A stretch of 51,616 nt of DNA from an uncultured bacterium (lineage in GTDB: Bacteria > Desulfobacterota > Dissulfuribacteria > Dissulfuribacterales > UBA3076). The notes beneath the pieces were generated by a model. It was given only the letters and a program-made list of their open reading frames with translations. It had not been told where the DNA came from and did no database searches. The translations under genes and the position numbers were made by a program. Position 1 is the first letter of the stretch. Each line of letters opens with the position of its first letter. Of the stretch, positions 1 through 51,616 are shown piece by piece. The stretch lies in NCBI GenBank assembly GCA_965539945.1, contig CBETWD010000001.1, positions 1 to 51,616 of the forward strand. The letters run 5' to 3'.

Positions 1-29
1 ATTAAGAAATCCTGTTGATCCTGTCAGAG

Positions 30-53
30 AAGTCCGCCCGAAGGGCGCTAAGT
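30..53. repeat. Short GC hairpin motif (AAGTCCGCCCGAAGGGCGCTAAGT); related copy in opposite orientation at 27174-27199
   Basis: Stem CGCCC/GGGCG with a 3-nt loop. The reverse complement nearly matches ACTTAGCGCCCTCCGGGCGGACTT at 27174-27199. Flanking GCAGAT motifs are shared. Confidence 0.5.
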
Positions 54-89
54 CCTATCTGTATATATCTGCAAAAATCTGCGTTCTAT

Positions 90-2039
90 TTAACTTAAGA
101 GGTCTTTCACCTTTTTGGCAAGGCTTTCGGCATCAAGGCCCTGAACGCGATACAGGTCATCCGGCTTGCCTGAAGAACCATAGTGTGTTACTCCCAGAGT
201 GAGGAGCTGCTGGTGTGCGCCTGCCCTTACAAGTACCTGCGCCACCATGGCCCCCAGGCCTGTGTGGACCACATGGTCTTCAACCGTTATGAGGGGGCCT
301 TTCTTGGCTGCCTCAAGTATTGATTCTTTGTCTATGGGCTTGAGTGAGGCCATGTTGAGCACACCTGTTGACAGGCCCTCTGAGTCAAGAATTGACCATG
401 CTTCAAGAACATGGGATGTGGCTGAGCCATAGGTAAGAAAAGTGGCCTTATCTCCCTGTCTCAACCAGTCTGCCTGCCCGGGCCGAAACACATAGTCTGC
501 ATCGAAAAATGGTTTTCCATTCTCTGTGGTAATAGTTGACAACTTGGACCTTCCCATACCCACAAAGACATTGCCCGGATTGGTGGCCACATAACGGACT
601 ATCCTGTCAGTTTGATTGGGATCTGCCGGCATGAATATGGAGAAACCAAAGAGGTTGTTGAAAAGTCCTACATAGTCAAGACTCTGATGGGTCGGGCCAT
701 CTTCTCCCACGTCCAGTCCTACGTGAGTAGACACAATTTTGAGGTGGGTTTCATTAAGGTCATTTAAGCGGTGCTGGTTGTAAGTCTCTGCCGCGGTAAA
801 GACCCCAAAGGTGCTGAAAAAGGTGGCCAATCCTTCTCTGCTTACTGCTCCGGCACAGGTAGCTGTGTGGTGCTCTTGTATGCCTGTCTCTATGAAGGCG
901 GTGGGGGAAACATTGCGAAACCCCTGCATCTTTACTGATCCTTCCAGGTCACAGCTGAATCCTACGATCTTTGGGGCAGAATCCTGAACATTATTTCTTT
1001 GAGCCAGATCCTTTAATGCTGCGCCGTATGCAGAGCGGCAGTCTGTTTTGGTCTCAACGCCGTAAACAATGGGTTCTCCAGAGTCAATAGACGGGAAGTC
1101 TGCCTCTGGTATTTTGCAGGGTCCCTTTATTTTGTGTTCAGCCCTGTTTTTTGACCACAGCTCAAGTAGGTCCTGATCTTGTCCCAGTTCTTTTAAAGCC
1201 TTCTGAGCATCATCTCTTGGCAGCGGAGATCCATGATACTTTGCCTTGTCTTCCATAAAAGAGATGCCTTTTCCCATGACGGTACGCATGACCATAACCG
1301 TGGGGCGGTCGGGCGCAAGGCCGTCATGTACCCATGCCCTTTTCAGTGCATGGAATATGGTCTGGAAATCATGCCCGTCCGGTACATATAATACATTCCA
1401 GCCTGCGGCAGCATATTCATCCCTTACATGGACCGGCATGACATCTTCAGTGGAACCTCCAATCTGGAGGTGGTTTCTGTCGACTACACCAATCAGGTTT
1501 CCTTGCTTGAATTTTGTTGCAAAACGTCTGGCTTCAGCTATCTGTCCCTTCTGCTGTTCTCCGTCGCCCATGAGGACGATTGTTTTGCCCGGTCGATCAA
1601 GGAGATTCTGGGCAAGACATATGCCTGTACCTACTGAAAGTCCCTGGCCAAGATTTCCGGTATTCCACTCAATCCCCGGCATGGTTTGTTCTACATGGCC
1701 GGCACAGGGTGAACCTGCACGACGAAACTCGGTAAGGAAATCTTCCTCTGAGAAATAACCAAATTCAGCGAGTACGCTGTAGACGCACGGAGAGATATGT
1801 CCGATGCTCACGACTACGCGGTCACGGTCCGGCCGGCGGGGTTCTGCCGGACGATGTTTGATTATGCTGTAGAGGACAAGCAGGGTGTGCAGGGAAGAAA
1901 GAGAGCCACCGGGATGACCACTTTTTGCAAGGGTAGTGGAAAGGATAATGCGCGTGGCACATCTGTTCCACATGGTCTGTAGCTCAGAGATCTGTTCCTG
2001 TGTAAGTTCGTTTTGTTTTTCTATATCTATGTGAAGCAT
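90..2039 (-). CDS. tkt: Transketolase
   Basis: 649-aa ORF. It has a GHPGGSLS thiamine-diphosphate motif, a GDGEQQKG motif, and a C-terminal transketolase pyrimidine-binding/C-terminal domain-like sequence. Confidence 0.85.
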   Translation of the reverse strand: MLHIDIEKQNELTQEQISELQTMWNRCATRIILSTTLAKSGHPGGSLSSLHTLLVLYSIIKHRPAEPRRPDRDRVVVSIGHISPCVYSVLAEFGYFSEEDFLTEFRRAGSPCAGHVEQTMPGIEWNTGNLGQGLSVGTGICLAQNLLDRPGKTIVLMGDGEQQKGQIAEARRFATKFKQGNLIGVVDRNHLQIGGSTEDVMPVHVRDEYAAAGWNVLYVPDGHDFQTIFHALKRAWVHDGLAPDRPTVMVMRTVMGKGISFMEDKAKYHGSPLPRDDAQKALKELGQDQDLLELWSKNRAEHKIKGPCKIPEADFPSIDSGEPIVYGVETKTDCRSAYGAALKDLAQRNNVQDSAPKIVGFSCDLEGSVKMQGFRNVSPTAFIETGIQEHHTATCAGAVSREGLATFFSTFGVFTAAETYNQHRLNDLNETHLKIVSTHVGLDVGEDGPTHQSLDYVGLFNNLFGFSIFMPADPNQTDRIVRYVATNPGNVFVGMGRSKLSTITTENGKPFFDADYVFRPGQADWLRQGDKATFLTYGSATSHVLEAWSILDSEGLSTGVLNMASLKPIDKESILEAAKKGPLITVEDHVVHTGLGAMVAQVLVRAGAHQQLLTLGVTHYGSSGKPDDLYRVQGLDAESLAKKVKDLLS

Positions 2040-2047
2040 AGGCCAAT

Positions 2048-2096
2048 TCAGGGTTCAAGGTTCAGGGTTCAAGGTTCAGGGTTCAGGGTTCAGGGT
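2048..2096. repeat. Heptamer tandem repeat (GGTTCAG/GGTTCAA, about 7 units), family A
   Basis: The 7-nt period is directly visible. It fills the tkt-skp intergenic gap in the stop-containing orientation relative to these minus-strand genes. Confidence 0.9.
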
Positions 2097-2660
2097 TTAT
2101 TTCTTATCCTTTTTGCCCTTGGATTTCATCTCGTTATCGTAGGCTTTTATGACCTCGTCCGTGATGTCGACATTAGAGGCATTAAAATATATACCAGGCA
2201 TATTTTTTTCCAGAATGAGCGTGTATCCACCTTCGTCACCAATACGGGTCACAACTTTTTCAAGTTCCTTGAGTACCGGCTCCATACTTTTGGATTCTGC
2301 CTGGCGCATTTCAAACTGGGCATCATCGCTTTGATCTTTAAAATCCCGAAGGGCCTTCTTATATTCGCGTTCTTTTTCTGCCTTGGCATCCTCATTCATC
2401 AAAGGGCCTTTTTTCCCAAGGTCTTCTTTAAAGGCCTTTAACTCATCTTGTTTAGTCCTGAGTTTTTTCTGTAGGCTTTCAAATTTTTTATTGAGCTTCT
2501 CCATGGCCTTTTGGCCGGCTACGGATTTTCGTACCACTTTTTGCATATTGATAACAGCTATCTTTGCCTGTGTGGTTTCTTCAGCAGTTACACTACAGCA
2601 CAGGACCGTGGTCCACAGAAAAATCAGCAGCACAGGTATTAAGCTTAGGCGACCTTTCAT
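2097..2660 (-). CDS. skp: Periplasmic chaperone Skp (OmpH family)
   Basis: 187 aa with a signal peptide. Lys/Glu-rich coiled-coil core and the size typical of OmpH/Skp. Confidence 0.8.
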   Translation of the reverse strand: MKGRLSLIPVLLIFLWTTVLCCSVTAEETTQAKIAVINMQKVVRKSVAGQKAMEKLNKKFESLQKKLRTKQDELKAFKEDLGKKGPLMNEDAKAEKEREYKKALRDFKDQSDDAQFEMRQAESKSMEPVLKELEKVVTRIGDEGGYTLILEKNMPGIYFNASNVDITDEVIKAYDNEMKSKGKKDKK

Positions 2661-2829
2661 AAGGCAATCACTACCTCCTGAGCCTTTTCATAACTCCCAT
2701 GTCCTGTCATACGGCTTTGTACACTAAGATTAGGGGTTTTTATAAAAGACACTTTTTGCAAAATAATGACCACGGCGTCGCTATGCAACGCGTGGTCATA
2801 GTTTTCTGGGATGATCAAAACCTTTTAGA

Positions 2830-3429
2830 TTACTTTATGACAACAAAGTCATCTCTACGATTTTTTGCCCATGCGTCCTCGTTTTGTTCCTGATCCAGGG
2901 GCCGTTCCTCACCAAAGCTCACAGTTCCTACACGATCCGGGTTTATACCCAGATTAACAAGATATGCCTGGGCGCCTTTTGCCCTTTTTTCCCCAAGGGC
3001 CAAGTTATACTCATTGGTACCGCGCTCATCACAGTTACCCTGGATTTCGATCATGACCTCCGGATGATCAAGCAGGAACAAAGCATTCTCTTCCATTACG
3101 GGTTTTATGTCGTCCCGGATGTTGAAACAGTCAAAGTCAAAGTATATTGGGTGCATGGGGGCGCTGGTTCTGCCCTCAGAGATAGTCTCTCCAAAGTCCA
3201 CAGCAGTGTCCATAGCTTCGCCTGGGATTTCCGTCTCACCCATACCAACTTCAGCAATGCCGGGCATTCCTTCAGGCCCTACTGCCGATTCCCCGATCTG
3301 CTCAGAGGGAAGTGCTTCTCCTTCTCCGCCCCTCACTGGTTTTTTACCACACCCGGCAAGAAGTCCCAGACTAAATATCGAAATCAATACCAACAAACAA
3401 ATTTTTACTCCCATATTTTCCCAATACAT
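2830..3429 (-). CDS. pal: Peptidoglycan-associated lipoprotein Pal (OmpA-like domain)
   Basis: Lipobox LLAGC. OmpA C-terminal motif NCDERGTNEYNLALGEKRA. I chose the start at 3429 (ATG preceded by GGGAGG); the ORF track extends to 3465. Confidence 0.8.
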   Translation of the reverse strand: MYWENMGVKICLLVLISIFSLGLLAGCGKKPVRGGEGEALPSEQIGESAVGPEGMPGIAEVGMGETEIPGEAMDTAVDFGETISEGRTSAPMHPIYFDFDCFNIRDDIKPVMEENALFLLDHPEVMIEIQGNCDERGTNEYNLALGEKRAKGAQAYLVNLGINPDRVGTVSFGEERPLDQEQNEDAWAKNRRDDFVVIK

Positions 3430-3587
3430 AAATACCTCCCGCAAAATGATTTTTAGCCGCACCACGCAACTATAATAGAATTACACTGAAAATCCACAGA
3501 TTGTGCTCCACTTTAGCAGAGGAGAAACAAAATTCAACCTGTTTTATTTACCAAATCCCTCAATTCCTCAATTTAGCCTTTTGAAAA

Positions 3588-3615
3588 CTTTAGTTCACTT
3601 AAGGCACTATTCCGG
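3588..3615. repeat. Family H motif (CTTTAGTTCACTTAAGGCACTATTCCGG); inverted copy at 35486-35522
   Basis: The reverse complement matches CCGGAATAGTGCCTAAAGTGAACTAAAG at 35486. It is followed by a small CCGG-CTTGT-CCGG hairpin. Confidence 0.6.
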
Positions 3616-3634
3616 CTTGTCCGGGTTAGGTATT

Positions 3635-5422
3635 TCAAGGAAGATAGGCCAACTTGGTGCCACTGATATATGATTTAATACCGTTTACAATTCCCTCGGC
3701 CACACGGTCCAGATAGCGGTCACTCTTGAGGCGTCCTTCCTCTTTCCTGTTACTGATAAATGATACCTCAACAAGAACAGAAGGCATCCTTGCACCTATC
3801 AGGACAAAAAATGGGGCCTGTTTGACTCCTTTACTTTTTACATTGCTATATTTTTTTCTGAGGTTTTTTACAACTTCCCTCTGCACATAACCTGCCAGGC
3901 GTGAGGACTCATCGACCTTGGTGTTTTTCATTATGTCGTTGAGGATGTTCTTGAGATCCCCTATGCTTTTAGTAGATGTAGCATTTTCTCTGGCTGCCAC
4001 CCTCATGGCCTCTTTATCCAGGGCAAAGTTTAAAAAGTAGGTCTCAACTCCACTAGCTCTCCTGTTGGGAGCTGCATTTGCGTGAATAGACACAAAGAGA
4101 TCGGCCTTTTTGGCGTTTGCAATGGCAGTCCTTTGTGTAAGTGGCAGAAACCGATCTTTCTTTCTGGTCAGGATAACCTGACAGCCAAGGTCTTTTTTAA
4201 GTCGTGAAGCCACTTTTTTCGAAATCTTGAGCACAACGTCTTTTTCCCTCAGGCCGGTAGGTCCGATAGCCCCCGGATCCTTTCCGCCATGGCCTGCATC
4301 TATCACCACTCGTTTTACGCAGAGGCCTAGCTGTTGTGTGAGAGAAAGGTCATCACCTTTTAATTTGCCCCTGGTCTTTTTATATATTTTTGAGGACCGG
4401 GGAGGACAGGAAGGCCCCTGGAAGTAGCTCTCTCCAAAGGCGTCCACAACCACCCTGAAGGGGTCCTCAAGATAAAAGATTTTGGTCTTATGGGTCTTTC
4501 TGAGGTCCAACACCACCCGGACTGTACTATGGTTGAACTGGGCTACCCTCACTCCTTTAAGTAGCCCGTCCTGTATAGAGATGTTGCCTTTAAGTTTTTT
4601 CCCTATACGGGCCGGCTTAAGGTCTAAATAAACACGTTCCGGAAGATGCTTGGCCTTATTGGCAGGAAGATATCCTTTCTTAAAGGATACAGGGCCTGCC
4701 GTGTCAATTACTACCCTGGTGTAGTCTGAAGCGGACCAGTGCCTCACATCCCGCACAGCGGCAGGTTTTGCACCTGGAGCAATTCTCGGGCTGGAGAGCC
4801 CGGCGGGTCCTTTTTCCTTCTCATAATGTGTTGTCTGCTTTAAAGATTTTGTTTTCTGCCGTTGCTTAGGACCTAATGTTTTCAGCTTGTTTCTGGCATT
4901 CCTGGCCTTGTCTCTTCTCGGGTAATCTTCAACTATCTTTTCCCAGGCCTCTCGGGCCTTTCCGGTATTTCCAGTACGCTTGTAAAGCTCGCCAAGGGCG
5001 TAGAGGGTGTCATCTGCCAGGCGGCTTTTAGGGAATCTTTCTACCAGGACCTGATATCGCTCGATGGCCTCCCTGATGTCCTTCCCGGCCCCTGAATATC
5101 CATATAATTCACTATAGCAACGGGCCATCATGAAGAGGGCTTTGGGGGCAACCTTCTTATCATTGTGATAGGTGAGATAGACTTTCCTGAACTTCCTAAT
5201 TACCCGGACCCATGCTGTCCTGTGAGTGCGGAGCCGGGAATTCCCAGCAAGGCGATCGTATTCGGATTTGGCCTGACGATAGGTGTATTCAGCCCTGCTG
5301 GGCTTTGCGTTGGCAGAGTCCAGGGCAATCAGCAAGAATGTCCCTGATAGGAAAACAATGATAAACAGGGATAGAAAAAACCGTAGCCGGACGCAGTTAT
5401 GCTCAGATAATAACAGGCTCAT
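3635..5422 (-). CDS. N-acetylmuramoyl-L-alanine amidase (Amidase_3, AmiC-like) with N-terminal TPR (CpoB/YbgF-like) and AMIN-like region
   Basis: 595 aa with a signal anchor. TPR-like repeats (ALFMMARCY.., YALGELYKRTGNTGKAREAW). Amidase_3 motifs VVIDAGHGGKDPGA and FVSIHANA. Confidence 0.8.
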   Translation of the reverse strand: MSLLLSEHNCVRLRFFLSLFIIVFLSGTFLLIALDSANAKPSRAEYTYRQAKSEYDRLAGNSRLRTHRTAWVRVIRKFRKVYLTYHNDKKVAPKALFMMARCYSELYGYSGAGKDIREAIERYQVLVERFPKSRLADDTLYALGELYKRTGNTGKAREAWEKIVEDYPRRDKARNARNKLKTLGPKQRQKTKSLKQTTHYEKEKGPAGLSSPRIAPGAKPAAVRDVRHWSASDYTRVVIDTAGPVSFKKGYLPANKAKHLPERVYLDLKPARIGKKLKGNISIQDGLLKGVRVAQFNHSTVRVVLDLRKTHKTKIFYLEDPFRVVVDAFGESYFQGPSCPPRSSKIYKKTRGKLKGDDLSLTQQLGLCVKRVVIDAGHGGKDPGAIGPTGLREKDVVLKISKKVASRLKKDLGCQVILTRKKDRFLPLTQRTAIANAKKADLFVSIHANAAPNRRASGVETYFLNFALDKEAMRVAARENATSTKSIGDLKNILNDIMKNTKVDESSRLAGYVQREVVKNLRKKYSNVKSKGVKQAPFFVLIGARMPSVLVEVSFISNRKEEGRLKSDRYLDRVAEGIVNGIKSYISGTKLAYLP

Positions 5423-5462
5423 GGTTTTAAGAATCCGCGCTCTTTTGTGTCTATCTGAGGTT

Positions 5463-8165
5463 TCATGTTGCCTTTTTGTTTTTTTCTGCCATGGATTTGA
5501 GTTCTGTTAAGTAGTTAATGGCTTCAAGAGGTGTCATATTATTGATGTCGGCGGAGAGTACCTTTTTTCTGAGTTCAGCTCCCTGATCAATTACAAGTGG
5601 TAGTGGCATCTGGGCCGGATGCTGCTGCTTAGGCCTCATTTTACGTACAGGACCGGCAGTAATTCCCTTTTTGTCCTTAGAGGTCTTGTTCTCAATACTT
5701 TTCAGGATCTCCTTGGCCTTTTTGGTTACTGACTCAGGCACACCGGCCAGGGCGGCAACCTGGATTCCGTAACTGCGACTGGTGGACCCATCTACCAGCC
5801 GTCGCAAAAAGACTATCTGATCCTCCCACTCTTTAACAGCTATATGCATGTTGCGCACCCTGTTGTGCTTTTTTGCCAGGTCTGTCAGCTCATGATAATG
5901 AGTGGCAAAGAGAGTTTTTACTCCTTTTTTGTCTTTGTACAATAAATTTTCCGCCACTGCCCATGCGATGGCAAGGCCATCGTAGGTGCTTGTCCCCCGG
6001 CCTATCTCGTCCAGGATTACAAGGCTTTGGCTCGTGGCGTTATGCAGGATATTTGCTGTCTCATTCATTTCTACCATGAACGTACTCTGGCCACGGGTCA
6101 AGTAGTCTGTGGCACCTACACGTGTGAATATCCGGTCCACTACACCTATCTGTGCCTCCTCTGCCGGGACAAAGCTGCCCATCTGAGCCATAAGGACGAT
6201 AAGGGCGGTCTGCCTGAGGACTGTGGATTTACCAGCCATGTTCGGCCCGGTTATAATCAGGAGCTGAGAATTGCGGTGGTTCAGCTCTACGTCGTTTGGA
6301 ACAAAACCTTCCTTCAGGGTATATTCTATAACTGGATGTCTGCCTTGGCGTATAAGTATTCTCCTGTCGTGATCCAGCTTTGGTCTCACGTAGTTATAGC
6401 GTTCAGCTGCCTCTGCAAGGGAAGACAGGCAGTCTGTCCTTGCCAGTGCAGCAGCAGTCTTCTGTAGGCGAGTTCCTGCCTCAGCTACTTGAAGCCGGAT
6501 CTCCAGGAACAGCTCGAATTCAATGGCCAGCCTCTGGTCCTGGGCAGTGAGGATCTTTGATTCTATCTCCTTTAGTTCCGGAGTAATATAGCGTTCTGCC
6601 GCCACAAGGGTCTGCTTCCTGATGTAATCATCAGGGACAGTGTCGGCCCGGGCCTTTGAAATCTCAAGGTAATAACCAAAGACCTTGTTAAATCCAACCT
6701 TGAGAGATGAGATGCTGGTCCTCTCCCGTTCTTTGGCTTCCAACCCGGCGATAAAAGACCTGCCATCTCTCTGGATATGAATAAGTTCATCAAGTTCTTT
6801 GTTGAATCCTTCCTTGATGAGCCTGCCCTCTCTGAGAAGTACAGGGCAGTCATCTCTTATGGAACGGTTTATGATATCTGCTATGTCCTGCAAGGGATCC
6901 AGAGCCATGTGAATTTCAGTCAAATCCCCTTTTTTGTCTTTTTTAAAAGAGGGATTTTGCAAGAGATGCTCAAGAGAGTTTTTTATCCCCGGTATTCGAG
7001 TAATAGATTGCTTGAGGGCCAGGAGGTCTCTCCCATTTGCAGTGCCGAGGACTGTCCTGGCCACAAGTCGCTCAATGTCATAAACCCGGCGCATCTCCTT
7101 TCTTAAATTTTCTCGAACCGAAGGATTTTTTTTGAGTATTTCCACGGCAGACAGCCTGCCTTGTATTTCAGCAATATCTCTTGAGGGATACAGAATCCAT
7201 TTCTTGAGAAGACGCCCTCCCATGGGAGTTACAGTAAGGTCCAGAACGTCCAGCAGAGTACCTTGGCGGCCACGGTCCAAAGAATTTGAAAGTAGCTCCA
7301 GGTTTCGTTTTGTGGCCTCATCTATGATGAGGTGATCGCTCAGGCGATAAGGTTTTAGATGGTTTATATGAGATGCCTCGCCCTTTTGGGTCTCAGAAGC
7401 ATACGATAGAAGCGCCCCTGCCGCCCCGATGCCGGAACTAAGCCCTGCCAGCCCGAAACCATCCAGGGAAAGGATACTGAAATGCTCCTGAAGGTCTGTT
7501 TTAGCCCTGTCATACTGCCACCATACGTCCGGCCTGAAGCTCAGAAAGGTCCCCGGGATGGCCTGTTTTACCCGGACAACAAGTTGTCCTTCCTGCCGGC
7601 TCTCCGGCAAGAGGACTTCCGCAGGCTCCAGACGGAAGAGTTCTGTAAGGGCTTCTTCTTCCCTTGTAAGTTCGGTTACCCTGAATTCTCCTGTTGAGAT
7701 GTCAAGACAGGAAAGTCCCCACGGGTCTTTGGTGCTTCCGGGATTTATAGAAATCAGGAAGTTGTTGGTTTTGGCTCCTATGCTCCCTTCCGTGGTGATA
7801 AGTCCGGGAGTCATCACCCGGATCACTTCTCTTTTGACTAAGCCTTTGGCCTTTTTGGGGTCTTCCACCTGCTCACATATTGCCACCCGGTGCCCGGACT
7901 GCACGAGCCTGGTCAGATAGTTCTCAGCCGCATGTACCGGGACACCACACATTGGAATTTTTTCCTCTTTGTGTTTGTTCCTGGATGTAAGTGTGATTTC
8001 CAGAATGCGGGAGGCTATCTTGGCATCATCCAGGAACATTTCGTAAAAATCTCCCATGCGAAAAAATAAAATTGCGTCAGGATACTGGGACTTAATGCCC
8101 CTGTATTGTTGCAACATAGGGGTGATATTTTTTGTTTTATCTTTTATGTTCTGGTTTTGTGCCAT
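5463..8165 (-). CDS. mutS: DNA mismatch repair protein MutS
   Basis: 900 aa. N-terminal TPMLQQY..FFRMGDFYEMF, Walker A GPNMAGKST, and the ATPase region ILDEIGRGTSTYDG. Confidence 0.95.
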   Translation of the reverse strand: MAQNQNIKDKTKNITPMLQQYRGIKSQYPDAILFFRMGDFYEMFLDDAKIASRILEITLTSRNKHKEEKIPMCGVPVHAAENYLTRLVQSGHRVAICEQVEDPKKAKGLVKREVIRVMTPGLITTEGSIGAKTNNFLISINPGSTKDPWGLSCLDISTGEFRVTELTREEEALTELFRLEPAEVLLPESRQEGQLVVRVKQAIPGTFLSFRPDVWWQYDRAKTDLQEHFSILSLDGFGLAGLSSGIGAAGALLSYASETQKGEASHINHLKPYRLSDHLIIDEATKRNLELLSNSLDRGRQGTLLDVLDLTVTPMGGRLLKKWILYPSRDIAEIQGRLSAVEILKKNPSVRENLRKEMRRVYDIERLVARTVLGTANGRDLLALKQSITRIPGIKNSLEHLLQNPSFKKDKKGDLTEIHMALDPLQDIADIINRSIRDDCPVLLREGRLIKEGFNKELDELIHIQRDGRSFIAGLEAKERERTSISSLKVGFNKVFGYYLEISKARADTVPDDYIRKQTLVAAERYITPELKEIESKILTAQDQRLAIEFELFLEIRLQVAEAGTRLQKTAAALARTDCLSSLAEAAERYNYVRPKLDHDRRILIRQGRHPVIEYTLKEGFVPNDVELNHRNSQLLIITGPNMAGKSTVLRQTALIVLMAQMGSFVPAEEAQIGVVDRIFTRVGATDYLTRGQSTFMVEMNETANILHNATSQSLVILDEIGRGTSTYDGLAIAWAVAENLLYKDKKGVKTLFATHYHELTDLAKKHNRVRNMHIAVKEWEDQIVFLRRLVDGSTSRSYGIQVAALAGVPESVTKKAKEILKSIENKTSKDKKGITAGPVRKMRPKQQHPAQMPLPLVIDQGAELRKKVLSADINNMTPLEAINYLTELKSMAEKNKKAT

Positions 8166-8238
8166 TACGTGAGCATAGCCCTTTATTATTTTCTATGTTA
8201 TTTCCTTATTCAAGATTAGGAAAGGGGGTTTTTTATAG

Positions 8239-9249
8239 GTGGAAGCATCTCATGAGAAGGTATTTGACCACAGATCTAAGATCAATGGCATTTTGGACTC
8301 CTTCAAACCGGATTTTGAAAAAATTGAGCAGGTGTTGAACAGGCATTTTGCCTCTCATATACCCTTTGTAAACGAAGTAAGCCAGTACATCATTTTTGCA
8401 GGAGGAAAACGTCTAAGACCATTACTTACCGTATGCGCGGCAAGATTATGCGGAAGAGACGATGATGCCGTGTTCGATCTTTCAGCAGTCCCGGAGTACC
8501 TCCATGCTGCCAGTCTTCTCCACGATGACGTAGTAGATGGAGGCGTGATGCGTCGCGGCAAGTCCCCTGCCTATAAAATCTGGGGGAATAAGGCCACTGT
8601 CCTGGTTGGGGATTTTCTTTATGCCAGGGCCATTGAGCTTGCCAGCCGGTTCGGGGATACCCGCATAGCAGAAGCCATTGCAGAGACAGTTGCCTTGATG
8701 TCCGAGGGTGAGATTATACAGCTTTTACAGGCAAAGACCCCGAGTTTTGACGAGGAGACCTATTTAGAAATCATTAACAGAAAGACTGCCTCGCTGATTT
8801 CATCATCATGTAAAATCGGGGCACTTCTTGCCGGTGCCGGAAAGTCCGAGGTGCAGGCCCTCAGCGACTACGGCCTCTATTTGGGCCAGGCATTTCAGAT
8901 GATTGACGACATCCTTGATTATACTGCAGATGCCGGTGAGTTGGGAAAGGCCATTGGGACAGACCTTGCAGAGGGGAAAATTACACTGCCCCTTGTTGTG
9001 GCCATTGAGAAGGCATCTTCCAAAGAAAAAGAGAGGTTATTACAGGTGCTCAGGGGTGGCAATCCCTCCGAGAAAGAACTTGTGTGGGTGAAGGATTTGC
9101 TGGTCAATACCGGGGGGTTGGATTATACGCGAAATCGGGCAAAAGCCTTGGTTGGTATGGCTTGTGAAGGTTTAGAGACTTTTGCTCCATTAGAGACAAA
9201 GGACTTGCTCCATGGCCTTGCATGGTTTGTTTTAGAACGTCACAAGTGA
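8239..9249 (+). CDS. Long-chain polyprenyl diphosphate synthase (trans-IPPS family)
   Basis: 336 aa with a GTG start. Two aspartate-rich motifs: LLHDDVVDG and FQMIDDILDY. Confidence 0.85.
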   Translation: MEASHEKVFDHRSKINGILDSFKPDFEKIEQVLNRHFASHIPFVNEVSQYIIFAGGKRLRPLLTVCAARLCGRDDDAVFDLSAVPEYLHAASLLHDDVVDGGVMRRGKSPAYKIWGNKATVLVGDFLYARAIELASRFGDTRIAEAIAETVALMSEGEIIQLLQAKTPSFDEETYLEIINRKTASLISSSCKIGALLAGAGKSEVQALSDYGLYLGQAFQMIDDILDYTADAGELGKAIGTDLAEGKITLPLVVAIEKASSKEKERLLQVLRGGNPSEKELVWVKDLLVNTGGLDYTRNRAKALVGMACEGLETFAPLETKDLLHGLAWFVLERHK

Positions 9250-9259
9250 GGTTAAGACA

Positions 9260-9985
9260 GTGCTGAAATCGACTGGGATTTTTTCCAAGAGTGCATTAAA
9301 GAGTTTTATTCTCGCAGGAGGGGCAGGTGCTCTGGCAGCAGGGGCATATGAGATCTTTTGCCCCAGGGCCACCTTATGGGGCAGGGTACTAACCCATGGT
9401 TCCAGAAATGTACCTGCAATAAGTCTTGTGTTCGACCAAAGTCCAAACCCGTTAACAGAGCCCATTTGCAAACGACTGCATGAGCTTGAGATTCCAGCCA
9501 TATTTTTCATAGAAGGGAAGAGAGCCAGGAGTAACCCCAGGGCCATGCGCTCCCTGCAGTCCTTTGAGATAGGGATTCATGGAGAGACTTACAGCTCGCT
9601 TATTTTACAAAACAAAATAGAATTAAGGCACATGCTCAAGCCTTGCCTGACACTGGCAGGCGACATCCAGGGAAGGGACGCCTGCTTTCTTATGCCGCCT
9701 CATGGATGGAAGGACCTTCGACTGGTAAAGACGGCAAGAGAGCTGGGTCTTTTCGTGGTCAATCCATCCATTAAGCTCAGGTGGCGTGAGGGAGTCCTTT
9801 TGAATGCTTCAGTTGAGCGCATTTTGTCACATGTGGGTCCTGGTGACATAATTCTCGTGAAAAATGATCCTTTGAGATCGCCTCCTGAGCCCCTTTTTAT
9901 TGAACTGCTCACATTGCTGGTTATTGGGCTCAAAGATAAGGGTCTCAGGATATGGGGGCTAAGCCCTTTACTTCGTCGTCATTAA
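9260..9985 (+). CDS. NodB/polysaccharide-deacetylase-like protein with divergent metal/catalytic motifs
   Basis: 241 aa with an N-terminal hydrophobic segment. It has VFDQS where TFDDG is expected and HGETY where HxxxH is expected. The overall pattern (..ATFF-like IFFIEG..) resembles the NodB fold. Confidence 0.45.
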   Translation: MLKSTGIFSKSALKSFILAGGAGALAAGAYEIFCPRATLWGRVLTHGSRNVPAISLVFDQSPNPLTEPICKRLHELEIPAIFFIEGKRARSNPRAMRSLQSFEIGIHGETYSSLILQNKIELRHMLKPCLTLAGDIQGRDACFLMPPHGWKDLRLVKTARELGLFVVNPSIKLRWREGVLLNASVERILSHVGPGDIILVKNDPLRSPPEPLFIELLTLLVIGLKDKGLRIWGLSPLLRRH

Positions 9986-10050
9986 TGAGTTACTGAAATT
10001 CCATTACTATACGACATCTGCCTTTGAATCGGTCGCCTTTTTTACCTTCC

Positions 10051-10097
10051 TTTGACATTCTACGGTTCCTTGTTCGATATTCGACATTCGTTGTTCC
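10051..10097. repeat. Family C degenerate heptamer array (TTCGACA/TTCGATA/TTCNNNN), single arm
   Basis: TTTGACATTCTACGGTTCCTTGTTCGATATTCGACATTCGTTGTTCC has the same unit set as the arms of the 17051-17202 element. Confidence 0.7.
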
Positions 10098-10320
10098 AAA
10101 ACCACCCTATAGCCGCGGCTTAAGTTAACTGTATTGAAAAAATATTCTCCTCGGGTGTTTTTGTTTCTCAACTATTTAAAAGGACCTGTCGATAAGAGAA
10201 AGAAGTTCTTCGATTGAGTATCGCTGGATGAATGAGGAAAATGAATTGTGGGCTTGACATTCACCACAGTGACTTTGCAGCATCCATGATAAACCAATCC
10301 ACAAAAAGGACACAAGCACA

Positions 10321-11976
10321 ATGAATTTGAGTGCTCAACAGGGACTTCGCTCCCCTAAAGTATTCATGATGGACGGATTTAAGAAATCAGGAGGGTGCAG
10401 GAGTAGTATATTACTTTTTACGATATTTTTATGTGTCGCAGGAGGTTATTACTTTAATTTTGTTAATTTTGTAAAAATCGATTATGCGGGTGTTTACTCA
10501 CCTCAAGAGTTTAACACTCTCCTGAATTATTTCAGCTTACAGATTCTATATACCAACATATTCTATATCCCAATTATACTGGCAGCTATATGGTATAGAA
10601 CAAAAGTCATTCCGCTGGCCATATTTTTAGGCATTTTCCATATATATTTAACATATTCTGCTCTTGGAACTCTTATAGTAGGAACCATTGAGAGGGCAGG
10701 GATTTTTGTAGTATTAGCTTGCGTTATCGCACTTATCAGTGAGGGAAAAGTCAAAGAAGAAATGAAAGTACGAAAATCCGAGGAAAAATATCGTTCTCTC
10801 GTGGAGTCTACAAGTGATTTAATATACATAGTAGATAAAGAGTGCAAATATCTTTTTATAAACAATATGTTGTTGTCTCAATTCGGCCTATTGAGGAGCC
10901 AAGTTCTGGGAAAGACATTTGACGCATTCCATACGGCAGAAGAAACAAAAAAATTTGCTGAGAATGTAAATAGAGTTTTTGCAACTGGTACAACCACAGA
11001 GTACGAAGCTTACAGCAAGAAATATGATAAATGGCTTATAAAAACGCTCGGTCCAATTAAAGACCCTGATACTAAGAATGTAATAGCTGTTTCTGTAATA
11101 TCAAAGAATATTACTGAGCGCAAGAAAGCGGAAGAGGACTTAAAAAGGGCCTATAATGAACTCAAAGAAACCCAAGATCAGTTAATACAAAATGAAAAAA
11201 TGGCAGCTATAGGACGTTTAACATCTGGAATTGCTCATCAAATTAGAAATCCCCTGGGTATTATTTTGATGGGTGTAGAGTACCTTGGTAACACTTTGTC
11301 AGAAAAAGATGACCAATGTGCAGGATCTATTAAAATCATAAAACAGGCTGTAAGTAGAGCAAACAAAGTTATTGTTGATCTTCTACAGTTTTCAAGAAAG
11401 GCCGAACTTAAATTCGAATCTGTAGATATTTGCGAATTATTAGATGACTCAATAAACTTAGTTGAGCGTAGTGGGAATTTGAAAAATATAAAGATAAACC
11501 GGAATTATCCAAAAGAACCAGTAAAATGTAAAGCTAACAAGAACATATTTCAGCAAGTAATTATTAATCTTTTGAACAATGCAGTAGATGCCATGCAAGA
11601 GGAAGGCGAGATTAAGATAAATATTTTTTATAAGTTAGCATCAAAGCTAAACAATAAAGCCGGCAAGAGAGAGGATGATTATTTTGAGATAGGTGATAAG
11701 ATTGCTGTGGTTGAAATTGAGGATACAGGTGAAGGCATTCCAAAGGATATTTTACCGAACATATTTGAGCCTTTTTTCACTACAAAAGAAATAGGAAAAG
11801 GAACGGGTCTTGGTCTTAGCTTGGCACATTTAATTATAGATCGGCACAAGGGATCTATTGATGTAGAGAGTGAGGTAAATAAAGGCACAAAGTTTATTAT
11901 TAATCTGCAACCAGGAAACAATCAAGACAAAGGGGAGCAATATGTCGGAAAAGAAGAAGATACTATTAATTCATGA
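10321..11976 (+). CDS. Membrane-bound PAS sensor histidine kinase
   Basis: 551 aa with N-terminal TM helices and a PAS-like segment. H-box GIAHQIRNPL, N-box LLNNAVDA, G-boxes DTGEGI and GKGTGLGLS. Confidence 0.85.
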   Translation: MNLSAQQGLRSPKVFMMDGFKKSGGCRSSILLFTIFLCVAGGYYFNFVNFVKIDYAGVYSPQEFNTLLNYFSLQILYTNIFYIPIILAAIWYRTKVIPLAIFLGIFHIYLTYSALGTLIVGTIERAGIFVVLACVIALISEGKVKEEMKVRKSEEKYRSLVESTSDLIYIVDKECKYLFINNMLLSQFGLLRSQVLGKTFDAFHTAEETKKFAENVNRVFATGTTTEYEAYSKKYDKWLIKTLGPIKDPDTKNVIAVSVISKNITERKKAEEDLKRAYNELKETQDQLIQNEKMAAIGRLTSGIAHQIRNPLGIILMGVEYLGNTLSEKDDQCAGSIKIIKQAVSRANKVIVDLLQFSRKAELKFESVDICELLDDSINLVERSGNLKNIKINRNYPKEPVKCKANKNIFQQVIINLLNNAVDAMQEEGEIKINIFYKLASKLNNKAGKREDDYFEIGDKIAVVEIEDTGEGIPKDILPNIFEPFFTTKEIGKGTGLGLSLAHLIIDRHKGSIDVESEVNKGTKFIINLQPGNNQDKGEQYVGKEEDTINS

Positions 11977-11992
11977 TAAAAAAGATAAATAA
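11942..11992 (+). pseudogene. 16-codon remnant of a response-regulator receiver N-terminus (MSEKKKILLIHDKKDK*)
   Basis: The ATG overlaps the kinase 3' end, as in coupled HK-RR pairs. The KKILLI(D/H)D beta1 signature is then cut by a stop. Confidence 0.35.
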
Positions 11993-12068
11993 ACCCCATA
12001 TTAAAAATGAGGTACCTGATTCGATTTGGGCCTGGATGGTCAGTATGATCACTACAATGCATGTCTGC

Positions 12069-12815
12069 TTAAGAAGATTGAAAGCATAGTCTTTTCAAAT
12101 TCAAAAGCCTGCCGGCTCCGGCGATTGTTGTACCATAGAGATAAAGTGATTTTTGATATTTGTTTGAAAGAGAAATCAACTGAGACAGGGAATCATTTAC
12201 TATTGTTGAGCCTGTCGCCAGGACGACGTCGCAGGTCTTAAAGAGTTCTTCTGTCATTTTTCTGCCATCCCAGATAGACACCCCATATTTTATTTTGTTA
12301 ATATTATCTATATCAAGGTCTGTTACGTTCAGATTTTCCGCAGATAACCTCCTGGAAAAATTATCTATTATGGCCGGCTGGAATCCAACAATTCCGATCC
12401 TGACATCAGAGCTGTATTTATCGATGATTACTCTGACTATTTCCTTGGCACACAATTCCGGCTCCTTGTCTTTGCAGTGAATAGTGCCGTTAGCGATACC
12501 CACATATCGCATCAGTGCATTCAGCGTAGCGACGAAGAGCGCTCTCTCGCCGTTATCCGTTAATCTTAATTTAAGTATTTCCTTAAGTTTGCCCCTGAAA
12601 GTTTTTGGGATGTCAGTAAAGGCCTGCCCCAAGGCATTTTTGAAATCCGCCTGGATTAAAGACTCCTTGCCTTGAAGCAGCGGGAAATCCTTCCTTTCTG
12701 TATTGCCTATGGCTTCTTCAGGTGTCAGGATTTTCGCCGTGATATTTACTTCACTTTCCATGAGACCATTTTCTGTAGCTATATCATTCAGCGCCTTTTT
12801 CAATTCTTCGTACAT
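12069..12815 (-). CDS. DUF364/DUF4213-like Rossmann-type protein (putative heavy-metal chelation domain family)
   Basis: 248 aa. The pattern IGIVGF..(about 50 aa)..CDVVLATGSTIVNDSL..LYGTT matches my recollection of the DUF364 family. No experimentally known function. Confidence 0.45.
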   Translation of the reverse strand: MYEELKKALNDIATENGLMESEVNITAKILTPEEAIGNTERKDFPLLQGKESLIQADFKNALGQAFTDIPKTFRGKLKEILKLRLTDNGERALFVATLNALMRYVGIANGTIHCKDKEPELCAKEIVRVIIDKYSSDVRIGIVGFQPAIIDNFSRRLSAENLNVTDLDIDNINKIKYGVSIWDGRKMTEELFKTCDVVLATGSTIVNDSLSQLISLSNKYQKSLYLYGTTIAGAGRLLNLKRLCFQSS

Positions 12816-13005
12816 TTCCCTTTTGCCTTTTCCCTTAATGTTTACTATCAGTGCTTTGAAAGATGTTCATTAGTCCATCCGGTGCTTATTCAAACATTAT
12901 ACCACATAGATTGTGACTGTCTCGAAATTCAGGCATCTAAGGATCATCAGAACAGGCGTTGACACCTTTACTTCAGATGGTAGGTTGAGCCTGCCTTGTT
13001 CTGAG

Positions 13006-13165
13006 GTAAGCGTTCACATGGCACCGCATCTGCTTTGTTGTCGGGCACTTGAAGTACAGGAAGTACGTCTGCGTACCCGTACGCCTCGCATCTGCAGCAC
13101 CCTGTAAACGCTTACAGCTCGGTGGGTTGCGGTAAAATGGGCGTTGTAATCCCGTGAACGGTTAC
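13006..13165 (+). mobile_element. Family F 160-bp MITE-like/structured element, copy 1 (second copy inverted at 44889-45047)
   Basis: Terminal inverted repeats GTAAGCGTTCAC...GTGAACGGTTAC. By eye about 90% identical to the reverse complement of 44889-45047. An internal inverted repeat ends at GTAAACGCTTAC. Confidence 0.8.
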
Positions 13166-13198
13166 GTTCTGAGAATAAGCATAGGGGGGAAGGAGATT

Positions 13199-15001
13199 AT
13201 GGATAAGAAGAAAATCTTGGTCGTAGGTTCCGGAGGACGCGAACACGTTCTTTGCTGGAAGCTGTCATCCAGTTCCAAAATTTCCAGAGTATTCTGTGCG
13301 CCCGGGAATGCCGGCATAAGTCAACATGCCGTCTGTGTGCCTTTAAAGGTCTCTGACATTAACGGCATTGTATCATTTGTCAAAAAGGAGGGTATCGATA
13401 TAACGTTAGTAGGCCCGGAAGCCCCTCTGGCTGAAGGTCTGGTAGACAAATTTAACGAACAGGGACTTGTAGTATTCGGACCCACTAAAGCGGCTGCTGA
13501 AATCGAGGCAAGTAAGGTATTTTCAAAAGACTTGCTCACTGAGGCAGGTATACGAACAGGGGCCTACAAGGTCTTTACCGAGCCGGATGCCGCCTTTGAT
13601 TATATCAAGAACGTAGTTGGAGTGCCCATTGCAATAAAGGCAGACGGGCTGGCAGCCGGCAAAGGGGTGTTGCTCGCCCATTCCCTCGCTGAGGCGGAGG
13701 AGGCAATAGATCTCATCCTTCGCAAAAAGGCCTTTGGCGAAGCGGGCAATCGTTTGATAGTAGAGGAATTTCTCACCGGGGAAGAAGCCTCCTTCATGGC
13801 TATAACCGATGGAACAACTGTCCTTCCTCTTGCCACTTCCCAGGACCATAAGCCCGTATTTGATAATGATCGGGGACCTAATACCGGCGGTATGGGTGCT
13901 TACTCCCCAGCCCCGGTGGTAAGCAGTATTCTGTTTGACGATATCATGGACACGGTTATGAGGCCCACAGTGGAAGCCATGGCAAGGGCAAAAAGGCCCT
14001 ATCAAGGAGTGCTTTATGGTGGCCTTATAATTAAAGACGGTATGTTTGAGGTCTTGGAATTTAACTGCCGGTTCGGTGATCCTGAGGCTCAGCCGATCCT
14101 GATGCGACTCCGCACTGACCTGATGGAAGTATTTGAGGCGGCACTTGAAGGCAGGCTGAATGAAGTCAAACTTGAGTGGGATCCAAGGGCTGCTGTCTGC
14201 GTTGTCCTGGCCTCCGGAGGCTATCCTGGAAGTTATGAGACAGGCAAGGTCATCCATGGCCTGGAAAAAGTGGCTGAGATGCAGGACGTAATGGTTTTTC
14301 ACGCAGGGACTGCCAAGGATGGAGACCGATTCATCACAGCCGGCGGAAGAGTCCTTGGGGTTACGGCACTTGGGAATACCGTTTCAGAGGCAATAGACCT
14401 TGCATATGAAGCAGTCGGACAAATTTCCTGGGAAGGCATGCACTATAGAAGGGATATTGGTCAAAAGGCCCTCAGATACACGTCCAGTGCGACCAGTACG
14501 CCGGTTTCCCCGCATCCCGGCAGCTCTGCCAAGGTAGGTATTGTCATGGGAAGCCTCAGTGACAAGGGGGTTATGGAAGCGGCCCGGGATATTCTTAATG
14601 AATTTGATATTGCATGTGAGCTGAGGGTTGCTTCAGCCCATCGCTCACCGGAACTTACTGCATTATATGCCAGGGAGGCAGAAACCAGAGGAATAAAGGT
14701 CTTGATTGCCGGCGCCGGAATGGCCGCACACCTGGCCGGCAGTCTGGCAGCAAATACGATCCTCCCTGTAATAGGGGTGCCTGTGGATAGTTCGGCCTTG
14801 AATGGACTTGATGCCTTGCTTTCCACTGCCCAGATGCCCCCTGGTGTCCCGGTTGCAACCATGGCAATAGGAGAAGCCGGGGCAAAAAATGCCGCCTTGT
14901 TGGCACTACAGATCCTGGCATTGGAAGACCAGGACCTTGCAGGGAAGTTGAAGGAATACAGAGAGGCCCAGGCAAAAAAGATAGAAGGATTTATTTTTTA
15001 A
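13199..15001 (+). CDS. purD-purE: Fusion of phosphoribosylamine-glycine ligase (PurD) and N5-CAIR mutase/AIR carboxylase catalytic subunit (PurE)
   Basis: PurD N-terminus KILVVGSGGREH with an ATP-grasp core. A Ser/Thr/Pro linker (SSATSTPVSPHPGSS) follows. PurE signature VGIVMGSLSD..ASAHRSP..IAGAGMAAHLAG. Start ATG 13199 lies after GGGGGGAAGGAG; the track start at 13154 lies inside repeat F. Confidence 0.85.
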   Translation: MDKKKILVVGSGGREHVLCWKLSSSSKISRVFCAPGNAGISQHAVCVPLKVSDINGIVSFVKKEGIDITLVGPEAPLAEGLVDKFNEQGLVVFGPTKAAAEIEASKVFSKDLLTEAGIRTGAYKVFTEPDAAFDYIKNVVGVPIAIKADGLAAGKGVLLAHSLAEAEEAIDLILRKKAFGEAGNRLIVEEFLTGEEASFMAITDGTTVLPLATSQDHKPVFDNDRGPNTGGMGAYSPAPVVSSILFDDIMDTVMRPTVEAMARAKRPYQGVLYGGLIIKDGMFEVLEFNCRFGDPEAQPILMRLRTDLMEVFEAALEGRLNEVKLEWDPRAAVCVVLASGGYPGSYETGKVIHGLEKVAEMQDVMVFHAGTAKDGDRFITAGGRVLGVTALGNTVSEAIDLAYEAVGQISWEGMHYRRDIGQKALRYTSSATSTPVSPHPGSSAKVGIVMGSLSDKGVMEAARDILNEFDIACELRVASAHRSPELTALYAREAETRGIKVLIAGAGMAAHLAGSLAANTILPVIGVPVDSSALNGLDALLSTAQMPPGVPVATMAIGEAGAKNAALLALQILALEDQDLAGKLKEYREAQAKKIEGFIF

Positions 15002-15016
15002 TTTTTTAGTTATGAT

Positions 15017-15688
15017 ATGGTCCCACCACCTGACCGCATATTAATCCAACGAGCTGCAGATATAGTGCGGAAAGGTGGAGTGGTAGCCTTTCCTACAGAG
15101 ACGAGCTATGGGCTTGGGGCCTCAATAAAACACATCGATGCCCTTGAACGAATCTATGTAATCAAAAAAAGGCCAAGGCATAAACCACTTTTGATCCTCA
15201 TTTCAGATATTTCGGATCTTATCCATCTGGTCAGCCGGGTTCCGCCGGCAGCAGTTACCTTGATGGAGCGCTTCTGGCCAGGTCCCTTGACCCTGCTTTT
15301 GCCGGCTAAACCCGGGTTGCCATGGCCACTTTGTGCAGATACAGCCAAGGTGGGCGTAAGAATCTCAAGCCATCCATGGGCACATTCCCTGGTACAAACT
15401 TTGGGGAATCCTATGACCGCAACCAGTGCAAACCTCTCTGAACACCCTGCCACCCGTAAAGCCGAGGAAGTTGCAGATCAGTTACGATCTTGTCCCTCTG
15501 ACTATATACTGGACGGGGGACCCACATCCGGTGGGGCACCATCCACGATCATAGATGTATGCACTGATCCTCCTGAAATCATACGGGAAGGGGCAATCAG
15601 CCCAAAATATATTAGAACCTGGGTTAAGCGGTTCAACGTTCACGGTTCCCGGCTGAAAAGCCCTGACTGGCTGTTAACAAAAGGATAA
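15017..15688 (+). CDS. tsaC: L-threonylcarbamoyladenylate synthase (TsaC/YrdC/YwlC family)
   Basis: 223 aa with YrdC-domain motifs VAFPTETSYGLGA and ATSAN. Confidence 0.8.
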   Translation: MVPPPDRILIQRAADIVRKGGVVAFPTETSYGLGASIKHIDALERIYVIKKRPRHKPLLILISDISDLIHLVSRVPPAAVTLMERFWPGPLTLLLPAKPGLPWPLCADTAKVGVRISSHPWAHSLVQTLGNPMTATSANLSEHPATRKAEEVADQLRSCPSDYILDGGPTSGGAPSTIIDVCTDPPEIIREGAISPKYIRTWVKRFNVHGSRLKSPDWLLTKG

Positions 15689-15785
15689 AGCGTCATTATG
15701 GGCGAATGTTATTTTTCACCCATTGGGTGAAAGAGATTAATTTAAGCATTATATTATAAAGTTAAGGATATCAACAGATTATAAC

Positions 15786-15814
15786 CTTTGAACCCTGAAC
15801 CCTGAACCTGGAAC
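15786..15814. repeat. Family A heptamer repeat in reverse orientation (TGAACCC units)
   Basis: CTTTGAACCCTGAACCCTGAACCTGGAACC in the tsaC-mltG intergenic region. Confidence 0.8.
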
Positions 15815-15848
15815 CGATCATTTTACGAAAAACCCCAATCTAAAGAAT

Positions 15849-16985
15849 ATGCGCATAATACGTGAATTTTGGTTTCCTGTTTTACTCTATTTAGTTTTTC
15901 TGTCCGGTTATCAGATCTGGCAAGAATGTACGTTGCCTGTTTCGGAAACAGGCAAAAATAAGATCGTATTAATTCCCACAGGGAGCACCTTTTCCTCAGC
16001 AGCACAACAACTTGAAACAGAAGGCCTAATCAAATCCAAGAGGGCGTTTTATATTCTGGCCTGGCTGGAAGATGCAACAACCAGAATCCAGGCAGGAGAA
16101 TATGAATTCTCTCAAACCCAAACGCCTATAGAGATCCTGGATTACCTGGTCCAGGGAAAAATCCGCCAATATATAGTTACCATTCCCGAGGGCTATAACC
16201 TGTTTCAAATAGATGACCTTCTTGCAAATGCGAAATTGATATCAGACGATTCATTTCTCAATGTGGCAAGAGACAAAAACATCTTAAGAACTTTGGGTAT
16301 AAAGGCTGATAGCGCTGAGGGCTATGTTTACCCTGACACCTATCAATTGACCAAGGACGCCACTGCACGTGAGATGCTCCGCACCTTTGTTAATCATTTC
16401 TGGGAAGTATGGGATTCAGAAGAATTCAGCCGCGGAACGGAAAAACTGGATATTGAAATCCACGATATAGTGACCATTGCTTCCATAGTGGAAAAAGAGG
16501 CCATGCGGTCAAGAGAGAGGCCTCTAATTGCTTGTGTATTCTGGAATCGCCTGAAAAAAGACATGCCGCTCCAGGCAGATCCAACCGTCCATTACGGAAT
16601 ACTTGTGGAAACCAAGGTAAAAAAACGCCGTCTTAGGTGGAAAGATCTAAGAAAAAAGACTCCCTATAACACTTATGTAAGCAGAGGTCTTCCCAAGGGG
16701 CCGATTTCAAACCCGGGCAAGGAATCCATCAGGGCGACTCTCTATCCATCAAAAAAGGATTATTTATTTTTTGTTTCAAAAAATAACGGGACACATTGTT
16801 TTTCCCGGACTTTGGCTGAACACAATAGGGCCGTAAATCAATACCAACGCCGGCGTAAACACCGGCCCAAGAAAAAACCCCCCACTGATTCAACACAAAC
16901 CACTGAGACCAAGCCGGAAAAACATACACAAGATGATACAAAGCCAGGCCCGCAAGACCTCCCTGCGGGTGAAAGCCGGAACTAG
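15849..16985 (+). CDS. mltG: Endolytic murein transglycosylase MltG (YceG-like) with a basic/low-complexity C-terminal tail
   Basis: 378 aa with an N-terminal TM segment. Motifs EGYVYPDTY, ASIVEKEA, LQADPTV.Y, YNTY..GLPKGPISNPG. Confidence 0.9.
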   Translation: MRIIREFWFPVLLYLVFLSGYQIWQECTLPVSETGKNKIVLIPTGSTFSSAAQQLETEGLIKSKRAFYILAWLEDATTRIQAGEYEFSQTQTPIEILDYLVQGKIRQYIVTIPEGYNLFQIDDLLANAKLISDDSFLNVARDKNILRTLGIKADSAEGYVYPDTYQLTKDATAREMLRTFVNHFWEVWDSEEFSRGTEKLDIEIHDIVTIASIVEKEAMRSRERPLIACVFWNRLKKDMPLQADPTVHYGILVETKVKKRRLRWKDLRKKTPYNTYVSRGLPKGPISNPGKESIRATLYPSKKDYLFFVSKNNGTHCFSRTLAEHNRAVNQYQRRRKHRPKKKPPTDSTQTTETKPEKHTQDDTKPGPQDLPAGESRN

Positions 16986-17050
16986 ACCATCCACCCATAT
17001 ATCTCCTATTTTTCCAAATTTGAGCACTATTTACGGCATTCTTCATTTCT

Positions 17051-17202
17051 TAGTTTACACTTTTCGAGGTTGGTTCTTTAATCATCCATTTTGAATATCG
17101 AACCGCAGAACAAGGAACCGCAGAATTTCGAAGGTATTATTTCGACATTCGATATTTCTTGTTCGATATTCTGCGGTTCAAAAAAATAAAAAGTGTAAAC
17201 TA
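17051..17202. mobile_element. Family C composite element: perfect 14-bp terminal inverted repeat plus inverted degenerate heptamer arms
   Basis: TAGTTTACACTTTT (17051-17064) pairs with AAAAGTGTAAACTA (17189-17202). The inner arms are ..TATCGAA CCGCAGAA CAAGGAA.. and ..TTCGACA TTCGATA TTTCTTG TTCGATA TTCTGCG... Confidence 0.8.
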
Positions 17203-17493
17203 CTTTTATGCTTATATGAAGGATGCCCTATTTACCTCATATCTTTTTTATCCCCACTTTGAACCACCACCCCCTTTCCCTTTTAATCGCCAGATAATAA
17301 TCAAAAATTTTTTTAAAATTTTCAAGTAGATGACACTTTTCCCCGATATAAATATTAGAGTTAATTTATGTATTTTTGTCTCAATTTTCAAGAATCATCA
17401 CTTTTAAAAGCAAATTATAGAAAAATAAAGGAAAGCACAGTTTCTATTATATAACATACTGATATTTTATGGTTAAATTATCTCTTAATTCTC

Positions 17494-17523
17494 TTGACAG
17501 GCAACCCGTTATTAAAATATATA
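17494..17523 (+). promoter_or_regulatory. Candidate sigma70-type dcw/mraZ promoter (TTGACA-N18-TATATA)
   Basis: TTGACA at 17494-17499 and TATATA at 17518-17523, about 40 nt upstream of the mraZ ATG in an AT-rich region. Confidence 0.4.
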
Positions 17524-17530
17524 TGTATAT

Positions 17531-17560
17531 AGTGGGATAAAGTAGTACAAAGGGGTAAAA
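17531..17560 (+). promoter_or_regulatory. Three 10-nt phased direct repeats (AGTGGGATAA / AGTAGTACAA / AGGGGTAAAA), candidate MraZ operator
   Basis: Exact 10-nt phasing between the putative -10 element and the mraZ start. The third unit also doubles as the SD. Confidence 0.3.
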
Positions 17561-17563
17561 GCA

Positions 17564-18013
17564 ATGTTCAGAGGACGGTCGGCCCATGTCTTGGATGCCA
17601 AGGGCCGTCTTAGCATTCCAGCCCGTTTTAGAGAGTTCTTGCAGGCAAAATACGATGGCCGGTTGATAGTCACCAACCTGCCCTCTTGCCTCGCAGCTTA
17701 TCCTTTTGAGGAATGGCGAAAGATAGAAGAACATTTCAGCCGGTTCCAATTTGGACCTCCTGAAGTCGTAGCCTTTAAAAGATATTTGTTGGGAGCAGCA
17801 GCGGAGTGTCCTCTGGATGGCCAGGGGAGAATATTGATACCTCTGAAGCTCCGTGAAGAGGCAGGACTGACCAGGGATGTGGTGCTCTCGGGTATGCTCA
17901 CTTATTTCGAAATATCAAACAATGATAACTTGAACAAAGAATTGCAAAAAACGAGGGATAACTTTGACCAGTACAGCAGCGATATCACCGCTAAATTCGG
18001 AATTAGCGGCTAA
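17564..18013 (+). CDS. mraZ: Transcriptional regulator MraZ
   Basis: 149 aa. MFRGRSAHVLDAKGRLSIPARFR and a second SpoVT/AbrB-like repeat DGQGRILIP. Confidence 0.95.
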   Translation: MFRGRSAHVLDAKGRLSIPARFREFLQAKYDGRLIVTNLPSCLAAYPFEEWRKIEEHFSRFQFGPPEVVAFKRYLLGAAAECPLDGQGRILIPLKLREEAGLTRDVVLSGMLTYFEISNNDNLNKELQKTRDNFDQYSSDITAKFGISG

Positions 18014-18023
18014 AAAGGAGACA

Positions 18024-18917
18024 GTGCATTGCCCTGTAATGGTCACCGAAGTGCTGGATGGTCTGTCGTTGAGGCCCGGCGGGGTCTATGTTGATGCAAC
18101 ACTGGGCATGGGAGGCCATACAGAGGCCATGCTGTCAAGGTGCCCTGAAATCAAAATGGTCCTTGGCCTTGACTGTGACACAGAGGCCCTGGAACAGGCC
18201 GAATCCAGGCTGAGTCCATTTGGTGACAGGGTTCAATTCATTCACAGCAACTTTATCCATCTCCATGATGTCCTTTTATTCAATAGAATAGGGCAAGTTG
18301 ATGGGATACTCATGGATCTCGGAATTTCAAGCTTCCATCTGGAGAATAGCAGGAGGGGCTTCAGCTTTTCCAGGGACGAACCTCTTGACATGCGCATGGA
18401 TTCTTCTGCCTCTGGTGCAGTGACTGCTGCTGACATGGTCAACAAGCTTCCGGTTAAAAGATTGACCGAGCTTATCCAGACATACGGGGAAGAGAGATGG
18501 GCCAAGAGAATCGCCAAACGCATATATGACAGGCGGAAGACAGCTCCGATTCTGACCTCAGCGGAATTGGCGGAAGTGGTTGCTCATTCCATTCCCAGGA
18601 AATACCATCCACGCCGAATTCATCCTGCCACACGGACCTTCCAGGCGCTCCGGATCGCAGTGAACCGAGAGCTCGACAACCTTAAAGAGGCCCTTGGCTC
18701 ACTCCCGTCTTGTCTGAAACCGGAAGGACGACTGTGTATTATCTCTTTTCATTCCCTGGAGGATCGTCTGGTAAAAATCGCTTTCAGAGAAGATAACAGA
18801 TTGAAACCCTTAACTAAAAAACCCCTGGTACCAGGCCCTGAAGAAATGCACAGTAATCCCAGGGCCAGAAGTGCCAAGTTGAGAATTGCTCAATGTATAG
18901 AGCCCGACGCTTTATAG
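18024..18917 (+). CDS. rsmH: 16S rRNA (cytosine1402-N4)-methyltransferase RsmH
   Basis: HCPVMVTEVL, DATLGMGGH, DLGISS, SFHSLEDR. I chose the GTG start at 18024 after AAGGAG; the track ORF starts at 17964 inside mraZ. Confidence 0.9.
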   Translation: MHCPVMVTEVLDGLSLRPGGVYVDATLGMGGHTEAMLSRCPEIKMVLGLDCDTEALEQAESRLSPFGDRVQFIHSNFIHLHDVLLFNRIGQVDGILMDLGISSFHLENSRRGFSFSRDEPLDMRMDSSASGAVTAADMVNKLPVKRLTELIQTYGEERWAKRIAKRIYDRRKTAPILTSAELAEVVAHSIPRKYHPRRIHPATRTFQALRIAVNRELDNLKEALGSLPSCLKPEGRLCIISFHSLEDRLVKIAFREDNRLKPLTKKPLVPGPEEMHSNPRARSAKLRIAQCIEPDAL

Positions 18918-18920
18918 ACA

Positions 18921-19017
18921 ATGTTGAATGCTAAATGTTGAATGTTGAATTGTGGAAAAAGATTTATAAAGACATATACCTTAATTCAAAATTCAGCATT
19001 CAAAATTCAAAATTTAA
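18921..19017. mobile_element. Family D composite element, copy 1 (arms of TGTTGAAT/TTTGAAT units in inverted orientation)
   Basis: Left arm ATGTTGAATGCTAAATGTTGAATGTTGAATTGTGG, right arm TTAATTCAAAATTCAGCATTCAAAATTCAAAATTTAA. Arms and core match the inverted copy at 37341-37503. Confidence 0.8.
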
Positions 19018-19023
19018 TTGTGC

Positions 19024-19054
19024 GCCGCTGATTGGGCTTTTTCAGCGGAATCAC
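19024..19054. repeat. Half copy of the family G terminus (GCCGCTGATTGGGCTTTTTCAGCGGAATCAC)
   Basis: Near-identical to the right end of the element at 47908-48031. Internal 7-bp stem CCGCTGA/TCAGCGG. Confidence 0.6.
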
Positions 19055-19103
19055 ATAACCGCCCTTGAGTATCTTGCCGGGACCTGCTTTAGGAGGGGGA
19101 AAA

Positions 19104-19469
19104 ATGAGTCCTCGATCAGCAACAATTAGAATACCTCAGAGACGTTCATATGTTCCGATGGCACAGAAAAACAACACCGGCAGCAGCTTTTCGTTCTCAA
19201 AAGTACTCAATATAACTCGTCAAAAGACAATTGCGCTTATATTTGCTCTGGTCGCCTTATTAATCCTGGGGTTCTGGACCACTCACGAGACCCGGAAAAT
19301 AGCAAAGGACATAGAGTTTCTTCAGATAGAGGAAGGCCGTCTCAGTGCTCAATATCAGGATTTCAGCACTCAAATGGACCAGCTCAAAGCACGCAGCCGT
19401 ATGGAAAAATTGGGAAAAAAAATGGGACTTCACCCACCCACTGACAGGCAGACAATATCCCTTAACTGA
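19104..19469 (+). CDS. ftsL: Cell division protein FtsL
   Basis: 121 aa from an ATG after AGGAGGGGG. Single TM helix (IALIFALVALLILGFW) followed by a coiled coil. Canonical position between rsmH and ftsI. Confidence 0.7.
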   Translation: MSPRSATIRIPQRRSYVPMAQKNNTGSSFSFSKVLNITRQKTIALIFALVALLILGFWTTHETRKIAKDIEFLQIEEGRLSAQYQDFSTQMDQLKARSRMEKLGKKMGLHPPTDRQTISLN

Positions 19470-19471
19470 TA

Positions 19472-19680
19472 CCTAAATTAAGCGATTAGCTGTTAGCCAT
19501 TAGCGTTTAGCTTTGAAAAATCAAGGCATTACGTTAATTAGAAATAACCCCCAACGGGTTCACCCTGTTGAATCCCCAAAGGGGGCAGCGAAGCTGCATT
19601 CAACAGGGTAAAAGTTTGTAATAGTAAAACATCCTGTAATCATTAAACTAATAGCTAACAGCTAAAGGCTAATAGCTCAA
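19472..19680. mobile_element. Family E MITE-like element, copy 1, flanked by an 11-bp direct duplication
   Basis: Inverted arms are rich in TAGC units (AGCGATTAGCTGTTAGCCATTAGCGTTTAGC / GCTAATAGCTAACAGCTAAAGGCTAATAGCT). CTTAACTGATA occurs at 19461-19471 and 19681-19691. A second inverted copy lies at 43670-43838. Confidence 0.85.
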
Positions 19681-19700
19681 CTTAACTGATAGAGATCAGA

Positions 19701-21458
19701 ATGCGTTTTCCTTATAAAGATAAGAGAATTTTGTTCCTTTTTGCCCTGGCAGGTCTTGTGATCATTGCCACATCATTTGTTGGTTGCTTTTGGCAGAACA
19801 ACAGTATTAATGGCGAAGATGATATTGATTCGTCCAGGCTTTCTCAACAACAAAGCCGTGACTACTATTCCCAGCAAAGCCCCCTGTACAGGGGCATAGT
19901 TCTTGACAGAACAGGAGCGATATTCGCCGTAAGCCAAAAGACAATCTCTGCCCTGGCAAGGCCTTCCAAGTTGCCGCAAGTTGATGATTGGGCACCACAA
20001 GTATCAGAAATTCTTGGTCTTGATCCTCATGCTGTGACAAAACTGCTGTCGGAGGAACACGGCGTTATCTGTCTAAAAGACGGCATTTCCGTAGAACAAG
20101 GCCTGAAGCTGAAAGACATGCGGCTTAACGGAATAGAAATACTGGAAAAATATAAAAGGGTATATCCTTGCGGTTCACTGGCTTCTCCGGTTTTGGGGTT
20201 TGTCGATCAAGGCGGCAGGGGCCTTGAGGGAATTGAATATACATATGATAGCCTTTTAAGCCATACTAATGTGTCACAAATTCACGCAGGTGGACAGGAG
20301 CTTACGCTTACCCTTGAAAAAAACATTCAGGCATCAGCGGAAAAAGAGCTTGGCAGGCAGATGAAAAGACTTAAGGCCGATAAAGGCTGTTTTGTTATAA
20401 TGAGTGTTGAAAACGGTGAGATCCTTGCCCTTGCCAGCAAGCCTTCCTGGGACCCGGAACGTTTTTGGGAACTACCTGCGACGAATATTACAAATTACTC
20501 TCTGCAAGATAATGTTGACCTGATGGTCCTCGCGCCTCTCTTAAACTGGATGTTTGAACAAAGTGAGCTTCCAAAATCAGAAATCCAACCTTTGGACAAA
20601 ATGGCCCACAAGTGGAAATGGGAGACTTTGGGTAAAGGTCTGGTCCTGTGGAGTCCCTGGGCTGAACAGGAGCTGAAAGATTTTGTCTCTTATGACGACC
20701 TGTCAAGGGATTTCTTGGGTCTGGGGTTTGGTCAGTCTACAGGTATTGACCTTCCGGGTGAAGGCCAAGGCAGCCTGTCTTCAGCCCTGCCAAGGTCACA
20801 GAATTGCTTCTTACGCCGGGGTATTACAGCCAGTCCGATCCAGATTCTCAGGGCCTTCTCCGTCCTGATAAATGAAAATGTATTGGTGACACCACACGTG
20901 GCTCTACAAAGCCCTAATGAATTCCTGACATCCGAGTCTTCTGTGAAGGACCAAAGGCAGGCCAAAATCCCATGGTTAACAGAAGAGCTTATACTTAAAT
21001 TGCGGAAAAACCTCGCGGTCAAAGGAGGGCCTTCTCTTGCGAGCATCAGGTGGAATGAACAGTCTGAGCAAATATCTACTCAATTTCCAGCCCAGGTTAC
21101 TGCCCTGGGATTCTGGCCCGACAAATCACCCAAAGTAAGTTATATTGTTTTGCTCGACGGCGTAAAAATTGATCCTCGTGAACGCCGGGGCACTTTAGGG
21201 CGAGCACTAAAAGTAGCAAAACAGGCGGCACAGATACCCTTGAAAGACAAATGGCGAACGGTGAAAAGCCAAGAGACCAAAAAAGAACTCTCCAGGATGC
21301 CAAATCTTAAGGGAAAATCCGTAAGACAGGCCTTGGATATTCTGCAATCCATAGGCATTTCCACCAAACTCAAAGGTGTAGGGACTGTGATCGCACAGAA
21401 ACCAAGATCAGGAATACCTCTTAAGGGTGTGAATGTCTGCAGTATAACCTGTAAATGA
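19701..21458 (+). CDS. ftsI: FtsI/PBP3-like class B penicillin-binding protein homologue with C-terminal PASTA domain; transpeptidase motifs appear degenerate
   Basis: 585 aa with a TM anchor and PBP dimerisation-like motifs YRGIVLDRTGAIFA and GLEGIEYTYD. Transpeptidase-fold landmarks ILALASKPSWDP, LGFGQSTGIDLPGE, ASPIQILRAF. The C-terminal PASTA-like sequence is PNLKGKSVRQALDIL..GTVIAQKP. No SXXK is present at the expected site, and KGG replaces KTG. Confidence 0.75.
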   Translation: MRFPYKDKRILFLFALAGLVIIATSFVGCFWQNNSINGEDDIDSSRLSQQQSRDYYSQQSPLYRGIVLDRTGAIFAVSQKTISALARPSKLPQVDDWAPQVSEILGLDPHAVTKLLSEEHGVICLKDGISVEQGLKLKDMRLNGIEILEKYKRVYPCGSLASPVLGFVDQGGRGLEGIEYTYDSLLSHTNVSQIHAGGQELTLTLEKNIQASAEKELGRQMKRLKADKGCFVIMSVENGEILALASKPSWDPERFWELPATNITNYSLQDNVDLMVLAPLLNWMFEQSELPKSEIQPLDKMAHKWKWETLGKGLVLWSPWAEQELKDFVSYDDLSRDFLGLGFGQSTGIDLPGEGQGSLSSALPRSQNCFLRRGITASPIQILRAFSVLINENVLVTPHVALQSPNEFLTSESSVKDQRQAKIPWLTEELILKLRKNLAVKGGPSLASIRWNEQSEQISTQFPAQVTALGFWPDKSPKVSYIVLLDGVKIDPRERRGTLGRALKVAKQAAQIPLKDKWRTVKSQETKKELSRMPNLKGKSVRQALDILQSIGISTKLKGVGTVIAQKPRSGIPLKGVNVCSITCK

Positions 21459-24400
21459 TGTTTGGTAATACACGGCACGAAAGGACATTGCGGGATATGT
21501 TAGAAGTGCTGAGACCTGCTGTTTCTATATCACCCGAGCTGGGTGACGTAAAAATCAGGGGCATGTCCGCAGACTCCAGACAGGTAAAGCGGGGATACAT
21601 ATTTGTGGCAATTCCCGGCACGGAACTTGATGGAAGACAATTTATCAATGATGCCGTGGAGAAAGGAGCCTCTGCCCTGCTAATGCCAAACCAAGATGTC
21701 CATCGTTACGTCAAGACCGTTCCTGGAGCACTTCCTGTTATAGGAGTGGACGACCCCAGGCTTTCAACCGGTCTTCTGGCAAGTGCCTTTTATGGAAATC
21801 CCAGTGAAAAAATGGCCCTTATAGCCATCACCGGTACTAATGGTAAGACTACGATCACATACCTCCTGGAAGGCATTTTCAGCAAAGCCGGGCTGAATCC
21901 TGGTGTAATCGGGACTGTAAACCAGAGACATTGTGGCATGGAGGTGCCTTCTGAACTCACTACCCCCGATGCCATAAAACTGCAAGAGATTCTGACCAAC
22001 ATGTCGGAGCAAGGGGCAAAGGCAGTGGCCTTAGAGGTATCTTCCCACGCCCTTGACCAGCAGAGGATCTCAGGGTGCAGTTTCGCTGCGTCTGTTTTTA
22101 CCAATCTGGGCCGCGATCACCTGGATTACCATCAAGACATGGAACAATATTTCCAGGCCAAGGTAAAATTGTTTTTGGAATATCCCTCTGATACGGCAAT
22201 TATCAACATTGATGATTTGTATGGAAGGCGCCTATGGGAGATACTACAAAGGAAAAAGATCAGTTATGGTCTCAGTCCTGAGGCCGAGGTAAGACCTGAG
22301 TTCCACTCAATCAATATTGATGGAATAACAGGTAAACTTGCCACGCCCAAAGGGCCTGTTTCCATAAAATCCAATCTTATAGGTTCGCACAATCTATACA
22401 ATATCTTGGCAGCAGTAGCGGCTTCAATCACCCTTGGGATAGATCACAACCATATTCAGACCGGCATAGAATCAATAACGCGTATTCCGGGAAGACTCGA
22501 TCCTGTGCATACCCCCCAGGGAGTGACCGCCCTTGTAGACTACGCCCACACTCCTGACGCCCTTGAAAGTGTCCTGAACTGCCTTATCGGATTAGGGCCC
22601 AAGCCTCTGATTTGCGTAATCGGCTGTGGAGGAGACAGAGACAGGGGCAAACGTCCTCTCATGGCGCAGGCAGCTGCTTCACTGGCAGATATTGTTGTGC
22701 TGACCTCGGACAATCCACGCACTGAAGATCCTCTTGCCATACTCGATCAGATGTTGAACGGCCTCAGAGACCTTCCTCCCCATCACCCTGCAACCAAAGC
22801 TGAAGTGAAGGTAATTCCAGACAGAAAAGACGCTATTTTATGGGCAGCAGAAAAAGCGCGGCCTGGTGCCTGTCTGCTCGTGGCCGGGAAAGGCCACGAA
22901 ACCTACCAGATAATCGGCAACGAACGACTTGCCTTTGATGACAGGAAAATATTGAAAGAGGCCTTTGGGGCAGAACGCAAGGTTCAAGGTTCAGGGTTCA
23001 AGGTTCAAGGTTCAAGGAATAAAAGACAAGGGTCGCAGTTAGAGAGTCTTGAGGATCGGGGGTTTCGATTAAAGGTTTCTCAGGTGGCAAGGGCTGTTGG
23101 AGCCAGGGTCCTTTCGGGTGACCCGGATACAGCAATCCATGGCATATCAACAGATTCCAGATCAGTAAGAAGAGGAAATATATTCTGGGCACTTTCAGGG
23201 GACCGTTTCAATGGTCATGATTTTGTCCTTGACGCTATAAAAAAAGGGGCCATCGGCGCAGTAGTCAGTTCGACCTTTGAATTTCGACATACGAATTTCG
23301 ACCTTCGCCGGCGTCCAGTTTTGTTGAAAGTCCAGGATTCCTTGAAGGCCCTGGGAGATTTCGCAGCATGGTATAAGAAATACCTTGGAATCAAGGTGGT
23401 CGGCATTACGGGCAGTTGCGGCAAGACCACTACAAAAGAACTGATTTTCTCGATCATGGGAAAGAAATGGAAAACGGCTAAAACCCCTGGGAATTTTAAC
23501 AACCTTATCGGACTCCCGCTCAGCCTGCTTTCGGCCAAATCCGATGATTCCTGGGCAGTGCTGGAAATGGGAACGAACCAACCGGGAGAAATACCCCGGC
23601 TGTGTGAAATTGCCAAGCCACAAGTGGGCCTTATTACTACCATACAGCCTGCCCACCTTGTCGGCCTTGGGGACATAAAGCAAGTAGCCAGGGAAAAATG
23701 GGAACTCTGGAGAGCCCTTCCCCAAGCAGGTGTGGCAGTGGTGAACCTTGACGACCCCCTGGTGATGGAAGGGGCCAAAGATCTAACGTGTCAAATAGTG
23801 GGCTATTCCATGGAACATAAGGCCCTGCCATCTTCAAATCACCAAATCACCAAATCACCAAATCACCAAATCACCTGCCTGTCCTGGACCCCGGGCGAGC
23901 ATGGCACTCTGCTGGATCTGGATATTGCCGGAAGCAGACTCTCTGTTGATCTTCCACTTATAGGAAGGGCGAATGTGCAAAATGCCGTTGCAGCCGCAGC
24001 TACAGGCCATGCAGTAGGGCTGACACCGGCCCGGATCAAGCAAGGGCTGGAGGAAGTAAAACCAATTTCAGGCCGCCTTTTTCTGAAAAATCTTGGACCT
24101 AAATGGAGGCTGATAGACGATTCTTATAATGCAAACCCCGGCTCTATGAGAGCGGCTCTTGAGACTCTCGATCTTTGGAGCAAAGGCGAAAAAAAGATAG
24201 CGATCCTGGGAGACATGTTGGAACTCGGAGATGCGGCCCACGACTTCCATCAGGATATTGGACGACTTTCAGCCGATACAGGGGTTGATTTTCTGATCTT
24301 CGTAGGCCAATTCGCGGATGCTGTTTCCAAAACCGCCCAAAAGGCCGGTATTTCGCAAAAGGCTATTCGCATCTTCCCTAATACGGAGGATTTGCTTTCC

Positions 24401-24523
24401 TGGATAGAATCAGCCGCCCTTGACTGCATGCCCTCTCCATCAACCATATTGGTAAAGGGATCACGGGCCATAGGCCTTGAGAGAGCTGTGGATGCCCTTA
24501 TCAGGCATCTGAGAGAGGAATAG
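21455..24523 (+). CDS. murE-murF: Single 1022-aa ORF fusing MurE (UDP-MurNAc-L-Ala-D-Glu:meso-DAP ligase) and MurF (UDP-MurNAc-tripeptide:D-Ala-D-Ala ligase)
   Basis: MurE part: [33 protein letters not shown]. MurF part: [34 protein letters not shown]. The two are joined by a heptamer-repeat-encoded linker. The ATGA start overlaps the ftsI stop. Confidence 0.85.
22979..23016 (+). repeat. Family A heptamer repeat translated as the MurE-MurF linker ([13 protein letters not shown])
   Basis: AAGGTTCAAGGTTCAGGGTTCAAGGTTCAAGGTTCAAGG, in the stop-free orientation, at the position where a murE stop and murF start would be expected. Confidence 0.9.
23269..23308 (+). repeat. Possible family C-like repeat inside murF (encodes [13 protein letters not shown])
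   Basis: TTCGACCTTTGAATTTCGACATACGAATTTCGACCTTCGC shares TTCGACAT/ATTTCGAC units with 10051-10097 and 17051-17202. Confidence 0.4.
23835..23875 (+). repeat. Family B octamer repeat (AAATCACC x5) in-frame in murF ([14 protein letters not shown])
   Basis: A perfect 8-nt period is directly visible. Confidence 0.9.
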
Positions 24524-24527
24524 GTTA

Positions 24528-25607
24528 ATGCTCTTTCATCTGCTATATCCCCTCCACGATATGTGGCCTATATTTAATGTCTTTCGCTATATCACTTTCA
24601 GGACAATATATGCGGCTGTTACTGCCCTCTCAATAATATTGTTCCTCGGGCCTTGGTTTATGAGACGCATGTGTGCAATGCAGATGGGCCAAATCATCAG
24701 GGACGACGGGCCGGCAAATCATCATGCAAAAGCCGGGACACCAAGCATGGGGGGCATATTAATCATTGTGTCCATCCTGGTCGCCACACTCCTGTGGGCC
24801 GACCTCAGGAATCTTTACGTGTGGATAAGCATTTTGATTCTTGTCGGTTACGGCACAATAGGCCTTGCGGACGACCTGCTGAAGATCAGAAAACAGAACA
24901 GCACAGGCCTGTCCGGCAGATGGAAACTCGTCTGGCAGACAGTCTTTGTACTTTTAGCCGCGTGTATAATTGCCGCACATGGTAAGTGGGATACCCATCT
25001 TAGTATTCCGTTTTTTAAGAACTTTCAGCCTGATCTCGGGATTATGTACGGTCTTTTCGCCCTACTTGTGGTCGTTGGGACCTCCAATGCGGTTAATTTG
25101 ACTGACGGTCTGGACGGACTTGCTACCGGCCCTTTCATAATAGCTGCATCAGTCTATGCCCTGTTTACATATCTGGCCGGCCATTTGACTCTTGCCCAAT
25201 ATCTCCAGATTCCTTCGGTTCCCGGCGCAGGAGAGCTTGCGGTGTTTTGTGGCGCAATGGTAGGGGCCGGTTTGGGTTTTCTCTGGTATAACACCTATCC
25301 TGCAGAGATCTTCATGGGAGATGTAGGTTCCCTTGCCGCGGGCGGTGCCTTGGGAACAGTGGCCGTTCTCTCAAAGCAGGAAATGCTGCTTGTAATTGTA
25401 GGTGGAGTCTTCGTAGTTGAGGCATTATCCGTAATTCTTCAGGTTTTTTACTTCAAAACAACAGGAGGCAAGAGGATCTTCCGTATGGCTCCCATCCATC
25501 ACCACTTTGAGCTTAAGGGATGGAAAGAGCCAAAGGTCATTGTAAGATTTTGGATAATTTCTATATTGCTGGGGCTGGTAGCAATCAGCACGCTCAAGCT
25601 GAGATAA
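24528..25607 (+). CDS. mraY: Phospho-N-acetylmuramoyl-pentapeptide transferase MraY
   Basis: 359 aa, polytopic. Motifs [34 protein letters not shown]. Confidence 0.95.
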
Positions 25608-25610
25608 AAA

Positions 25611-25688
25611 ATTTGGTGATTGAGGGATTTGGTGATTGAAATGTCTGTATTTGTCTGTGTGGGTCTGTGGCTAATTTGGTGATTGAGT
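25611..25688 (-). mobile_element. Family B module (octamer arms plus CACAGAC-rich core), intergenic copy in stop-containing orientation
   Basis: The reverse complement matches the in-frame murG module at 27789-27894, including the core AGCCACAGACCCACACAGACA..ACAGACATTTC. The right arm contains the murD GTG start. Confidence 0.85.
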
Positions 25689-27108
25689 GGAACTGAAGGG
25701 CAAAAAAGTAACAATACTGGGCATGGGGGTATCCGGCCGGGCAGCTGCTGGATGGATCGTCTCTCAGGGGGCACAAGTCATATGCAGTGACTTGAATCCC
25801 CTGAATAAGTGGCCTAAGGGCCTGGCAGACTGGTGTGACAAAAATGGCGTCGGAGTGGAGACAAAAAAACATAAGGTAGAGACCTGCCTTTCATCAGACC
25901 TGATAGTGGTCAGCCCTGGTGTTCCACCTGACATTCCTGCCCTTGAGGCAGCACGCAGGTCCAATGTCCCTGTGGTTGGAGAACTGGCCCTTGCGGCATC
26001 CTGCTGGAAAGGACCTCTAGTCGGCATCACCGGCACAAACGGAAAAACCACTACTACTATGCTTGTGGATGAGATGCTGAAAAAGGCCAATGTGCCCCAC
26101 GTAAGGGCTGGGAACATTGGAACACCATTATCCGCACTCATTGAAGAACATACTGAGGAAACTATCGCGGTCCTGGAGATTAGCAGTTTCCAGTTGGATT
26201 ACTTCCCAAGGACCAGGTACTTTTCCTTCACTCCTCCAAGGTTCAAGACAACAGCATGGCTCAATCTTGCGCCTGACCACCTTGATCGCTACCAGGACAT
26301 CAAGAGCTACGGAGAGAGCAAGGCAGTAATCTATGACTTCCAAAGGCCTGAAGATTGGGCCATTCGCAACACGGACGACAAGGAACTGGCAACGTGGAAG
26401 GACAGAGGACGTGCCAGAAGGCTCTATTTCGGGATGCTTCGCCCCGGAGTTCCTGGGGCCGGGCTGGATACCTCTTTGAAAAAAATTAACGTCATGTGGC
26501 CTGATAATAAATGGGAGGAATATGACTTAGAAGGCTGGTCCTTAAGGGGTCGACATAATATTGAAAACCTGGCTTGTGCCATACTTATTTCACGTCTGGC
26601 CGGTGCCGGTGCGGCTGCCGTACAGTCTGTTATCCAAAGCTTCAAAGCGGCACATCACAGACTTCAGTGGGTGGTCCAAAATGCGGGCATCGACTATTAT
26701 GACGACTCCAAGGCCACCAATGTTGCATCTGTACTTCGCGCACTGGAGTCTATAGATCAGCCAATAGTGCTTATCGTGGGCGGTCGCGGCAAGGGTGAAG
26801 ATTATGCTTCCCTGGCCGAGGCCACAAAAAAGGTGCGTATTCGTGGTACGATTGTTGTAGGCGAAGAGGCCAAGGCGTTTGAAAAAGTCCTGGGTAAGGT
26901 AATGCCGGTTATCCAGGTGAGTGGAACAAAAAACGGCAAAAAGACTATGAGAAAAGCCGTGGAGCAAGCAACGTCCCTGGCTGAGCCCGGTGATGCCATA
27001 CTCCTTTCCCCGGCCTGCTCCAGCTTTGATATGTTTAAGAACTATGAAGAACGCGGCATGGCATTTCAGGAAACAGCCAGGGAATTGGGGGATTTGGTGA
27101 TTGAGTGA
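25687..27108 (+). CDS. murD: UDP-N-acetylmuramoylalanine-D-glutamate ligase MurD
   Basis: 473 aa. [34 protein letters not shown]. The GTG start is immediately preceded by an in-frame TGA. The C-terminal GDLVIE and the stop are encoded by a family B arm. Confidence 0.9.
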   Translation: MELKGKKVTILGMGVSGRAAAGWIVSQGAQVICSDLNPLNKWPKGLADWCDKNGVGVETKKHKVETCLSSDLIVVSPGVPPDIPALEAARRSNVPVVGELALAASCWKGPLVGITGTNGKTTTTMLVDEMLKKANVPHVRAGNIGTPLSALIEEHTEETIAVLEISSFQLDYFPRTRYFSFTPPRFKTTAWLNLAPDHLDRYQDIKSYGESKAVIYDFQRPEDWAIRNTDDKELATWKDRGRARRLYFGMLRPGVPGAGLDTSLKKINVMWPDNKWEEYDLEGWSLRGRHNIENLACAILISRLAGAGAAAVQSVIQSFKAAHHRLQWVVQNAGIDYYDDSKATNVASVLRALESIDQPIVLIVGGRGKGEDYASLAEATKKVRIRGTIVVGEEAKAFEKVLGKVMPVIQVSGTKNGKKTMRKAVEQATSLAEPGDAILLSPACSSFDMFKNYEERGMAFQETARELGDLVIE

Positions 27109-27295
27109 TTGAGTGATTTGGTGATTTGAGAGAAGGGAATTTATTTGAAATCGCAGATGCAGGCAGATTGTGAACTTAGCGCCCTCCGGGCGGACTTAGA
27201 AAATGGAAATTCCTATACTGTGAATTTAACTATGAGCCGAGAAATACATAAGCACAAAACAATCACCAAATCACCAAATCACCAAATCACCAAAT
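27090..27295. mobile_element. Family B composite element spanning the whole murD-murG junction (inverted octamer arms around a core with a GC hairpin)
   Basis: Left arm GGTGATT units (27090-27129), right arm AATCACCA units (27259-27295). The core contains ACTTAGCGCCCTCCGGGCGGACTT (27174-27199). Confidence 0.8.
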
Positions 27296-28488
27296 TAGTC
27301 GTGGCTGGTGGCGGCACAGGTGGACACGTGTTTCCCGGAATGGCCGTGGCTGAGGCCATGGAGTCCCATGGCCGTATAGATGTTCTATGGATAGGCACAG
27401 GCCGCCCGGTGGAAAAAAATGCACTCTCAGGACGTAAATGGGATTACCGAATCCTGAACACAAGGCCTCTTAGGGGCTCAGGCCTTGCGGCAACCATGCG
27501 TTCTTTGGCTGGACTTCCTTTCTCCACGATCAGGGCGTGTTCGTGGCTTAAATCATTCAGGCCTCATGTGGTACTGGGTGTCGGGGGATATGTCTCCGGG
27601 CCTGCACTTCTTGCAGCGAGAATGTTGCGGATACCCGCAGCCCTCCATGAGCAGAACCTTATCCCCGGGCTCACAAATCGTTTGGCCTCCAGGTTCGCAA
27701 AGACAGTGTTTGTGAGCTTTAAAGAAACTGTTAAGTACTTTCCAAAAAACAGGGTAATTTTTACTGGAAATCCCATACGGAAAAACATAATTCAATCACT
27801 CAATCATTCAATCACCAAATCATTAGCCACAGACCCACACAGACACACACGGACATTTCAATCACCAAATCACTCAATCACCAAATCACTCAATCTTCTG
27901 GTCCTGGGAGGCAGTCAGGGTGCCAGATGCCTGAACCGGCTTGCCGGTTCGGCCATACAGGTTTTGTGGCAATCCGGTTTTCATTTGGAAATTATTCACC
28001 AAACCGGCAAGCTGGATGTGTCACATGTTGAGAAATTTTACAAGGATGCAAACATTCCGGCCAAAGTGACCCCATTTATCTCTAACATTGGTGAATCCTA
28101 TTCCTGGGCAGACCTGGTTATCTGCCGGGCCGGAGCGGGTACTCTGGCTGAGCTCACAACCTTGGGAAAGCCCTCGATCCTCATTCCCTATCCCTGGGCA
28201 ACTGACAGCCATCAGGATGCCAACGCCAGAGAACTGACTGAAGCCGGGGCTGCCAAATACTTCCTGGAAGAAGAAATCGGTGCTATAAAACTGGCGGGAG
28301 AGATACAGTCTTTGCTGGAGGATCCCCAAAAGCTCATCAATATGGGAGAAAATGCTCGAAAACTTGGAAAACCAACGGCAGCCGCAGAGATAGCCTCTAC
28401 ACTGATAGAGATGGCCGGACATACTTTTTCATATTCTGAAACAGAAACTAATTCATTGAAAGGTTCTACAGTACGTAACCATGTATAA
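27232..28488 (+). CDS. murG: Undecaprenyldiphospho-muramoylpentapeptide beta-N-acetylglucosaminyltransferase MurG, with repeat-encoded N-terminus and repeat-encoded interdomain insert
   Basis: VVAGGGTGGHVFPG, LLVLGGSQGA, and a C-terminal GT28 domain (ICRAGAGTLAEL). The start is uncertain: ATG 27232 is chosen here, and the TTG at 27145 in the ORF track would translate the junction element core. Confidence 0.85.
   Translation: MSREIHKHKTITKSPNHQITKLVVAGGGTGGHVFPGMAVAEAMESHGRIDVLWIGTGRPVEKNALSGRKWDYRILNTRPLRGSGLAATMRSLAGLPFSTIRACSWLKSFRPHVVLGVGGYVSGPALLAARMLRIPAALHEQNLIPGLTNRLASRFAKTVFVSFKETVKYFPKNRVIFTGNPIRKNIIQSLNHSITKSLATDPHRHTRTFQSPNHSITKSLNLLVLGGSQGARCLNRLAGSAIQVLWQSGFHLEIIHQTGKLDVSHVEKFYKDANIPAKVTPFISNIGESYSWADLVICRAGAGTLAELTTLGKPSILIPYPWATDSHQDANARELTEAGAAKYFLEEEIGAIKLAGEIQSLLEDPQKLINMGENARKLGKPTAAAEIASTLIEMAGHTFSYSETETNSLKGSTVRNHV
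27789..27894 (+). mobile_element. Family B module inserted in-frame in the murG interdomain linker (about 35 codons: ..QSLNHSITKSLATDPHRHTRTFQSPNHSITKSLN..)
   Basis: It has the same arms and core as the intergenic copy at 25611-25688, in opposite orientation. The reading frame is maintained into LLVLGGSQGA. Confidence 0.85.
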
Positions 28489-29875
28489 AAAACAACATAT
28501 GCATTTTATAGGAATTGGCGGAATAGGCATGAGCGGCCTTGCAAAGGTCCTTCTTAATCTTGGATATAGAGTCACGGGTTCTGATTTGCGTGAGACTGAA
28601 ATCACCAGGTCCCTCAAAGAATTGGGGGGTACAATTTACAGGGATCACGCCCCTGAAAATATTCAGGGCGCAGACGTGGTGGTGATTTCCTCTGCTGTCA
28701 GAGAAAACAACCCTGAGGTTCAGGAGGCTTATTCTGCCCAAATTCCAGTCATACCAAGGGCTGAAATGCTTGCGGAATTGATGCGGCTTAAGAAGTTCGG
28801 CATAGCAGTGGCCGGGGCCCATGGAAAGACCAGCACGACCTCCATGCTCTCTTCTGTGCTTCGCGCCGGTGGCCTTGATCCAACGGTCATCATAGGAGGG
28901 AAGGTGAATGGCCTGGGAAGCAATGCCTGTTGGGGACAGGGCGAGTTCCTGATAGCAGAAGCCGATGAGAGTGACGGAAGCTTTTTGCGCCTTACGCCAA
29001 GCATAGCTGTAGTAACCAATATAGACAAGGAACACCTGGACTATTATCCGGACTTGAATGCCATAATCCGGTGTTTTCTGGATTTTATAGACAAAGTCCC
29101 TTTCTATGGTCTTGCCATACTCTGCGGAGATGATCCCCACCTCAGAGAAATGCTCCCGGTAGTAAAAAAACGGGTAATGACTTATGGGACAGGACCTGAG
29201 TCTGATCTGCAGGCCAGAGATATCACCTTTGAAGGCCTGGGAGTATCCTTTAATGCCTGGTGGCAAAACTCCGAACTCGGCGAGATACAACTCAAGGTTC
29301 CCGGGCTGCACCATGTAAGAAATTCCCTGGCTGCAACGGCCCTGGGACTTGAACTTGAGATACCCTTTCACAAGATCCGGACCGGTCTTATGTCATATGA
29401 AGGCGTAAGCAGACGATTTGAGATATTGGGTGAAACAGAGGGAGTGACAGTAGTAGATGATTACGCCCACCACCCCACTGAGATACGGGCCACCCTCTCA
29501 GCTGCCAGGGCATGTTGGCCTGAACGCCGGCTCGTGGTTCTTTTTGAACCCCACCGGTACAGCAGAACCCAGATATTAATGGACGATTTCACCACGGCCT
29601 TTGGGGAAGCTGATGAACTATGGCTGACGGAAATCTATCCAGCCAGTGAAACTCCCATAGTAGGAGTCAGCGGAAAACGTCTGGCAAGAAACATCAGGGA
29701 TAGACGTGGTGGACCAGTGCACTATGTAGAGTCCTGCGGGGATCTTCCTCGGGTAGTTGTACCAAGCCTGCAGGAGGGTGACGTGGTCATGACTCTTGGG
29801 GCCGGTGCCATAGGGCGTATGGGACCAAAAATTCTGGACATGCTTAAGACAAAGGAGTCAGCGCTTGCTCTCTAA
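28481..29875 (+). CDS. murC: UDP-N-acetylmuramate-L-alanine ligase MurC
   Basis: 464 aa. HFIGIGGIGMSGLA, GAHGKTSTTSM, DDYAHHPTE. The start overlaps the murG stop. Confidence 0.95.
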   Translation: MYKKQHMHFIGIGGIGMSGLAKVLLNLGYRVTGSDLRETEITRSLKELGGTIYRDHAPENIQGADVVVISSAVRENNPEVQEAYSAQIPVIPRAEMLAELMRLKKFGIAVAGAHGKTSTTSMLSSVLRAGGLDPTVIIGGKVNGLGSNACWGQGEFLIAEADESDGSFLRLTPSIAVVTNIDKEHLDYYPDLNAIIRCFLDFIDKVPFYGLAILCGDDPHLREMLPVVKKRVMTYGTGPESDLQARDITFEGLGVSFNAWWQNSELGEIQLKVPGLHHVRNSLAATALGLELEIPFHKIRTGLMSYEGVSRRFEILGETEGVTVVDDYAHHPTEIRATLSAARACWPERRLVVLFEPHRYSRTQILMDDFTTAFGEADELWLTEIYPASETPIVGVSGKRLARNIRDRRGGPVHYVESCGDLPRVVVPSLQEGDVVMTLGAGAIGRMGPKILDMLKTKESALAL

Positions 29876-30785
29876 GGATCTAGAAAGGATAGAAGATCTT
29901 CAGGTGCGCAAGAATGTTCCGCTTTTACCGCTAACAAGCTTTCGCATAGGCGGGCCTGCGCATCTATTTCTGGTTCCACGGACCTTGAAGGCCCTTGAAC
30001 AGACCATTTCTTATCTCAGTAATCGTTCCATATCCTATAAGGTGCTGGGCCAGGGGAGCAACCTGTTGATCAGCGATAAAGGCGTGAAGCTGGTCATGAC
30101 CCTGACAGCCCTGAATCGCATCCACTCTTTGCAACATGGGAGAACAGCTCATGGCCATCCCTTTAAAACAGTGTCTGTAGAGGCAGGATGCAGGCTGAAG
30201 TCTCTTCTTTCCTGGTCCATACGCAACGGCCTGTGTGGTCTTGAGAATCTTTCGGGCATTCCGGCCAGTGTAGGTGGGGCCATATCCATGAACGCAGGCA
30301 CTAACAAGTGCTCCATGGCGGAAGCGATAGACGCTGTGCAATTTACAGGGCCGGACGGGAGTTGCTGGTTCCGGAGAGATCAATTGCAATTTGATTACAG
30401 GTCTTTCAGACTGCCGGACAAGACCCTTATCTCTGCTGCTGGAATTCAATTTGGCAAAAGCAGCCCTGATCAGATCAGGCGCCGTGTCAGAAAGGTGATG
30501 TACAAACGGAGAACCACCCAGCCTATAGGAAAACCAAGCGCAGGGTGCATTTTTAGAAATCCTCCGGGAGATTCAGCAGGAAAGCTTATAGACCAATGTG
30601 GACTCAAGGGTCTTAGGATCGGGGACGCCGAGGTATCCAAAAGGCATGCGAATTTTATTGTAAACCGTGGGAAAGCCGGTGCCGTACAGGTAATGGACTT
30701 GCTGGAAATTATTAGAGAGCGTGTAAAAAAAGAGACTGATGTAGAACTTGTCCCGGAAGTATCTATTTGGGGTATGGAAACATGA
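29865..30785 (+). CDS. murB: UDP-N-acetylenolpyruvoylglucosamine reductase MurB
   Basis: 306 aa with a TTG start. FRIGGPA, GQGSNLL, SAGCIFRNP, SKRHANFIVN. Confidence 0.9.
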   Translation: MLSKDLERIEDLQVRKNVPLLPLTSFRIGGPAHLFLVPRTLKALEQTISYLSNRSISYKVLGQGSNLLISDKGVKLVMTLTALNRIHSLQHGRTAHGHPFKTVSVEAGCRLKSLLSWSIRNGLCGLENLSGIPASVGGAISMNAGTNKCSMAEAIDAVQFTGPDGSCWFRRDQLQFDYRSFRLPDKTLISAAGIQFGKSSPDQIRRRVRKVMYKRRTTQPIGKPSAGCIFRNPPGDSAGKLIDQCGLKGLRIGDAEVSKRHANFIVNRGKAGAVQVMDLLEIIRERVKKETDVELVPEVSIWGMET

Positions 30786-31627
30786 AAATTAGAAGGCGGT
30801 CTTCAGAATTCAGGTCTTCAGCACGTAGCTCCGGCTCGCGGAACAAGTCTACCAAACCGGTATTTTCCGTATCGTGGCCTTTTCACCCTAAAATATTGAT
30901 TGGCATAGCTATAATGTGCCTTGGCCTTGCCGGCTTTTTTATGTGTCACCATTGGGCATGTCAATCTGACCTTTTCAGGGTCTGTCAAGTCCTGGTTAAA
31001 GGCTGCGATCGCATCACAGAAGAGGAGATTTTACAACTGAGCAATGTGACCGCCAAGGACAATCTCCTGTCTCTCGATCTGAAATCAATTGCAACGTCCA
31101 TAGAGGTGCATCCATGGGTCCATACTGTTGAAGTTAAGAGAAAACTGCCGGATCACCTAATGATTACGATCAAAGAACGTACTCCGGTAGCCCTGTTGAA
31201 TTCTGACAAAATCTATTTGGTTGATAAACAAGGTGAAATTATCGATAAACTTTCTACGGAAGATCCCATCTCTCTTCCCATCATTACCGGGATTGATCCA
31301 AAGAACATAAAAAATCACCAAATCACCAAATCACCAAATCACCAAATCCAAAAGGCCCTGGAATTAATATCCATGGCAAGCAAGGGCACAAGGACTCTGG
31401 GTGTAAACAATATTAGCCAAATAGACATAGCCAAGAAAGATATCTTAATACTTTATACATCTGACAGCGGTATTCCTTTTCACTTTGATACTGAAAATCT
31501 CAGTGCCCAATTCAGTAAGGCGGAAAAGGTCCTGTATCAACTCTATCGCTCAGGAATATATAAGAAAGCAGCTAAGGTTGATTTGGATTACGGCCCTGGT
31601 CAGGCTTTAACCAGTCTGAAACATTAG
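30782..31627 (+). CDS. ftsQ: Cell division protein FtsQ (POTRA domain) with an in-frame octamer-repeat insert
   Basis: TM helix, then POTRA (VKGCDRITEEEILQLS..VHPWVHTVEVKRKLPDHLMITIKERTP). I chose the ATG 30782, which overlaps the murB TGA; the track start is TTG 30767. Confidence 0.8.
   Translation: MKIRRRSSEFRSSARSSGSRNKSTKPVFSVSWPFHPKILIGIAIMCLGLAGFFMCHHWACQSDLFRVCQVLVKGCDRITEEEILQLSNVTAKDNLLSLDLKSIATSIEVHPWVHTVEVKRKLPDHLMITIKERTPVALLNSDKIYLVDKQGEIIDKLSTEDPISLPIITGIDPKNIKNHQITKSPNHQIQKALELISMASKGTRTLGVNNISQIDIAKKDILILYTSDSGIPFHFDTENLSAQFSKAEKVLYQLYRSGIYKKAAKVDLDYGPGQALTSLKH
31311..31348 (+). repeat. Family B octamer repeat in-frame in ftsQ ([14 protein letters not shown])
   Basis: AAATCACC x4 plus a partial unit, directly visible. 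Confidence 0.9.
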
Positions 31628-31638
31628 GAGAGGAAAAG

Positions 31639-32859
31639 GTGGAGAGACCCGGTAACATAATTGTCGGCCTAGACATCGGCACTACTAAAATATGTGCAGT
31701 AGTGAGTGAGTTCAACGAAAAGGGTGCTGAGATTATAGGCGTGGGGACTTATCCTTCTGTAGGTCTTCGCAAGGGAGTGGTTGTCAATATAGACAATACG
31801 GTCGATTCCATACAGAGGTCTATGGAAGAGGCCGAACTCATGGCCGGGTGTGAAATCGGCTCAGTGTTCATTGGTATTGCCGGTAGCCATATAAAGGGCT
31901 TCAACAGCCATGGGGTGATAGCCGTAAAGGGCCAGGAGGTCTCACAGGAGGACGTTGACAGAGTCATAGATGCGGCAAGGGCCGTAGCCATACCCCTTGA
32001 TAGGGAGGTCATACATATTCTGCCGCAAGAGTACATTGTAGATGAGCAGGGAGGGATCCTGGACCCTGTCGGGATAACCGGGGTAAGGCTGGAAGCCAAA
32101 GTACATATAGTGACAGGAGCAGTTACGGCTGCACAGAACCTTATCAAGTGCGCAAACAGGGCAGGGCTTGACGTAGTTGACATAGTTTTTCAGCCCCTTG
32201 CCTCAGCCGAAGCAGTCTTAACCCAGGAGGAAAAGGACCTGGGGGTGGCCCTTGTTGACTTTGGGGGTGGTACTACTGATCTTGCTCTGTTTACTGAAAG
32301 TGCCATCAAACACACAGCCGTGCTGGGACTTGGCGGCAACAACCTCACTAATGACATAGCAGTCGGGTTAAGGACACCAAGTCAAGAGGCTGAACAAATA
32401 AAGATAGGCCACGGCAGTTGCCTCAACTCTTTGGTAGATAAAGATCAGATGATAGAAGTGCCCAGTGTGGGAGGGCGCAAACCCAGGCTTTTGTCCAGGC
32501 ACATCCTGTCTGAAATACTTGAGCCCAGAGTGGAGGAGATCTTTACTTTGGTTGATCGGGAAATAGAACGGACAGGACTTAAAGAACTACTAGCTTCAGG
32601 GGTGGTTATAACCGGAGGCTCTGCCCTCCTGCCTGGAATCGCCGAAATTGCGGATCAGGTGTTCCAGTTACCCACAAGAATTGGCTATCCGCAGCGGATC
32701 TCCGGTCTGGTGGACGTGGTCAACGGACCCATGTTCGCGACTGCCGTAGGCCTTGTGCTCTATGGCATGGAACATCAGCCGCAACAGAAATTCCGGATAA
32801 GAGACGGGAATATATTCAACAGGGTAACCCTTCGTATGAAGTCATGGTTTAAGATTTAA
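31639..32859 (+). CDS. ftsA: Cell division protein FtsA
   Basis: 406 aa with a GTG start after AGGAGAGGAAAAG. Actin-like ATPase motifs GLDIGTTKI and DFGGGTTD. Confidence 0.95.
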   Translation: MERPGNIIVGLDIGTTKICAVVSEFNEKGAEIIGVGTYPSVGLRKGVVVNIDNTVDSIQRSMEEAELMAGCEIGSVFIGIAGSHIKGFNSHGVIAVKGQEVSQEDVDRVIDAARAVAIPLDREVIHILPQEYIVDEQGGILDPVGITGVRLEAKVHIVTGAVTAAQNLIKCANRAGLDVVDIVFQPLASAEAVLTQEEKDLGVALVDFGGGTTDLALFTESAIKHTAVLGLGGNNLTNDIAVGLRTPSQEAEQIKIGHGSCLNSLVDKDQMIEVPSVGGRKPRLLSRHILSEILEPRVEEIFTLVDREIERTGLKELLASGVVITGGSALLPGIAEIADQVFQLPTRIGYPQRISGLVDVVNGPMFATAVGLVLYGMEHQPQQKFRIRDGNIFNRVTLRMKSWFKI

Positions 32860-32898
32860 AACAAATTTCTAACCTGTTCGAGTTGGAGGACTAAGCAT

Positions 32899-34086
32899 AT
32901 GTCTTTTGAGTTTATAGAACCAAAACTCACTGCAAAGATAAAGGCAATTGGAGTCGGAGGTGGAGGCGGAAACGCTATTAACAGTATGATAATCTCCGAA
33001 CTCAAGGGTGTGGAATTCATAGCTGCAAACACGGATTCCCAGGCCCTTGAAGTATCCAGGGCCGCCACAAAGATTCAGCTGGGTAAAGAACTCACCAAGG
33101 GACTCGGAGCAGGAGCAAAACCTGGAATTGGCAGGGAAGCCGCAGAAGAGAGCATAGACGATATCCGGGCAATGCTGGAAGGAAGTGATATGGTCTTCAT
33201 TACTGCCGGAATGGGTGGAGGTACCGGCACCGGAGGGGCCCCTGTTATTGCAGAAATCAGTAAGGAAATGGGTGCTCTCACAGTAGCAGTAGTGACAAAA
33301 CCGTTTTCCTTTGAAGGAAAACGCAGAATTCGCGTTGCTGAAGAGGGAATAGAAGAATTAAAAGATGTTGTAGATACTATAATAACCATTCCAAACGACC
33401 GGCTCAGAAGCCTTGCCCAACCCAACACTCCGATACTGGAGATGTTCCGAAAGGCAGATGAGGTCCTTTACTATGCAGTAAGAGGTATTTCAGACCTCAT
33501 CGTCCTGAGAGGGTATATAAACGTAGATTTCGCAGATGTTCGCACTGTTACGGCTGAAATGGGGATGGCCCTCATGGGTACAGGTGTTGCCAAAGGATCA
33601 CGCAGGGCCTTGGAGGCAGTACAAATGGCCATAGCCAATCCCTTGCTTGAGGACATTTCCATAAGCGGAGCCAAGGGTATCCTGATGAATATTACCGCAA
33701 GCAGTTCTACTTTGAGCATGGATGAGGTAGAACAGTCATCTTCCTTGATTCACGATGAGGCCCATGAAGACGCCAATATCATCCTGGGTACTGTATTTGA
33801 TGACGATATAGATGAAGAGATCAGGGTGACAGTCATAGCTACCGGTATAGGGCCTGATGCCCTTTCCTTTGGGAAGCACATTGTTACACCAATAGAATCT
33901 ATTAAGAAAAAGAATAAGACTATAAAGCTGGAACATGATGCAACAACCCACATCCAAAAGGATCCTGTCGGGATATCCGGCTACATAAAGAATCCAGGGA
34001 AACAAATATTAGACTTTGACGGCCTTGATAAAGTGGACACCAATGAATTGGATATTCCTGCTTTTATCAGACGAAAAGCGGATTAA
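32899..34086 (+). CDS. ftsZ: Cell division protein FtsZ
   Basis: 395 aa. GVGGGGGNA, tubulin signature GGGTGTG, and the C-terminal conserved peptide DIPAFIRRKAD. Confidence 0.97.
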   Translation: MSFEFIEPKLTAKIKAIGVGGGGGNAINSMIISELKGVEFIAANTDSQALEVSRAATKIQLGKELTKGLGAGAKPGIGREAAEESIDDIRAMLEGSDMVFITAGMGGGTGTGGAPVIAEISKEMGALTVAVVTKPFSFEGKRRIRVAEEGIEELKDVVDTIITIPNDRLRSLAQPNTPILEMFRKADEVLYYAVRGISDLIVLRGYINVDFADVRTVTAEMGMALMGTGVAKGSRRALEAVQMAIANPLLEDISISGAKGILMNITASSSTLSMDEVEQSSSLIHDEAHEDANIILGTVFDDDIDEEIRVTVIATGIGPDALSFGKHIVTPIESIKKKNKTIKLEHDATTHIQKDPVGISGYIKNPGKQILDFDGLDKVDTNELDIPAFIRRKAD

Positions 34087-34104
34087 GGACCCGCAAAGAG
34101 AATC

Positions 34105-35460
34105 CTAAGCCCCGCAGACCGACTCAACATGATTACACATTTCCAGGGCTATGCTGTTAATCTGTTCCTCATTTTCGCCTTCAACCATTATACGTATAAC
34201 CGGCTCAGTGCCGGAGGGTCTGACAAGTATTCTGCCTTTGCGCTTAAGATCTTTCTCTAGCCGGTCCTGGAGTTCCTTAAGACCGGCGATTTCATCCACA
34301 GTCTTCTTCTCCCGCACGCGGACATTATGCAGTACCTGAGGAAAGGAAGCCATTATGCCGGCAAGTTCTGAAAGGGGCCTTTCTTTCTTTTGCATGACAG
34401 CCAAAAGTTGTAAAGCAGCCAAGATACCATCTCCCGTAGTTATATAATCCAGAAACACCAGGTGTCCTGACTGTTCACCACCGAAGTTGTAACCTGTTCT
34501 TCTCATGGTCTCTACTACATAGCGGTCACCAACCTGTGTTCGGATCAGCCGCCCGCCCTTGTTCTCCAGAGCAACCTCAAGCCCCATGTTGCTCATGACC
34601 GTTGCCACTAAGGTATTTGAGTTGAGCTTACCCCTGTCAATCATATCATAGGCACATATTGCCATGATGTGATCTCCATCAACCACTGAACCCTTTTCAT
34701 CAACCACTATTACACGGTCACCATCCCCGTCAAGTGCGATTCCGATATCGGCCTTGTGCTCGCCCACAGCCTTCTGCATGAGTTCAGGATAAACGGCTCC
34801 GCACTCATGGTTAATGTTGGTACCGTTTGGACTTACGCCCAATTTGATTACCTCAGCCCCAAGTTCTTCAAAAACAGCAGGAGCCACCTTGTAGGTAGCA
34901 CCATGTGCACAGTCCAAAACGATCTTAAGGCCATCCAGGGCGAGATCATTTGGAAACGTATTTTTCACAAATACTATATACCTGCCGGGGGCATCATCGA
35001 TGCGGAATGCCTTGCCGACATCTTGCCCTGTTGGCTGGGATTCTATTAATACTCTTGAATCCATCAGTTCCTCTATTTGCTCCTCTGATTCGTCGGGTAA
35101 TTTAAAGCCATCGCCTGAAAAGAGTTTTATTCCATTATCCTGAAAAAGATTATGGGATGCTGATATCACTACTCCGGCATCAGCTCTCATGTTAGTGGTA
35201 AGAAATGCAATGGCCGGGGTAGGCATGGGCCCTAGCAGCAAAACGTCCACTCCCATTGAACATATTCCGGCTGCAAGCGCATTTTCCAGCATATAGCACG
35301 ATAACCGGGTGTCCTTTCCTATAAGTATCCTGGGATGACGCCCACGACGATTTCTAAACATATAGGCCACGGCACGGCCGATCTTCATGGCAATATCAGT
35401 GGTCATGGGGTGGATATTTGCAACTCCGCGAATGCCGTCTGTACCGAACAATTTGCGCAT
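34105..35460 (-). CDS. glmM: Phosphoglucosamine mutase GlmM
   Basis: 451 aa. LFGTDGIRG, active-site SASHN, GDGDR, GEQSGH. Confidence 0.93.
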
Positions 35461-35485
35461 TTGATGATCTCCTAACCTGGATAAA

Positions 35486-35522
35486 CCGGAATAGTGCCTA
35501 AAGTGAACTAAAGTGCCTAAAG
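35486..35522. repeat. Family H motif (CCGGAATAGTGCCTAAAGTGAACTAAAGTGCCTAAAG), inverted relative to 3588-3615
   Basis: Direct comparison with 3588-3615. It is followed by a CGCGC-TTTCA-GCGCG hairpin. Confidence 0.6.
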
Positions 35523-35577
35523 TTGTGGTGCGCGCTTTCAGCGCGGTTAATATAAATTGATATTAATCCCCCAATCA

Positions 35578-36516
35578 TCAATCCTTCAATTCCTCACTCT
35601 CTTCATCAGGAATATTCACTTTGATATTTTGGGGTGTTATCTCCATTAATGTGAATCCTCCAGGGACAATACGTTCGGGCTCCACCGAATGGATGCCGGG
35701 CTCAAGCCCCTTTACTGAAATCCCAACATATATATCCGTGACCTTGATTTCTCTGAGATCCAGTATGGGTCCTCGTAAAGTCACGCTTACTATTCTGGGC
35801 CACCATAAAATATCTGACTTGGTTGTTTCAATCTGTACAGGTATATGAGTGATGCGCCTTGTCCCTTGGGCAGGCACTATATGTACAGTGACTTTATATG
35901 TTATTTTTTCTTCAGGTGATACGTTGAGTCCCTGAAGATCCAGGCCTACTTTCCTTGTAATATCATCCGAAGCCCCATCAAGCTCTACTGGGAATGTCCT
36001 TACCTCCTTCATAGCCTTTATTACATTTTCAGGCCCTGAAAGAACCATTCTCGGAGGATATACCTCCGTGTCTAGGACCTTGTGATATTTGGCAGCCATG
36101 CCTTTTAGAACAGGCTTTACTGGAAAATCGCTTAACACGAGAGGCTCCAGCACAATTTCAACATTGCTAGGCTGTGTTCTAAGTGCTCGAACCGCCCCGG
36201 GCAAAGAAAGGCTATCAGGTGATATATGGACAGTAATTTTGCCTGGTGTTGCGTCTTTAAGATCAATTACCCTCATGATACCCTTGGTAGTCATGGCGCG
36301 AATCATGCTGCGGGGGCCATAGACTTTAACATCAATATGAGAAGGAATATCGTTGGCTATTACCAGACCCGCGGGAATATTTACCAGTTCAAGTGGAATG
36401 GAAACATTTACCTCGGCCTTTTGCTCCCCAACCACAAAGAACCAAAGCAGCAAAGCAAATCCCAGTGAGAGCAACTTGAGAACCCAGTCTTTTCGAAAAA
36501 AAACTTGCCGGTGCAC
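35578..36516 (-). CDS. cdaR: YbbR-domain protein CdaR (regulator of diadenylate cyclase CdaA)
   Basis: 312 aa with an N-terminal TM and repeated YbbR-like beta modules. Conserved cdaA-cdaR-glmM order. Confidence 0.8.
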   Translation of the reverse strand: MHRQVFFRKDWVLKLLSLGFALLLWFFVVGEQKAEVNVSIPLELVNIPAGLVIANDIPSHIDVKVYGPRSMIRAMTTKGIMRVIDLKDATPGKITVHISPDSLSLPGAVRALRTQPSNVEIVLEPLVLSDFPVKPVLKGMAAKYHKVLDTEVYPPRMVLSGPENVIKAMKEVRTFPVELDGASDDITRKVGLDLQGLNVSPEEKITYKVTVHIVPAQGTRRITHIPVQIETTKSDILWWPRIVSVTLRGPILDLREIKVTDIYVGISVKGLEPGIHSVEPERIVPGGFTLMEITPQNIKVNIPDEESEELKD

Positions 36517-36519
36517 AGA

Positions 36520-37317
36520 CTAAACTATCCTCCTTCGCCACCATGGTTTTTCAGTCTCTTCAGATGCAAAGGCGTTATGCAGGATACGCCTGAGCGTGCC
36601 GGGATCTATATCTCTGGTGATTTTTCCGGCAATGGCCACAGAGAGACTGCCGGTCTCCTCAGAAACGACTACTACCACAGCATCGGTCTGTTCTGTTATA
36701 CCTATAGCCGCCCTGTGTCTGGTGCCCAGGCGTTTGCTGATGGTTGGGTTCGTGCTCAAGGGCAGCACGCATCCAGCCACTGAAAGCCTATTTTTTTGAA
36801 TAATTACCGCACCGTCATGTAACGGTGTCCCCTTGTCAAATATTGTACAGAGCAAAGCACGAGTTACTTGCCCGTCAATTGTCACTCCTGACTCAAGGTG
36901 GTCCATTAAGCCTACATTTCTCTCAAGTACTATCAAGGCACCTGTACGGCTCTCTGTTAAAGTAGTGACTGCCTTTGCAATCTCCTCAAGGGCCTGGAAG
37001 GTCTTTACCCGAAGTTTCGGAAAAGGAGTCTGACCCATCTGAGCCAGCGCCCTGCGAATATCGTCTTGAAACACTATTATGATGAGTAGAAACAAAGAGC
37101 TAAGGATCGTCCCAAGGAGCCAGTGAAGAGTGAAGAGTTTCAACTCCCCGGCTGCGAAATAAATCACAATAATTAAAGCCAGCCCTGCTGCCATCTGTAC
37201 AGCACGGGTTCCCCTGATAAGAAGGACGATACGGTATATGATGTAGGAGACTACCAAGATGTCCACTACATCCTGCCACCGAATTATTGGTATATATTGA
37301 GTAAGGCTCTCAAGCAT
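36520..37317 (-). CDS. cdaA: Diadenylate cyclase CdaA (DisA_N/DAC domain)
   Basis: 265 aa with three N-terminal TM helices. DAC motifs GALIV, LHDGAVII, GTRHRAA, VVSEETG. Confidence 0.9.
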   Translation of the reverse strand: MLESLTQYIPIIRWQDVVDILVVSYIIYRIVLLIRGTRAVQMAAGLALIIVIYFAAGELKLFTLHWLLGTILSSLFLLIIIVFQDDIRRALAQMGQTPFPKLRVKTFQALEEIAKAVTTLTESRTGALIVLERNVGLMDHLESGVTIDGQVTRALLCTIFDKGTPLHDGAVIIQKNRLSVAGCVLPLSTNPTISKRLGTRHRAAIGITEQTDAVVVVVSEETGSLSVAIAGKITRDIDPGTLRRILHNAFASEETEKPWWRRRIV

Positions 37318-37340
37318 TAAACATTACACTGTTTTATAGA

Positions 37341-37503
37341 TAATGCTGAATTTTGAATTGTGAATGTTGAATTAAGGTAAAAGGCATCCATTTAGGTCAT
37401 GGACAATTAACATATTAAGGTTACTTCCTGTGTGATTAAAGGTATATCTTTTTTAAATCTTCTTCCACAATTCAACATTCAACATTTAACATTCAACATT
37501 TTT
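37341..37503. mobile_element. Family D composite element, copy 2 (inverted relative to 18921-19017, with about 60 extra nt in the core)
   Basis: Arms AATGCTGAATTTTGAATTGTGAATGTTGAATTAAGG and CCACAATTCAACATTCAACATTTAACATTCAACATT. The core ends match copy 1. Confidence 0.8.
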
Positions 37504-37505
37504 TA

Positions 37506-38357
37506 TTAAAGGCTTTCTCTGCAAATAGCATCAACTACCTGGAGCACCTGCCTGGTGAGGGCAACATTATGGACCCGCACCAAATTCGCTCCCCTCATGG
37601 CTGATACTGCAATCGCACCCAGAGTAGCCACGTCACGCTTTCCTGCCTCTTCTATACCGGCTATTGCCCCCAGAAAGGCCTTCCGCGATACACCCACCAT
37701 GACCGGGACCCCTAACTCGGTAAACTCCTCCAAGCGATTAATCAATATCAGGTTGTCCTGAAAATTTTTTCCAAACCCAATGCCGGGATCAATCAGTATC
37801 TTTTCCTTGGGAATGCCCTTGCTATTGGCCCAGGCCATGCGTTTTTCCAAAAAGCCCTTGACTTCCCCAACCACATCTTCATAGTAGGGATCCACCTGCA
37901 TATCTTTAGGACTGCCCTTCATATGCATAAGTACAACAGGGGCTTCAAAGGCAGATGCCACATCGGCCATTTTGGGATCAAAACGCAGTGCACTGATATC
38001 GTTAATAATGTCAGCCCCCTCGTAAAGCGCGGCCTCAGCTACCTCAGCCTTCATAGTATCAACAGATATCAGGCAATCACTGATTTTCCGTATCTCCCTT
38101 ATAACAGGTATCATCCGGCGCAATTCTTCTTCCAGAGTAACAGGCTCTGAGAAAGGCCGGGTAGACTCCCCTCCTATGTCCAGGATGTCAGCTCCGGCAG
38201 CAACCAGCAAGGCAGCCTGCCGCCTAGCCCCTTCCGGGGAAGAGAATTTCCCACCATCTGAAAATGAATCAGGGGTTACGTTTATGACCCCCATGATATA
38301 TGTGCGAGAACCCCAGTGGAATGTATGCTCTTTTATAGCCAAACTGGGGAGAGCCAT
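37506..38357 (-). CDS. folP: Dihydropteroate synthase FolP
   Basis: 283 aa. GVINVTPDSFSDGG, DIGGESTRP, SVDT, GVSRK. Confidence 0.92.
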   Translation of the reverse strand: MALPSLAIKEHTFHWGSRTYIMGVINVTPDSFSDGGKFSSPEGARRQAALLVAAGADILDIGGESTRPFSEPVTLEEELRRMIPVIREIRKISDCLISVDTMKAEVAEAALYEGADIINDISALRFDPKMADVASAFEAPVVLMHMKGSPKDMQVDPYYEDVVGEVKGFLEKRMAWANSKGIPKEKILIDPGIGFGKNFQDNLILINRLEEFTELGVPVMVGVSRKAFLGAIAGIEEAGKRDVATLGAIAVSAMRGANLVRVHNVALTRQVLQVVDAICRESL

Positions 38358-38360
38358 CCT

Positions 38361-38372
38361 TGTAACCGTTCA
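38361..38372. repeat. Solo copy of the 12-mer GTAACCGTTCAC (the family F/A terminal motif)
   Basis: The exact 12-mer also occurs at 44889, 48109 and, as its reverse complement, at 13154 and 48342. Confidence 0.6.
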
Positions 38373-38415
38373 CACTTTTGGGCAGGGAGTGAATAATTGC
38401 GCCATTCTTGTAGTA

Positions 38416-40239
38416 TCAGGCGCCTGCCATTTGAATCTGAGTATCTTTTCGGCAGTTACTCATTATTTGTTCAATACTCGCTGCATCAAGGGATTCCTTC
38501 TCCAATAAGGCATTGGCAATACCGTGAAGGCAATCAATATTCTCTTGAATCGCGGATTTGGCTCGTTTGTATGAATCATGCACTATTTTCAGGATCTCTT
38601 GATCTATTCTCCGGGCGGTCTCCTCGCTGTAGTCCTTAACCTGGCTGAAGTCCCTGCCGAGAAACGGGTGTTCTTCCTTTTTGCCAAATGCTATCGGGCC
38701 AAGTCCATCACTCATACCCCACTCACAAACCATCTTTCTCGCCAGGTGTGAGGCCCTTTCAATGTCATTTCCAGCCCCGGTGGTAAATTCATTCATTATC
38801 AGTTCTTCCGCTACCCGGCCTCCCATGAGAATTGCAAGGTTGTTAAGAAGATATGACCGCGGATAGCTATGACGCTCTTCTTCCGGAAGCTGCTGGGTGA
38901 GCCCAAGGGCACGGCCCCTTGGTATGATGGTCACCTTATGAATCGGATCAGTGCCTGGGAGAATTTTTGCTACCAATGTGTGTCCTGCTTCATGGTAAGC
39001 AGTTATACGTTTTTCCTCATCCGAGATGATAAGGCTTTTTCTCTCAGTGCCCATGAGCACCTTGTCTTTTGCCTTCTCAAAGTCGGCCATGCTGACGGTC
39101 TCTTTGTTTTCTCTGGCTGCAAGAAGGGCTGCCTCGTTTACAAGATTTTCAAGGTCGGCCCCGGAAAACCCTGGTGTACCCCTGGCAATTACTGACAGTT
39201 CAACATCCGGTCCAAGCGGAATATTATTCACGTGTACCTTCAATATCTTTTCACGTCCCCTGAGATCGGGTACAGGGACAACTACCTGTCGATCAAAACG
39301 GCCAGGTCTTAACAAGGCCGGATCCAGTACATCAGGCCTGTTGGTAGCTGCAACCAAAATGACCCCTTCAGCGCTCTCAAAACCGTCCATTTCCACCAGG
39401 AGCTGATTTAACGTCTGTTCCCTTTCATCATGTCCGCCCCCGAGACCGGCACCTCTGTGACGGCCTACTGCATCTAACTCATCAATGAAAATGATGCATG
39501 GTGCATTCTTTTTTGCCTGGACAAAGAGGTCTCTTACCCTGGAAGCACCCACACCAACAAACATTTCCACAAAGTCAGACCCGCTGATAGTAAAAAACGG
39601 TACATCCGCTTCTCCGGCTATGGCCCTGGCCAGAAGAGTTTTCCCTGTACCGGGTGATCCGATCAGCAGGACACCCTTTGGAATTCTTCCACCGAGACGG
39701 GTGAACTTTTTGGGATCTTTCAAAAAGTCAATTATTTCCTCCAGTTCCTCCTTGGCCTCTTCTATGCCTGCCACATCTTCAAATGTAACCTTGGTACCCT
39801 GATCAGTAACAAGCTTGGCCTTGCTGCGACCAAAGGACAGGGCGCGGCCACCCCCTGTCTGCATCTGTCTCATGAAGAAAATCCATACGCCTATGAGGAG
39901 CAACATTGGAAACCAGGAAATCAGCAATGCAAGATACCAAGGTGTATCCTCGACCGGTTTTACCTGGATAGTAACCCCTTTTTCTTTTAACAAGTGCATC
40001 ATATCGGGGTCCTGGACAGGTATTACAGTAAGAAAAGGCGCCTGGTTCTCAAATGCACCGTCAAGTTTGTCTCCTTGGATAACAACACTGGTCACCTCAC
40101 CTTTTTCAACATGTTCCAAAAAGTCGCTGTAAGGGATCTCCGGTATTGATTTCTGGGGCTCGTTAAAAAGATTGAATATAAAGACCATTATAAGGCCGAT
40201 AACAAGCCACAGGCTCAAGTTCCTGTAAAAGGTGTTCAA
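38416..40239 (-). CDS. ftsH: ATP-dependent zinc metalloprotease FtsH
   Basis: 607 aa with a TTG start after GGAGGA. Walker A GSPGTGKT, Walker [30 protein letters not shown], and zinc motif HEAGH. Confidence 0.97.
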
Positions 40240-40328
40240 AAGTAATCCTCCGCTACAATAGTATATTTTTTAAATATAAATCAAAATATATAATAAATCA
40301 AAATAACGGATTGAATACAATAATTATT

Positions 40329-41768
40329 TTATTTTATCCACTGAAGTGAAAGTGCTTTTCCGCTTGTTTGAACGAGCCTATAGGGATGAGAGACTTCAAC
40401 CCCCACTACTGCCACTACTTCTTTGCCGCTGGTGAGTAATGGCAAAGAATCTCTGACCCCACGGGGAATTTTGCTTGAGATCAAGAATTTCTTGAGCTTA
40501 AAAGGCGCTGGGGCGCCAAAGGGCCAAAAAATTTCCCCAGGCCTTCTTGTCCTGAGATCCAGAGGAAACTTAACGGCCTCAGGATTTAACCACAGCGGCC
40601 TGAAATACTCCTTTCGATTTCGGGACCTGAAGTCACCTGCAACATTTGAGAGTGAAATCTCCACGTATCCCTTTCCACGAGGGGCAGGCCAACGCCCGGG
40701 TCCGGTAACGCCTATAGAACAACTCGCGCCATTTGAATCTAAAATCTGTTCTTCGGGATCGGAAGATGAAATAAACAGCTCTTCATATCTCCTAAATGCC
40801 ACAGCATCTCCGGGCAGCCTGCATGAGGCGCAAGGGTCTTTACAGGTAGTAACCAACTTATCTATCCCCAAGAGGTGGTCGGTTCTCACCCTGCCGCTGA
40901 ATAGTCTTAAATCCCTCAGGGCCATTCTGTAGATCCTGCGGCGAATCGGCCCTGGATGCCCCTTAATCTTTTTTATACTGAAGCCCAGTTTTTCCTCCCG
41001 GGAAGAGGATGACAAAGAATCCCTATATGCCGTTTCTGCCATCTTTTCCAACAACTGATGATCTTCCGCCAGCATCTCTGCCGTGCGATTAACAGTACGC
41101 ACAATGGCAGGGTTGAAATCCTCAGCCAGAAGCGGCAGGAGGTCTTTGCGAATGCGATTGCGCAGATATGCCCTGCTATTATTAGATTGATCTATTACGA
41201 ATGGGATGTCATGGGCCTTAAGATGGCCCAGGATCTGCTGCCTGGTTATACCAAGGAGCGGACGGACTATGTAGTTATCTCTTACCCAGGGGATTCCACT
41301 GAGTCCCGGAAGGCCTGCACCTCTGATCAACCGCATCAGTACTTCTTCTGCCTGGTCGTCAGCAGTATGTGCTGTGGCAATATACGTGCTCTCAGTATCG
41401 GCACGTACACGTTCCAGAAAATCGTACCTGAGGATCCGGGCAGCTTCCTGAATTCCTATGCCCTCTCTATCGGCAAAGGCCCTGACATTGCCATGCTCAA
41501 TGGAGAAACCGAGTCCAAAATCATGGGACAGTTTTTCTACAAAACGGGCATCGTCTCCGGATTCCCGGCCCCTGAGGCCGTGCTCAAAGTGGGCTACCTC
41601 AAGGCCCAGTCCCCACTGGCTACTCAATAAATACAGAATGTGCAGCAGACAGACCGAATCCGGCCCGCCTGAAACAGCCGTTACTATCTTGCTCCCGGGT
41701 TCAAAAAGTTCCTTGCGCCTGATAGTCAGTTTGATCAGTGAAATTAGAGATGAAATATCAGATCCCAT
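40329..41768 (-). CDS. tilS: tRNA(Ile)-lysidine synthase TilS
   Basis: PP-loop SGGPDS. TilS substrate-binding and C-terminal domains. The start is uncertain: ATG 41768 is chosen here, and the track GTG 41843 would overlap the upstream gene by 52 nt. Confidence 0.85.
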   Translation of the reverse strand: MGSDISSLISLIKLTIRRKELFEPGSKIVTAVSGGPDSVCLLHILYLLSSQWGLGLEVAHFEHGLRGRESGDDARFVEKLSHDFGLGFSIEHGNVRAFADREGIGIQEAARILRYDFLERVRADTESTYIATAHTADDQAEEVLMRLIRGAGLPGLSGIPWVRDNYIVRPLLGITRQQILGHLKAHDIPFVIDQSNNSRAYLRNRIRKDLLPLLAEDFNPAIVRTVNRTAEMLAEDHQLLEKMAETAYRDSLSSSSREEKLGFSIKKIKGHPGPIRRRIYRMALRDLRLFSGRVRTDHLLGIDKLVTTCKDPCASCRLPGDAVAFRRYEELFISSSDPEEQILDSNGASCSIGVTGPGRWPAPRGKGYVEISLSNVAGDFRSRNRKEYFRPLWLNPEAVKFPLDLRTRRPGEIFWPFGAPAPFKLKKFLISSKIPRGVRDSLPLLTSGKEVVAVVGVEVSHPYRLVQTSGKALSLQWIK

Positions 41769-41791
41769 GCCCGTTGTGATATTGATCTGCG

Positions 41792-43645
41792 TCAGTGCCC
41801 GGCGGCTCTTAGTTCCTGTACCAGCGTCAAAGGGATCTCCCACTTGTTGAGAGGACTGATCAAATAAAGTCCGTCAGCGAACTGAGTGATGTCGGCAATC
41901 AGCTTCCTGGTTAGGTCCAGGGCCGCCTTTCGTTGGTCTTCGACCTTTTCATACTTCCACAGATGTTCTCGAATCTCCCTGGGAATTGAAATGCCTGGGA
42001 TTTCGTTGTGCAGGAAATCCGCATTTCTGGCAGATATGAGGGGAAAGATACCTGTGAAAACCAAGAGGTCCAGGTGTTGCGTCCGTTCCATCATGGCCTC
42101 TACGGCATCTCGATCAAAAATTGGTTGCGTCATGACAAAATGTGCACCCAGATCGGCCTTTCGTTCCAGCCTGCTGATCTGGAGATCAGGATTGGCGGGA
42201 TGATAGCTGAAGGCCACACCAATAGAGAAATCGGTCCGCTTTTTCATTGAGGCCCCTGCCATGTTCAGCCCGTGGTTGAGCTGATCTATCATCTGCACCA
42301 GGCCAAAGGAGTGGACATCGAATACTCCGCTCACACCGGGCTGATCCGTGGAGGTGGCCGGATCTCCAGTGACAGCCAAGATGGCCTCTAATCCAAGGAC
42401 ATGAGCTCCCATAATCTGTGCCTGAAGACCCAAGATATTCCGATCCCTGCAGGTCAGATGAAGTACTGTCTGTATCCCTGTCTCCTCCCGTATTCTGTGT
42501 GCAAGGGACAGATTGTCCGCCCGTAGAACGGCCAGGGGGTGTTCGGCGAGAGTGATGGCATCAGCGCCCGCCTCGGCTAAGGCCCGTGCTCCGGTAAGAA
42601 TTCCCTCTACATCCAGATGCCTGGGAGGATCTACTTCCACAAGCACTGGAATGCGGTCGGATCTCAGGCTCTCGATCATTCCGCCCCTGCCAATGGAGTC
42701 CTTTCTGTCTTCGGGCAAATCAGAGGATTTCTCCACGCTGGTTACAACCCGTGTGGTCTTGTGTCTTTTGAGGTGGAGGTGCTTTCTGAATTCATGGATA
42801 TGGGCCGGTGTAGTACCGCAGCACCCGCCAATCAACCGGACTCCGAACTTGACCATTTCAGCCACTTTGTCGGCCATATATGCCGGCGGTGTCGAATATA
42901 CCATGCGGTGTTCTACGATCTCAGGGAGTCCGGCATTGGGAAACGCTGAAAGGAAAACCTCATCTTTGAGGGGAGACAGCCGCTTAACTGCTGAGAGCAT
43001 AGCCTTGACTCCCCGTCCGCAATTGGTACCAACGACCGTGGCCCCTGCAGCGGCTGTTGCCCTGCCACAATCCAAGGCGTCCAGGCCGATGGCTGTCCGC
43101 CCGTGGAACGGGTAGACCATCTGGGCCACAATCGGGATTTCGGGTGCAATTTTTTTGGCCGTCTCAATGGCCAAAAGCAGTTCGTCCAGGTAGGTAAAGG
43201 TCTCAAGAATGAACAGATCCACCCCGCCTTCCAACAGGGCAGTCATCTGTTCAACAAAGGCCTCCTGTACTGTGCCGGACTCAACCTCATCATTCTCAAG
43301 TGGAAAATTTACACCTGTCGGGCCGATTGATCCGGCCACAAAAATCTCATTCCCTGCAGCCCGGCATGCCAGCTCAGCCCCCTTAAGATTAATTTCTCGC
43401 ACCTTATGCTCATGGCCGACCCTGAGCATTTTGAAACGATTGGCACCAAAGGTATTGGTCTCAATGAGTTCGCTCCCGGCCCGAATGTATTCCTCATGAA
43501 TGGAATAGACCAGGTCCGGATCGCTGATGTTAAGCAAATCAGTATTCTTTGCGAGGTCTACACCTTTTTCAAAGAGATAGGTCCCAAAGGCGCCATCTCC
43601 CAATATGACTTTCTCGTTAAGGTATTCTACGAAGTTATGTTTCAT
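41792..43645 (-). CDS. Bifunctional homocysteine S-methyltransferase domain / 5,10-methylenetetrahydrofolate reductase (YitJ-like)
   Basis: 617 aa. The N-terminal Hcy-binding domain has ILGDGAFGT..ETNTFGAN..GGCCGTTP. The C-terminal MTHFR-like sequence has EVDPP..LHLTCRD..AVTGDP. Confidence 0.85.
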   Translation of the reverse strand: MKHNFVEYLNEKVILGDGAFGTYLFEKGVDLAKNTDLLNISDPDLVYSIHEEYIRAGSELIETNTFGANRFKMLRVGHEHKVREINLKGAELACRAAGNEIFVAGSIGPTGVNFPLENDEVESGTVQEAFVEQMTALLEGGVDLFILETFTYLDELLLAIETAKKIAPEIPIVAQMVYPFHGRTAIGLDALDCGRATAAAGATVVGTNCGRGVKAMLSAVKRLSPLKDEVFLSAFPNAGLPEIVEHRMVYSTPPAYMADKVAEMVKFGVRLIGGCCGTTPAHIHEFRKHLHLKRHKTTRVVTSVEKSSDLPEDRKDSIGRGGMIESLRSDRIPVLVEVDPPRHLDVEGILTGARALAEAGADAITLAEHPLAVLRADNLSLAHRIREETGIQTVLHLTCRDRNILGLQAQIMGAHVLGLEAILAVTGDPATSTDQPGVSGVFDVHSFGLVQMIDQLNHGLNMAGASMKKRTDFSIGVAFSYHPANPDLQISRLERKADLGAHFVMTQPIFDRDAVEAMMERTQHLDLLVFTGIFPLISARNADFLHNEIPGISIPREIREHLWKYEKVEDQRKAALDLTRKLIADITQFADGLYLISPLNKWEIPLTLVQELRAAGH

Positions 43646-43669
43646 CGGTCTGCCCGCATCTCCATTTAA

Positions 43670-43838
43670 CCTAAATTGAGCGATTAGCTATTAGCTTAAT
43701 GATTATCGGTCTACCGCCCTGACAAGCAGGATGTTTTGCTATTACAAACTTTCACCCGTTGGGTGTTATTTCTAATTAACGCAATGCCCTGATTTTTCAA
43801 AGCTAAACGCTAATGGCTAACAGCTAATCGCTCAACTT
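43670..43838. mobile_element. Family E MITE-like element, copy 2 (interior inverted relative to copy 1, different internal module)
   Basis: It shares the TAGC-rich arms and most of the core with 19472-19680. It lacks the 19560-19609 hairpin module and carries about 22 different nt instead. Confidence 0.8.
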
Positions 43839-43935
43839 GGGTTCCTTGTAGTCCCATATTATTTCATCGGACGAACAACCTATTTACTAGAATACCACGA
43901 ACATTCGCCCATAAATATACGCTAAGGAATTTTAA

Positions 43936-44139
43936 TTACAACCTGACAAGACTTTCATCGATGACATATTCGCCATAAAATATGACATTGTCCCAAGTAA
44001 TGGGGCTTATGTGCTCAATCAACTGATTGGCGATGCAGTTTCCTTTCCCTCCGGATCACATTCCAGCGCGACCCGATTGATCTCTTGTGCTTGCCAGTAA
44101 ACGATACAGGCCAGAATCAAAGCTAAGCAGCCTGTTCAT
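43936..44139 (-). pseudogene. Small ORF translationally coupled to mazF (ATGA overlap), interrupted by one in-frame TGA (27 + 39 codons); unknown family
   Basis: MNRLLSFDSGLYRLLASTRDQSGRAGM-TGA-SGGKGNCIANQLIEHISPITWDNVIFYGEYVIDESLVRL. The ATG at 44139-44137 overlaps the mazF stop. Confidence 0.3.
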
Positions 44140-44447
44140 AAATTGAGTGCAAAGAGTATTGCTGTGCGCACTTGCTTCAGTTTTTCGGGTGGAAGCGTCG
44201 TAATGAGTGAGCCTATTTTTGCCTTTGGCAAGGTCTGGATATGATCGAAATTGATAGTACAATCTTCCGGCATATCATCATGTTTGGTCAGGAACACTTC
44301 GCTTGGTATGTCCTTGATCGTCGTTGTGATCGGTGCAACAGTGACTTCTCCGAGGTATTCCAAAATGGAATCGCGGGTCAGAATCAAGACAGGACGTTTT
44401 TTGTCAGGAGCCTTGAATTTATACCATCTGATTTCCCCTCTTCTCAT
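44136..44447 (-). CDS. mazF: Type II toxin, MazF/PemK family endoribonuclease
   Basis: 103 aa. RGEIRWYKF..KRPVLILTRD..VAPITTT..INFDHIQTL fits the PemK/MazF pattern. It overlaps the upstream antitoxin gene by ATGA. Confidence 0.8.
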   Translation of the reverse strand: MRRGEIRWYKFKAPDKKRPVLILTRDSILEYLGEVTVAPITTTIKDIPSEVFLTKHDDMPEDCTINFDHIQTLPKAKIGSLITTLPPEKLKQVRTAILFALNL

Positions 44448-44677
44448 TCATGCCCCCAATGCTGTTCTTTTTCCCATACACTGAACTCAGCCTTGTTCAC
44501 GGGATGTAACTTATACCCCCGCCGGTGTTTCTCTTCAAGACGACAAACGTTGAAATGATCGATTGCATCACGCAAAGCATTTCGGGTAAAAGCAGATCGT
44601 GTCGTTTTGAGCTCCTTCACAAGTTTGTCCACCGATTTGACCAGGTCATCATCTAAGGTCATTTGTATTGTGCGCAT
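44444..44677 (-). CDS. Ribbon-helix-helix (CopG-like) antitoxin
   Basis: 77 aa from an ATG after GGAGGA. MRTIQMTLDDDLVKSVDKLVKELKTTRSAFTRNALRDAI is a classic RHH pattern. The track ORF extends to 44779. Confidence 0.75.
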   Translation of the reverse strand: MRTIQMTLDDDLVKSVDKLVKELKTTRSAFTRNALRDAIDHFNVCRLEEKHRRGYKLHPVNKAEFSVWEKEQHWGHE

Positions 44678-44888
44678 AATCATCCTCCAAATCATGTGGC
44701 ATTTTGTATCTATGATATTCCATATTAATGAGTATTTCAAGGAGGCCGCACAGGGCTTGGCATTCCGATTTAAGTTCATTCAGAAACAGCATTATTTTCC
44801 TGTTGGAACACCTAATTCCCCTGCCTTTAAGTTCTGCAAATATGGACGCCAGCTTTACATTACTTGTACGGCCCTACAAAGAAAAAAG

Positions 44889-45047
44889 GTAACCGTTCAC
44901 GGGATTACAACGCCCGTTTTACCGCAATCCGCCGAACTGTAAGTGTTTACAGGGTGCTGCAGATGCGAGGCGGAGGGTACGCAGACGTACTCCCTGTACT
45001 TCAAGTGCCCGACAACAAAGCAGATGCAGTGCCCTGTGAACGCTTAC
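44889..45047 (-). mobile_element. Family F 160-bp element, copy 2
   Basis: It is the reverse complement of 13006-13165 with about a dozen differences by eye. Same termini. Confidence 0.8.
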
Positions 45048-45076
45048 AAAAAAAGCAACGAGTAAACTGGTAGCAG

Positions 45077-47005
45077 TCAGGACCTCTTGGGCACGGTAAA
45101 ATAAAATGTTGCCCCCTTGCCCTTTTCCGACTCTACCCAGACCTTTCCACCATGGTTCTTTACTATCCTATCAACAATTGCAAGCCCTAAACCTGTTCCC
45201 TCCTTGTCTTCCTTTAGCCTTAACCGATGAAACATATCGAAGATTCTCAGGTGATATTCGGGATCAATCCCGATCCCATTATCCCTTACATAGAACAGAT
45301 GGAGATCTTCCCCATCTTCGTGACCAATCTCGATCTTAGGCTTCTTAACATCCGCTGTAAACTTGGTGGCATTTACCAGCAGGTTCTCGAAGACTTGATA
45401 TATCCGTTCTCCATCACAGAAAATGGTTGGAAGATTGTCGGCGACAACAACCTCTATACCCTTTTCCTTGATCCTATTTTGGATACCTGAGATTACATTT
45501 CTTACTATTTCACGCGAGGCGACATGCTCAAAAGTAGGGACTATCCGACCAATCCTTGACAACGTCAGGAGGTCAGAGACCAACAGCTCCATTCGGCGGG
45601 CACTGGCCATGATCTGCTCGAGTTGCCGGCTGCCCTTGTCCCCCAATTTTTCTTGATAGTGCTTGATCAGCCGGGAAGCAAATCCATGGATGGCAATGAC
45701 CGGAGTTTTCAGGTCGTGGGAAACAACATCGACAAAGTTCTTAAGCTCCTCGTTTGTCTTTCTAAGTTCTGCCTCTGCCTGCTTTTGTTCTGTGATATCT
45801 ACGATGTTACCCAGTATAGCAGCCCTTCCTTTGTACTCTATGCGAGCGTTCCTTCTTGTAATCCAAATGGTTTCGCCATCCTTTGTCTGGCCCCGCGCCT
45901 CGTATTCCGATGGTGCATCTTCTCCGCTTAGCCTTCTGGCCCTCATTTGTTTGGTCAGGGATCTGTCCTCAGGGTGGACCAGCCTCCAGGTCTCAATACC
46001 TATCAATTGTCCTTTTGGGTATCTGTAAATCTCAGCAAATCTGTTATTGGCAAACACGATCTTCTCGTCTTGGTCGATATATATGCCGGTCAGAGAGTTT
46101 TCGACCAGAGTACTGTACTTTTTTTCGCTTTCCCTGAGCGCTTCTTCCGCCAGCTTTCGCTCCGTGACATCCCGAATGATACCCTGGTATCCGAGAATAT
46201 CGCCATCACTGGAAACCCGCGAAGTAGACGTGAGGAGACAGTTCATCCCTGTTCCATTCTTTTTGCGAAACTCTATAGGATAATTTCTAACGGATCCTTT
46301 TCCCTCTATTTCCTGCTGAAATTTATCTCTATCGCCAGGATGAATATATAGTTTTCGAATATTGATATTGTTTATCAGCTCCTCCCTGGCATAACCGAAA
46401 AGTTCTAGGGCGGCTTGGTTAGCGTCAAGGAATTTACCCTCCCGGCTCGTAATGTAGATTGCATCAATGGATTCGTCGAAAAGGCTGCGGTATTTCTCCT
46501 CACTTTCGTGTATTGCTTCCTCTGCCCGCTTGCGCTCTGTGATGTCCCGGATGATGGCGCAGAGCATCCTGCGATCCTGGAGCAGGAATACCCAGGAAGA
46601 GATCTCCACCGGGAAGATCGTACAGTCTTTCTTCTTATGAAGACGCTGGACAGGGCCGGACGACACAACGGTAGGCATCCCGGACGCCACTTCTTGGATG
46701 TGCGCGATTGACTTTTCCGGCTCGGCCGAAATCTCTATGGCCCTGAGGCGCAAGAACTCATCGCTGCTGTATCCATAGAGCGTCAAGGCCGCTGTGTTGG
46801 CATCGACGATCCGTTTCGTCCGGGGGTCCACGATTATGATAGCATCAGGTTCGGCAGAGAAAAGCAGCCGATAAATGGCCTCGCTCTCGCGCAAGGCATC
46901 CTGCACCTGCTTGCGATCACCAGCTTCCCATTCCAAATCCTTGACCCTTTGTTCCAATTCTTCATAACTTGGCTTTACACTCATCGAAACGTCCTCAATT
47001 TCCAT
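45077..47005 (-). CDS. Cytoplasmic multi-PAS sensor histidine kinase
   Basis: 642 aa. It has three or four PAS-like modules, each followed by I(R)D(I/V)TERK. H-box VSHDLKTP, N-box ENLLVNATKF, G-boxes DNGIGI and GTGLGLA. Confidence 0.88.
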   Translation of the reverse strand: MEIEDVSMSVKPSYEELEQRVKDLEWEAGDRKQVQDALRESEAIYRLLFSAEPDAIIIVDPRTKRIVDANTAALTLYGYSSDEFLRLRAIEISAEPEKSIAHIQEVASGMPTVVSSGPVQRLHKKKDCTIFPVEISSWVFLLQDRRMLCAIIRDITERKRAEEAIHESEEKYRSLFDESIDAIYITSREGKFLDANQAALELFGYAREELINNINIRKLYIHPGDRDKFQQEIEGKGSVRNYPIEFRKKNGTGMNCLLTSTSRVSSDGDILGYQGIIRDVTERKLAEEALRESEKKYSTLVENSLTGIYIDQDEKIVFANNRFAEIYRYPKGQLIGIETWRLVHPEDRSLTKQMRARRLSGEDAPSEYEARGQTKDGETIWITRRNARIEYKGRAAILGNIVDITEQKQAEAELRKTNEELKNFVDVVSHDLKTPVIAIHGFASRLIKHYQEKLGDKGSRQLEQIMASARRMELLVSDLLTLSRIGRIVPTFEHVASREIVRNVISGIQNRIKEKGIEVVVADNLPTIFCDGERIYQVFENLLVNATKFTADVKKPKIEIGHEDGEDLHLFYVRDNGIGIDPEYHLRIFDMFHRLRLKEDKEGTGLGLAIVDRIVKNHGGKVWVESEKGKGATFYFTVPKRS

Positions 47006-47367
47006 AATTTCCTTGCGAATAAAAAAGGCCCGTACACAGTAGTATCTTCGCCATTATGTGATGTCCGAAAGAGTTGTCTGTGGGTCATAATGACGGATTT
47101 TCCAGACGTTCAAATCAATTTGCGCATTCCACAAATATCTCGGATATATCACAATGCGTGGAACCATCCCCAAAAAAGCAAATGGTCCAAACGATGATCA
47201 AGACCCATTTCTTTATCCAAACCGTAATTATTGATTTCAAGCCGCATTCTGAACGGGAAAAGTGCATGGAACGGCGATTTCCGGGTTAATAGAAGGTTTA
47301 ATACAGGAAAAAAGTACAAATTTTATATTTATATGAAATGGCCTACCTGGCCATGATTTCAAGGATT

Positions 47368-47853
47368 TCAACCACCCTCTGCACACTGATTCGCATTCAT
47401 AGCTACCATGATATCCTGCATAGATGCGATCTTTACCTCGGAAATAGTCCCATTAAGAACTAAAGACTTTCCGGCTGCGGGATGATTGAAGTCTGCTAAC
47501 ACATAATCATCGTATAGTTCTTTCAGATAAAACTTAAATAGCCTCCCATTTGAACCGAATTCTTCGTAATATTCCCCTTCCTCCAACCGTTCGGAATGCT
47601 TAAGATCAGAAATGGGAATTTTTTTAATAAGATATGGGTTGTAGGGGCCGAAGGCCTGCTCAGGCGGTATGTTTACTTGGATCTCATCTTCCTGTTCATG
47701 GCCGATTAATGCATTCTCAAGGGCGGGTAAAATGCGATCTCTGCCATACAGAAACCGGCAGTTAAAGGGTCTGTTAAGATCCTCTGGTGTCTTACCATCT
47801 TTTACAGTTACTGTATAATTGACAGTAACAACTGTGTCTCTATCGACTTTCAT
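47368..47853 (-). CDS. slyD: FKBP-type peptidyl-prolyl cis-trans isomerase, SlyD-like
   Basis: 161 aa. VVTVNYTV, LPALENALIGHEQEDEIQVNIPPEQAFG, and an IF-domain-like insert followed by DFNHPAAGKSL. Confidence 0.75.
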   Translation of the reverse strand: MKVDRDTVVTVNYTVTVKDGKTPEDLNRPFNCRFLYGRDRILPALENALIGHEQEDEIQVNIPPEQAFGPYNPYLIKKIPISDLKHSERLEEGEYYEEFGSNGRLFKFYLKELYDDYVLADFNHPAAGKSLVLNGTISEVKIASMQDIMVAMNANQCAEGG

Positions 47854-47907
47854 CCATTTCTCCTGTAATAATGAACTTATGATTACACTGCAAAAAGTCT
47901 AAAACAT

Positions 47908-48031
47908 GATTCCGCTCAAAAAGCCCGAGATGCAAGGCGCGAAATTTTCCAGGAATGAGACGTACTTATCGTACGTCGCAGTGACTGGAAAATTGAAGCA
48001 ACGCCGCAGATTGGACTTTTTCAGCGGAATC
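47908..48031. mobile_element. Family G 124-bp palindromic element
   Basis: Imperfect 26-bp terminal inverted repeats (GATTCCGCTCAAAAAGCCCGAGATGC / GCAGATTGGACTTTTTCAGCGGAATC). Nested inner inverted repeats TTTTCCAG/CTGGAAAA and GACGTAC..GTACGTC. Confidence 0.8.
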
Positions 48032-48106
48032 AGCTTATGACATGGCTTCGATACCATTGTACTCGAACATAGTATCCAAAAAAGGTAATTTTTGCAAAAG
48101 ATCCTC

Positions 48107-48353
48107 GTAACCGTTCACGGGTTCAAAGGTTCAGGGTTCAAAGGTTAAGATGTTCGGGGTTTACCAAAAACTTGAACCGTTGATTCGTGAATTCTGAATG
48201 GAGAAGGCATGAGAAAAAAACGAGGAGAGCATATGTCATACCCCCCTAAATTTGAGGATATTGGGGCATGGCACTTGGCCCGAGACCTAACTCGCAAGGT
48301 CAACGGAAGAAAGGTAACCCTGAACGGTGAACCCTGAACCCGTGAACGGTTAC
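48107..48353. mobile_element. Composite element with about 40-bp inverted arms (family F 12-mer plus family A heptamers) enclosing a gene fragment
   Basis: The left arm is CGTAACCGTTCACGGGTTCAAAGGTTCAGGGTTCAAAGGTT. The right arm is GGTAACCCTGAACGGTGAACCCTGAACCCGTGAACGGTTAC. Confidence 0.85.
48233..48337 (+). pseudogene. N-terminal fragment of a four-helix-bundle (23S rRNA intervening-sequence protein family) gene, truncated by the repeat arm
   Basis: An ATG follows GAGGAG. MSYPPKFEDIGAWHLARDLTRKV resembles the FEDLxVWQxAxxL first helix of that family. The frame then runs into heptamer repeats and stops. Confidence 0.45.
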
Positions 48354-48998
48354 AGATCCTCTAACTGGCCTGCCAAAGTTATTGGTCTTACCGGGGGGAT
48401 AGCCTCGGGAAAAAGCACTGTGGGAAGGATGTTGTCAGAGCAGAATTTCCCGGTCATTGATACTGATAAGCTGGCAAGGGAAGTTGTGGAACCAGGAAAG
48501 CCTGCTTTGAAGGAACTTGTCAGTGCTTTTGGAACAGAGATTCTAAAGGACGACAAGATCCTTGACAGACACCGAATGCTTGAAATGATATTGACCGATG
48601 CTGGTACCAGGCGGCTTGTAGAAAATATTATTCATCCCTATGTATTTAAACGGATGGATCAGATACTTCAACAACTGGCAGCTTCAGGAGCCAATGTCGT
48701 AATAGTAGAAGTACCTTTACTTTTTGAGGTCGGCTGGCAGGTCCTGTTTGACTATGTAATTTCAGTCGTGGCACCAGAACCGATCTGTATCAAACGACTG
48801 GCGGAGCGTAAAAAGATGTCCCTTGATATGGCCTCCAGGTGGATGGCTACTCAAATTCCTCAGGAAGTAAAGGCCAAAAGGTCTGATTATGTAGTCCACA
48901 ATAATGCAGGGCTAGAGGAATTGCAGGTCCAGGTAGATCGCTTGTCAGGGGTATTAAGACATATGTGTAGATTTCTTATTGCCTCGGAGCGTTTTTAA
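48327..48998 (+). CDS. coaE: Dephospho-CoA kinase CoaE
   Basis: VIGLTGGIASGKST P-loop and typical length. The only available start codons (GTG 48327 or GTG 48342) lie inside the repeat arm, so the start is uncertain. Confidence 0.85.
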   Translation: MNPEPVNGYRSSNWPAKVIGLTGGIASGKSTVGRMLSEQNFPVIDTDKLAREVVEPGKPALKELVSAFGTEILKDDKILDRHRMLEMILTDAGTRRLVENIIHPYVFKRMDQILQQLAASGANVVIVEVPLLFEVGWQVLFDYVISVVAPEPICIKRLAERKKMSLDMASRWMATQIPQEVKAKRSDYVVHNNAGLEELQVQVDRLSGVLRHMCRFLIASERF

Positions 48999-49176
48999 AA
49001 GAATTCTGACGCGACCTTTTTTCTTTAATCCTTACAACAATCTGCTGTAATTCGCCAATAGTGTGCTTTCTTCTGACAAAACCACTGGCGACCTCAATGA
49101 GTTTCAGAAGATCCTCGTCAATATTCAGTGATAGTTCCTGTTTTTCTGCTTTGAGTAGTCCTGCTTTTGTGAGCAT
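48976..49176 (-). CDS. Small hypothetical protein, possibly ribbon-helix-helix
   Basis: 66 aa with an ATG after AAGGAAAAAAC. ELSLNIDEDLLKLIEVASG..HTIGELQQIVV resembles a beta-strand/helix/helix RHH pattern. Its 3' end overlaps the coaE 3' end by 23 nt. Confidence 0.35.
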   Translation of the reverse strand: MLTKAGLLKAEKQELSLNIDEDLLKLIEVASGFVRRKHTIGELQQIVVRIKEKRSRQNSFKNAPRQ

Positions 49177-49412
49177 GTTTTTTCCTTTTCAATCTGCGAA
49201 TCGCCATCGAGGCACCGTCACAGCGATGCACTCACCACACAGGGACATTCAGGGCCTAAAAGGCATTGTAGCTGGTTGTTGCGAAAACCATGCCAGTTTA
49301 AACAGGCAAAGGATATCTTTAAATCTTATAAATACCCTGCCCGCTGTAACATCGAGAATGTAAGACTAGATATGTGAAAAAAAATACCACTTTTTCGTAC
49401 GACAAAAGTTCA

Positions 49413-49613
49413 CTTATTGGTGAAAATATTACACGCCGTTTGTTTTAAGGAGCTGAGCAAGGTGTCATTTGTCGAATCGTGGAGTGGCTGTGGATCGAGA
49501 GCGGTCAACACATCATAACCCTCAGCTCCCAGGTATCTGGCTACCGTTTCCAGGATCTGAGGCTCATCATCGATAACGAGTAATTCTTTCCATTTATACG
49601 CCCTCCAGTCGCG
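49413..49613 (-). pseudogene. Start-less remnant of a response-regulator receiver domain
   Basis: A 67-codon open frame without an ATG/GTG/TTG start. KELLVIDDEPQILETVARYLGAEGYDVLTA is a canonical REC beta1-alpha1-beta2, after which similarity is lost. Confidence 0.4.
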
Positions 49614-49620
49614 TCACGGG

Positions 49621-50448
49621 TCATTTGTGAAGTAGTCTCAACGTCATGATGACCCCTCTTCCGCGAAAATGTCCAGAAAGAGGGCTGACATCGATGTTGT
49701 ATACTCCATCTGACAGCCGGTATTCCTCAAGGCTTTGTGTCTTGTTCGTTTCCAGCGCAGCGGCTATATTTTGTTGAACGTCAGTTGGAAAGTATTCCGC
49801 GAGTTCGCCTCCTACTTCAATGGCGTGGCCATTAAATGGTTGGGCTTGCGCCGCTTGATTGGTTACTGCTATCATCCCGTCAGAGCTCACACCGATGATC
49901 GGCAGGGGGAGATCTTGCAGGATGGCACGTGAGAACTCAAGGGCCCGATTCTGAATCTCAAGCTGCTTTGTTCTTTCTGAAACCAGTGCCTCCAGATTCT
50001 CATTCATTGTTTTTAACTCTTCATTTTGTTCCAGAACCTTTTTATGAAGTATTTTGTTGGCCTGGATAAGGTCGTATTGTTCCAGGGCCTGTTTGATCTC
50101 CAACTTTAAACTTTGATCGTTCCACGGTTTTAGAAAGAATTTGTAGACATGCCCTTTGTTGATCGACTCGGTAATGGAGTCAACATCCGTATAACCTGTA
50201 AGAATAATACGAATGGCGTCAGGATACCCTTCTTTTACCTTAGCCAAAAACTGAGTGCCGTCCATCTGGGGCATCCTCTGGTCGGAGATCACCAGATGAA
50301 CACTATTTTCTGCAAGGAGCTTCAGACCCTCGGCGCCACTTGGAGCTGTCAGCAGACGATAGCCCTCCTTTCGGAGCAATCGCTTTAATGAACTTAAGAT
50401 ATTTTCCTCATCATCCACGCACAGGATCGTATGATTGTAATCGTTCAT
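49621..50448 (-). CDS. Response regulator: REC domain plus coiled coil and PAS-like C-terminal domain
   Basis: 275 aa. ILCVDDEENIL, VISDQRMPQMDG, FFLKPW. Confidence 0.85.
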   Translation of the reverse strand: MNDYNHTILCVDDEENILSSLKRLLRKEGYRLLTAPSGAEGLKLLAENSVHLVISDQRMPQMDGTQFLAKVKEGYPDAIRIILTGYTDVDSITESINKGHVYKFFLKPWNDQSLKLEIKQALEQYDLIQANKILHKKVLEQNEELKTMNENLEALVSERTKQLEIQNRALEFSRAILQDLPLPIIGVSSDGMIAVTNQAAQAQPFNGHAIEVGGELAEYFPTDVQQNIAAALETNKTQSLEEYRLSDGVYNIDVSPLSGHFRGRGVIMTLRLLHK

Positions 50449-50472
50449 CTTTACTCACAAAACCTTCTGTCA

Positions 50473-51330
50473 CTATTCCTCTTCAAGTAACAATTCGCAG
50501 GCCGATTCTATTTCGGTTGCAACTAACGGAAACCAGTCCGACAGGGTTTCCAATTGAGGCCTCATAATCTCTGCAGCTTTGGGGTAGATATTTGAAAAGT
50601 CACAGGCATTTCCCGAATCAACATTGTGGGTATTCACAATGATGTCTGCTACGTGCACGATCATCAGTTGATTAGGATTAGAGACGCCTTCTCTGACTGC
50701 GTGATGATACCTGATGGTATCGACCAGGCTGAGTGGAAGCTGCCACTTGGCAGCTAAATGACCTCCGATTTGTGCATGGTTGAGAGGCAACAGGTTTTTT
50801 TCCGCCTCATAAAAGGACAGGCCGTCATCCCGGACCGATGCCCACACCTGGCCGAAGAGCTCCTTGAAATACTCGGAGAGAACCACCTTGCCGATATCAT
50901 GGAGTAAGCCTGCAATAAAGCAGTCATCAGGATTGTCAAGACGGGTTTGTCCGGCAAGGTGCCTGCCGATTATGGCTACGCCGATCGAATGCCTCCAGAA
51001 ATCTGTAATGTTGAGACCTTTACAGGTATCTTTCCCTGAAAAGGCCTTAATGACCGACACTGAAAGAACGGCGTTTCTTACCGTGTTAAAACCCAACACA
51101 ATCACCGCATGGGAAATGGTCTCGATCTTGGATTGAAATCCATAAAAGGCCGAGTTGACCAACCTTAATATCTTGGAGACAATGGCCTGGTCTTTTTCTA
51201 TGGTTTTGGTCAATTCGTTGATGGATATATCGTAGTCCTGGAGCATCTTGTTTACCTTGAATGCCACCACAGGCAGGGTCGGAATATCCATGATACGATC
51301 GAGCTTTTGATAAAATTTCTTTGAATCCAT
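50473..51330 (-). CDS. HDOD domain signalling protein
   Basis: 285 aa. LPTLPVVAFKV..., IVSKILRLVNSAFYG, GLLHDIGK. Confidence 0.85.
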   Translation of the reverse strand: MDSKKFYQKLDRIMDIPTLPVVAFKVNKMLQDYDISINELTKTIEKDQAIVSKILRLVNSAFYGFQSKIETISHAVIVLGFNTVRNAVLSVSVIKAFSGKDTCKGLNITDFWRHSIGVAIIGRHLAGQTRLDNPDDCFIAGLLHDIGKVVLSEYFKELFGQVWASVRDDGLSFYEAEKNLLPLNHAQIGGHLAAKWQLPLSLVDTIRYHHAVREGVSNPNQLMIVHVADIIVNTHNVDSGNACDFSNIYPKAAEIMRPQLETLSDWFPLVATEIESACELLLEEE

Positions 51331-51359
51331 GGTATATTATCCGTAACAGTTTATGGTTA

Positions 51360-51616
51360 TCACACCTCTTTTTGTACTGGAATCCGAATCGTAAACGTGG
51401 TCCCTTTGCTCACCATGCTCTCTGCATCAATGGTACCTTTGTGTTTTTCAATAATGTTATAGGCCACATTCAGGCCCAAACCCGTTCCCTTACCCACCTC
51501 CTTGGTGGTAAAAAACGGGTCGAATATCTTTGAGAGGTTTTCTTCTGGTATGCCTTTGCCTGTGTCACTTATCTTGATCTCCGCATATCCATCAACGGAC
51601 CGGGTTACAATCCTGA
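51360..51616 (-). CDS. Histidine kinase, C-terminal HATPase_c part (5' end outside the window)
   Basis: The minus-strand translation is ..[61 protein letters not shown], with a stop at 51360-51362. Confidence 0.85.

Follow-up and report, generated by a model that had tools for sequence, protein, structure and literature searches.

The window, a stretch of 51,616 nucleotides, carries tandem arrays of 7- and 8-nt units both within and between its genes, and raises the question of what determines the orientation in which these arrays lie. The first-pass annotation proposed that the answer lies in the units themselves: one strand is free of stop codons in all three frames (open) and the other contains stops in all of them (closed), which would make insertions of these units exceptionally easy for coding DNA to tolerate in one orientation and turn them into ready translation terminators in the other. 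We consider it probable (about 0.75) that array orientation results from selection against in-frame stops combined with the hairpin layout of small mobile elements, with no special property of the units.

Repeat arrays of the window and its genome

The window is one contig from the genome of a Seep-SRB2 bacterium (Thermodesulfobacteriota; an uncultured seep sulfate reducer), and its nearest relatives are Seep-SRB2 MAGs. Seep-SRB2 bacteria are syntrophic partners of methane-oxidizing archaea. All of the arrays listed at first pass were found in place and well beyond chance: the expectation in the window is 0.00 for two AAATCACC units, of which 11 were observed, and 0.10 for two GGTTCAR units, of which 14 were observed. 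The features, with their gene context checked using Pfam and NCBIfam, are as follows.

2047-2097, plus strand: (TTCAGGG)x7.3 in the 57-nt gap between a skp-like gene (2097-2660, minus) and tkt (90-2039, minus); the sense (minus) strand reads CCCTGAA and is closed
15786-15815, plus strand: (TGAACCC) array in the gap separating tsaC (15017-15688) from mltG (15849-16985); the sense strand is closed
22978-23017, plus strand: (GGTTCAR)x5.7, in frame within the linker of a fused MurE-MurF protein
23835-23875, plus strand: (AAATCACC)x5, in frame inside MurF
25611-25688, plus strand: composite element with GGTGATT arms and a GTCTGTG-rich core, intergenic between mraY and murD, closed on the sense strand
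27091-27128, plus strand: (GGTGATTK) array, closed on the sense strand, that supplies the final codons of murD and, at 27106-27108, its stop
27261-27295, plus strand: (AAATCACC)x4.4, codons 10-21 of MurG, the conserved ATG of which is at 27232
27790-27895, plus strand: two AATCACY arrays and a core of ~42 nt (~27820-27860), in frame in the MurG interdomain linker
31312-31348, plus strand: (AAATCACC)x4.6, in frame in the FtsQ C-terminal domain
48107-48353, no strand assigned: MITE of 247 bp with inverted ends (GTAACCGTTCACGGGTTCA...) of GGTTCAN heptamers, arms at 48113-48161 and 48316-48347
48327-48998, plus strand: coaE as now read; the in-frame starts before the P-loop are GTG 48327 and GTG 48342

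The 2.6 Mb genome to which the window belongs (G000) contains 780 tandem 7- or 8-nt arrays of at least three units, and its repeat arrays fall into more than 100 unit families. By location, 626 are intergenic, 78 are intragenic, 65 lie across the stop codon of a gene and 11 across a start. Arrays of period 7 with at least three copies number 573, and 80% of arrays of all periods are intergenic. Genes were called with an in-house Markov caller (79% coding) for which start codons are uncertain, which bears on about ten arrays located at the very N-terminus. The MAG assembly has 317 contigs and 51 arrays touch contig ends, so that long arrays are under-sampled.

The load of 7- and 8-nt tandem repeats is specific to the Seep-SRB2 genus: the two families, AAATCACC and GGTTCAR, are present in 15 and 16 of 17 congeners and in none of 23 genomes examined from outside it. 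The idea that the octamer has been exchanged horizontally with other phyla was considered and rejected; the exact array occurs in MAGs of Bacteroidota, Acidobacteriota and Planctomycetota, mostly outside ORFs and with variable length, which is compatible with an independent origin. Loss of mismatch repair as the source of repeat instability was likewise rejected, as MutS is encoded in G000 (window positions 5463-8165) and in 15 of the 17 congeners. Many of the arrays form the arms of MITE-like elements with inverted repeats that fold into hairpins; others are solitary and microsatellite-like, and lengthen, shorten and homogenize in situ.

Stop codons and reading frames within genes

The stop-codon arithmetic stands as first described. 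The unit AAATCACC reads as KSPNHQIT with no stop, and its complement GGTGATTT as GDLVIW followed by a stop; GGTTCAG and GGTTCAA read as GSGFRVQ and GSRFKVQ with no stops, and their complements contain TGA. As 7 and 8 share no factor with 3, consecutive identical units pass through all three frames, and a homogeneous array is therefore tolerated in a gene only on the strand that is stop-free in every frame. The observation that intragenic arrays are all open holds for homogeneous genic arrays, but it is forced: that a closed array never lies within an intact CDS is true by definition, and so tests nothing. Nor is the property unusual: an open/closed strand pair is found in 42-44% of random 7- and 8-mers drawn from G000 intergenic DNA and, among the repeat families, in 45-54%.

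Genic arrays need not in fact be open in all three frames. In G000, 19 genic arrays carry stops in frames other than that of the host, and arrays of stop-bearing units (GGTTGAA and GGTAGAA, with TGA and TAG) are found in frame in congeners, within a MurE-MurF linker that is intact; the phase-wise arrangement of the unit variants makes this possible. Selection against in-frame stops is nevertheless visible in the units, as AAATCACC arrays inside genes carry ten-fold fewer stop-creating variants than those outside them (0.024 versus 0.244 per unit, p = 4e-7). The two principal families differ in their genic share by about 20-fold (AAATCACC 32/47 versus GGTTCAR 4/113, or 3.5%; p = 6e-18). Both have the open-strand property and yet show opposite genic habits; the property is necessary but explains little.

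The 32 genic AAATCACC arrays lie in called genes; the hosts are housekeeping genes, and Pfam domains flank or span the array. Beyond the window, Pfam was used to check ten more hosts, including those encoding DnaE, PheT, LpxB, GpsA, BioA, OTC, the CCA-adding enzyme and FolK. The arrays are uniform in size (35-41 nt) with conserved edges (C before an initial AATCACC and T after a final CCAAAT). A second small core of ~42 nt, rich in ACAGAC, lies within AAATCACC arrays and is in frame in MurG and LpxB.

Comparison between species shows that the lengths of genic arrays are quantized by the reading frame. In three genic arrays (12-13 species) and the MurE-MurF linker (17 species) all differences are multiples of 3, with one exception, an additional 14 nt with in-frame stops in the MurE-MurF of G007; boundary and intergenic arrays vary by 7, 20, 32 or 139 nt. 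The N-terminal MurG array differs by 0 or +24 nt, and the MurG linker insert by 0, 18, 42, 51, 60 or 66 nt. The FtsQ array has equal length in 12 species, with homogenized species-specific units (AAATCAAC x3 in L013), and is decayed in L010. A decayed copy of the MurF array, equal in length, is present in the congener G012, and the segment is 6-12 residues shorter in outgroups. Whole arrays carry species-specific units at constant length (L013 and L008), which requires a homogenizing process. For 31 of 40 arrays of relatives there is an array at the orthologous site in G000, and three of those without one still show a remnant of about 1.5 units.

At the MurE-MurF linker site, congeners have other heptamer units and basal species have none. 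The array was rejected as the origin of the gene fusion, as the outgroups G019 and G022 have the fusion without an array there. The proposal that the linker unit is the abundant genome-wide family of each species was not supported; GGTCRGA occurs at only 1-4 loci and in no species other than the three with this unit in the linker.

The columns of the murG array diverge by 0.14 per site, compared with 0.145 at third codon positions, and functional constraint at the nucleotide level was rejected for this array. The genic arrays are presumably translated, and on these sequence comparisons appear to be neutral spacers that drift at the synonymous rate. They do not behave as copy-number switches that turn the host frame on and off (phase variation), as the hosts are essential and lengths shift by multiples of 3.

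Inverted arms between genes and the coaE insertion

The arrays at 2047-2097, 15786-15815 and 25611-25637 are closed and intergenic, as claimed at first pass, and that at 27091-27128 does provide the murD stop (ARELGDLVIE followed by the stop codon). The more general role of the closed orientation as a terminator survives in part: closed arrays terminate ORFs where they lie over a stop codon (65/780), but there is no general closed bias between genes, the genome-wide census giving 73 open versus 53 closed arrays on the sense strand between co-directional genes.

An inverted partner with the same unit lies within 400 nt of 205 arrays and a direct partner of 24. Arm polarity is constant for each family regardless of stop content. 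Thus, GAATGTT, which is closed, adjoins upstream stops in a ratio of 17:4, CAGGGTT, which is open, likewise (11:3), and AACATCG, which is open on both strands, in a ratio of 13:0. The stop-bearing strand points toward the downstream start for CAGGGTT, CAGAGGTT and CAAGGGTT and the reverse is seen for GAATGTT, with start distances that rest on the in-house start calls. In 26 of 37 cases a closed GGTTCAR arm is found no more than 53 nt upstream of a called start, a distance that depends on start calls which tend to stretch the ORF to the first stop in the closed arm; open arms lie 1-36 nt past stops in 16 of 18. Hairpins predicted for these elements score z = -6.5 (the window MITE copy) and z = -4.3 against shuffled sequence.

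Several junction arrays of the window belong to such elements or vary between species. The array at 15786-15815, with its flank ...GGAACCGATCAYTTTA, matches the end of a dispersed element found at C106, C15, C191 and C2. The composite element at 25611-25688 differs in length between species by +139, +20 and -18 nt. The array at the end of murD differs by 7 or 32 nt and is missing from L001 and L003, and species differ in where the murD stop falls. The array at 27261-27295 is inverted with respect to that at 27091-27128, and the two pair in a predicted hairpin with the murG start in the loop. A known RNA family was rejected, as a scan of the entire window against Rfam gave no matches at the gathering score.

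The arms near 48121 and 48313, noted at first pass, are both present and are the inverted ends of a single MITE. The element is flanked by an 8-bp target duplication (AGATCCTC at 48099-48106 and 48354-48361), splits coaE after codon 22 (native ATG at 48042) and is missing in ten congeners, in which the site runs uninterrupted. The GTGs at 48327 and 48342 are indeed the only in-frame canonical starts 5' of the CoaE P-loop and both lie within the closed arm; coaE probably re-initiates at a GTG within this arm. The family has 30 complete copies of 120-300 nt with 8-bp duplications in G000 and about 200 matches to the end sequence. The GGTTCAR-armed elements have the terminal inverted repeats, small size, lack of an ORF and high copy number of MITEs, and vary in presence between species. 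No cognate IS66 transposase was found above the cut-off in G000, PF03050 giving only a 20.6-bit fragment. Pairs of MITE ends 1.4-4.5 kb apart enclosed ordinary genes.

Interpretation and comparison with known systems

In the reading that we favour, the arrays that survive within genes would be those that are stop-free in the host frame and whose total length is divisible by 3. A homogeneous genic array would then be open in all frames and change in copy number only by three units, because its period is coprime with 3. Between genes, the X-loop-X' layout would set orientation, with one arm type toward the upstream gene and the other toward the downstream gene, and the supply of a stop to murD and of a start to coaE would be by-products of insertion at gene edges. 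The architecture, the census, the frame-quantized length changes, the neutral drift and the MITE insertion are direct observations, and slipped-strand mispairing is the likely engine of array change. Three observations count against this reading. The genic share of the AAATCACC arrays far exceeds that expected from a pure filter on random insertion, an excess that the filter model leaves unexplained, and their very uniform size and conserved edges suggest copying of a discrete module more than independent products of slippage. The species-specific units carried by whole arrays at constant length call for a homogenizing process.

The genic share, uniform size and conserved edges would be expected if AAATCACC arrays were copies of a mobile or template-copied module of ~36 nt aimed at coding or transcribed DNA, selfish in the manner of the Rickettsia elements discussed below, rather than products of slippage in place; the second core, in frame in MurG and LpxB, points the same way. 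We nevertheless regard this as unlikely. No empty/filled polymorphism with target duplications was found for the AAATCACC family, most insertions must be old because most sites are common to species, the observed differences match three-unit slippage (4.5 versus 1.5 or 7.5 units) and in unrelated phyla this octamer makes up arrays of an ordinary, intergenic kind.

That the units were shaped or favoured by the all-frame openness of one strand, this property driving orientation, tolerability and the terminator role, appears very unlikely. It accommodates the uniformly open homogeneous genic arrays, the 65 arrays on stop codons, the purging of stop-creating variants from genic arrays and the more frequent genic location of units open on both strands (15.5%) compared with those open on one strand (4.0%, AAATCACC left out) or closed on both (3.2%). 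However, the property is at its random expectation, GGTTCAR possesses it and is seldom genic, stop-bearing units persist in frame in the MurE-MurF linker and the murD stop position varies; between genes, orientation tracks arm polarity rather than stops, the arm beside upstream stops being closed or open according to family. A regulatory role at gene junctions, as proposed for the Beggiatoaceae TAACTGA repeats, with closed arms before starts and paired arms enclosing ribosome-binding sites controlling translation or mRNA stability and genic copies as spill-over, seems to us highly improbable. The positions of the GGTTCAR arms, the resemblance of this pattern to that of TAACTGA and the predicted murD/murG pairing are consistent with it, but the start distances hinge on in-house calls, any X-loop-X' element in an intergenic gap would yield the same pattern, the elements are polymorphic for presence among species, the array columns drift at a neutral rate and the Rfam scan was empty.

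It is also conceivable, although we doubt it, that Seep-SRB2 has an active lineage-specific process that creates and homogenizes 7- and 8-nt arrays, beyond passive slippage. The different, internally homogeneous heptamers that different species have at the MurE-MurF linker site would fit such a process, as would the periodicity that arrays keep despite neutral-rate drift and the behaviour of AAATCACC as a Rickettsia-style invader of more than 30 housekeeping genes in three-unit quanta. In addition, paired junction arms, with a stop in one and a start beside the other, could tune translational coupling.

The orientation rule is not new, being largely forced and spelled out earlier for TAACTGA repeats. 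What is worth recording is the presence of hundreds of heptamer and octamer arrays and of heptamer-ended MITEs in one genus of uncultured syntrophic sulfate reducers. These repeats break up MAG assemblies, make or shift stop and start codons (murD and coaE) and, judging from the sequences, would insert neutral peptide spacers into essential enzymes (MurG, FtsQ, DnaE and LpxB). In the annotation of these MAGs, the placing of start codons and any apparent fusion or split of genes can be affected. The arrays also offer a natural experiment on insertion-tolerant protein sites and on reading-frame quantization of microsatellite dynamics.

IS66-type MITEs have an 8-bp target duplication and ends that begin with GTAA. 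The GGTTCAR elements resemble them in having inverted ends that start with GTAACCG, 8-bp duplications, no coding capacity and many copies, but differ in that their ends are made of tandem heptamers and in the absence of an IS66 transposase above the cut-off in the assembly. Cyanobacteria are said, from the work of Mazel in 1990 and Elhai in 2008, to carry short tandem heptamer repeats (STRR) with small dispersed repeats embedded in them. The plentiful, lineage-restricted heptamer arrays described here, with very small inserted cores (the 42-nt ACAGAC-rich core), are similar, although the phylum and the units are different and the genic in-frame component is far larger.

Rickettsia palindromic elements (RPEs), according to the account of Ogata et al. 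(2000) given in a later review (PMC10969869), are palindromic, ~100-150 bp in length and have a conserved ORF. Like RPEs, AAATCACC is a repeat module found in frame in dozens of unrelated housekeeping genes, presumably adding peptide at tolerant protein sites. Unlike RPEs, the insert is a tandem octamer array of ~36 nt that changes in three-unit steps and undergoes concerted evolution. The closest precedent for the stop-codon argument is that of the TAACTGA heptamer direct repeats of marine Beggiatoaceae and some cyanobacteria and Bacteroidetes, in which one strand has stops in every frame and the other has no stops, and for which the same argument has been published (MacGregor, 2015; PMC4679880). 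Forward copies overlap ORF ends or sit just before starts, reverse copies lie within ORFs and indels comprise whole units (PMC4679880). The arrays described here likewise include 7-nt tandem units that are mostly intergenic and numerous. They differ in that G000 has 240 single copies of TAACTGA and no tandem pairs, in having more than 100 unit families rather than one dominant unit, and in that many arrays are arms of inverted repeats or MITEs and one octamer family is mainly genic.

Repeat arrays in the window and across the genome

The window, contig C1, belongs to a Seep-SRB2 assembly (G000) of 2.6 Mb in 317 contigs, and the relatives of its MurG at 80-98% identity are every one from a Seep-SRB2 or Thermodesulfobacteriota MAG. 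The arrays reported in the first-pass annotation are real. Built from the octamer AAATCACC, whose open strand (stop-free in every frame) reads KSPNHQIT, or from the heptamer GGTTCAR, all were recovered with Tandem Repeats Finder (TRF) and pattern searches of the window, far above shuffled expectation (paired AAATCACC units, 11 observed versus 0.00 in shuffled sequence; paired GGTTCAR units, 14 versus 0.10). The codon arithmetic given for both units is also correct. Gene context was assigned by Pfam and NCBIfam.

Arrays and host genes in the window
21455-24523: MurE-MurF fusion ORF; MurE ends at about residue 505 and MurF starts at about residue 539
22978: heptamer array, exactly within the MurE-MurF linker
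23835: octamer array, within MurF
27091: closed (stop-bearing) array, coding the MurD tail and stop (ARELGDLVIE*)
27145-28488: MurG ORF, conserved ATG at 27232
Codons 10-21 from the conserved ATG 27232: MurG N-terminal array
Between the two MurG domains: composite array
31312: array in the FtsQ C-terminal domain
48316-48347: closed arm with the sole in-frame canonical CoaE starts

The last of these and the closed array at the murD stop bear out the earlier placement. The cell-division and wall cluster runs ftsI, murE-murF, mraY, murD, murG, murC, murB, ftsQ, ftsA, ftsZ; an ftsW/SEDS gene is absent between murD and murG (25687-28488). The murD-murG spacer holds a 50-nt segment (27169-27218) with a GC hairpin (GCGCCCTCCGGGCGG) and TGTGAAYTTA direct repeats on both sides. 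G000, L004 and L009 have this segment and the other species keeping that spacer lack it, so that it looks like another tiny insertion.

Across G000, TRF gave 747 period-7 and 349 period-8 rows among 2075, in more than 100 unit families; the merged set comprises 780 arrays with at least three copies, about 1% of the genome. By a self-trained 3-periodic Markov caller (1943 genes, with start positions being its own calls), 626 of the 780 are intergenic, 78 intragenic, 65 on a gene stop codon and 11 on a gene start. A caller-free check, requiring at least 60 stop-free codons on either side of the array, concurs, with just one 'intergenic' array in such an ORF. The assembly is broken up at repeats: a contig end is no more than 50 nt away for 51 arrays, and for 189 no called gene intervenes before one. 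The repeats are apparently a main reason for MAG fragmentation here.

Of 17 congeneric species, 15 have one focus family and 16 the other; neither was found in the 23 genomes searched outside the genus, all within its family and order. MAGs of Saprospiraceae, Chitinophagaceae, Bacteroidales, Acidobacteriota, Isosphaeraceae and other groups (L031-L105) contain the 31-nt AAATCACC array too, in exact form; the arrays of other phyla are mainly non-ORF and may pass 100 nt.

Stop content and orientation

The units had been regarded as unusual in being open on one strand and closed on the other. This property is ordinary: it is shared by 42-44% of random 7- and 8-mers from G000 intergenic DNA, against 45% of heptamer and 54% of octamer families, and the units carry, if anything, more stops than random k-mers. 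The claim that orientation tracks coding context holds within genes, where it is forced; the proposed refutation by closed arrays in intact genes cannot fail, because in-gene orientation has to follow stop content. The claim does not extend to the intergenic arrays, where arm polarity rules. Arrays between co-directional genes show no general closed excess: on the sense strand (that of the flanking genes) 73 are open and 53 closed. Within 400 nt, 205 of the 780 arrays have an inverted partner built of the same unit, versus 24 with a direct one, and arm order is fixed per family, independent of stop content: closed GAATGTT and open CAGGGTT both lie near upstream stops.

Arm positions by unit, read on the sense strand (near upstream stop : near downstream start)
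CAGGGTT, open, 11 : 0
AACCCTG (complement of CAGGGTT), closed, 3 : 22
GAATGTT, closed, 17 : 0
AACATTC (complement of GAATGTT), open, 4 : 12
AACATCG, open on both strands, 13 : 1
CGATGTT (complement of AACATCG), open on both strands, 0 : 7

Such family-fixed order is simply the appearance of an X-loop-X' element, an inverted repeat with array arms, that occupies the gap between two genes.

With AAATCACC excluded, the genic fraction is 15.5% where both strands of the unit are open, 4.0% where only one is and 3.2% where neither is, an order that matches the prediction of a selection filter. AAATCACC is an outlier to this order that the filter does not account for.

Location of the two focus families
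AAATCACC: 47 arrays; 32 in genes, all open; 7 at a gene stop, closed; 6 intergenic, closed on the sense strand
GGTTCAR: 113 arrays; 4 in genes; 3 at a gene stop; 105 intergenic

The in-gene counts differ with p = 6e-18 (Fisher's exact test). GGTTCAR is scarce in genes because the complete MITE with ends of such heptamers always has a closed arm, in either orientation. Beyond the window, AAATCACC hosts include DnaE, PheT, the Mpl-Tgt junction, LpxB, GpsA, BioA, OTC, the CCA-adding enzyme, FolK and an ABC ATPase, with Pfam domains around or across every array in these housekeeping hosts.

At C253:17-2581 a single ORF comprises Mpl (a Mur ligase) and Tgt (queuine tRNA-ribosyltransferase) with a AAATCACC array between them (residues 466-488), and Tgt has no remaining start codon; the array has either mediated a gene fusion or masked a gene junction. 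Some AAATCACC arrays contain an ACAGAC/GTCTGT-rich core of about 42 nt (window ~27820-27860, in the MurG linker, and ~25640-25675; C38:3190-3225, in LpxB; C18:21670-21700). In the MurG linker only five of 13 species have the core, the indel being exactly 42 nt long and in frame, and its behaviour is that of a very small mobile insert targeting the array. A second coding-biased family, AACCCGC/GCGGGTT, is open on both strands and has seven of nine arrays in large ORFs (C30:9874-12843, C44:5306-8113, C98, C241), in places as in-gene inverted pairs about 365 nt apart.

Genic arrays across species

The MurE-MurF linker carries a heptamer array in every non-basal congener examined, with a unit that varies by species (GGTTCAR, GGTTGAA/GGTAGAA, GGTCAGA, GGTCGGA, GGTCGAA or GTTCGGA); in basal G012 and G009 the linker has no more than a 68-nt proto-repeat. 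GGTTGAA and GGTAGAA contain TGA and TAG and are still read in frame, each variant being confined to harmless phases, which contradicts the idea that genic arrays must be open in all frames. G000 itself has 19 genic arrays with stops in non-host frames. The linker array of the congener G007 (L149, G007:C13) is 14 nt longer than that of G000, placing TAG and TGA in frame; either the fusion is split or the array is misassembled.

Among 12-13 species, which are related and so not independent samples, array lengths in the MurG N-terminus, MurG linker and FtsQ differ by 0, 18, 24, 42, 51, 60 or 66 nt, and those at the murD stop and in mraY-murD by 7, 20, 32 or 139 nt. Forty octamer arrays of relatives could be mapped, and for 31 of them G000 also has an array at the orthologous site; in three of the other cases about 1.5 units are left, equivalent to a contraction by three units. 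Stop trinucleotides per unit on the AAATCACC strand number 0.024 in genic arrays versus 0.244 elsewhere, and murG divergence per site is the same in array columns (0.14) as at third codon positions (0.145). Taken together, these sequence comparisons provide evidence that the genic arrays are probably translated yet otherwise neutral. Periodicity is kept despite drift, in a pattern of concerted evolution: units are specific to the species in L013 and L008 (AAATTATC, AAATTACC and AAATCAAC), and the most divergent genomes, L010 and G012, have decayed arrays of unchanged length.

Inverted-repeat elements and known systems

Two inverted-repeat families are represented in the window.

18920-19014 and 37347-37500: AATGYTG hairpin element
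48107-48353: coaE MITE (247 bp); arms 48113-48161 and 48316-48347 are its ends, with duplication AGATCCTC on both flanks

The hairpin element (58 copies in G000) has (AATGYTG)n arms; its 40-nt loop (GAATTGTGGAAGAAGATTTAAAAGACATATACCTTAATTC) and its outer flanks are conserved. Some copies have the arms and loop flipped as a block against the flanks, suggestive of recombination between arms. The MITE family has inverted ends (GTAACCGTTCACGGGTTCA...) of GGTTCAN heptamers, about 200 end matches, 30 full copies and 8-bp target duplications. Its coaE site is uninterrupted in ten congeners, where an ATG start lies 29 codons ahead of the P-loop. In G000 the native ATG (48042) now begins a 22-codon stub (MASIPLYSNIVSKKGNFCKRSS*) ending at the TAA in the MITE's GTAA terminus, and CoaE restart would be possible only at GTG within the closed arm. 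That arm thus holds the coaE starts because a transposon inserted into the 5' coding region. Between coaE and the FKBP-type isomerase gene lies another dispersed repeat, some 154 nt long (47879-48032), which most compared congeners lack here and which has many copies across the genus, with more than 100 among the matches listed.

Heptamer arrays carrying tiny embedded cores are reminiscent of cyanobacterial STRR and small dispersed repeats. In the literature searched, no paper connects Seep-SRB2 and tandem repeats. The same stop-codon logic was described for TAACTGA repeats, whose forward copies have stops in every frame, overlap the ends of ORFs and precede start codons, and whose reverse copies occur within ORFs (MacGregor, 2015; PMC4679880). 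The proposal of tolerable invaders and ready-made terminators is partly supported: the stop-codon logic is right, largely forced and published for another repeat, and is not the organiser of intergenic arrays. In-frame invasion of housekeeping genes, shared with the Seep-SRB2 arrays, is a hallmark of Rickettsia palindromic elements (PMC10969869). The underlying Seep-SRB2 repeat system, with its coding-biased octamer family, belongs to known kinds.

Follow-up and report, generated by a model that had tools for sequence, protein, structure and literature searches.

Introduction

How did the same 8-nt repeat come to lie inside several essential peptidoglycan and division genes of one operon, and what keeps those genes readable? 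The question arises from the dcw cluster in a 51,616-nucleotide stretch of DNA from an uncultured bacterium (hereafter the window). MurG homologues and a genome scan place its genome among the SEEP-SRB2-type Thermodesulfobacteriota. An earlier note on this DNA had described six repeat loci and proposed either active spread under selection for frame preservation or some role of the repeats in the RNA or the protein.

Results

Octamer arrays in the dcw cluster

Using TRF together with a mismatch search, we observed period-8 arrays at all six of the places flagged earlier. A 16-mer searched with up to three mismatches matched the window 23 times, always inside 23836-31351, compared with an average of 0.70 matches, and never more than 4, in shuffled window sequence, confirming six loci with the same 8-nt unit or its variants. 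By TRF they are simple repeats of period 8, with 4.4-5.1 perfect copies in the MurF, MurG N-terminal, and FtsQ arrays. Four arrays lie on the + strand and are translated in frame (MurF, MurG twice, and FtsQ), and two loci carry the reverse complement, GGTGATTT, a point absent from the earlier note. Translation also bore out the claim that the four arrays are read through without breaking the frames of MurF, MurG, or FtsQ. The features are as follows.

22978-23017, + strand: heptamer array CAAGGTT x5.7, a related phenomenon, translated as the MurE-MurF linker
23835-23875, + strand: AAATCACC x5.1, perfect copies, within the MurF part of the murE-murF fusion ORF 21455-24523 (TRF, ORF translation)
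25611-25688, - strand: composite in the mraY-murD spacer, with GGTGATTT-type units, a CACAGAC core, and further units ending in GGTGATTGA
27088-27128, - strand: array at the murD 3' end, encoding the final MurD residues (GDLVIE) and the TGA stop at 27106-27108
27260-27295, + strand: stereotyped 36-nt block CAATCACC AAATCACC AAATCACC AAATCACC AAAT, MurG residues ~10-21, 4.4 perfect copies
27789-27826, + strand: left decayed octamer block of the MurG interdomain linker, AATCACTC / AATCATTC variants
27827-27857, + strand: decamer module AGCCACAGAC CCACACAGAC ACACACGGAC of the MurG linker, translated as (A)TDPHRHTRT
27858-27895, + strand: right octamer block of the MurG linker, alternating AATCACCA / AATCACTC
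31312-31348, + strand: AAATCACC x4.6, perfect copies, in FtsQ (30782-31627), translated in frame (TRF)

The MurG linker locus (27789-27895) is thus an array, a CACAGAC core, and a second array. As a separate observation, the core (27827-27857) is the 5' module of an uncharacterised, widespread intergenic element found on at least 120 metagenome contigs. The heptamer CAAGGTT is the stop-free orientation of a TGAACCY heptamer family.

A block of stereotyped length and phase

Within the window the family is confined to the dcw cluster, as the earlier note had stated; across SEEP-SRB2-type genomes, however, it is genome-wide. In SEEP-SRB2-type metagenome-assembled genomes (MAGs), sense-oriented arrays lie in long ORFs or at the N-termini of ~20 different proteins, among them PheT, YhdP, GpsA, ValRS, LeuRS, ProRS, HrpA, SelB, HPPK, MTHFR, a prepilin leader, and DnaE, where the array sits at the N-terminus. 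In DnaE and in ORFs at L010, L074, and L103, it directly follows the start codon as an ATG-CAATCACC junction. Arrays also occupy the junctions of fused ORFs, namely a Mur-ligase-TGT ORF (L044) and a TP_methylase-cytidylyltransferase ORF (L069). Colonisation is therefore not special to the dcw operon, the same block being present in ~20 other housekeeping genes.

What recurs is a block of ~36 bp, (A)AATCACC AAATCACC AAATCACC AAATCACC AAAT(C), or ~4.5 copies of the unit. Among 49 de-duplicated sites in SEEP-SRB2 genomes, a set that is not fully independent, orthologous sites having been merged only approximately, the perfect run was 35-37 nt at 29, the start phase was 0 or 1 at 37 (chi-square p = 4e-13), and the end phase was 4 or 5 at 33 (p = 1e-8). 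Loci were ascertained by an exact 24-mer, and so short and decayed arrays stay out of view. The octamer is also multi-copy in other phyla, where arrays ran from 20 to 101 nt and phases fell over all eight positions with a single excess at start phase 7. Boundaries and lengths thus vary freely there, as local slippage would predict, but not in SEEP-SRB2 genomes. The stereotyped block and its ~49 distinct sites support the earlier proposal of spread, with the array moving as a unit. The block consists of direct repeats only, with one strand lacking G and with neither a palindrome nor terminal inverted repeats; its edge units are more degenerate than its inner ones. We found no consistent target-site duplication in the flanks of array sites, and a scan of window ORFs turned up neither a transposase nor a reverse transcriptase.

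Reading frame and stop codons

The orientation AAATCACC is stop-free in all frames because every T precedes C, and its three frames yield one cyclic hydrophilic peptide, KSPNHQIT. A block of 12 codons with no stop in any frame of one strand is harmless inside many essential genes. The reverse complement GGTGATTT reads TGA in every frame and is therefore restricted to gaps between genes and to 3' ends; the mraY-murD spacer and the murD end are its sole locations in the window, and AAATCACC lies inside ORFs. Of the octamer arrays sampled, 36/68 were in long ORFs. The figure was 4/50 for heptamer arrays, which are most often 31-34 nt long, a range largely made up of lengths not divisible by three.

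Length differences followed the same rule. Strain and species variants of FtsQ, HPPK, LeuRS, and MurF differed by precisely three units (24 nt, or 8 aa), and repeat-only forms of the MurG linker differed by 8 or 16 aa. The array states seen were 12, 36, and 60 nt in HPPK, 13 or 37 nt in FtsQ, and 38 or 62 nt in LeuRS. No frameshifted forms occurred among the homologues compared. The repeat-number polymorphism that the earlier note had suggested looking for thus exists between strains, and its restriction to 24-nt steps shows that frame preservation is enforced. Net gain over outgroups was +24 nt in HPPK and MurF, a gain equally compatible with a 12-nt seed that expanded locally. In favour of copying, AATCA...ATC is common to the block ends and to the 12 nt that stand in its place in the HPPK outgroup. 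We saw no clean pair of an empty site and a 36-nt filled site, and found no enzyme or template.

Orthologous sites and protein context

Lineages with as little as 74% MurG identity still carry the dcw arrays at the orthologous sites, with the sequence decayed and the length kept, so that the spread is not recent. The MurF array has orthologues in L118 and L019, survives in decayed form in L120, and is 24 nt shorter in L122; at the L119 site, a heptamer array of a different short-tandem-repeat family takes its place. The murD 3'-end array differs in copy number in L119 and L120 and is deleted in L118.

The mraY-murD array ends 3 nt upstream of the murD GTG at 25687. The spacer holds only a simple array in L118 and L119, and the composite recurs in MAG069 (L031). 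The window spacer carries ~50 nt extra (array plus core), absent from L118 and L119, that closely resemble the murG-linker composite in inverted orientation; the core at 25652-25670 is an exact opposite-strand match to 27827-27845. One copy event thus took place between two arrays 2.2 kb apart.

The MurF array falls in a gap-rich part of the alignment to E. coli MurF (1GG4). MurG starts at the ATG at 27232, and no start codon within or downstream of its N-terminal array would retain strand beta-1; AlphaFold pLDDT is below 50 for residues 1-16 and for linker residues 195-217 (model pTM 0.80). Both the MurG linker and the FtsQ loop vary across all orthologues compared. At the FtsQ site, sister strains are shorter by exactly 8 aa, and the loop of distant orthologues is hypervariable. 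On the placement in loops that the earlier note had suggested testing, alignments and models put the segments in hypervariable or low-confidence loops, linkers, and termini. The FtsQ residues are modelled as a loop plus the start of helix 183-199 with pLDDT 83-86, and so not every array is a floppy passenger. The earlier note would have been refuted by equivalent segments in repeat-free orthologues, and this is partly the case: such orthologues possess a variable loop or linker at the corresponding position, which the array occupies and lengthens.

Divergence of the arrays

We compared array identity with third-codon-position identity in murEF, murG, and ftsQ. The values were 95.2% and 88.9% for L118, 79.2% and 79.7% for L119, 75.5% and 73.1% for L120, and 58.8% and 55.3% for L122. 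Array columns therefore drift at about the neutral rate, like third codon positions. Arrays are perfect in the window clade and decayed in L120 and L122, implying putative ongoing homogenisation. The proposed RNA- or protein-level function found no support: divergence is neutral, all three codon phases are used, and a possible RNA pairing is not conserved, suggesting that the arrays may have no function.

Discussion

Alternative explanations

Our data favour a neutral or selfish, lineage-wide dispersed repeat, probably one whose copies arise as whole blocks and persist where reading frame and stop codons allow. Ordinary microsatellites, each grown in place by slippage from a chance seed without inter-site copying, would account for whole-unit copy-number differences between strains, for the short form of 1.5 units in HPPK and FtsQ to which 24 nt are added to give the 36-nt form, for the degenerate edge units, and for the broad spread of lengths and phases in other phyla. 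We nevertheless consider this origin unlikely here, given that one unit, one boundary phase, and one length are common to ~49 sites; that by our own estimate a chance 12-nt seed is expected well under once per few-Mb genome; that growth via 8-nt intermediates is impossible within essential ORFs; and that an array-plus-core segment was duplicated between arrays 2.2 kb apart.

A little less probable again are functional RNA or DNA cis-elements. Sense arrays could be C/A-rich unstructured translation enhancers or regulator sites, antisense arrays could be Shine-Dalgarno-like and stop modules that couple genes, and pairing between the two could regulate the dcw mRNA. In the window, L118, and L119 alike, the antisense array does run up to the murD start (GGTGATTGA-GTG or -ATG), many arrays directly follow a start codon, inverted arrays on either side of the murD-murG junction are able to base-pair (dG -71.5 kcal/mol, z = -4.06), and a translation role has been proposed for TAACTGA repeats (PMC4679880). 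However, array columns diverge as third codon positions do and are decayed in L120 and L122, the pairing arm at the murD end is deleted in L118, arrays occur at any ORF position and in all codon phases, and their presence and copy number differ among close strains. Selection for the KSPNHQIT peptide, whether it served as a flexible linker, tagged the protein for localisation or modification, or acted as an interaction motif, would suit the arrays at the MurG interdomain linker and at fused-ORF junctions, and the segment length that is kept while the sequence decays. It is very improbable, though: the hosts span cytoplasmic enzymes, membrane-anchored FtsQ, and a prepilin N-terminal leader; the peptide is not conserved in L120 or L122; sister strains manage without 8 aa; and arrays are identical at the nucleotide level across unrelated genes, which indicates a DNA-level origin. 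An assembly or polishing artefact, with the real genes interrupted or array-free, might be suspected of metagenome-assembled genomes whose contigs break at arrays, but is scarcely credible. Arrays with intact frames and unchanged junctions recur at the same sites in the independent assemblies L118, L119, and L019, dozens of genes have their frames intact, and a Logan contig from another read set starts inside the murF array and stops inside the mraY-murD array. Arrays of ~36 nt should also fit within single short reads.

Comparison with known repeat systems

Our literature search found no paper with the AAATCACC repeat. Among the closest known cases are heptamer direct repeats with the unit TAACTGA, described from marine Beggiatoaceae and from some Cyanobacteria and Bacteroidetes (MacGregor 2015, PMC4679880). 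Both have a short non-triplet unit in few copies at very many genome sites, one orientation with stops in three frames that is placed in intergenic gaps, at the ends of ORFs, or a short way ahead of start codons, an open orientation that in TAACTGA repeats is occasionally translated at the protein periphery, MurG included, and a patchy distribution across phyla (PMC4679880). The unit here differs in length (8 rather than 7 nt) and sequence, and its arrays have a fixed length and phase of ~36 nt. TAACTGA repeats are mostly intergenic and often a few nt upstream of starts, whereas about half of the arrays sampled here fall within long ORFs, some of them at internal positions of essential enzymes, and only the mraY-murD copy adjoins a start in that way.

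Prokaryotic long simple sequence repeats (LSSR; Mrazek et al. 2007, as summarised in PMC4679880) likewise consist of tandemly repeated units, 5-11 nt long and enriched in certain lineages, with slippage-type copy-number change. ORF-borne LSSR usually have multiple-of-three units (PMC4679880), whereas here an 8-nt unit occurs frequently in ORFs, 4.5 units making a block of 36 nt. Boundaries here are stereotyped, not variable. Rickettsia palindromic elements, in-frame selfish DNA of ~150 bp, are also dispersed in frame in many unrelated housekeeping genes and encode a conserved peptide compatible with the fold (Ogata et al. 2000, as reviewed in PMC10969869). Our block shares that dispersal of one defined sequence to many unrelated loci, in frame in housekeeping genes, but unlike those elements it is ~36 bp, made of direct repeats without inverted termini, and changes length by slippage. 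Contingency loci of phase variation similarly place a non-triplet repeat in coding sequence, where a one-unit change shifts the frame. They lie in surface or restriction genes and have ON/OFF frameshift alleles of a dispensable gene; here the hosts are essential (MurF, MurG, FtsQ, aminoacyl-tRNA synthetases, DnaE) and only frame-preserving variants were seen. Cyanobacterial STRR heptamers are a further comparable repeat class.

A model for the dispersed repeat

We propose that the neutral or selfish repeat, a reading that extends to SEEP-SRB2-type genomes and not to the octamer arrays of other phyla, has spread as a ~36-bp block into dozens of unrelated sites. The most likely route would be templated repair or ectopic gene conversion, with short homologies or arrays already present serving as primers. 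Within genes, the stop-free orientation of a 12-codon block leaves the reading frame intact and passes the filter, and insertions are tolerated in loops, interdomain linkers, and termini. The GGTGATTT orientation can supply a stop codon or, just upstream of a start, a GGTGA Shine-Dalgarno-like sequence, both in the case of murD. Once inserted, arrays drift at about the neutral rate, and slippage in ORFs survives only as three-unit (24 nt) steps. Arrays also swap sequence with other arrays, and can join neighbouring genes into single ORFs.

Six octamer arrays in the dcw cluster

An earlier note on this DNA had described arrays of one octamer at six places in the dcw cluster, and we recovered a period of 8 at all six, using TRF and a reading of 23700-31500. 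Three of the arrays are perfect; variant units such as AATCACTC and AATCATTC occur in the remaining three. The ORF listing bore out the further claim that four arrays are translated in frame: plus-strand copies are read through in the fused murE-murF ORF, twice in MurG, and in FtsQ. The other two loci carry the reverse complement, an orientation that the note had not given.

Octamer arrays and array-bearing ORFs of the dcw cluster
23835-23875, + strand, perfect array, 5.1 copies (TRF)
27260-27295, + strand, perfect array, 4.4 copies (TRF)
31312-31348, + strand, perfect array, 4.6 copies (TRF)
21455-24523, + strand, fused murE-murF ORF, array translated in frame
ATG at 27232, + strand, MurG, arrays in the N-terminus and the interdomain linker, both in frame
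30782-31627, + strand, FtsQ, array translated in frame
27088-27128, reverse, array at the murD 3' end, encoding the last MurD residues GDLVIE and the TGA stop (27106-27108)
25611-25688, reverse, array filling the mraY-murD spacer and ending in GGTGATTGA directly 5' of the murD GTG

The only T of the sense unit, AAATCACC, precedes C, so that no frame contains a stop. The numbers 8 and 3 being coprime, each of the three frames yields one and the same cyclic peptide, KSPNHQIT. The reverse complement, GGTGATTT, has a TGA in every frame. Since stops occur only in GGTGATTT, sense arrays lie inside the ORFs of the window, and antisense arrays are found only in intergenic DNA or at a 3' end.

We then located the encoded peptides in the proteins. 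In an AlphaFold model of MurG that was confident overall (26 sequences, pTM 0.80), pLDDT fell below 50 at residues 1-16 and 195-217, which are array-encoded, and in the C-terminal tail. When MurF was aligned with its E. coli counterpart (1GG4), the array lay in a part of the central domain where gaps are frequent. The FtsQ model places the array residues (~178-189) in a loop and in the first part of helix 183-199, at a pLDDT of 83-86; this array is therefore partly built into the fold, hypervariable though the site is.

The octamer family is genome-wide in the SEEP-SRB2 clade

The nearest MurG homologues of the window come from an E20 SEEP-SRB2 MAG (98% identity), and the nearest named relatives are Dissulfurimicrobium and Dissulfurirhabdus. 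A scan for three exact octamer units in one genome per species returned at least 117 contigs. Among the contigs listed, many belong to SEEP-SRB2-type MAGs and the rest to Saprospiraceae, Chitinophagaceae, Bacteroidales, Acidobacteriota, Planctomycetota, and others. Most arrays in the SEEP-SRB2-type contigs listed are in sense orientation, within long ORFs or at their start; in the contigs listed from other phyla, arrays lie mainly between genes and are up to 172 nt long. By Pfam, the hosts include translation proteins (PheRS beta, ValRS, LeuRS in its editing domain, ProRS, SelB, and a CCA-adding or poly(A) polymerase), replication and RNA proteins (the DnaE N-terminus and HrpA), and YhdP, GpsA, a multihaem cytochrome, a radical SAM protein, GH57, the N-terminus of an MTHFR-domain protein, HPPK, an amidohydrolase, and a prepilin leader. 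From this diversity of hosts in SEEP-SRB2-type contigs, it follows that the family is genome-wide and that the dcw cluster is one well-populated region. With the 16-mer AAATCACCAAATCACC (≤3 mismatches), we found 23 matches in the window, all within 23836-31351, whereas shuffled sequences gave 0.70 on average and never more than 4. The confinement to the dcw cluster that the note gave for the window stands there but does not extend to genomes of the SEEP-SRB2 clade.

Two stop-free ORFs combine domains of different enzymes and have an octamer array between them (a Mur-ligase-type enzyme and TGT in contig L044, from E20 SeepSRB2; TP_methylase and cytidylyltransferase in contig L069, from MAG069); stop-free arrays may have fused neighboring genes here. 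Multiple copies of AAATCACC were also observed in unrelated genomes (among them Bacteroidales MFD05684.bin.1.26, several Saprospiraceae, Isosphaeraceae, and Acidobacteriota), where they often adjoin other octamer arrays, such as GGTGAGGN in contig L115 and GAAGTTAG and ACTTCCTA in contig L070. Viral contigs gave a single match to an octamer 24-mer, too few for a control comparison.

Five contigs carry the label "archaeon JL_RS_05_5" (L019, L047, L074, L078, L079). We do not regard them as archaeal: their array sites match SEEP-SRB2 bacterial genes, and in L019 the array occupies the same position in a murE-murF-sized ORF with MurF-like flanks. The bin "archaeon isolate JL_RS_05_5" is probably contaminated or mislabeled. 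A 1788-nt Logan contig with an identical MraY (L125, SRR15668622) runs from within the murF array to within the mraY-murD array. K-mer assemblies break at the blocks, so SEEP-SRB2 MAGs are probably fragmented there.

SEEP-SRB2 arrays share a stereotyped 36-nt block

Among 49 de-duplicated SEEP-SRB2 sites, the perfect run measured 35-37 nt at 29, began at phase 0 or 1 of AAATCACC at 37 (chi-square p = 4e-13), and ended at phase 4 or 5 at 33 (chi-square p = 1e-8); length, start phase, and end phase were all typical at 25. The typical block reads (C)CAATCACC AAATCACC AAATCACC AAATCACC AAAT, that is, 36 nt or 12 codons. In other phyla, AAATCACC runs extend over 20-101 nt, and their boundary phases are spread over all eight positions with one excess (start phase 7). 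Blocks embedded in ORFs use all three codon phases, and insertion is therefore blind to the reading frame. Long ORFs held 36 of 68 octamer arrays, compared with 4 of 50 heptamer arrays, whose usual length is 31-34 nt and mostly not a multiple of three. Growth by 8-nt steps is impossible inside an essential ORF, so the blocks must have arrived as units of 3n nt. These regularities support the view that the SEEP-SRB2 arrays are copies of one block. We discarded a 4.5-copy rule common to heptamers, which is probably in part a TRF threshold effect.

The arrays drift like third codon positions

We compared orthologous dcw loci from four relatives (L118, L119, L120, and L122), which were retrieved via MurG and hence independently of the repeats. 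This comparison replaced one between MAG pairs, in which a strong (99%) array conservation reflected ascertainment bias, the loci having been chosen by exact matches. The dcw arrays occupy the same sites in L118 and part of them in L119; they are decayed in L120 and hardly recognizable in L122. The arrays diverged about as fast as the third codon positions of murEF, murG, and ftsQ, which is the behavior of unconstrained sequence.

Divergence of dcw loci from the window (MurG identity; array identity; third-position identity)
L118: 98%; 95.2%; 88.9%
L119: ~88%; 79.2%; 79.7%
L120: 84%; 75.5%; 73.1%
L122: 74%; 58.8%; 55.3%

Array length changes by multiples of three units. In FtsQ, the anchors GIDPK and QKA stand 69 nt apart in each of the five lineages, and in L122 the segment between them keeps the 8-nt periodicity with the repeat itself decayed. 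FtsQ of sister strains has exactly 8 aa fewer, and distant orthologues have an unrelated loop at the site, shorter or much longer. The MurG linker varies among close relatives, its repeat-only forms in steps of 8 or 16 aa; distant orthologues have a non-repeat linker of about minimal length. The MurF site is 24 nt shorter in L122, and the LeuRS array measures 38 or 62 nt. In HPPK, the outgroup state TCC AAT CAG GGG ATC CAG corresponds in many relatives to TCC AAT CAC CAA ATC CAC (1.5 units); the query clade has 24 nt more, for a total of 4.5 units, one variant has 48 nt more, and the L122 lineage has the long form, decayed. No frameshifted array forms were seen among the homologues compared. 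One-unit slippage cannot be rarer than three-unit slippage, and from the missing one-unit variants we therefore infer selection, together with a standing frameshift load on essential genes.

In the window (25687-28488) and in L118-L122, ftsW is absent between murD and murG and elsewhere in the dcw cluster. A ~50-nt segment of the murD-murG spacer (window ~27152-27201), which contains a G+C-rich hairpin GCGCCCTCCGGGCGG with ACTTAG on either side, is missing from L119 and L120.

Evidence for exchange between arrays, and other repeat families

Relative to L118 and L119, the mraY-murD spacer of the window contains an extra ~50 nt (array plus a CACAGAC core) that is a close inverted match, including an exact 19-mer, to the composite of array and core in the MurG linker; the same composite lies in the mraY-murD spacer of MAG069. 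At the MurF loop site of L119 (6710-6741), a heptamer array (AATTCAA x4.6) replaces the octamer array and is 9 nt shorter. In the MurG N-terminal array, one substitution recurs in all four units of L119 and the same one in alternate units of L118, which indicates turnover within arrays. The 12 nt replaced in the HPPK outgroup share AATCA and ATC with the block ends; this single case of microhomology would fit priming on microhomology.

Other repeats and fusions were noted in passing. All five lineages have murE and murF fused into a single ORF of 1022 aa with a hypervariable linker, which in the window is encoded by a heptamer array (CAAGGTT x5.7, 22978-23017), the stop-free orientation of a TGAACCY family. 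Further copies of this family lie at 2047-2097, 15789-15815, 48113-48161, and 48316-48347. The first, TTCAGGG x7.3, occupies the whole space between two - strand genes, skp (2097-2660) and a transketolase gene (90-2039); its coding-strand unit is CCCTGAA, with TGA in every frame, a stop-bearing placement like that of the antisense octamer. The window has two more fused ORFs, PurD-PurE (GARS plus AIR carboxylase) and homocysteine S-methyltransferase-MTHFR (13154-15001 and 41792-43645); no tandem repeat was seen at the PurD-PurE junction.

The CACAGAC core is a decamer module

The MurG-linker core (27827-27857; second copy at 25640-25670) reads ATT AGCCACAGAC CCACACAGAC ACACACGGAC ATTT. It has no T except in its flanks, and its complement has no A, so the core is stop-free in six frames. 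We found that its three 10-mers, with ATT before them, make up the 5' module of a ~100-nt intergenic element. At least 120 metagenome contigs, with a GC content of 36-66%, contain an exact copy of the first 20 nt of this module. Copies of the module were intergenic in 110 of 131 cases, and ATT stood directly before it in 78 of 119. When each copy was folded separately, a strong fold (dG <= -12 kcal/mol) lay 3' of the module in 50 of 119 copies (~40%), compared with 19 of 119 shuffled controls. Aligned copies form a ~12-bp stem with a CGAC loop, in which the sequence varies and compensatory changes keep the pairing; a second small hairpin then follows in 24 copies. Rfam contained no family for the element at gathering or E-value thresholds, and our literature search found nothing on the core. 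In the SEEP-SRB2-type contigs examined, the module occurs only with octamer arrays on its flanks. A third array-decamer junction, at ~3450 (- strand) of the MAG069 contig L069, runs directly into an N-masked stretch.

Discussion

Non-triplet tandem repeats are normally kept out of essential coding sequence, or act there as on/off switches. The octamer arrays are a real and unusual finding. Their best, and rather likely, explanation is neutral or selfish DNA: a dispersed repeat block that has passed a filter of reading frame and stop codons. Treating them as a dcw-specific phenomenon did not survive the family's genome-wide presence in the SEEP-SRB2 clade, and they are no adaptation of dcw genes. 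Nor did divergence, pairing, or the gene content of the window yield evidence of a function at the RNA or protein level, as had been suggested. The inverted arrays round the murD-murG junction can pair (dG -71.5 kcal/mol, z = -4.06); we rejected a conserved regulatory RNA duplex around the murG start as one arm is deleted in L118. The arrays drift like third codon positions. The window holds housekeeping genes only, among them an intact mutS, and the ORFs scanned in it included neither a transposase nor a reverse transcriptase. In three lineages, the antisense array places GGTGA 3-4 nt ahead of the murD start codon. This motif may be a candidate ribosome-binding site of murD, presumably through the 16S 3' end.

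We also considered that the octamer block and the decamer module (AGCCACAGAC CCACACAGAC nnACACAGAC) could belong to an unrecognized class of minimal mobile DNA: short stop-free tandem modules, placed by sequence-specific templated writing, that cross phyla and can enter essential genes without harm because they are 3n long. The writer might be a dedicated recombinase, or else a polymerase or reverse transcriptase that uses an internal template. Such mobility would explain the fixed length and phase in SEEP-SRB2, the multi-copy octamers across phyla, and the exact decamer 20-mer over its wide GC range; exact copies in very different genomes are the main reason why we keep it under consideration. 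We consider this explanation improbable.

The nearest description is that of the TAACTGA heptamer repeats of Beggiatoaceae, Cyanobacteria, and Bacteroidetes (MacGregor, 2015; PMC4679880), which share with the octamer family an orientation logic, a patchy spread across phyla, and occasional in-frame copies; the octamer family has another unit and is not mainly intergenic. Long simple sequence repeats are the wider class (as summarized in PMC4679880); free boundaries set them apart from the octamer family. In functional terms, the closest analogue is the Rickettsia palindromic element, dispersed in frame in many housekeeping genes (reviewed in PMC10969869); the octamer block is not palindromic and only 36 bp. 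The family thus lacks defining features of each of the three. Our literature search found no paper with the octamer dimer or the encoded peptide, nor any on Seep-SRB2 tandem repeats; the single octamer returned unrelated matches.

Returning to the neutral or selfish block, the SEEP-SRB2 bacteria, sulfate-reducing partners of methane-oxidizing archaea, tolerate an 8-nt repeat in genes of cell-wall synthesis, division, replication, and translation because it travels as a 12-codon stop-free block. In practice, short-read assemblies break at the blocks, and gene calling and alignment in SEEP-SRB2 MAGs can go astray because of them. The blocks put essential genes at a standing risk of frameshift and at the same time supply loops and linkers specific to the lineage, and possibly gene fusions as well. 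Overall, the blocks offer a clean natural example of how sequence arithmetic sets where selfish or mutational DNA can live.

Follow-up and report, generated by a model that had tools for sequence, protein, structure and literature searches.

Background

In Nostoc, small dispersed repeats of ~21–27 nt reportedly sit inside heptamer arrays and differ by presence or absence between orthologous sites, as Elhai and colleagues are said to have described in 2008. Short tandem heptamer arrays, the TAACTGA repeats, are found in Beggiatoaceae and in cyanobacteria (MacGregor 2015, PMC4679880). Bacterial MITEs are bounded by terminal inverted repeats (TIRs), are non-coding and are dispersed, and the Rickettsia palindromic elements (RPEs) are MITE-type repeats of ~150 bp that stand in frame in protein-coding genes, are palindromic and each encode a conserved peptide of their own (PMC10969869). 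The REP unit is an imperfect palindrome that goes together with a RAYT transposase gene. In the REP/REPIN system, inverted doublets are the replicative unit, while singlets are taken to be remnants of decay (Bertels and Rainey 2011, PMC3116915).

The locus described here lies in a stretch of 51,616 nt from an uncultured bacterium (contig CBETWD010000001.1), the whole of which was analysed and is termed the window. Two inverted copies of one repetitive module are found in its cell-division and cell-wall (dcw) gene cluster, one in the spacer between mraY and murD and the other within murG.

Two Inverted Copies of One Module

The preliminary description had proposed that one module is present here twice, in opposite orientations, and pairwise alignment bears this out. 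Positions 25611–25675 and 27822–27886 (plus-strand numbering) form a 65-nt inverted repeat that is 94% complementary, with the two halves 2146 nt apart, and no such inverted repeat is present in shuffled sequence. The 21-mer AGCCACAGACCCACACAGACA occurs exactly twice, once per strand, where 0.00 occurrences are expected (100 shuffles). The core strings given earlier lie at 27825–27859 and 25638–25672, with 3 mismatches in 35 positions, each of them in the third decamer. The features of the two copies and of their neighbourhood are as follows.

24528–25607, plus strand: mraY (Pfam PF00953 and PF10555), the upstream neighbour of the intergenic copy
25611–25642, minus strand: octamer arm of the intergenic copy; on the plus strand, antisense ATTTGGTG ATTGAGGG ATTTGGTG ATTG, plus an AAAT junction
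25643–25675, minus strand: core of the intergenic copy; reverse complement ATTAG-CCACAGAC-CCACACAGAC-AAATACAGAC, with the 18-mer of the core on the minus strand at 25653–25670
25674–25689, minus strand: second octamer arm of the intergenic copy, ATTTGGTGATTGAGTG; it holds a GGTGA Shine-Dalgarno-like motif and the murD GTG start
25687–27108, plus strand: murD (Pfam MurD-like_N, Mur_ligase_M and Mur_ligase_C), between the two inverted copies
27232–28488, plus strand: murG (GT28); the ATG at 27232 is the start annotated in E20, and the ORF is open from a TTG at 27145
27790–27824, plus strand: left octamer arm of the murG copy, (TCAATCAC/TCAATCAT/CAAATCAT) about four times; read in frame as QSLNHSITKS; period 8/16 in Tandem Repeats Finder
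27822–27859, plus strand: core of the murG copy, ATTAG-CCACAGAC-CCACACAGAC-ACACACGGAC followed by ATTTC; read in frame as LATDPHRHTRTFQ
27858–27895, plus strand: right octamer arm of the murG copy, (TCAATCAC CAAATCAC) 2.4 times; read as SPNHSITKSLN; period 16 with 100% matches in Tandem Repeats Finder

The murD start codon is confirmed by a related genome (L003), which has ATG at the position of the GTG in the window. It is exceedingly improbable that a repeat-induced chimera in the assembly put one module at two sites. Two related contigs (L001 and L123) do break inside arrays, but for both copies there is a second, independent assembly with the module at the same locus: the Seep-SRB2 MAG E20 (PQXE01000006.1 at NCBI, referred to as L002) in the case of the murG copy, and the JGI metagenome contig L123 in the case of the intergenic copy. 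Moreover, the third decamers are specific to their locus, and the reading frame of murG is kept.

The Insert in MurG

As the preliminary description stated, the second copy lies in frame in the linker between the two domains of MurG. The ORF is intact at 447 aa (or 418 aa, the length of protein P0001), and both GT28 domains are recognised (PF03033, 5e-31; PF04101, 4.7e-42), as are the solved structures 3S2U (E = 2.5e-64) and 1F0K (3.7e-53). The invariant GT28 motifs are intact, the G-loop GGTGGH and GGSQGA among them. The insert comprises residues 185–221, between the strand at 174–177 and the strand at 220–225, which places it at the hinge of the two Rossmann domains. This hinge measures 37–38 aa, in agreement with the 38 residues first given, and relatives that are free of the repeats have linkers of 19–24 aa rather than a linker of the same length. 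With the frame kept, the domains intact and the insert in a linker, the arrangement is that of an in-frame insertion of the RPE type, its translation being predicted.

In the AlphaFold model of MurG (mean pLDDT 82.5, pTM 0.81), pLDDT falls below 50 only at residues 1–16, at residues 201–217 (DPHRHTRTFQSPNHSIT) and in the C-terminal tail. The insert is predicted by this model to be a disordered loop, as had been envisaged, and its appearance is that of a loop which varies among strains and is tolerated, rather than that of a new function.

The size of the insertion was first put at ~35 codons. However, compared to the nearest core-free allele the module contributes 60 nt (20 codons), and compared to the solved MurG structures 3S2U and 7D1I it contributes 14–19 aa. 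Since the MurG linker of this clade was already octamer-coded before the core arrived, the insertion amounts to ~20 codons. A search of a large protein database with the 42-aa linker returned no scored hit, not even P0001 itself, and the index seems unsuited to short repetitive queries.

Octamer Arrays in the dcw Cluster

The arms of the module are direct, head-to-tail units of 8 nt, (CAAATCAC/TCAATCAC)n, and not inverted repeats. The pattern AATCACYMAATCAC, with at most one mismatch, has 22 matches in the window compared to 0.06 expected, all of them inside 23837–31342. Six octamer arrays are found in the dcw cluster, within 23835–31348, and no convincing array was found in the rest of the 51.6-kb window. 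Beyond the two sites of the preliminary description, the array is present at four more sites in the same gene cluster:

23835–23875, plus strand: array in frame in the fused murE-murF ORF, within its MurF part, CAAATCAC five times
27089–27128, minus strand: antisense array over the murD stop codon, encoding the MurD C-terminus GDLVIE and the stop
27259–27295, plus strand: array at the N-terminus of MurG, in frame; pLDDT is below 50 at residues 1–16
31311–31348, plus strand: array in ftsQ, in frame

The idea that repeat arrays made the MurE–MurF fusion was rejected, as Dissulfurimicrobium, which is free of the arrays, already has a fused gene of 978 aa.

Among the loci fetched, the octamer microsatellite is essentially confined to genomes of the Seep-SRB2 type. 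Seep-SRB2 are Dissulfuribacterales and partners of methane-oxidising archaea. In these genomes the arrays occupy orthologous sites, namely gene junctions and protein linkers, and their lengths differ among L002, L003 and L004. Neither Dissulfurimicrobium nor a relative whose MurG is 74% identical has them. Unit copy number at one site differs between strains, as in a variable-number tandem repeat; the RsmI–KdsB linkers of L109 and L047 differ by 16 aa, which corresponds to 6 units.

The orientation of the arrays follows from stop codons. As computed, the sense octamers are stop-free in all frames, while the antisense octamers contain TGA in all frames, and the arrays examined inside ORFs, in the window and at related loci, are all sense.

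The Core and its MITE-Like Family

The core is 33 nt long, ATTAG-CCACAGAC-CCACACAGAC-NNACACRGAC, and consists of three direct decamers after its 5′ end. Its sense strand has a self-fold of 0.0 kcal/mol, and it contains no palindrome. An 18-mer of the core, found exactly in the murG copy at 27827 and in agreement there with the family consensus, has matches in more than 118 contigs, about nine-tenths of which are Desulfobacterota MAGs from several orders; ~17 chance matches are estimated for the 596 Gb concerned. Alignment of the family reveals a sharp 5′ boundary at ATTAG and a conserved third decamer. In 52 of 138 core instances an inverted partner lies downstream at a distance of 28–305 nt, compared to 2 instances with the partner upstream and 6 in direct orientation. 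In all, 47 paired elements of ~66–343 bp were found, and those of ~250 bp show end-to-end homology between different MAGs, with 68–83% identity over 260–280 nt. The elements have TIRs of ~30 nt, with outer ends that can be written ATTAGCCACAGACCCACACAGAC...GTCTGTGTGGGTCTGTGGCTAAT, and have no ORF.

These sequence comparisons identify the core as a single TIR from a non-coding, MITE-like family spread through the Desulfobacterota. It is the family, and not the module in the window, that is small, non-coding and dispersed with a homologous interior, and it is the family, and not the two window copies, that has TIRs at both ends. No inverted partner of either window core was found within 6 kb, so that both are solo ends. 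The earlier reading of a MITE-type insertion is therefore right as to the source of the core and wrong as to the module, which has direct-repeat arms and a solo end and is not a MITE.

Solo ends are common in the family, and complete paired elements occur in Seep-SRB2 genomes (L028). Both observations would suit a history in which two complete MITEs inserted independently into two arrays, each being truncated later to a solo end. However, both window copies end at the same bases, ATTAG... and ...GACATT/TCAATCACC (the slash marks the boundary), and two independent truncations are unlikely to match in this way, which makes such a history very unlikely.

The flanks of family elements read ...TTA/GCC...GGC/TAA..., and the left and right sides vary independently (for example, TTG with TAA). 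The flanking TTA and TAA look like outer bases of the repeat and not like a TA duplication, and a TA target-site duplication, which would suggest an IS630/mariner-type element, is not favoured in view of this independent variation. Distant inverted pairs, 0.6–5.2 kb apart, occur at ten loci. In the two that were examined, L105 and L050, inspection of translations revealed acyl-CoA dehydrogenase-like and NadB-like genes between the repeats and no transposase; these two loci hold ordinary genes between separate elements and were dropped as candidates for an autonomous transposon.

A scan of 13 family loci against Rfam returned one tRNA only, and a plasmid BLAST search with the core consensus gave no match, possibly owing to low-complexity masking. 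No description of the family was found in Rfam, in a full-text sequence search or in the comparative Seep-SRB paper that was checked, and a MITE-like family whose terminal repeat consists of three phased decamers appears to be unrecorded.

At other Seep-SRB2 loci (L110, L109, L047, L013 and L107) the core likewise lies between AATCAC-type repeats on both sides. It is in frame in lpxB at L110, in the same TDPHR frame as in murG, and it occupies the ileS/CDP-alcohol-transferase junction at L109 and L047. The junctions at all five loci differ from those of the window copies.

Strain Variation

Among MurG relatives of at least 87% identity there are at least seven length alleles of the linker. The window and E20 have the murG core, whereas L003 and L004, which are 94–98% identical in murG, lack it. 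Between fixed anchors, the murG linker measures 107, 107, 89 and 47 nt in the window, E20, L003 and L004, and all four lengths are 2 mod 3. In the spacer, a core is found in the window and in the most divergent relative, L123 (88–92% identity), but not in L002–L004; the L001 contig stops inside the spacer array after three plain octamers, before any core. Both copies are thus presence/absence polymorphisms at orthologous sites in strains that are 88–98% identical.

The third decamer is locus-specific, being ACACACGGAC or CCACACAGAC in murG and AAATACAGAC in the spacer. As the orthologous spacer of L123 also has a core with AAATACAGAC, the spacer copy was rejected as a fresh, window-specific copy of the one in murG. 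Copies at both loci have common junctions with the octamers, ...AAATCAT/TAG on the left and GACATT/TCAATCACCAAATC on the right.

It has to be considered whether the two inverted copies together act in cis on the dcw cluster, either as an mRNA duplex of ~80 bp that brackets murD and might serve as an RNase III site or translation block, or as core repeats bound by MraZ. The predicted RNA duplex has an energy of −127 kcal/mol compared to −42.6 ± 5 for shuffles, the antisense core contains GTGGG-N5-GTGGC, and 10-nt phased AGTGGGA/AGTAGTA/AGGGGTA repeats lie upstream of mraZ. However, of the two copies E20 has only the one in murG, L002–L004 lack the spacer core, and L003 and L004 lack both copies. 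A conserved regulatory pair is unlikely because the copies are dispensable among strains that are 93–98% identical. The core is, moreover, a transposon-type terminal repeat found in hundreds of unrelated contexts, and GTGGG-N5-GTGGG with at most one mismatch is not enriched in the window. No Rfam 15 match was found in positions 21000–32000 with E up to 1, and a promoter and terminator scan of 25400–28100 gave no signal in either module. Such a regulatory role is accordingly held to be very improbable indeed.

Origin of the Two Copies

The explanation regarded as probable, as a whole, is that the module consists of two unrelated components, octamer microsatellite arms and the 33-nt core, that it is passive repetitive DNA, and that it was copied between inverted octamer arrays by homologous recombination and lost by slippage. 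The composite of octamers and core would have a single origin, after which the whole of it would have passed by copying between two arrays, the sense one in murG and the antisense one in the mraY–murD spacer. Non-reciprocal homologous recombination or template switching is the likely route, with the flanking octamers as the homology. The composite could be lost again by slippage between the direct octamers on its two sides. Selection would filter only orientation and frame: stop-free sense octamers with a sense core would survive in loops of essential proteins, while antisense octamers, with TGA in every frame, would survive only at gene ends and in spacers. Copying between arrays is favoured because both copies have identical junctions with the octamers. 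The transfer does not appear to be recent and its donor cannot be named, because the third decamer is locus-specific.

It is less easily reconciled with passive DNA that, in at least four genomes, unrelated loci have a core with AATCAC-type repeats on either side, a recurrence that could reflect active targeting of the arrays by the core or the composite. The composite, or the 33-nt core alone, might be an active, very small mobile element that prefers octamer arrays and moves by means of a host enzyme or one of its own, in the manner of the Nostoc repeats; the presence/absence polymorphism of both window copies would suit this as well. However, in 241 million metagenome records the exact 3′ junction was found at one locus only, the orthologous mraY–murD spacer; neither a target-site duplication nor a partner repeat was found; and the junctions at other loci differ and look old and degenerate. 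Activity of this kind is considered unlikely, and copying of a passive composite between arrays is preferred.

A more far-reaching proposal is that array and transposon end form a lineage-specific "linker cassette" which spreads by array homology through the envelope genes of Seep-SRB2. Read one way, the cassette would supply a stop, a Shine-Dalgarno motif and a start, and read the other way it would supply flexible linkers, while copies that face each other would form an RNA duplex that tunes expression. This proposal is speculative and distinctly unlikely; if it were true, the RNA duplex around murD would tune cell-wall gene expression between strains. The sites that would belong to such a cassette are murF, murG, ftsQ, lpxB, rsmI-kdsB and the ileS junction.

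Implications

Essential, highly conserved enzymes of this uncultured syntrophic bacterium can include segments read from two layers of DNA that is selfish or prone to slippage. The unit of 8 nt is not a multiple of three, and there are many linker alleles among near-identical strains. The arrays break assemblies, and gene callers can be led astray by them where genes start and stop. In methane-oxidising consortia they could also be used as markers to type the strains of Seep-SRB2 populations.

Comparison with Known Systems

The finding is mainly descriptive, and the kinds of DNA represented are known ones, namely MITE remnants and in-frame repeats as in the Rickettsia RPEs. The small dispersed repeats of Nostoc differ in that the core described here is recognisable as a terminal repeat from a larger paired element. 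Like REP/REPIN sequences, the family consists of dispersed short repeats that occur as inverted doublets and as singlets. However, its core is made of three direct decamers and has no palindrome, unlike REP sequences.

The heptamer arrays of Beggiatoaceae resemble the octamer arrays in being built of 7–8-nt units, in lying at gene boundaries and in coming from an uncultured marine sediment bacterium. The two differ in unit sequence, unit length and phylum, and the octamers are stop-free in the three sense frames and are read inside MurG, MurF and FtsQ. Bacterial MITEs are matched by the family of the core, which has TIRs, no ORF, a homologous interior and many copies in many genomes. It differs from them in that neither an autonomous partner nor a clear target-site duplication was found, and the copies in the window are solo ends.

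The module has no sequence relation to RPEs, and in place of a palindromic element it presents a 33-nt solo terminal repeat within a microsatellite whose 8-nt unit is not divisible by three. In both cases, however, the same element is also found between genes, and in both repetitive, non-autonomous DNA is translated (here by prediction) within unrelated housekeeping proteins, at places where the fold tolerates it.

An inverted pair of composite modules

The segments 25611-25675, in the mraY-murD spacer, and 27822-27886, in murG, form a 65-nt inverted repeat that is 94% complementary and spaced 2146 nt. The 21-mer AGCCACAGACCCACACAGACA occurs exactly twice in the window, on opposite strands, compared to 0.00 expected in shuffles. 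The spacer segment is thus the reverse complement of the murG segment, as the preliminary description held, and the murG copy indeed lies in frame within the linker of an ORF carrying both GT28 domains.

Each module is a composite of octamer arms and a core. In the arms, 8-nt units (CAAATCAC or TCAATCAC) follow one another in tandem, with a period of 8/16 in Tandem Repeats Finder, and because they flank the core in one orientation on both sides, they are direct rather than inverted repeats. The core reads ATTAG-CCACAGAC-CCACACAGAC-ACACACGGAC, about three decamer units, and all three core mismatches between the aligned copies fall within the third decamer.

Octamer arrays in the dcw cluster

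Octamer arrays also occur outside the two modules. A 14-nt pattern of two octamer units has 22 matches in the window (0.06 expected), all within 23837-31342, and six arrays lie in the dcw (cell-division/cell-wall) cluster.

Octamer arrays of the dcw cluster
23835, sense: MurF part of the fused murE-murF ORF
25611, antisense: mraY-murD spacer
27089-27128, antisense: murD stop codon
27259, sense: MurG N-terminus
27790-27895, sense: MurG linker
31311, sense: ftsQ

Sense octamers have no stop in any of the three frames (peptide periods QITKSPNH and SITQSLNH), and in the antisense direction every frame meets a TGA within 24 nt; for this reason every array inside an ORF is sense, and antisense arrays are found only at gene ends. 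The MurD C-terminus, GDLVIE-stop, is encoded inside the antisense array at 27089-27128. The IleRS of E20 Seep-SRB2 (L109, 20-805) ends in FGDLVIE-stop, matching this tail; antisense arrays therefore supply C-terminal tails and stop codons. At the start of murD, the spacer array also supplies a GGTGA Shine-Dalgarno-like motif and the GTG start codon.

MurE and MurF are encoded by a single 1022-aa ORF (21455-24523), a fusion that is ancestral since Dissulfurimicrobium has a 978-aa fused gene; at the junction, a CAAGGTT heptamer array of 5.7 units (22978-23017) is read in frame. L109 1502-3184 and its MAG069 counterpart, L047 at about 5100-6900, each encode an RsmI-type methyltransferase and a KdsB-type cytidylyltransferase in one ORF with an octamer-coded linker between them, which is longer in MAG069 than in E20 by 16 aa (6 octamers). 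In general, short-unit arrays abound in this genome. Many 7-nt arrays occur in the window, nearly all at gene edges or intergenic, with units that include the GGGTTCA/TGAACCC family, AATGTTG, AATTCAA and CTAATAG.

Further 7-nt tandem arrays
2047-2097
15789-15815
48113-48347
18920-19014
19481-19677
37347-37500

The core as a terminal repeat

In a scan of 185,579 species-representative genomes, CCACAGACCCACACAGAC matched at least 118 stretches, compared to about 17 expected by chance by our estimate. About nine-tenths of the matches listed are Desulfobacterota MAGs of several orders, and carriers among them include Desulfobacterales, Desulfatiglandales, Syntrophobacterales, Seep-SRB2, Eth-SRB2 and Geobacter-labelled bins. 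A few listed matches lie inside long ORFs of unrelated phyla, in a number that agrees with chance. Among the matches listed, the 136 instances outside the window and the E20 contig (L002, PQXE01000006.1) conserve the 5′ flank ATTAG and the third decamer, and nothing beyond. An inverted core copy follows 28-305 nt downstream in 52 of 138 listed instances (upstream in 2, direct in 6), giving at least 47 paired elements, mostly of 66-343 bp; where different MAGs have elements of about 250 bp, these align end to end at 68-83%. From these sequence features, the core is identified as the terminal inverted repeat of a MITE-like family.

No transposase partner was found in the two distant-pair loci examined (L105, L050), and no clear target duplication at the paired elements. 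No Rfam family matched window region 21000-32000 or 13 family loci, and full-text search found no paper containing the core sequence. Neither window copy has an inverted partner within 6 kb, and both are solo ends. The MITE-type insertion first proposed thus holds for the core as a MITE-like terminal repeat, but not for the window copies as whole elements, which are solo ends with direct octamer arms.

Several paired elements (L028 around 6000-6325, L038, L091) have an insert of about 19 nt, similar to GAGCGAGCGTAGCGAGAGG, that interrupts the right terminal repeat (...GTGGGTC/GAGCGAGC.../GTGGCTAAT); this hints at another, still smaller repeat nested within. Two hairpins, TTTTGTTCGGCCGAC-N3-5-GGCCGAACAAAA and GTCATCGCTTCGCGAT, recur inside paired elements at many family loci (e.g., L019, L033, L035, L085, L111, L113), giving these a mosaic, terminator-like interior.

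The MurG linker

The closest MurG (98% identity) is from E20 (GCA_003194495.1), a Seep-SRB2, a Dissulfuribacterales genus that partners methane-oxidising archaea (PMC10553843). In an alignment of 30 sequences, the linker is octamer-coded in every relative down to about 80% identity, with at least seven length alleles; the core peptide LATDPHR... occurs only in the window and E20, and the linkers of more distant relatives are unrelated. Measured between fixed anchors, the linker spans 107 nt of DNA in the window and E20, 89 nt in L003 (twelve octamers, no core) and 47 nt in L004, all 2 mod 3. The core-bearing allele therefore adds 60 nt, or 20 codons, to the nearest core-free allele, instead of the 35 or so first estimated. 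The linker stretch has 38 residues, compared to 19-24 in two solved MurG structures. Repeat-free relatives have no equally long homologous linker: that of Dissulfurimicrobium (L124) has 19 residues and that of a strain at 74% identity (L125) 24, neither with octamers or core, and their mraY-murD spacers are 11 and 19 nt.

The AlphaFold model, built on the 30-sequence alignment, has a confident GT-B fold (mean pLDDT 82.5, pTM 0.81). Its pLDDT falls below 50 at the octamer-coded N-terminus (residues 1-16), the C-terminal tail and residues 201-217, DPHRHTRTFQSPNHSIT, which lie in the linker joining helix 184-200 to the first C-domain strand (220-225). All invariant GT28 motifs are retained in the alignment. 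The insert thus resembles a surface loop of the hinge that the enzyme tolerates.

Polymorphism and origin of the modules

The mraY-murD spacer is 79 nt in the window, compared to 24-28 nt, with two or three octamers only, in L002, L003 and L004; L001 stops within the spacer array. A metagenome scan for the module 3′ junction matched one JGI contig, L123, which covers this spacer in the relative that diverges most (88-92% nucleotide identity). Its core has third decamer AAATACAGAC, as in the window spacer copy, so that each locus has its own: AAATACAGAC in the spacer, ACACACGGAC or CCACACAGAC in murG. Both copies are sufficiently old that strains share them, yet equally close or closer strains lack them, implying repeated loss, inter-strain exchange, or both. 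Over 901 nt of mraY, L001 matches the window at 100% identity, but its last codons and spacer differ. L001 (end at 1788) and L123 (both ends) terminate inside octamer arrays; the repeats therefore break short-read assemblies.

A function for the pair might be sought in its predicted RNA duplex (-127 kcal/mol) bracketing murD, or in MraZ-like phasing of the GTGGG repeats, since the antisense core has a GTGGG-N5-GTGGC phasing loosely similar to repeats upstream of mraZ. The absence of one or both copies from close strains speaks against this. The mraZ-upstream repeats themselves, three 10-nt phased units (AGTGGGA/AGTAGTA/AGGGGTA, 17531-17557) downstream of a TTGACA and directly upstream of the mraZ start at 17564, look like a candidate MraZ operator. 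Upstream of the mraZ promoter region lies an imperfect palindrome, gaaccgcagaacaaggaaccgcagaatttcgaa...ttcgatattctgcggttc (17100-17180).

Both loci have the same junctions, ...AAATCAT/TAG on the left and GACATT/TCAATCACCAAATC on the right, which points to a composite that arose once and was then copied as a unit. Octamer homology may have let the composite pass between the murG sense array and the spacer antisense array, through template switching or non-reciprocal homologous recombination, and slippage between the direct octamers flanking the core may account for its loss.

A rival view is that the core or composite actively targets octamer arrays. Its main evidence is that AATCAC-type repeats flank the core again in other Seep-SRB2-type contigs.

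Cores beside octamers at other loci
L110 6945-8000: degenerate octamer-core-octamer module, in frame in LpxB of the FWG174 MAG (Pfam LpxB, 6e-101)
L109 (E20), L047 (MAG069): core with AATCAC-type repeats, ileS/CDP-alcohol-transferase junction
L013 and L107: core with AATCAC-type repeats

The LpxB module reads ...ESFNHRITRLITTDPHRQSQMDKSPNYPII... in the same frame (TDPHR) as the MurG copy. The junctions in these contigs differ from those of the window modules and are degenerate.

Comparison with known repeats

The module is a real, well-defined feature that falls within known kinds of repeat, with no evidence for a new mechanism. Among the closest precedents are the small dispersed repeats nested in heptamer arrays of Nostoc. 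Others are the in-frame insertions of Rickettsia palindromic elements and other MITEs (PMC10969869), heptamer arrays positioned by their stop codons (PMC4679880) and REP singlets, regarded as remnants of doublets (PMC3116915).
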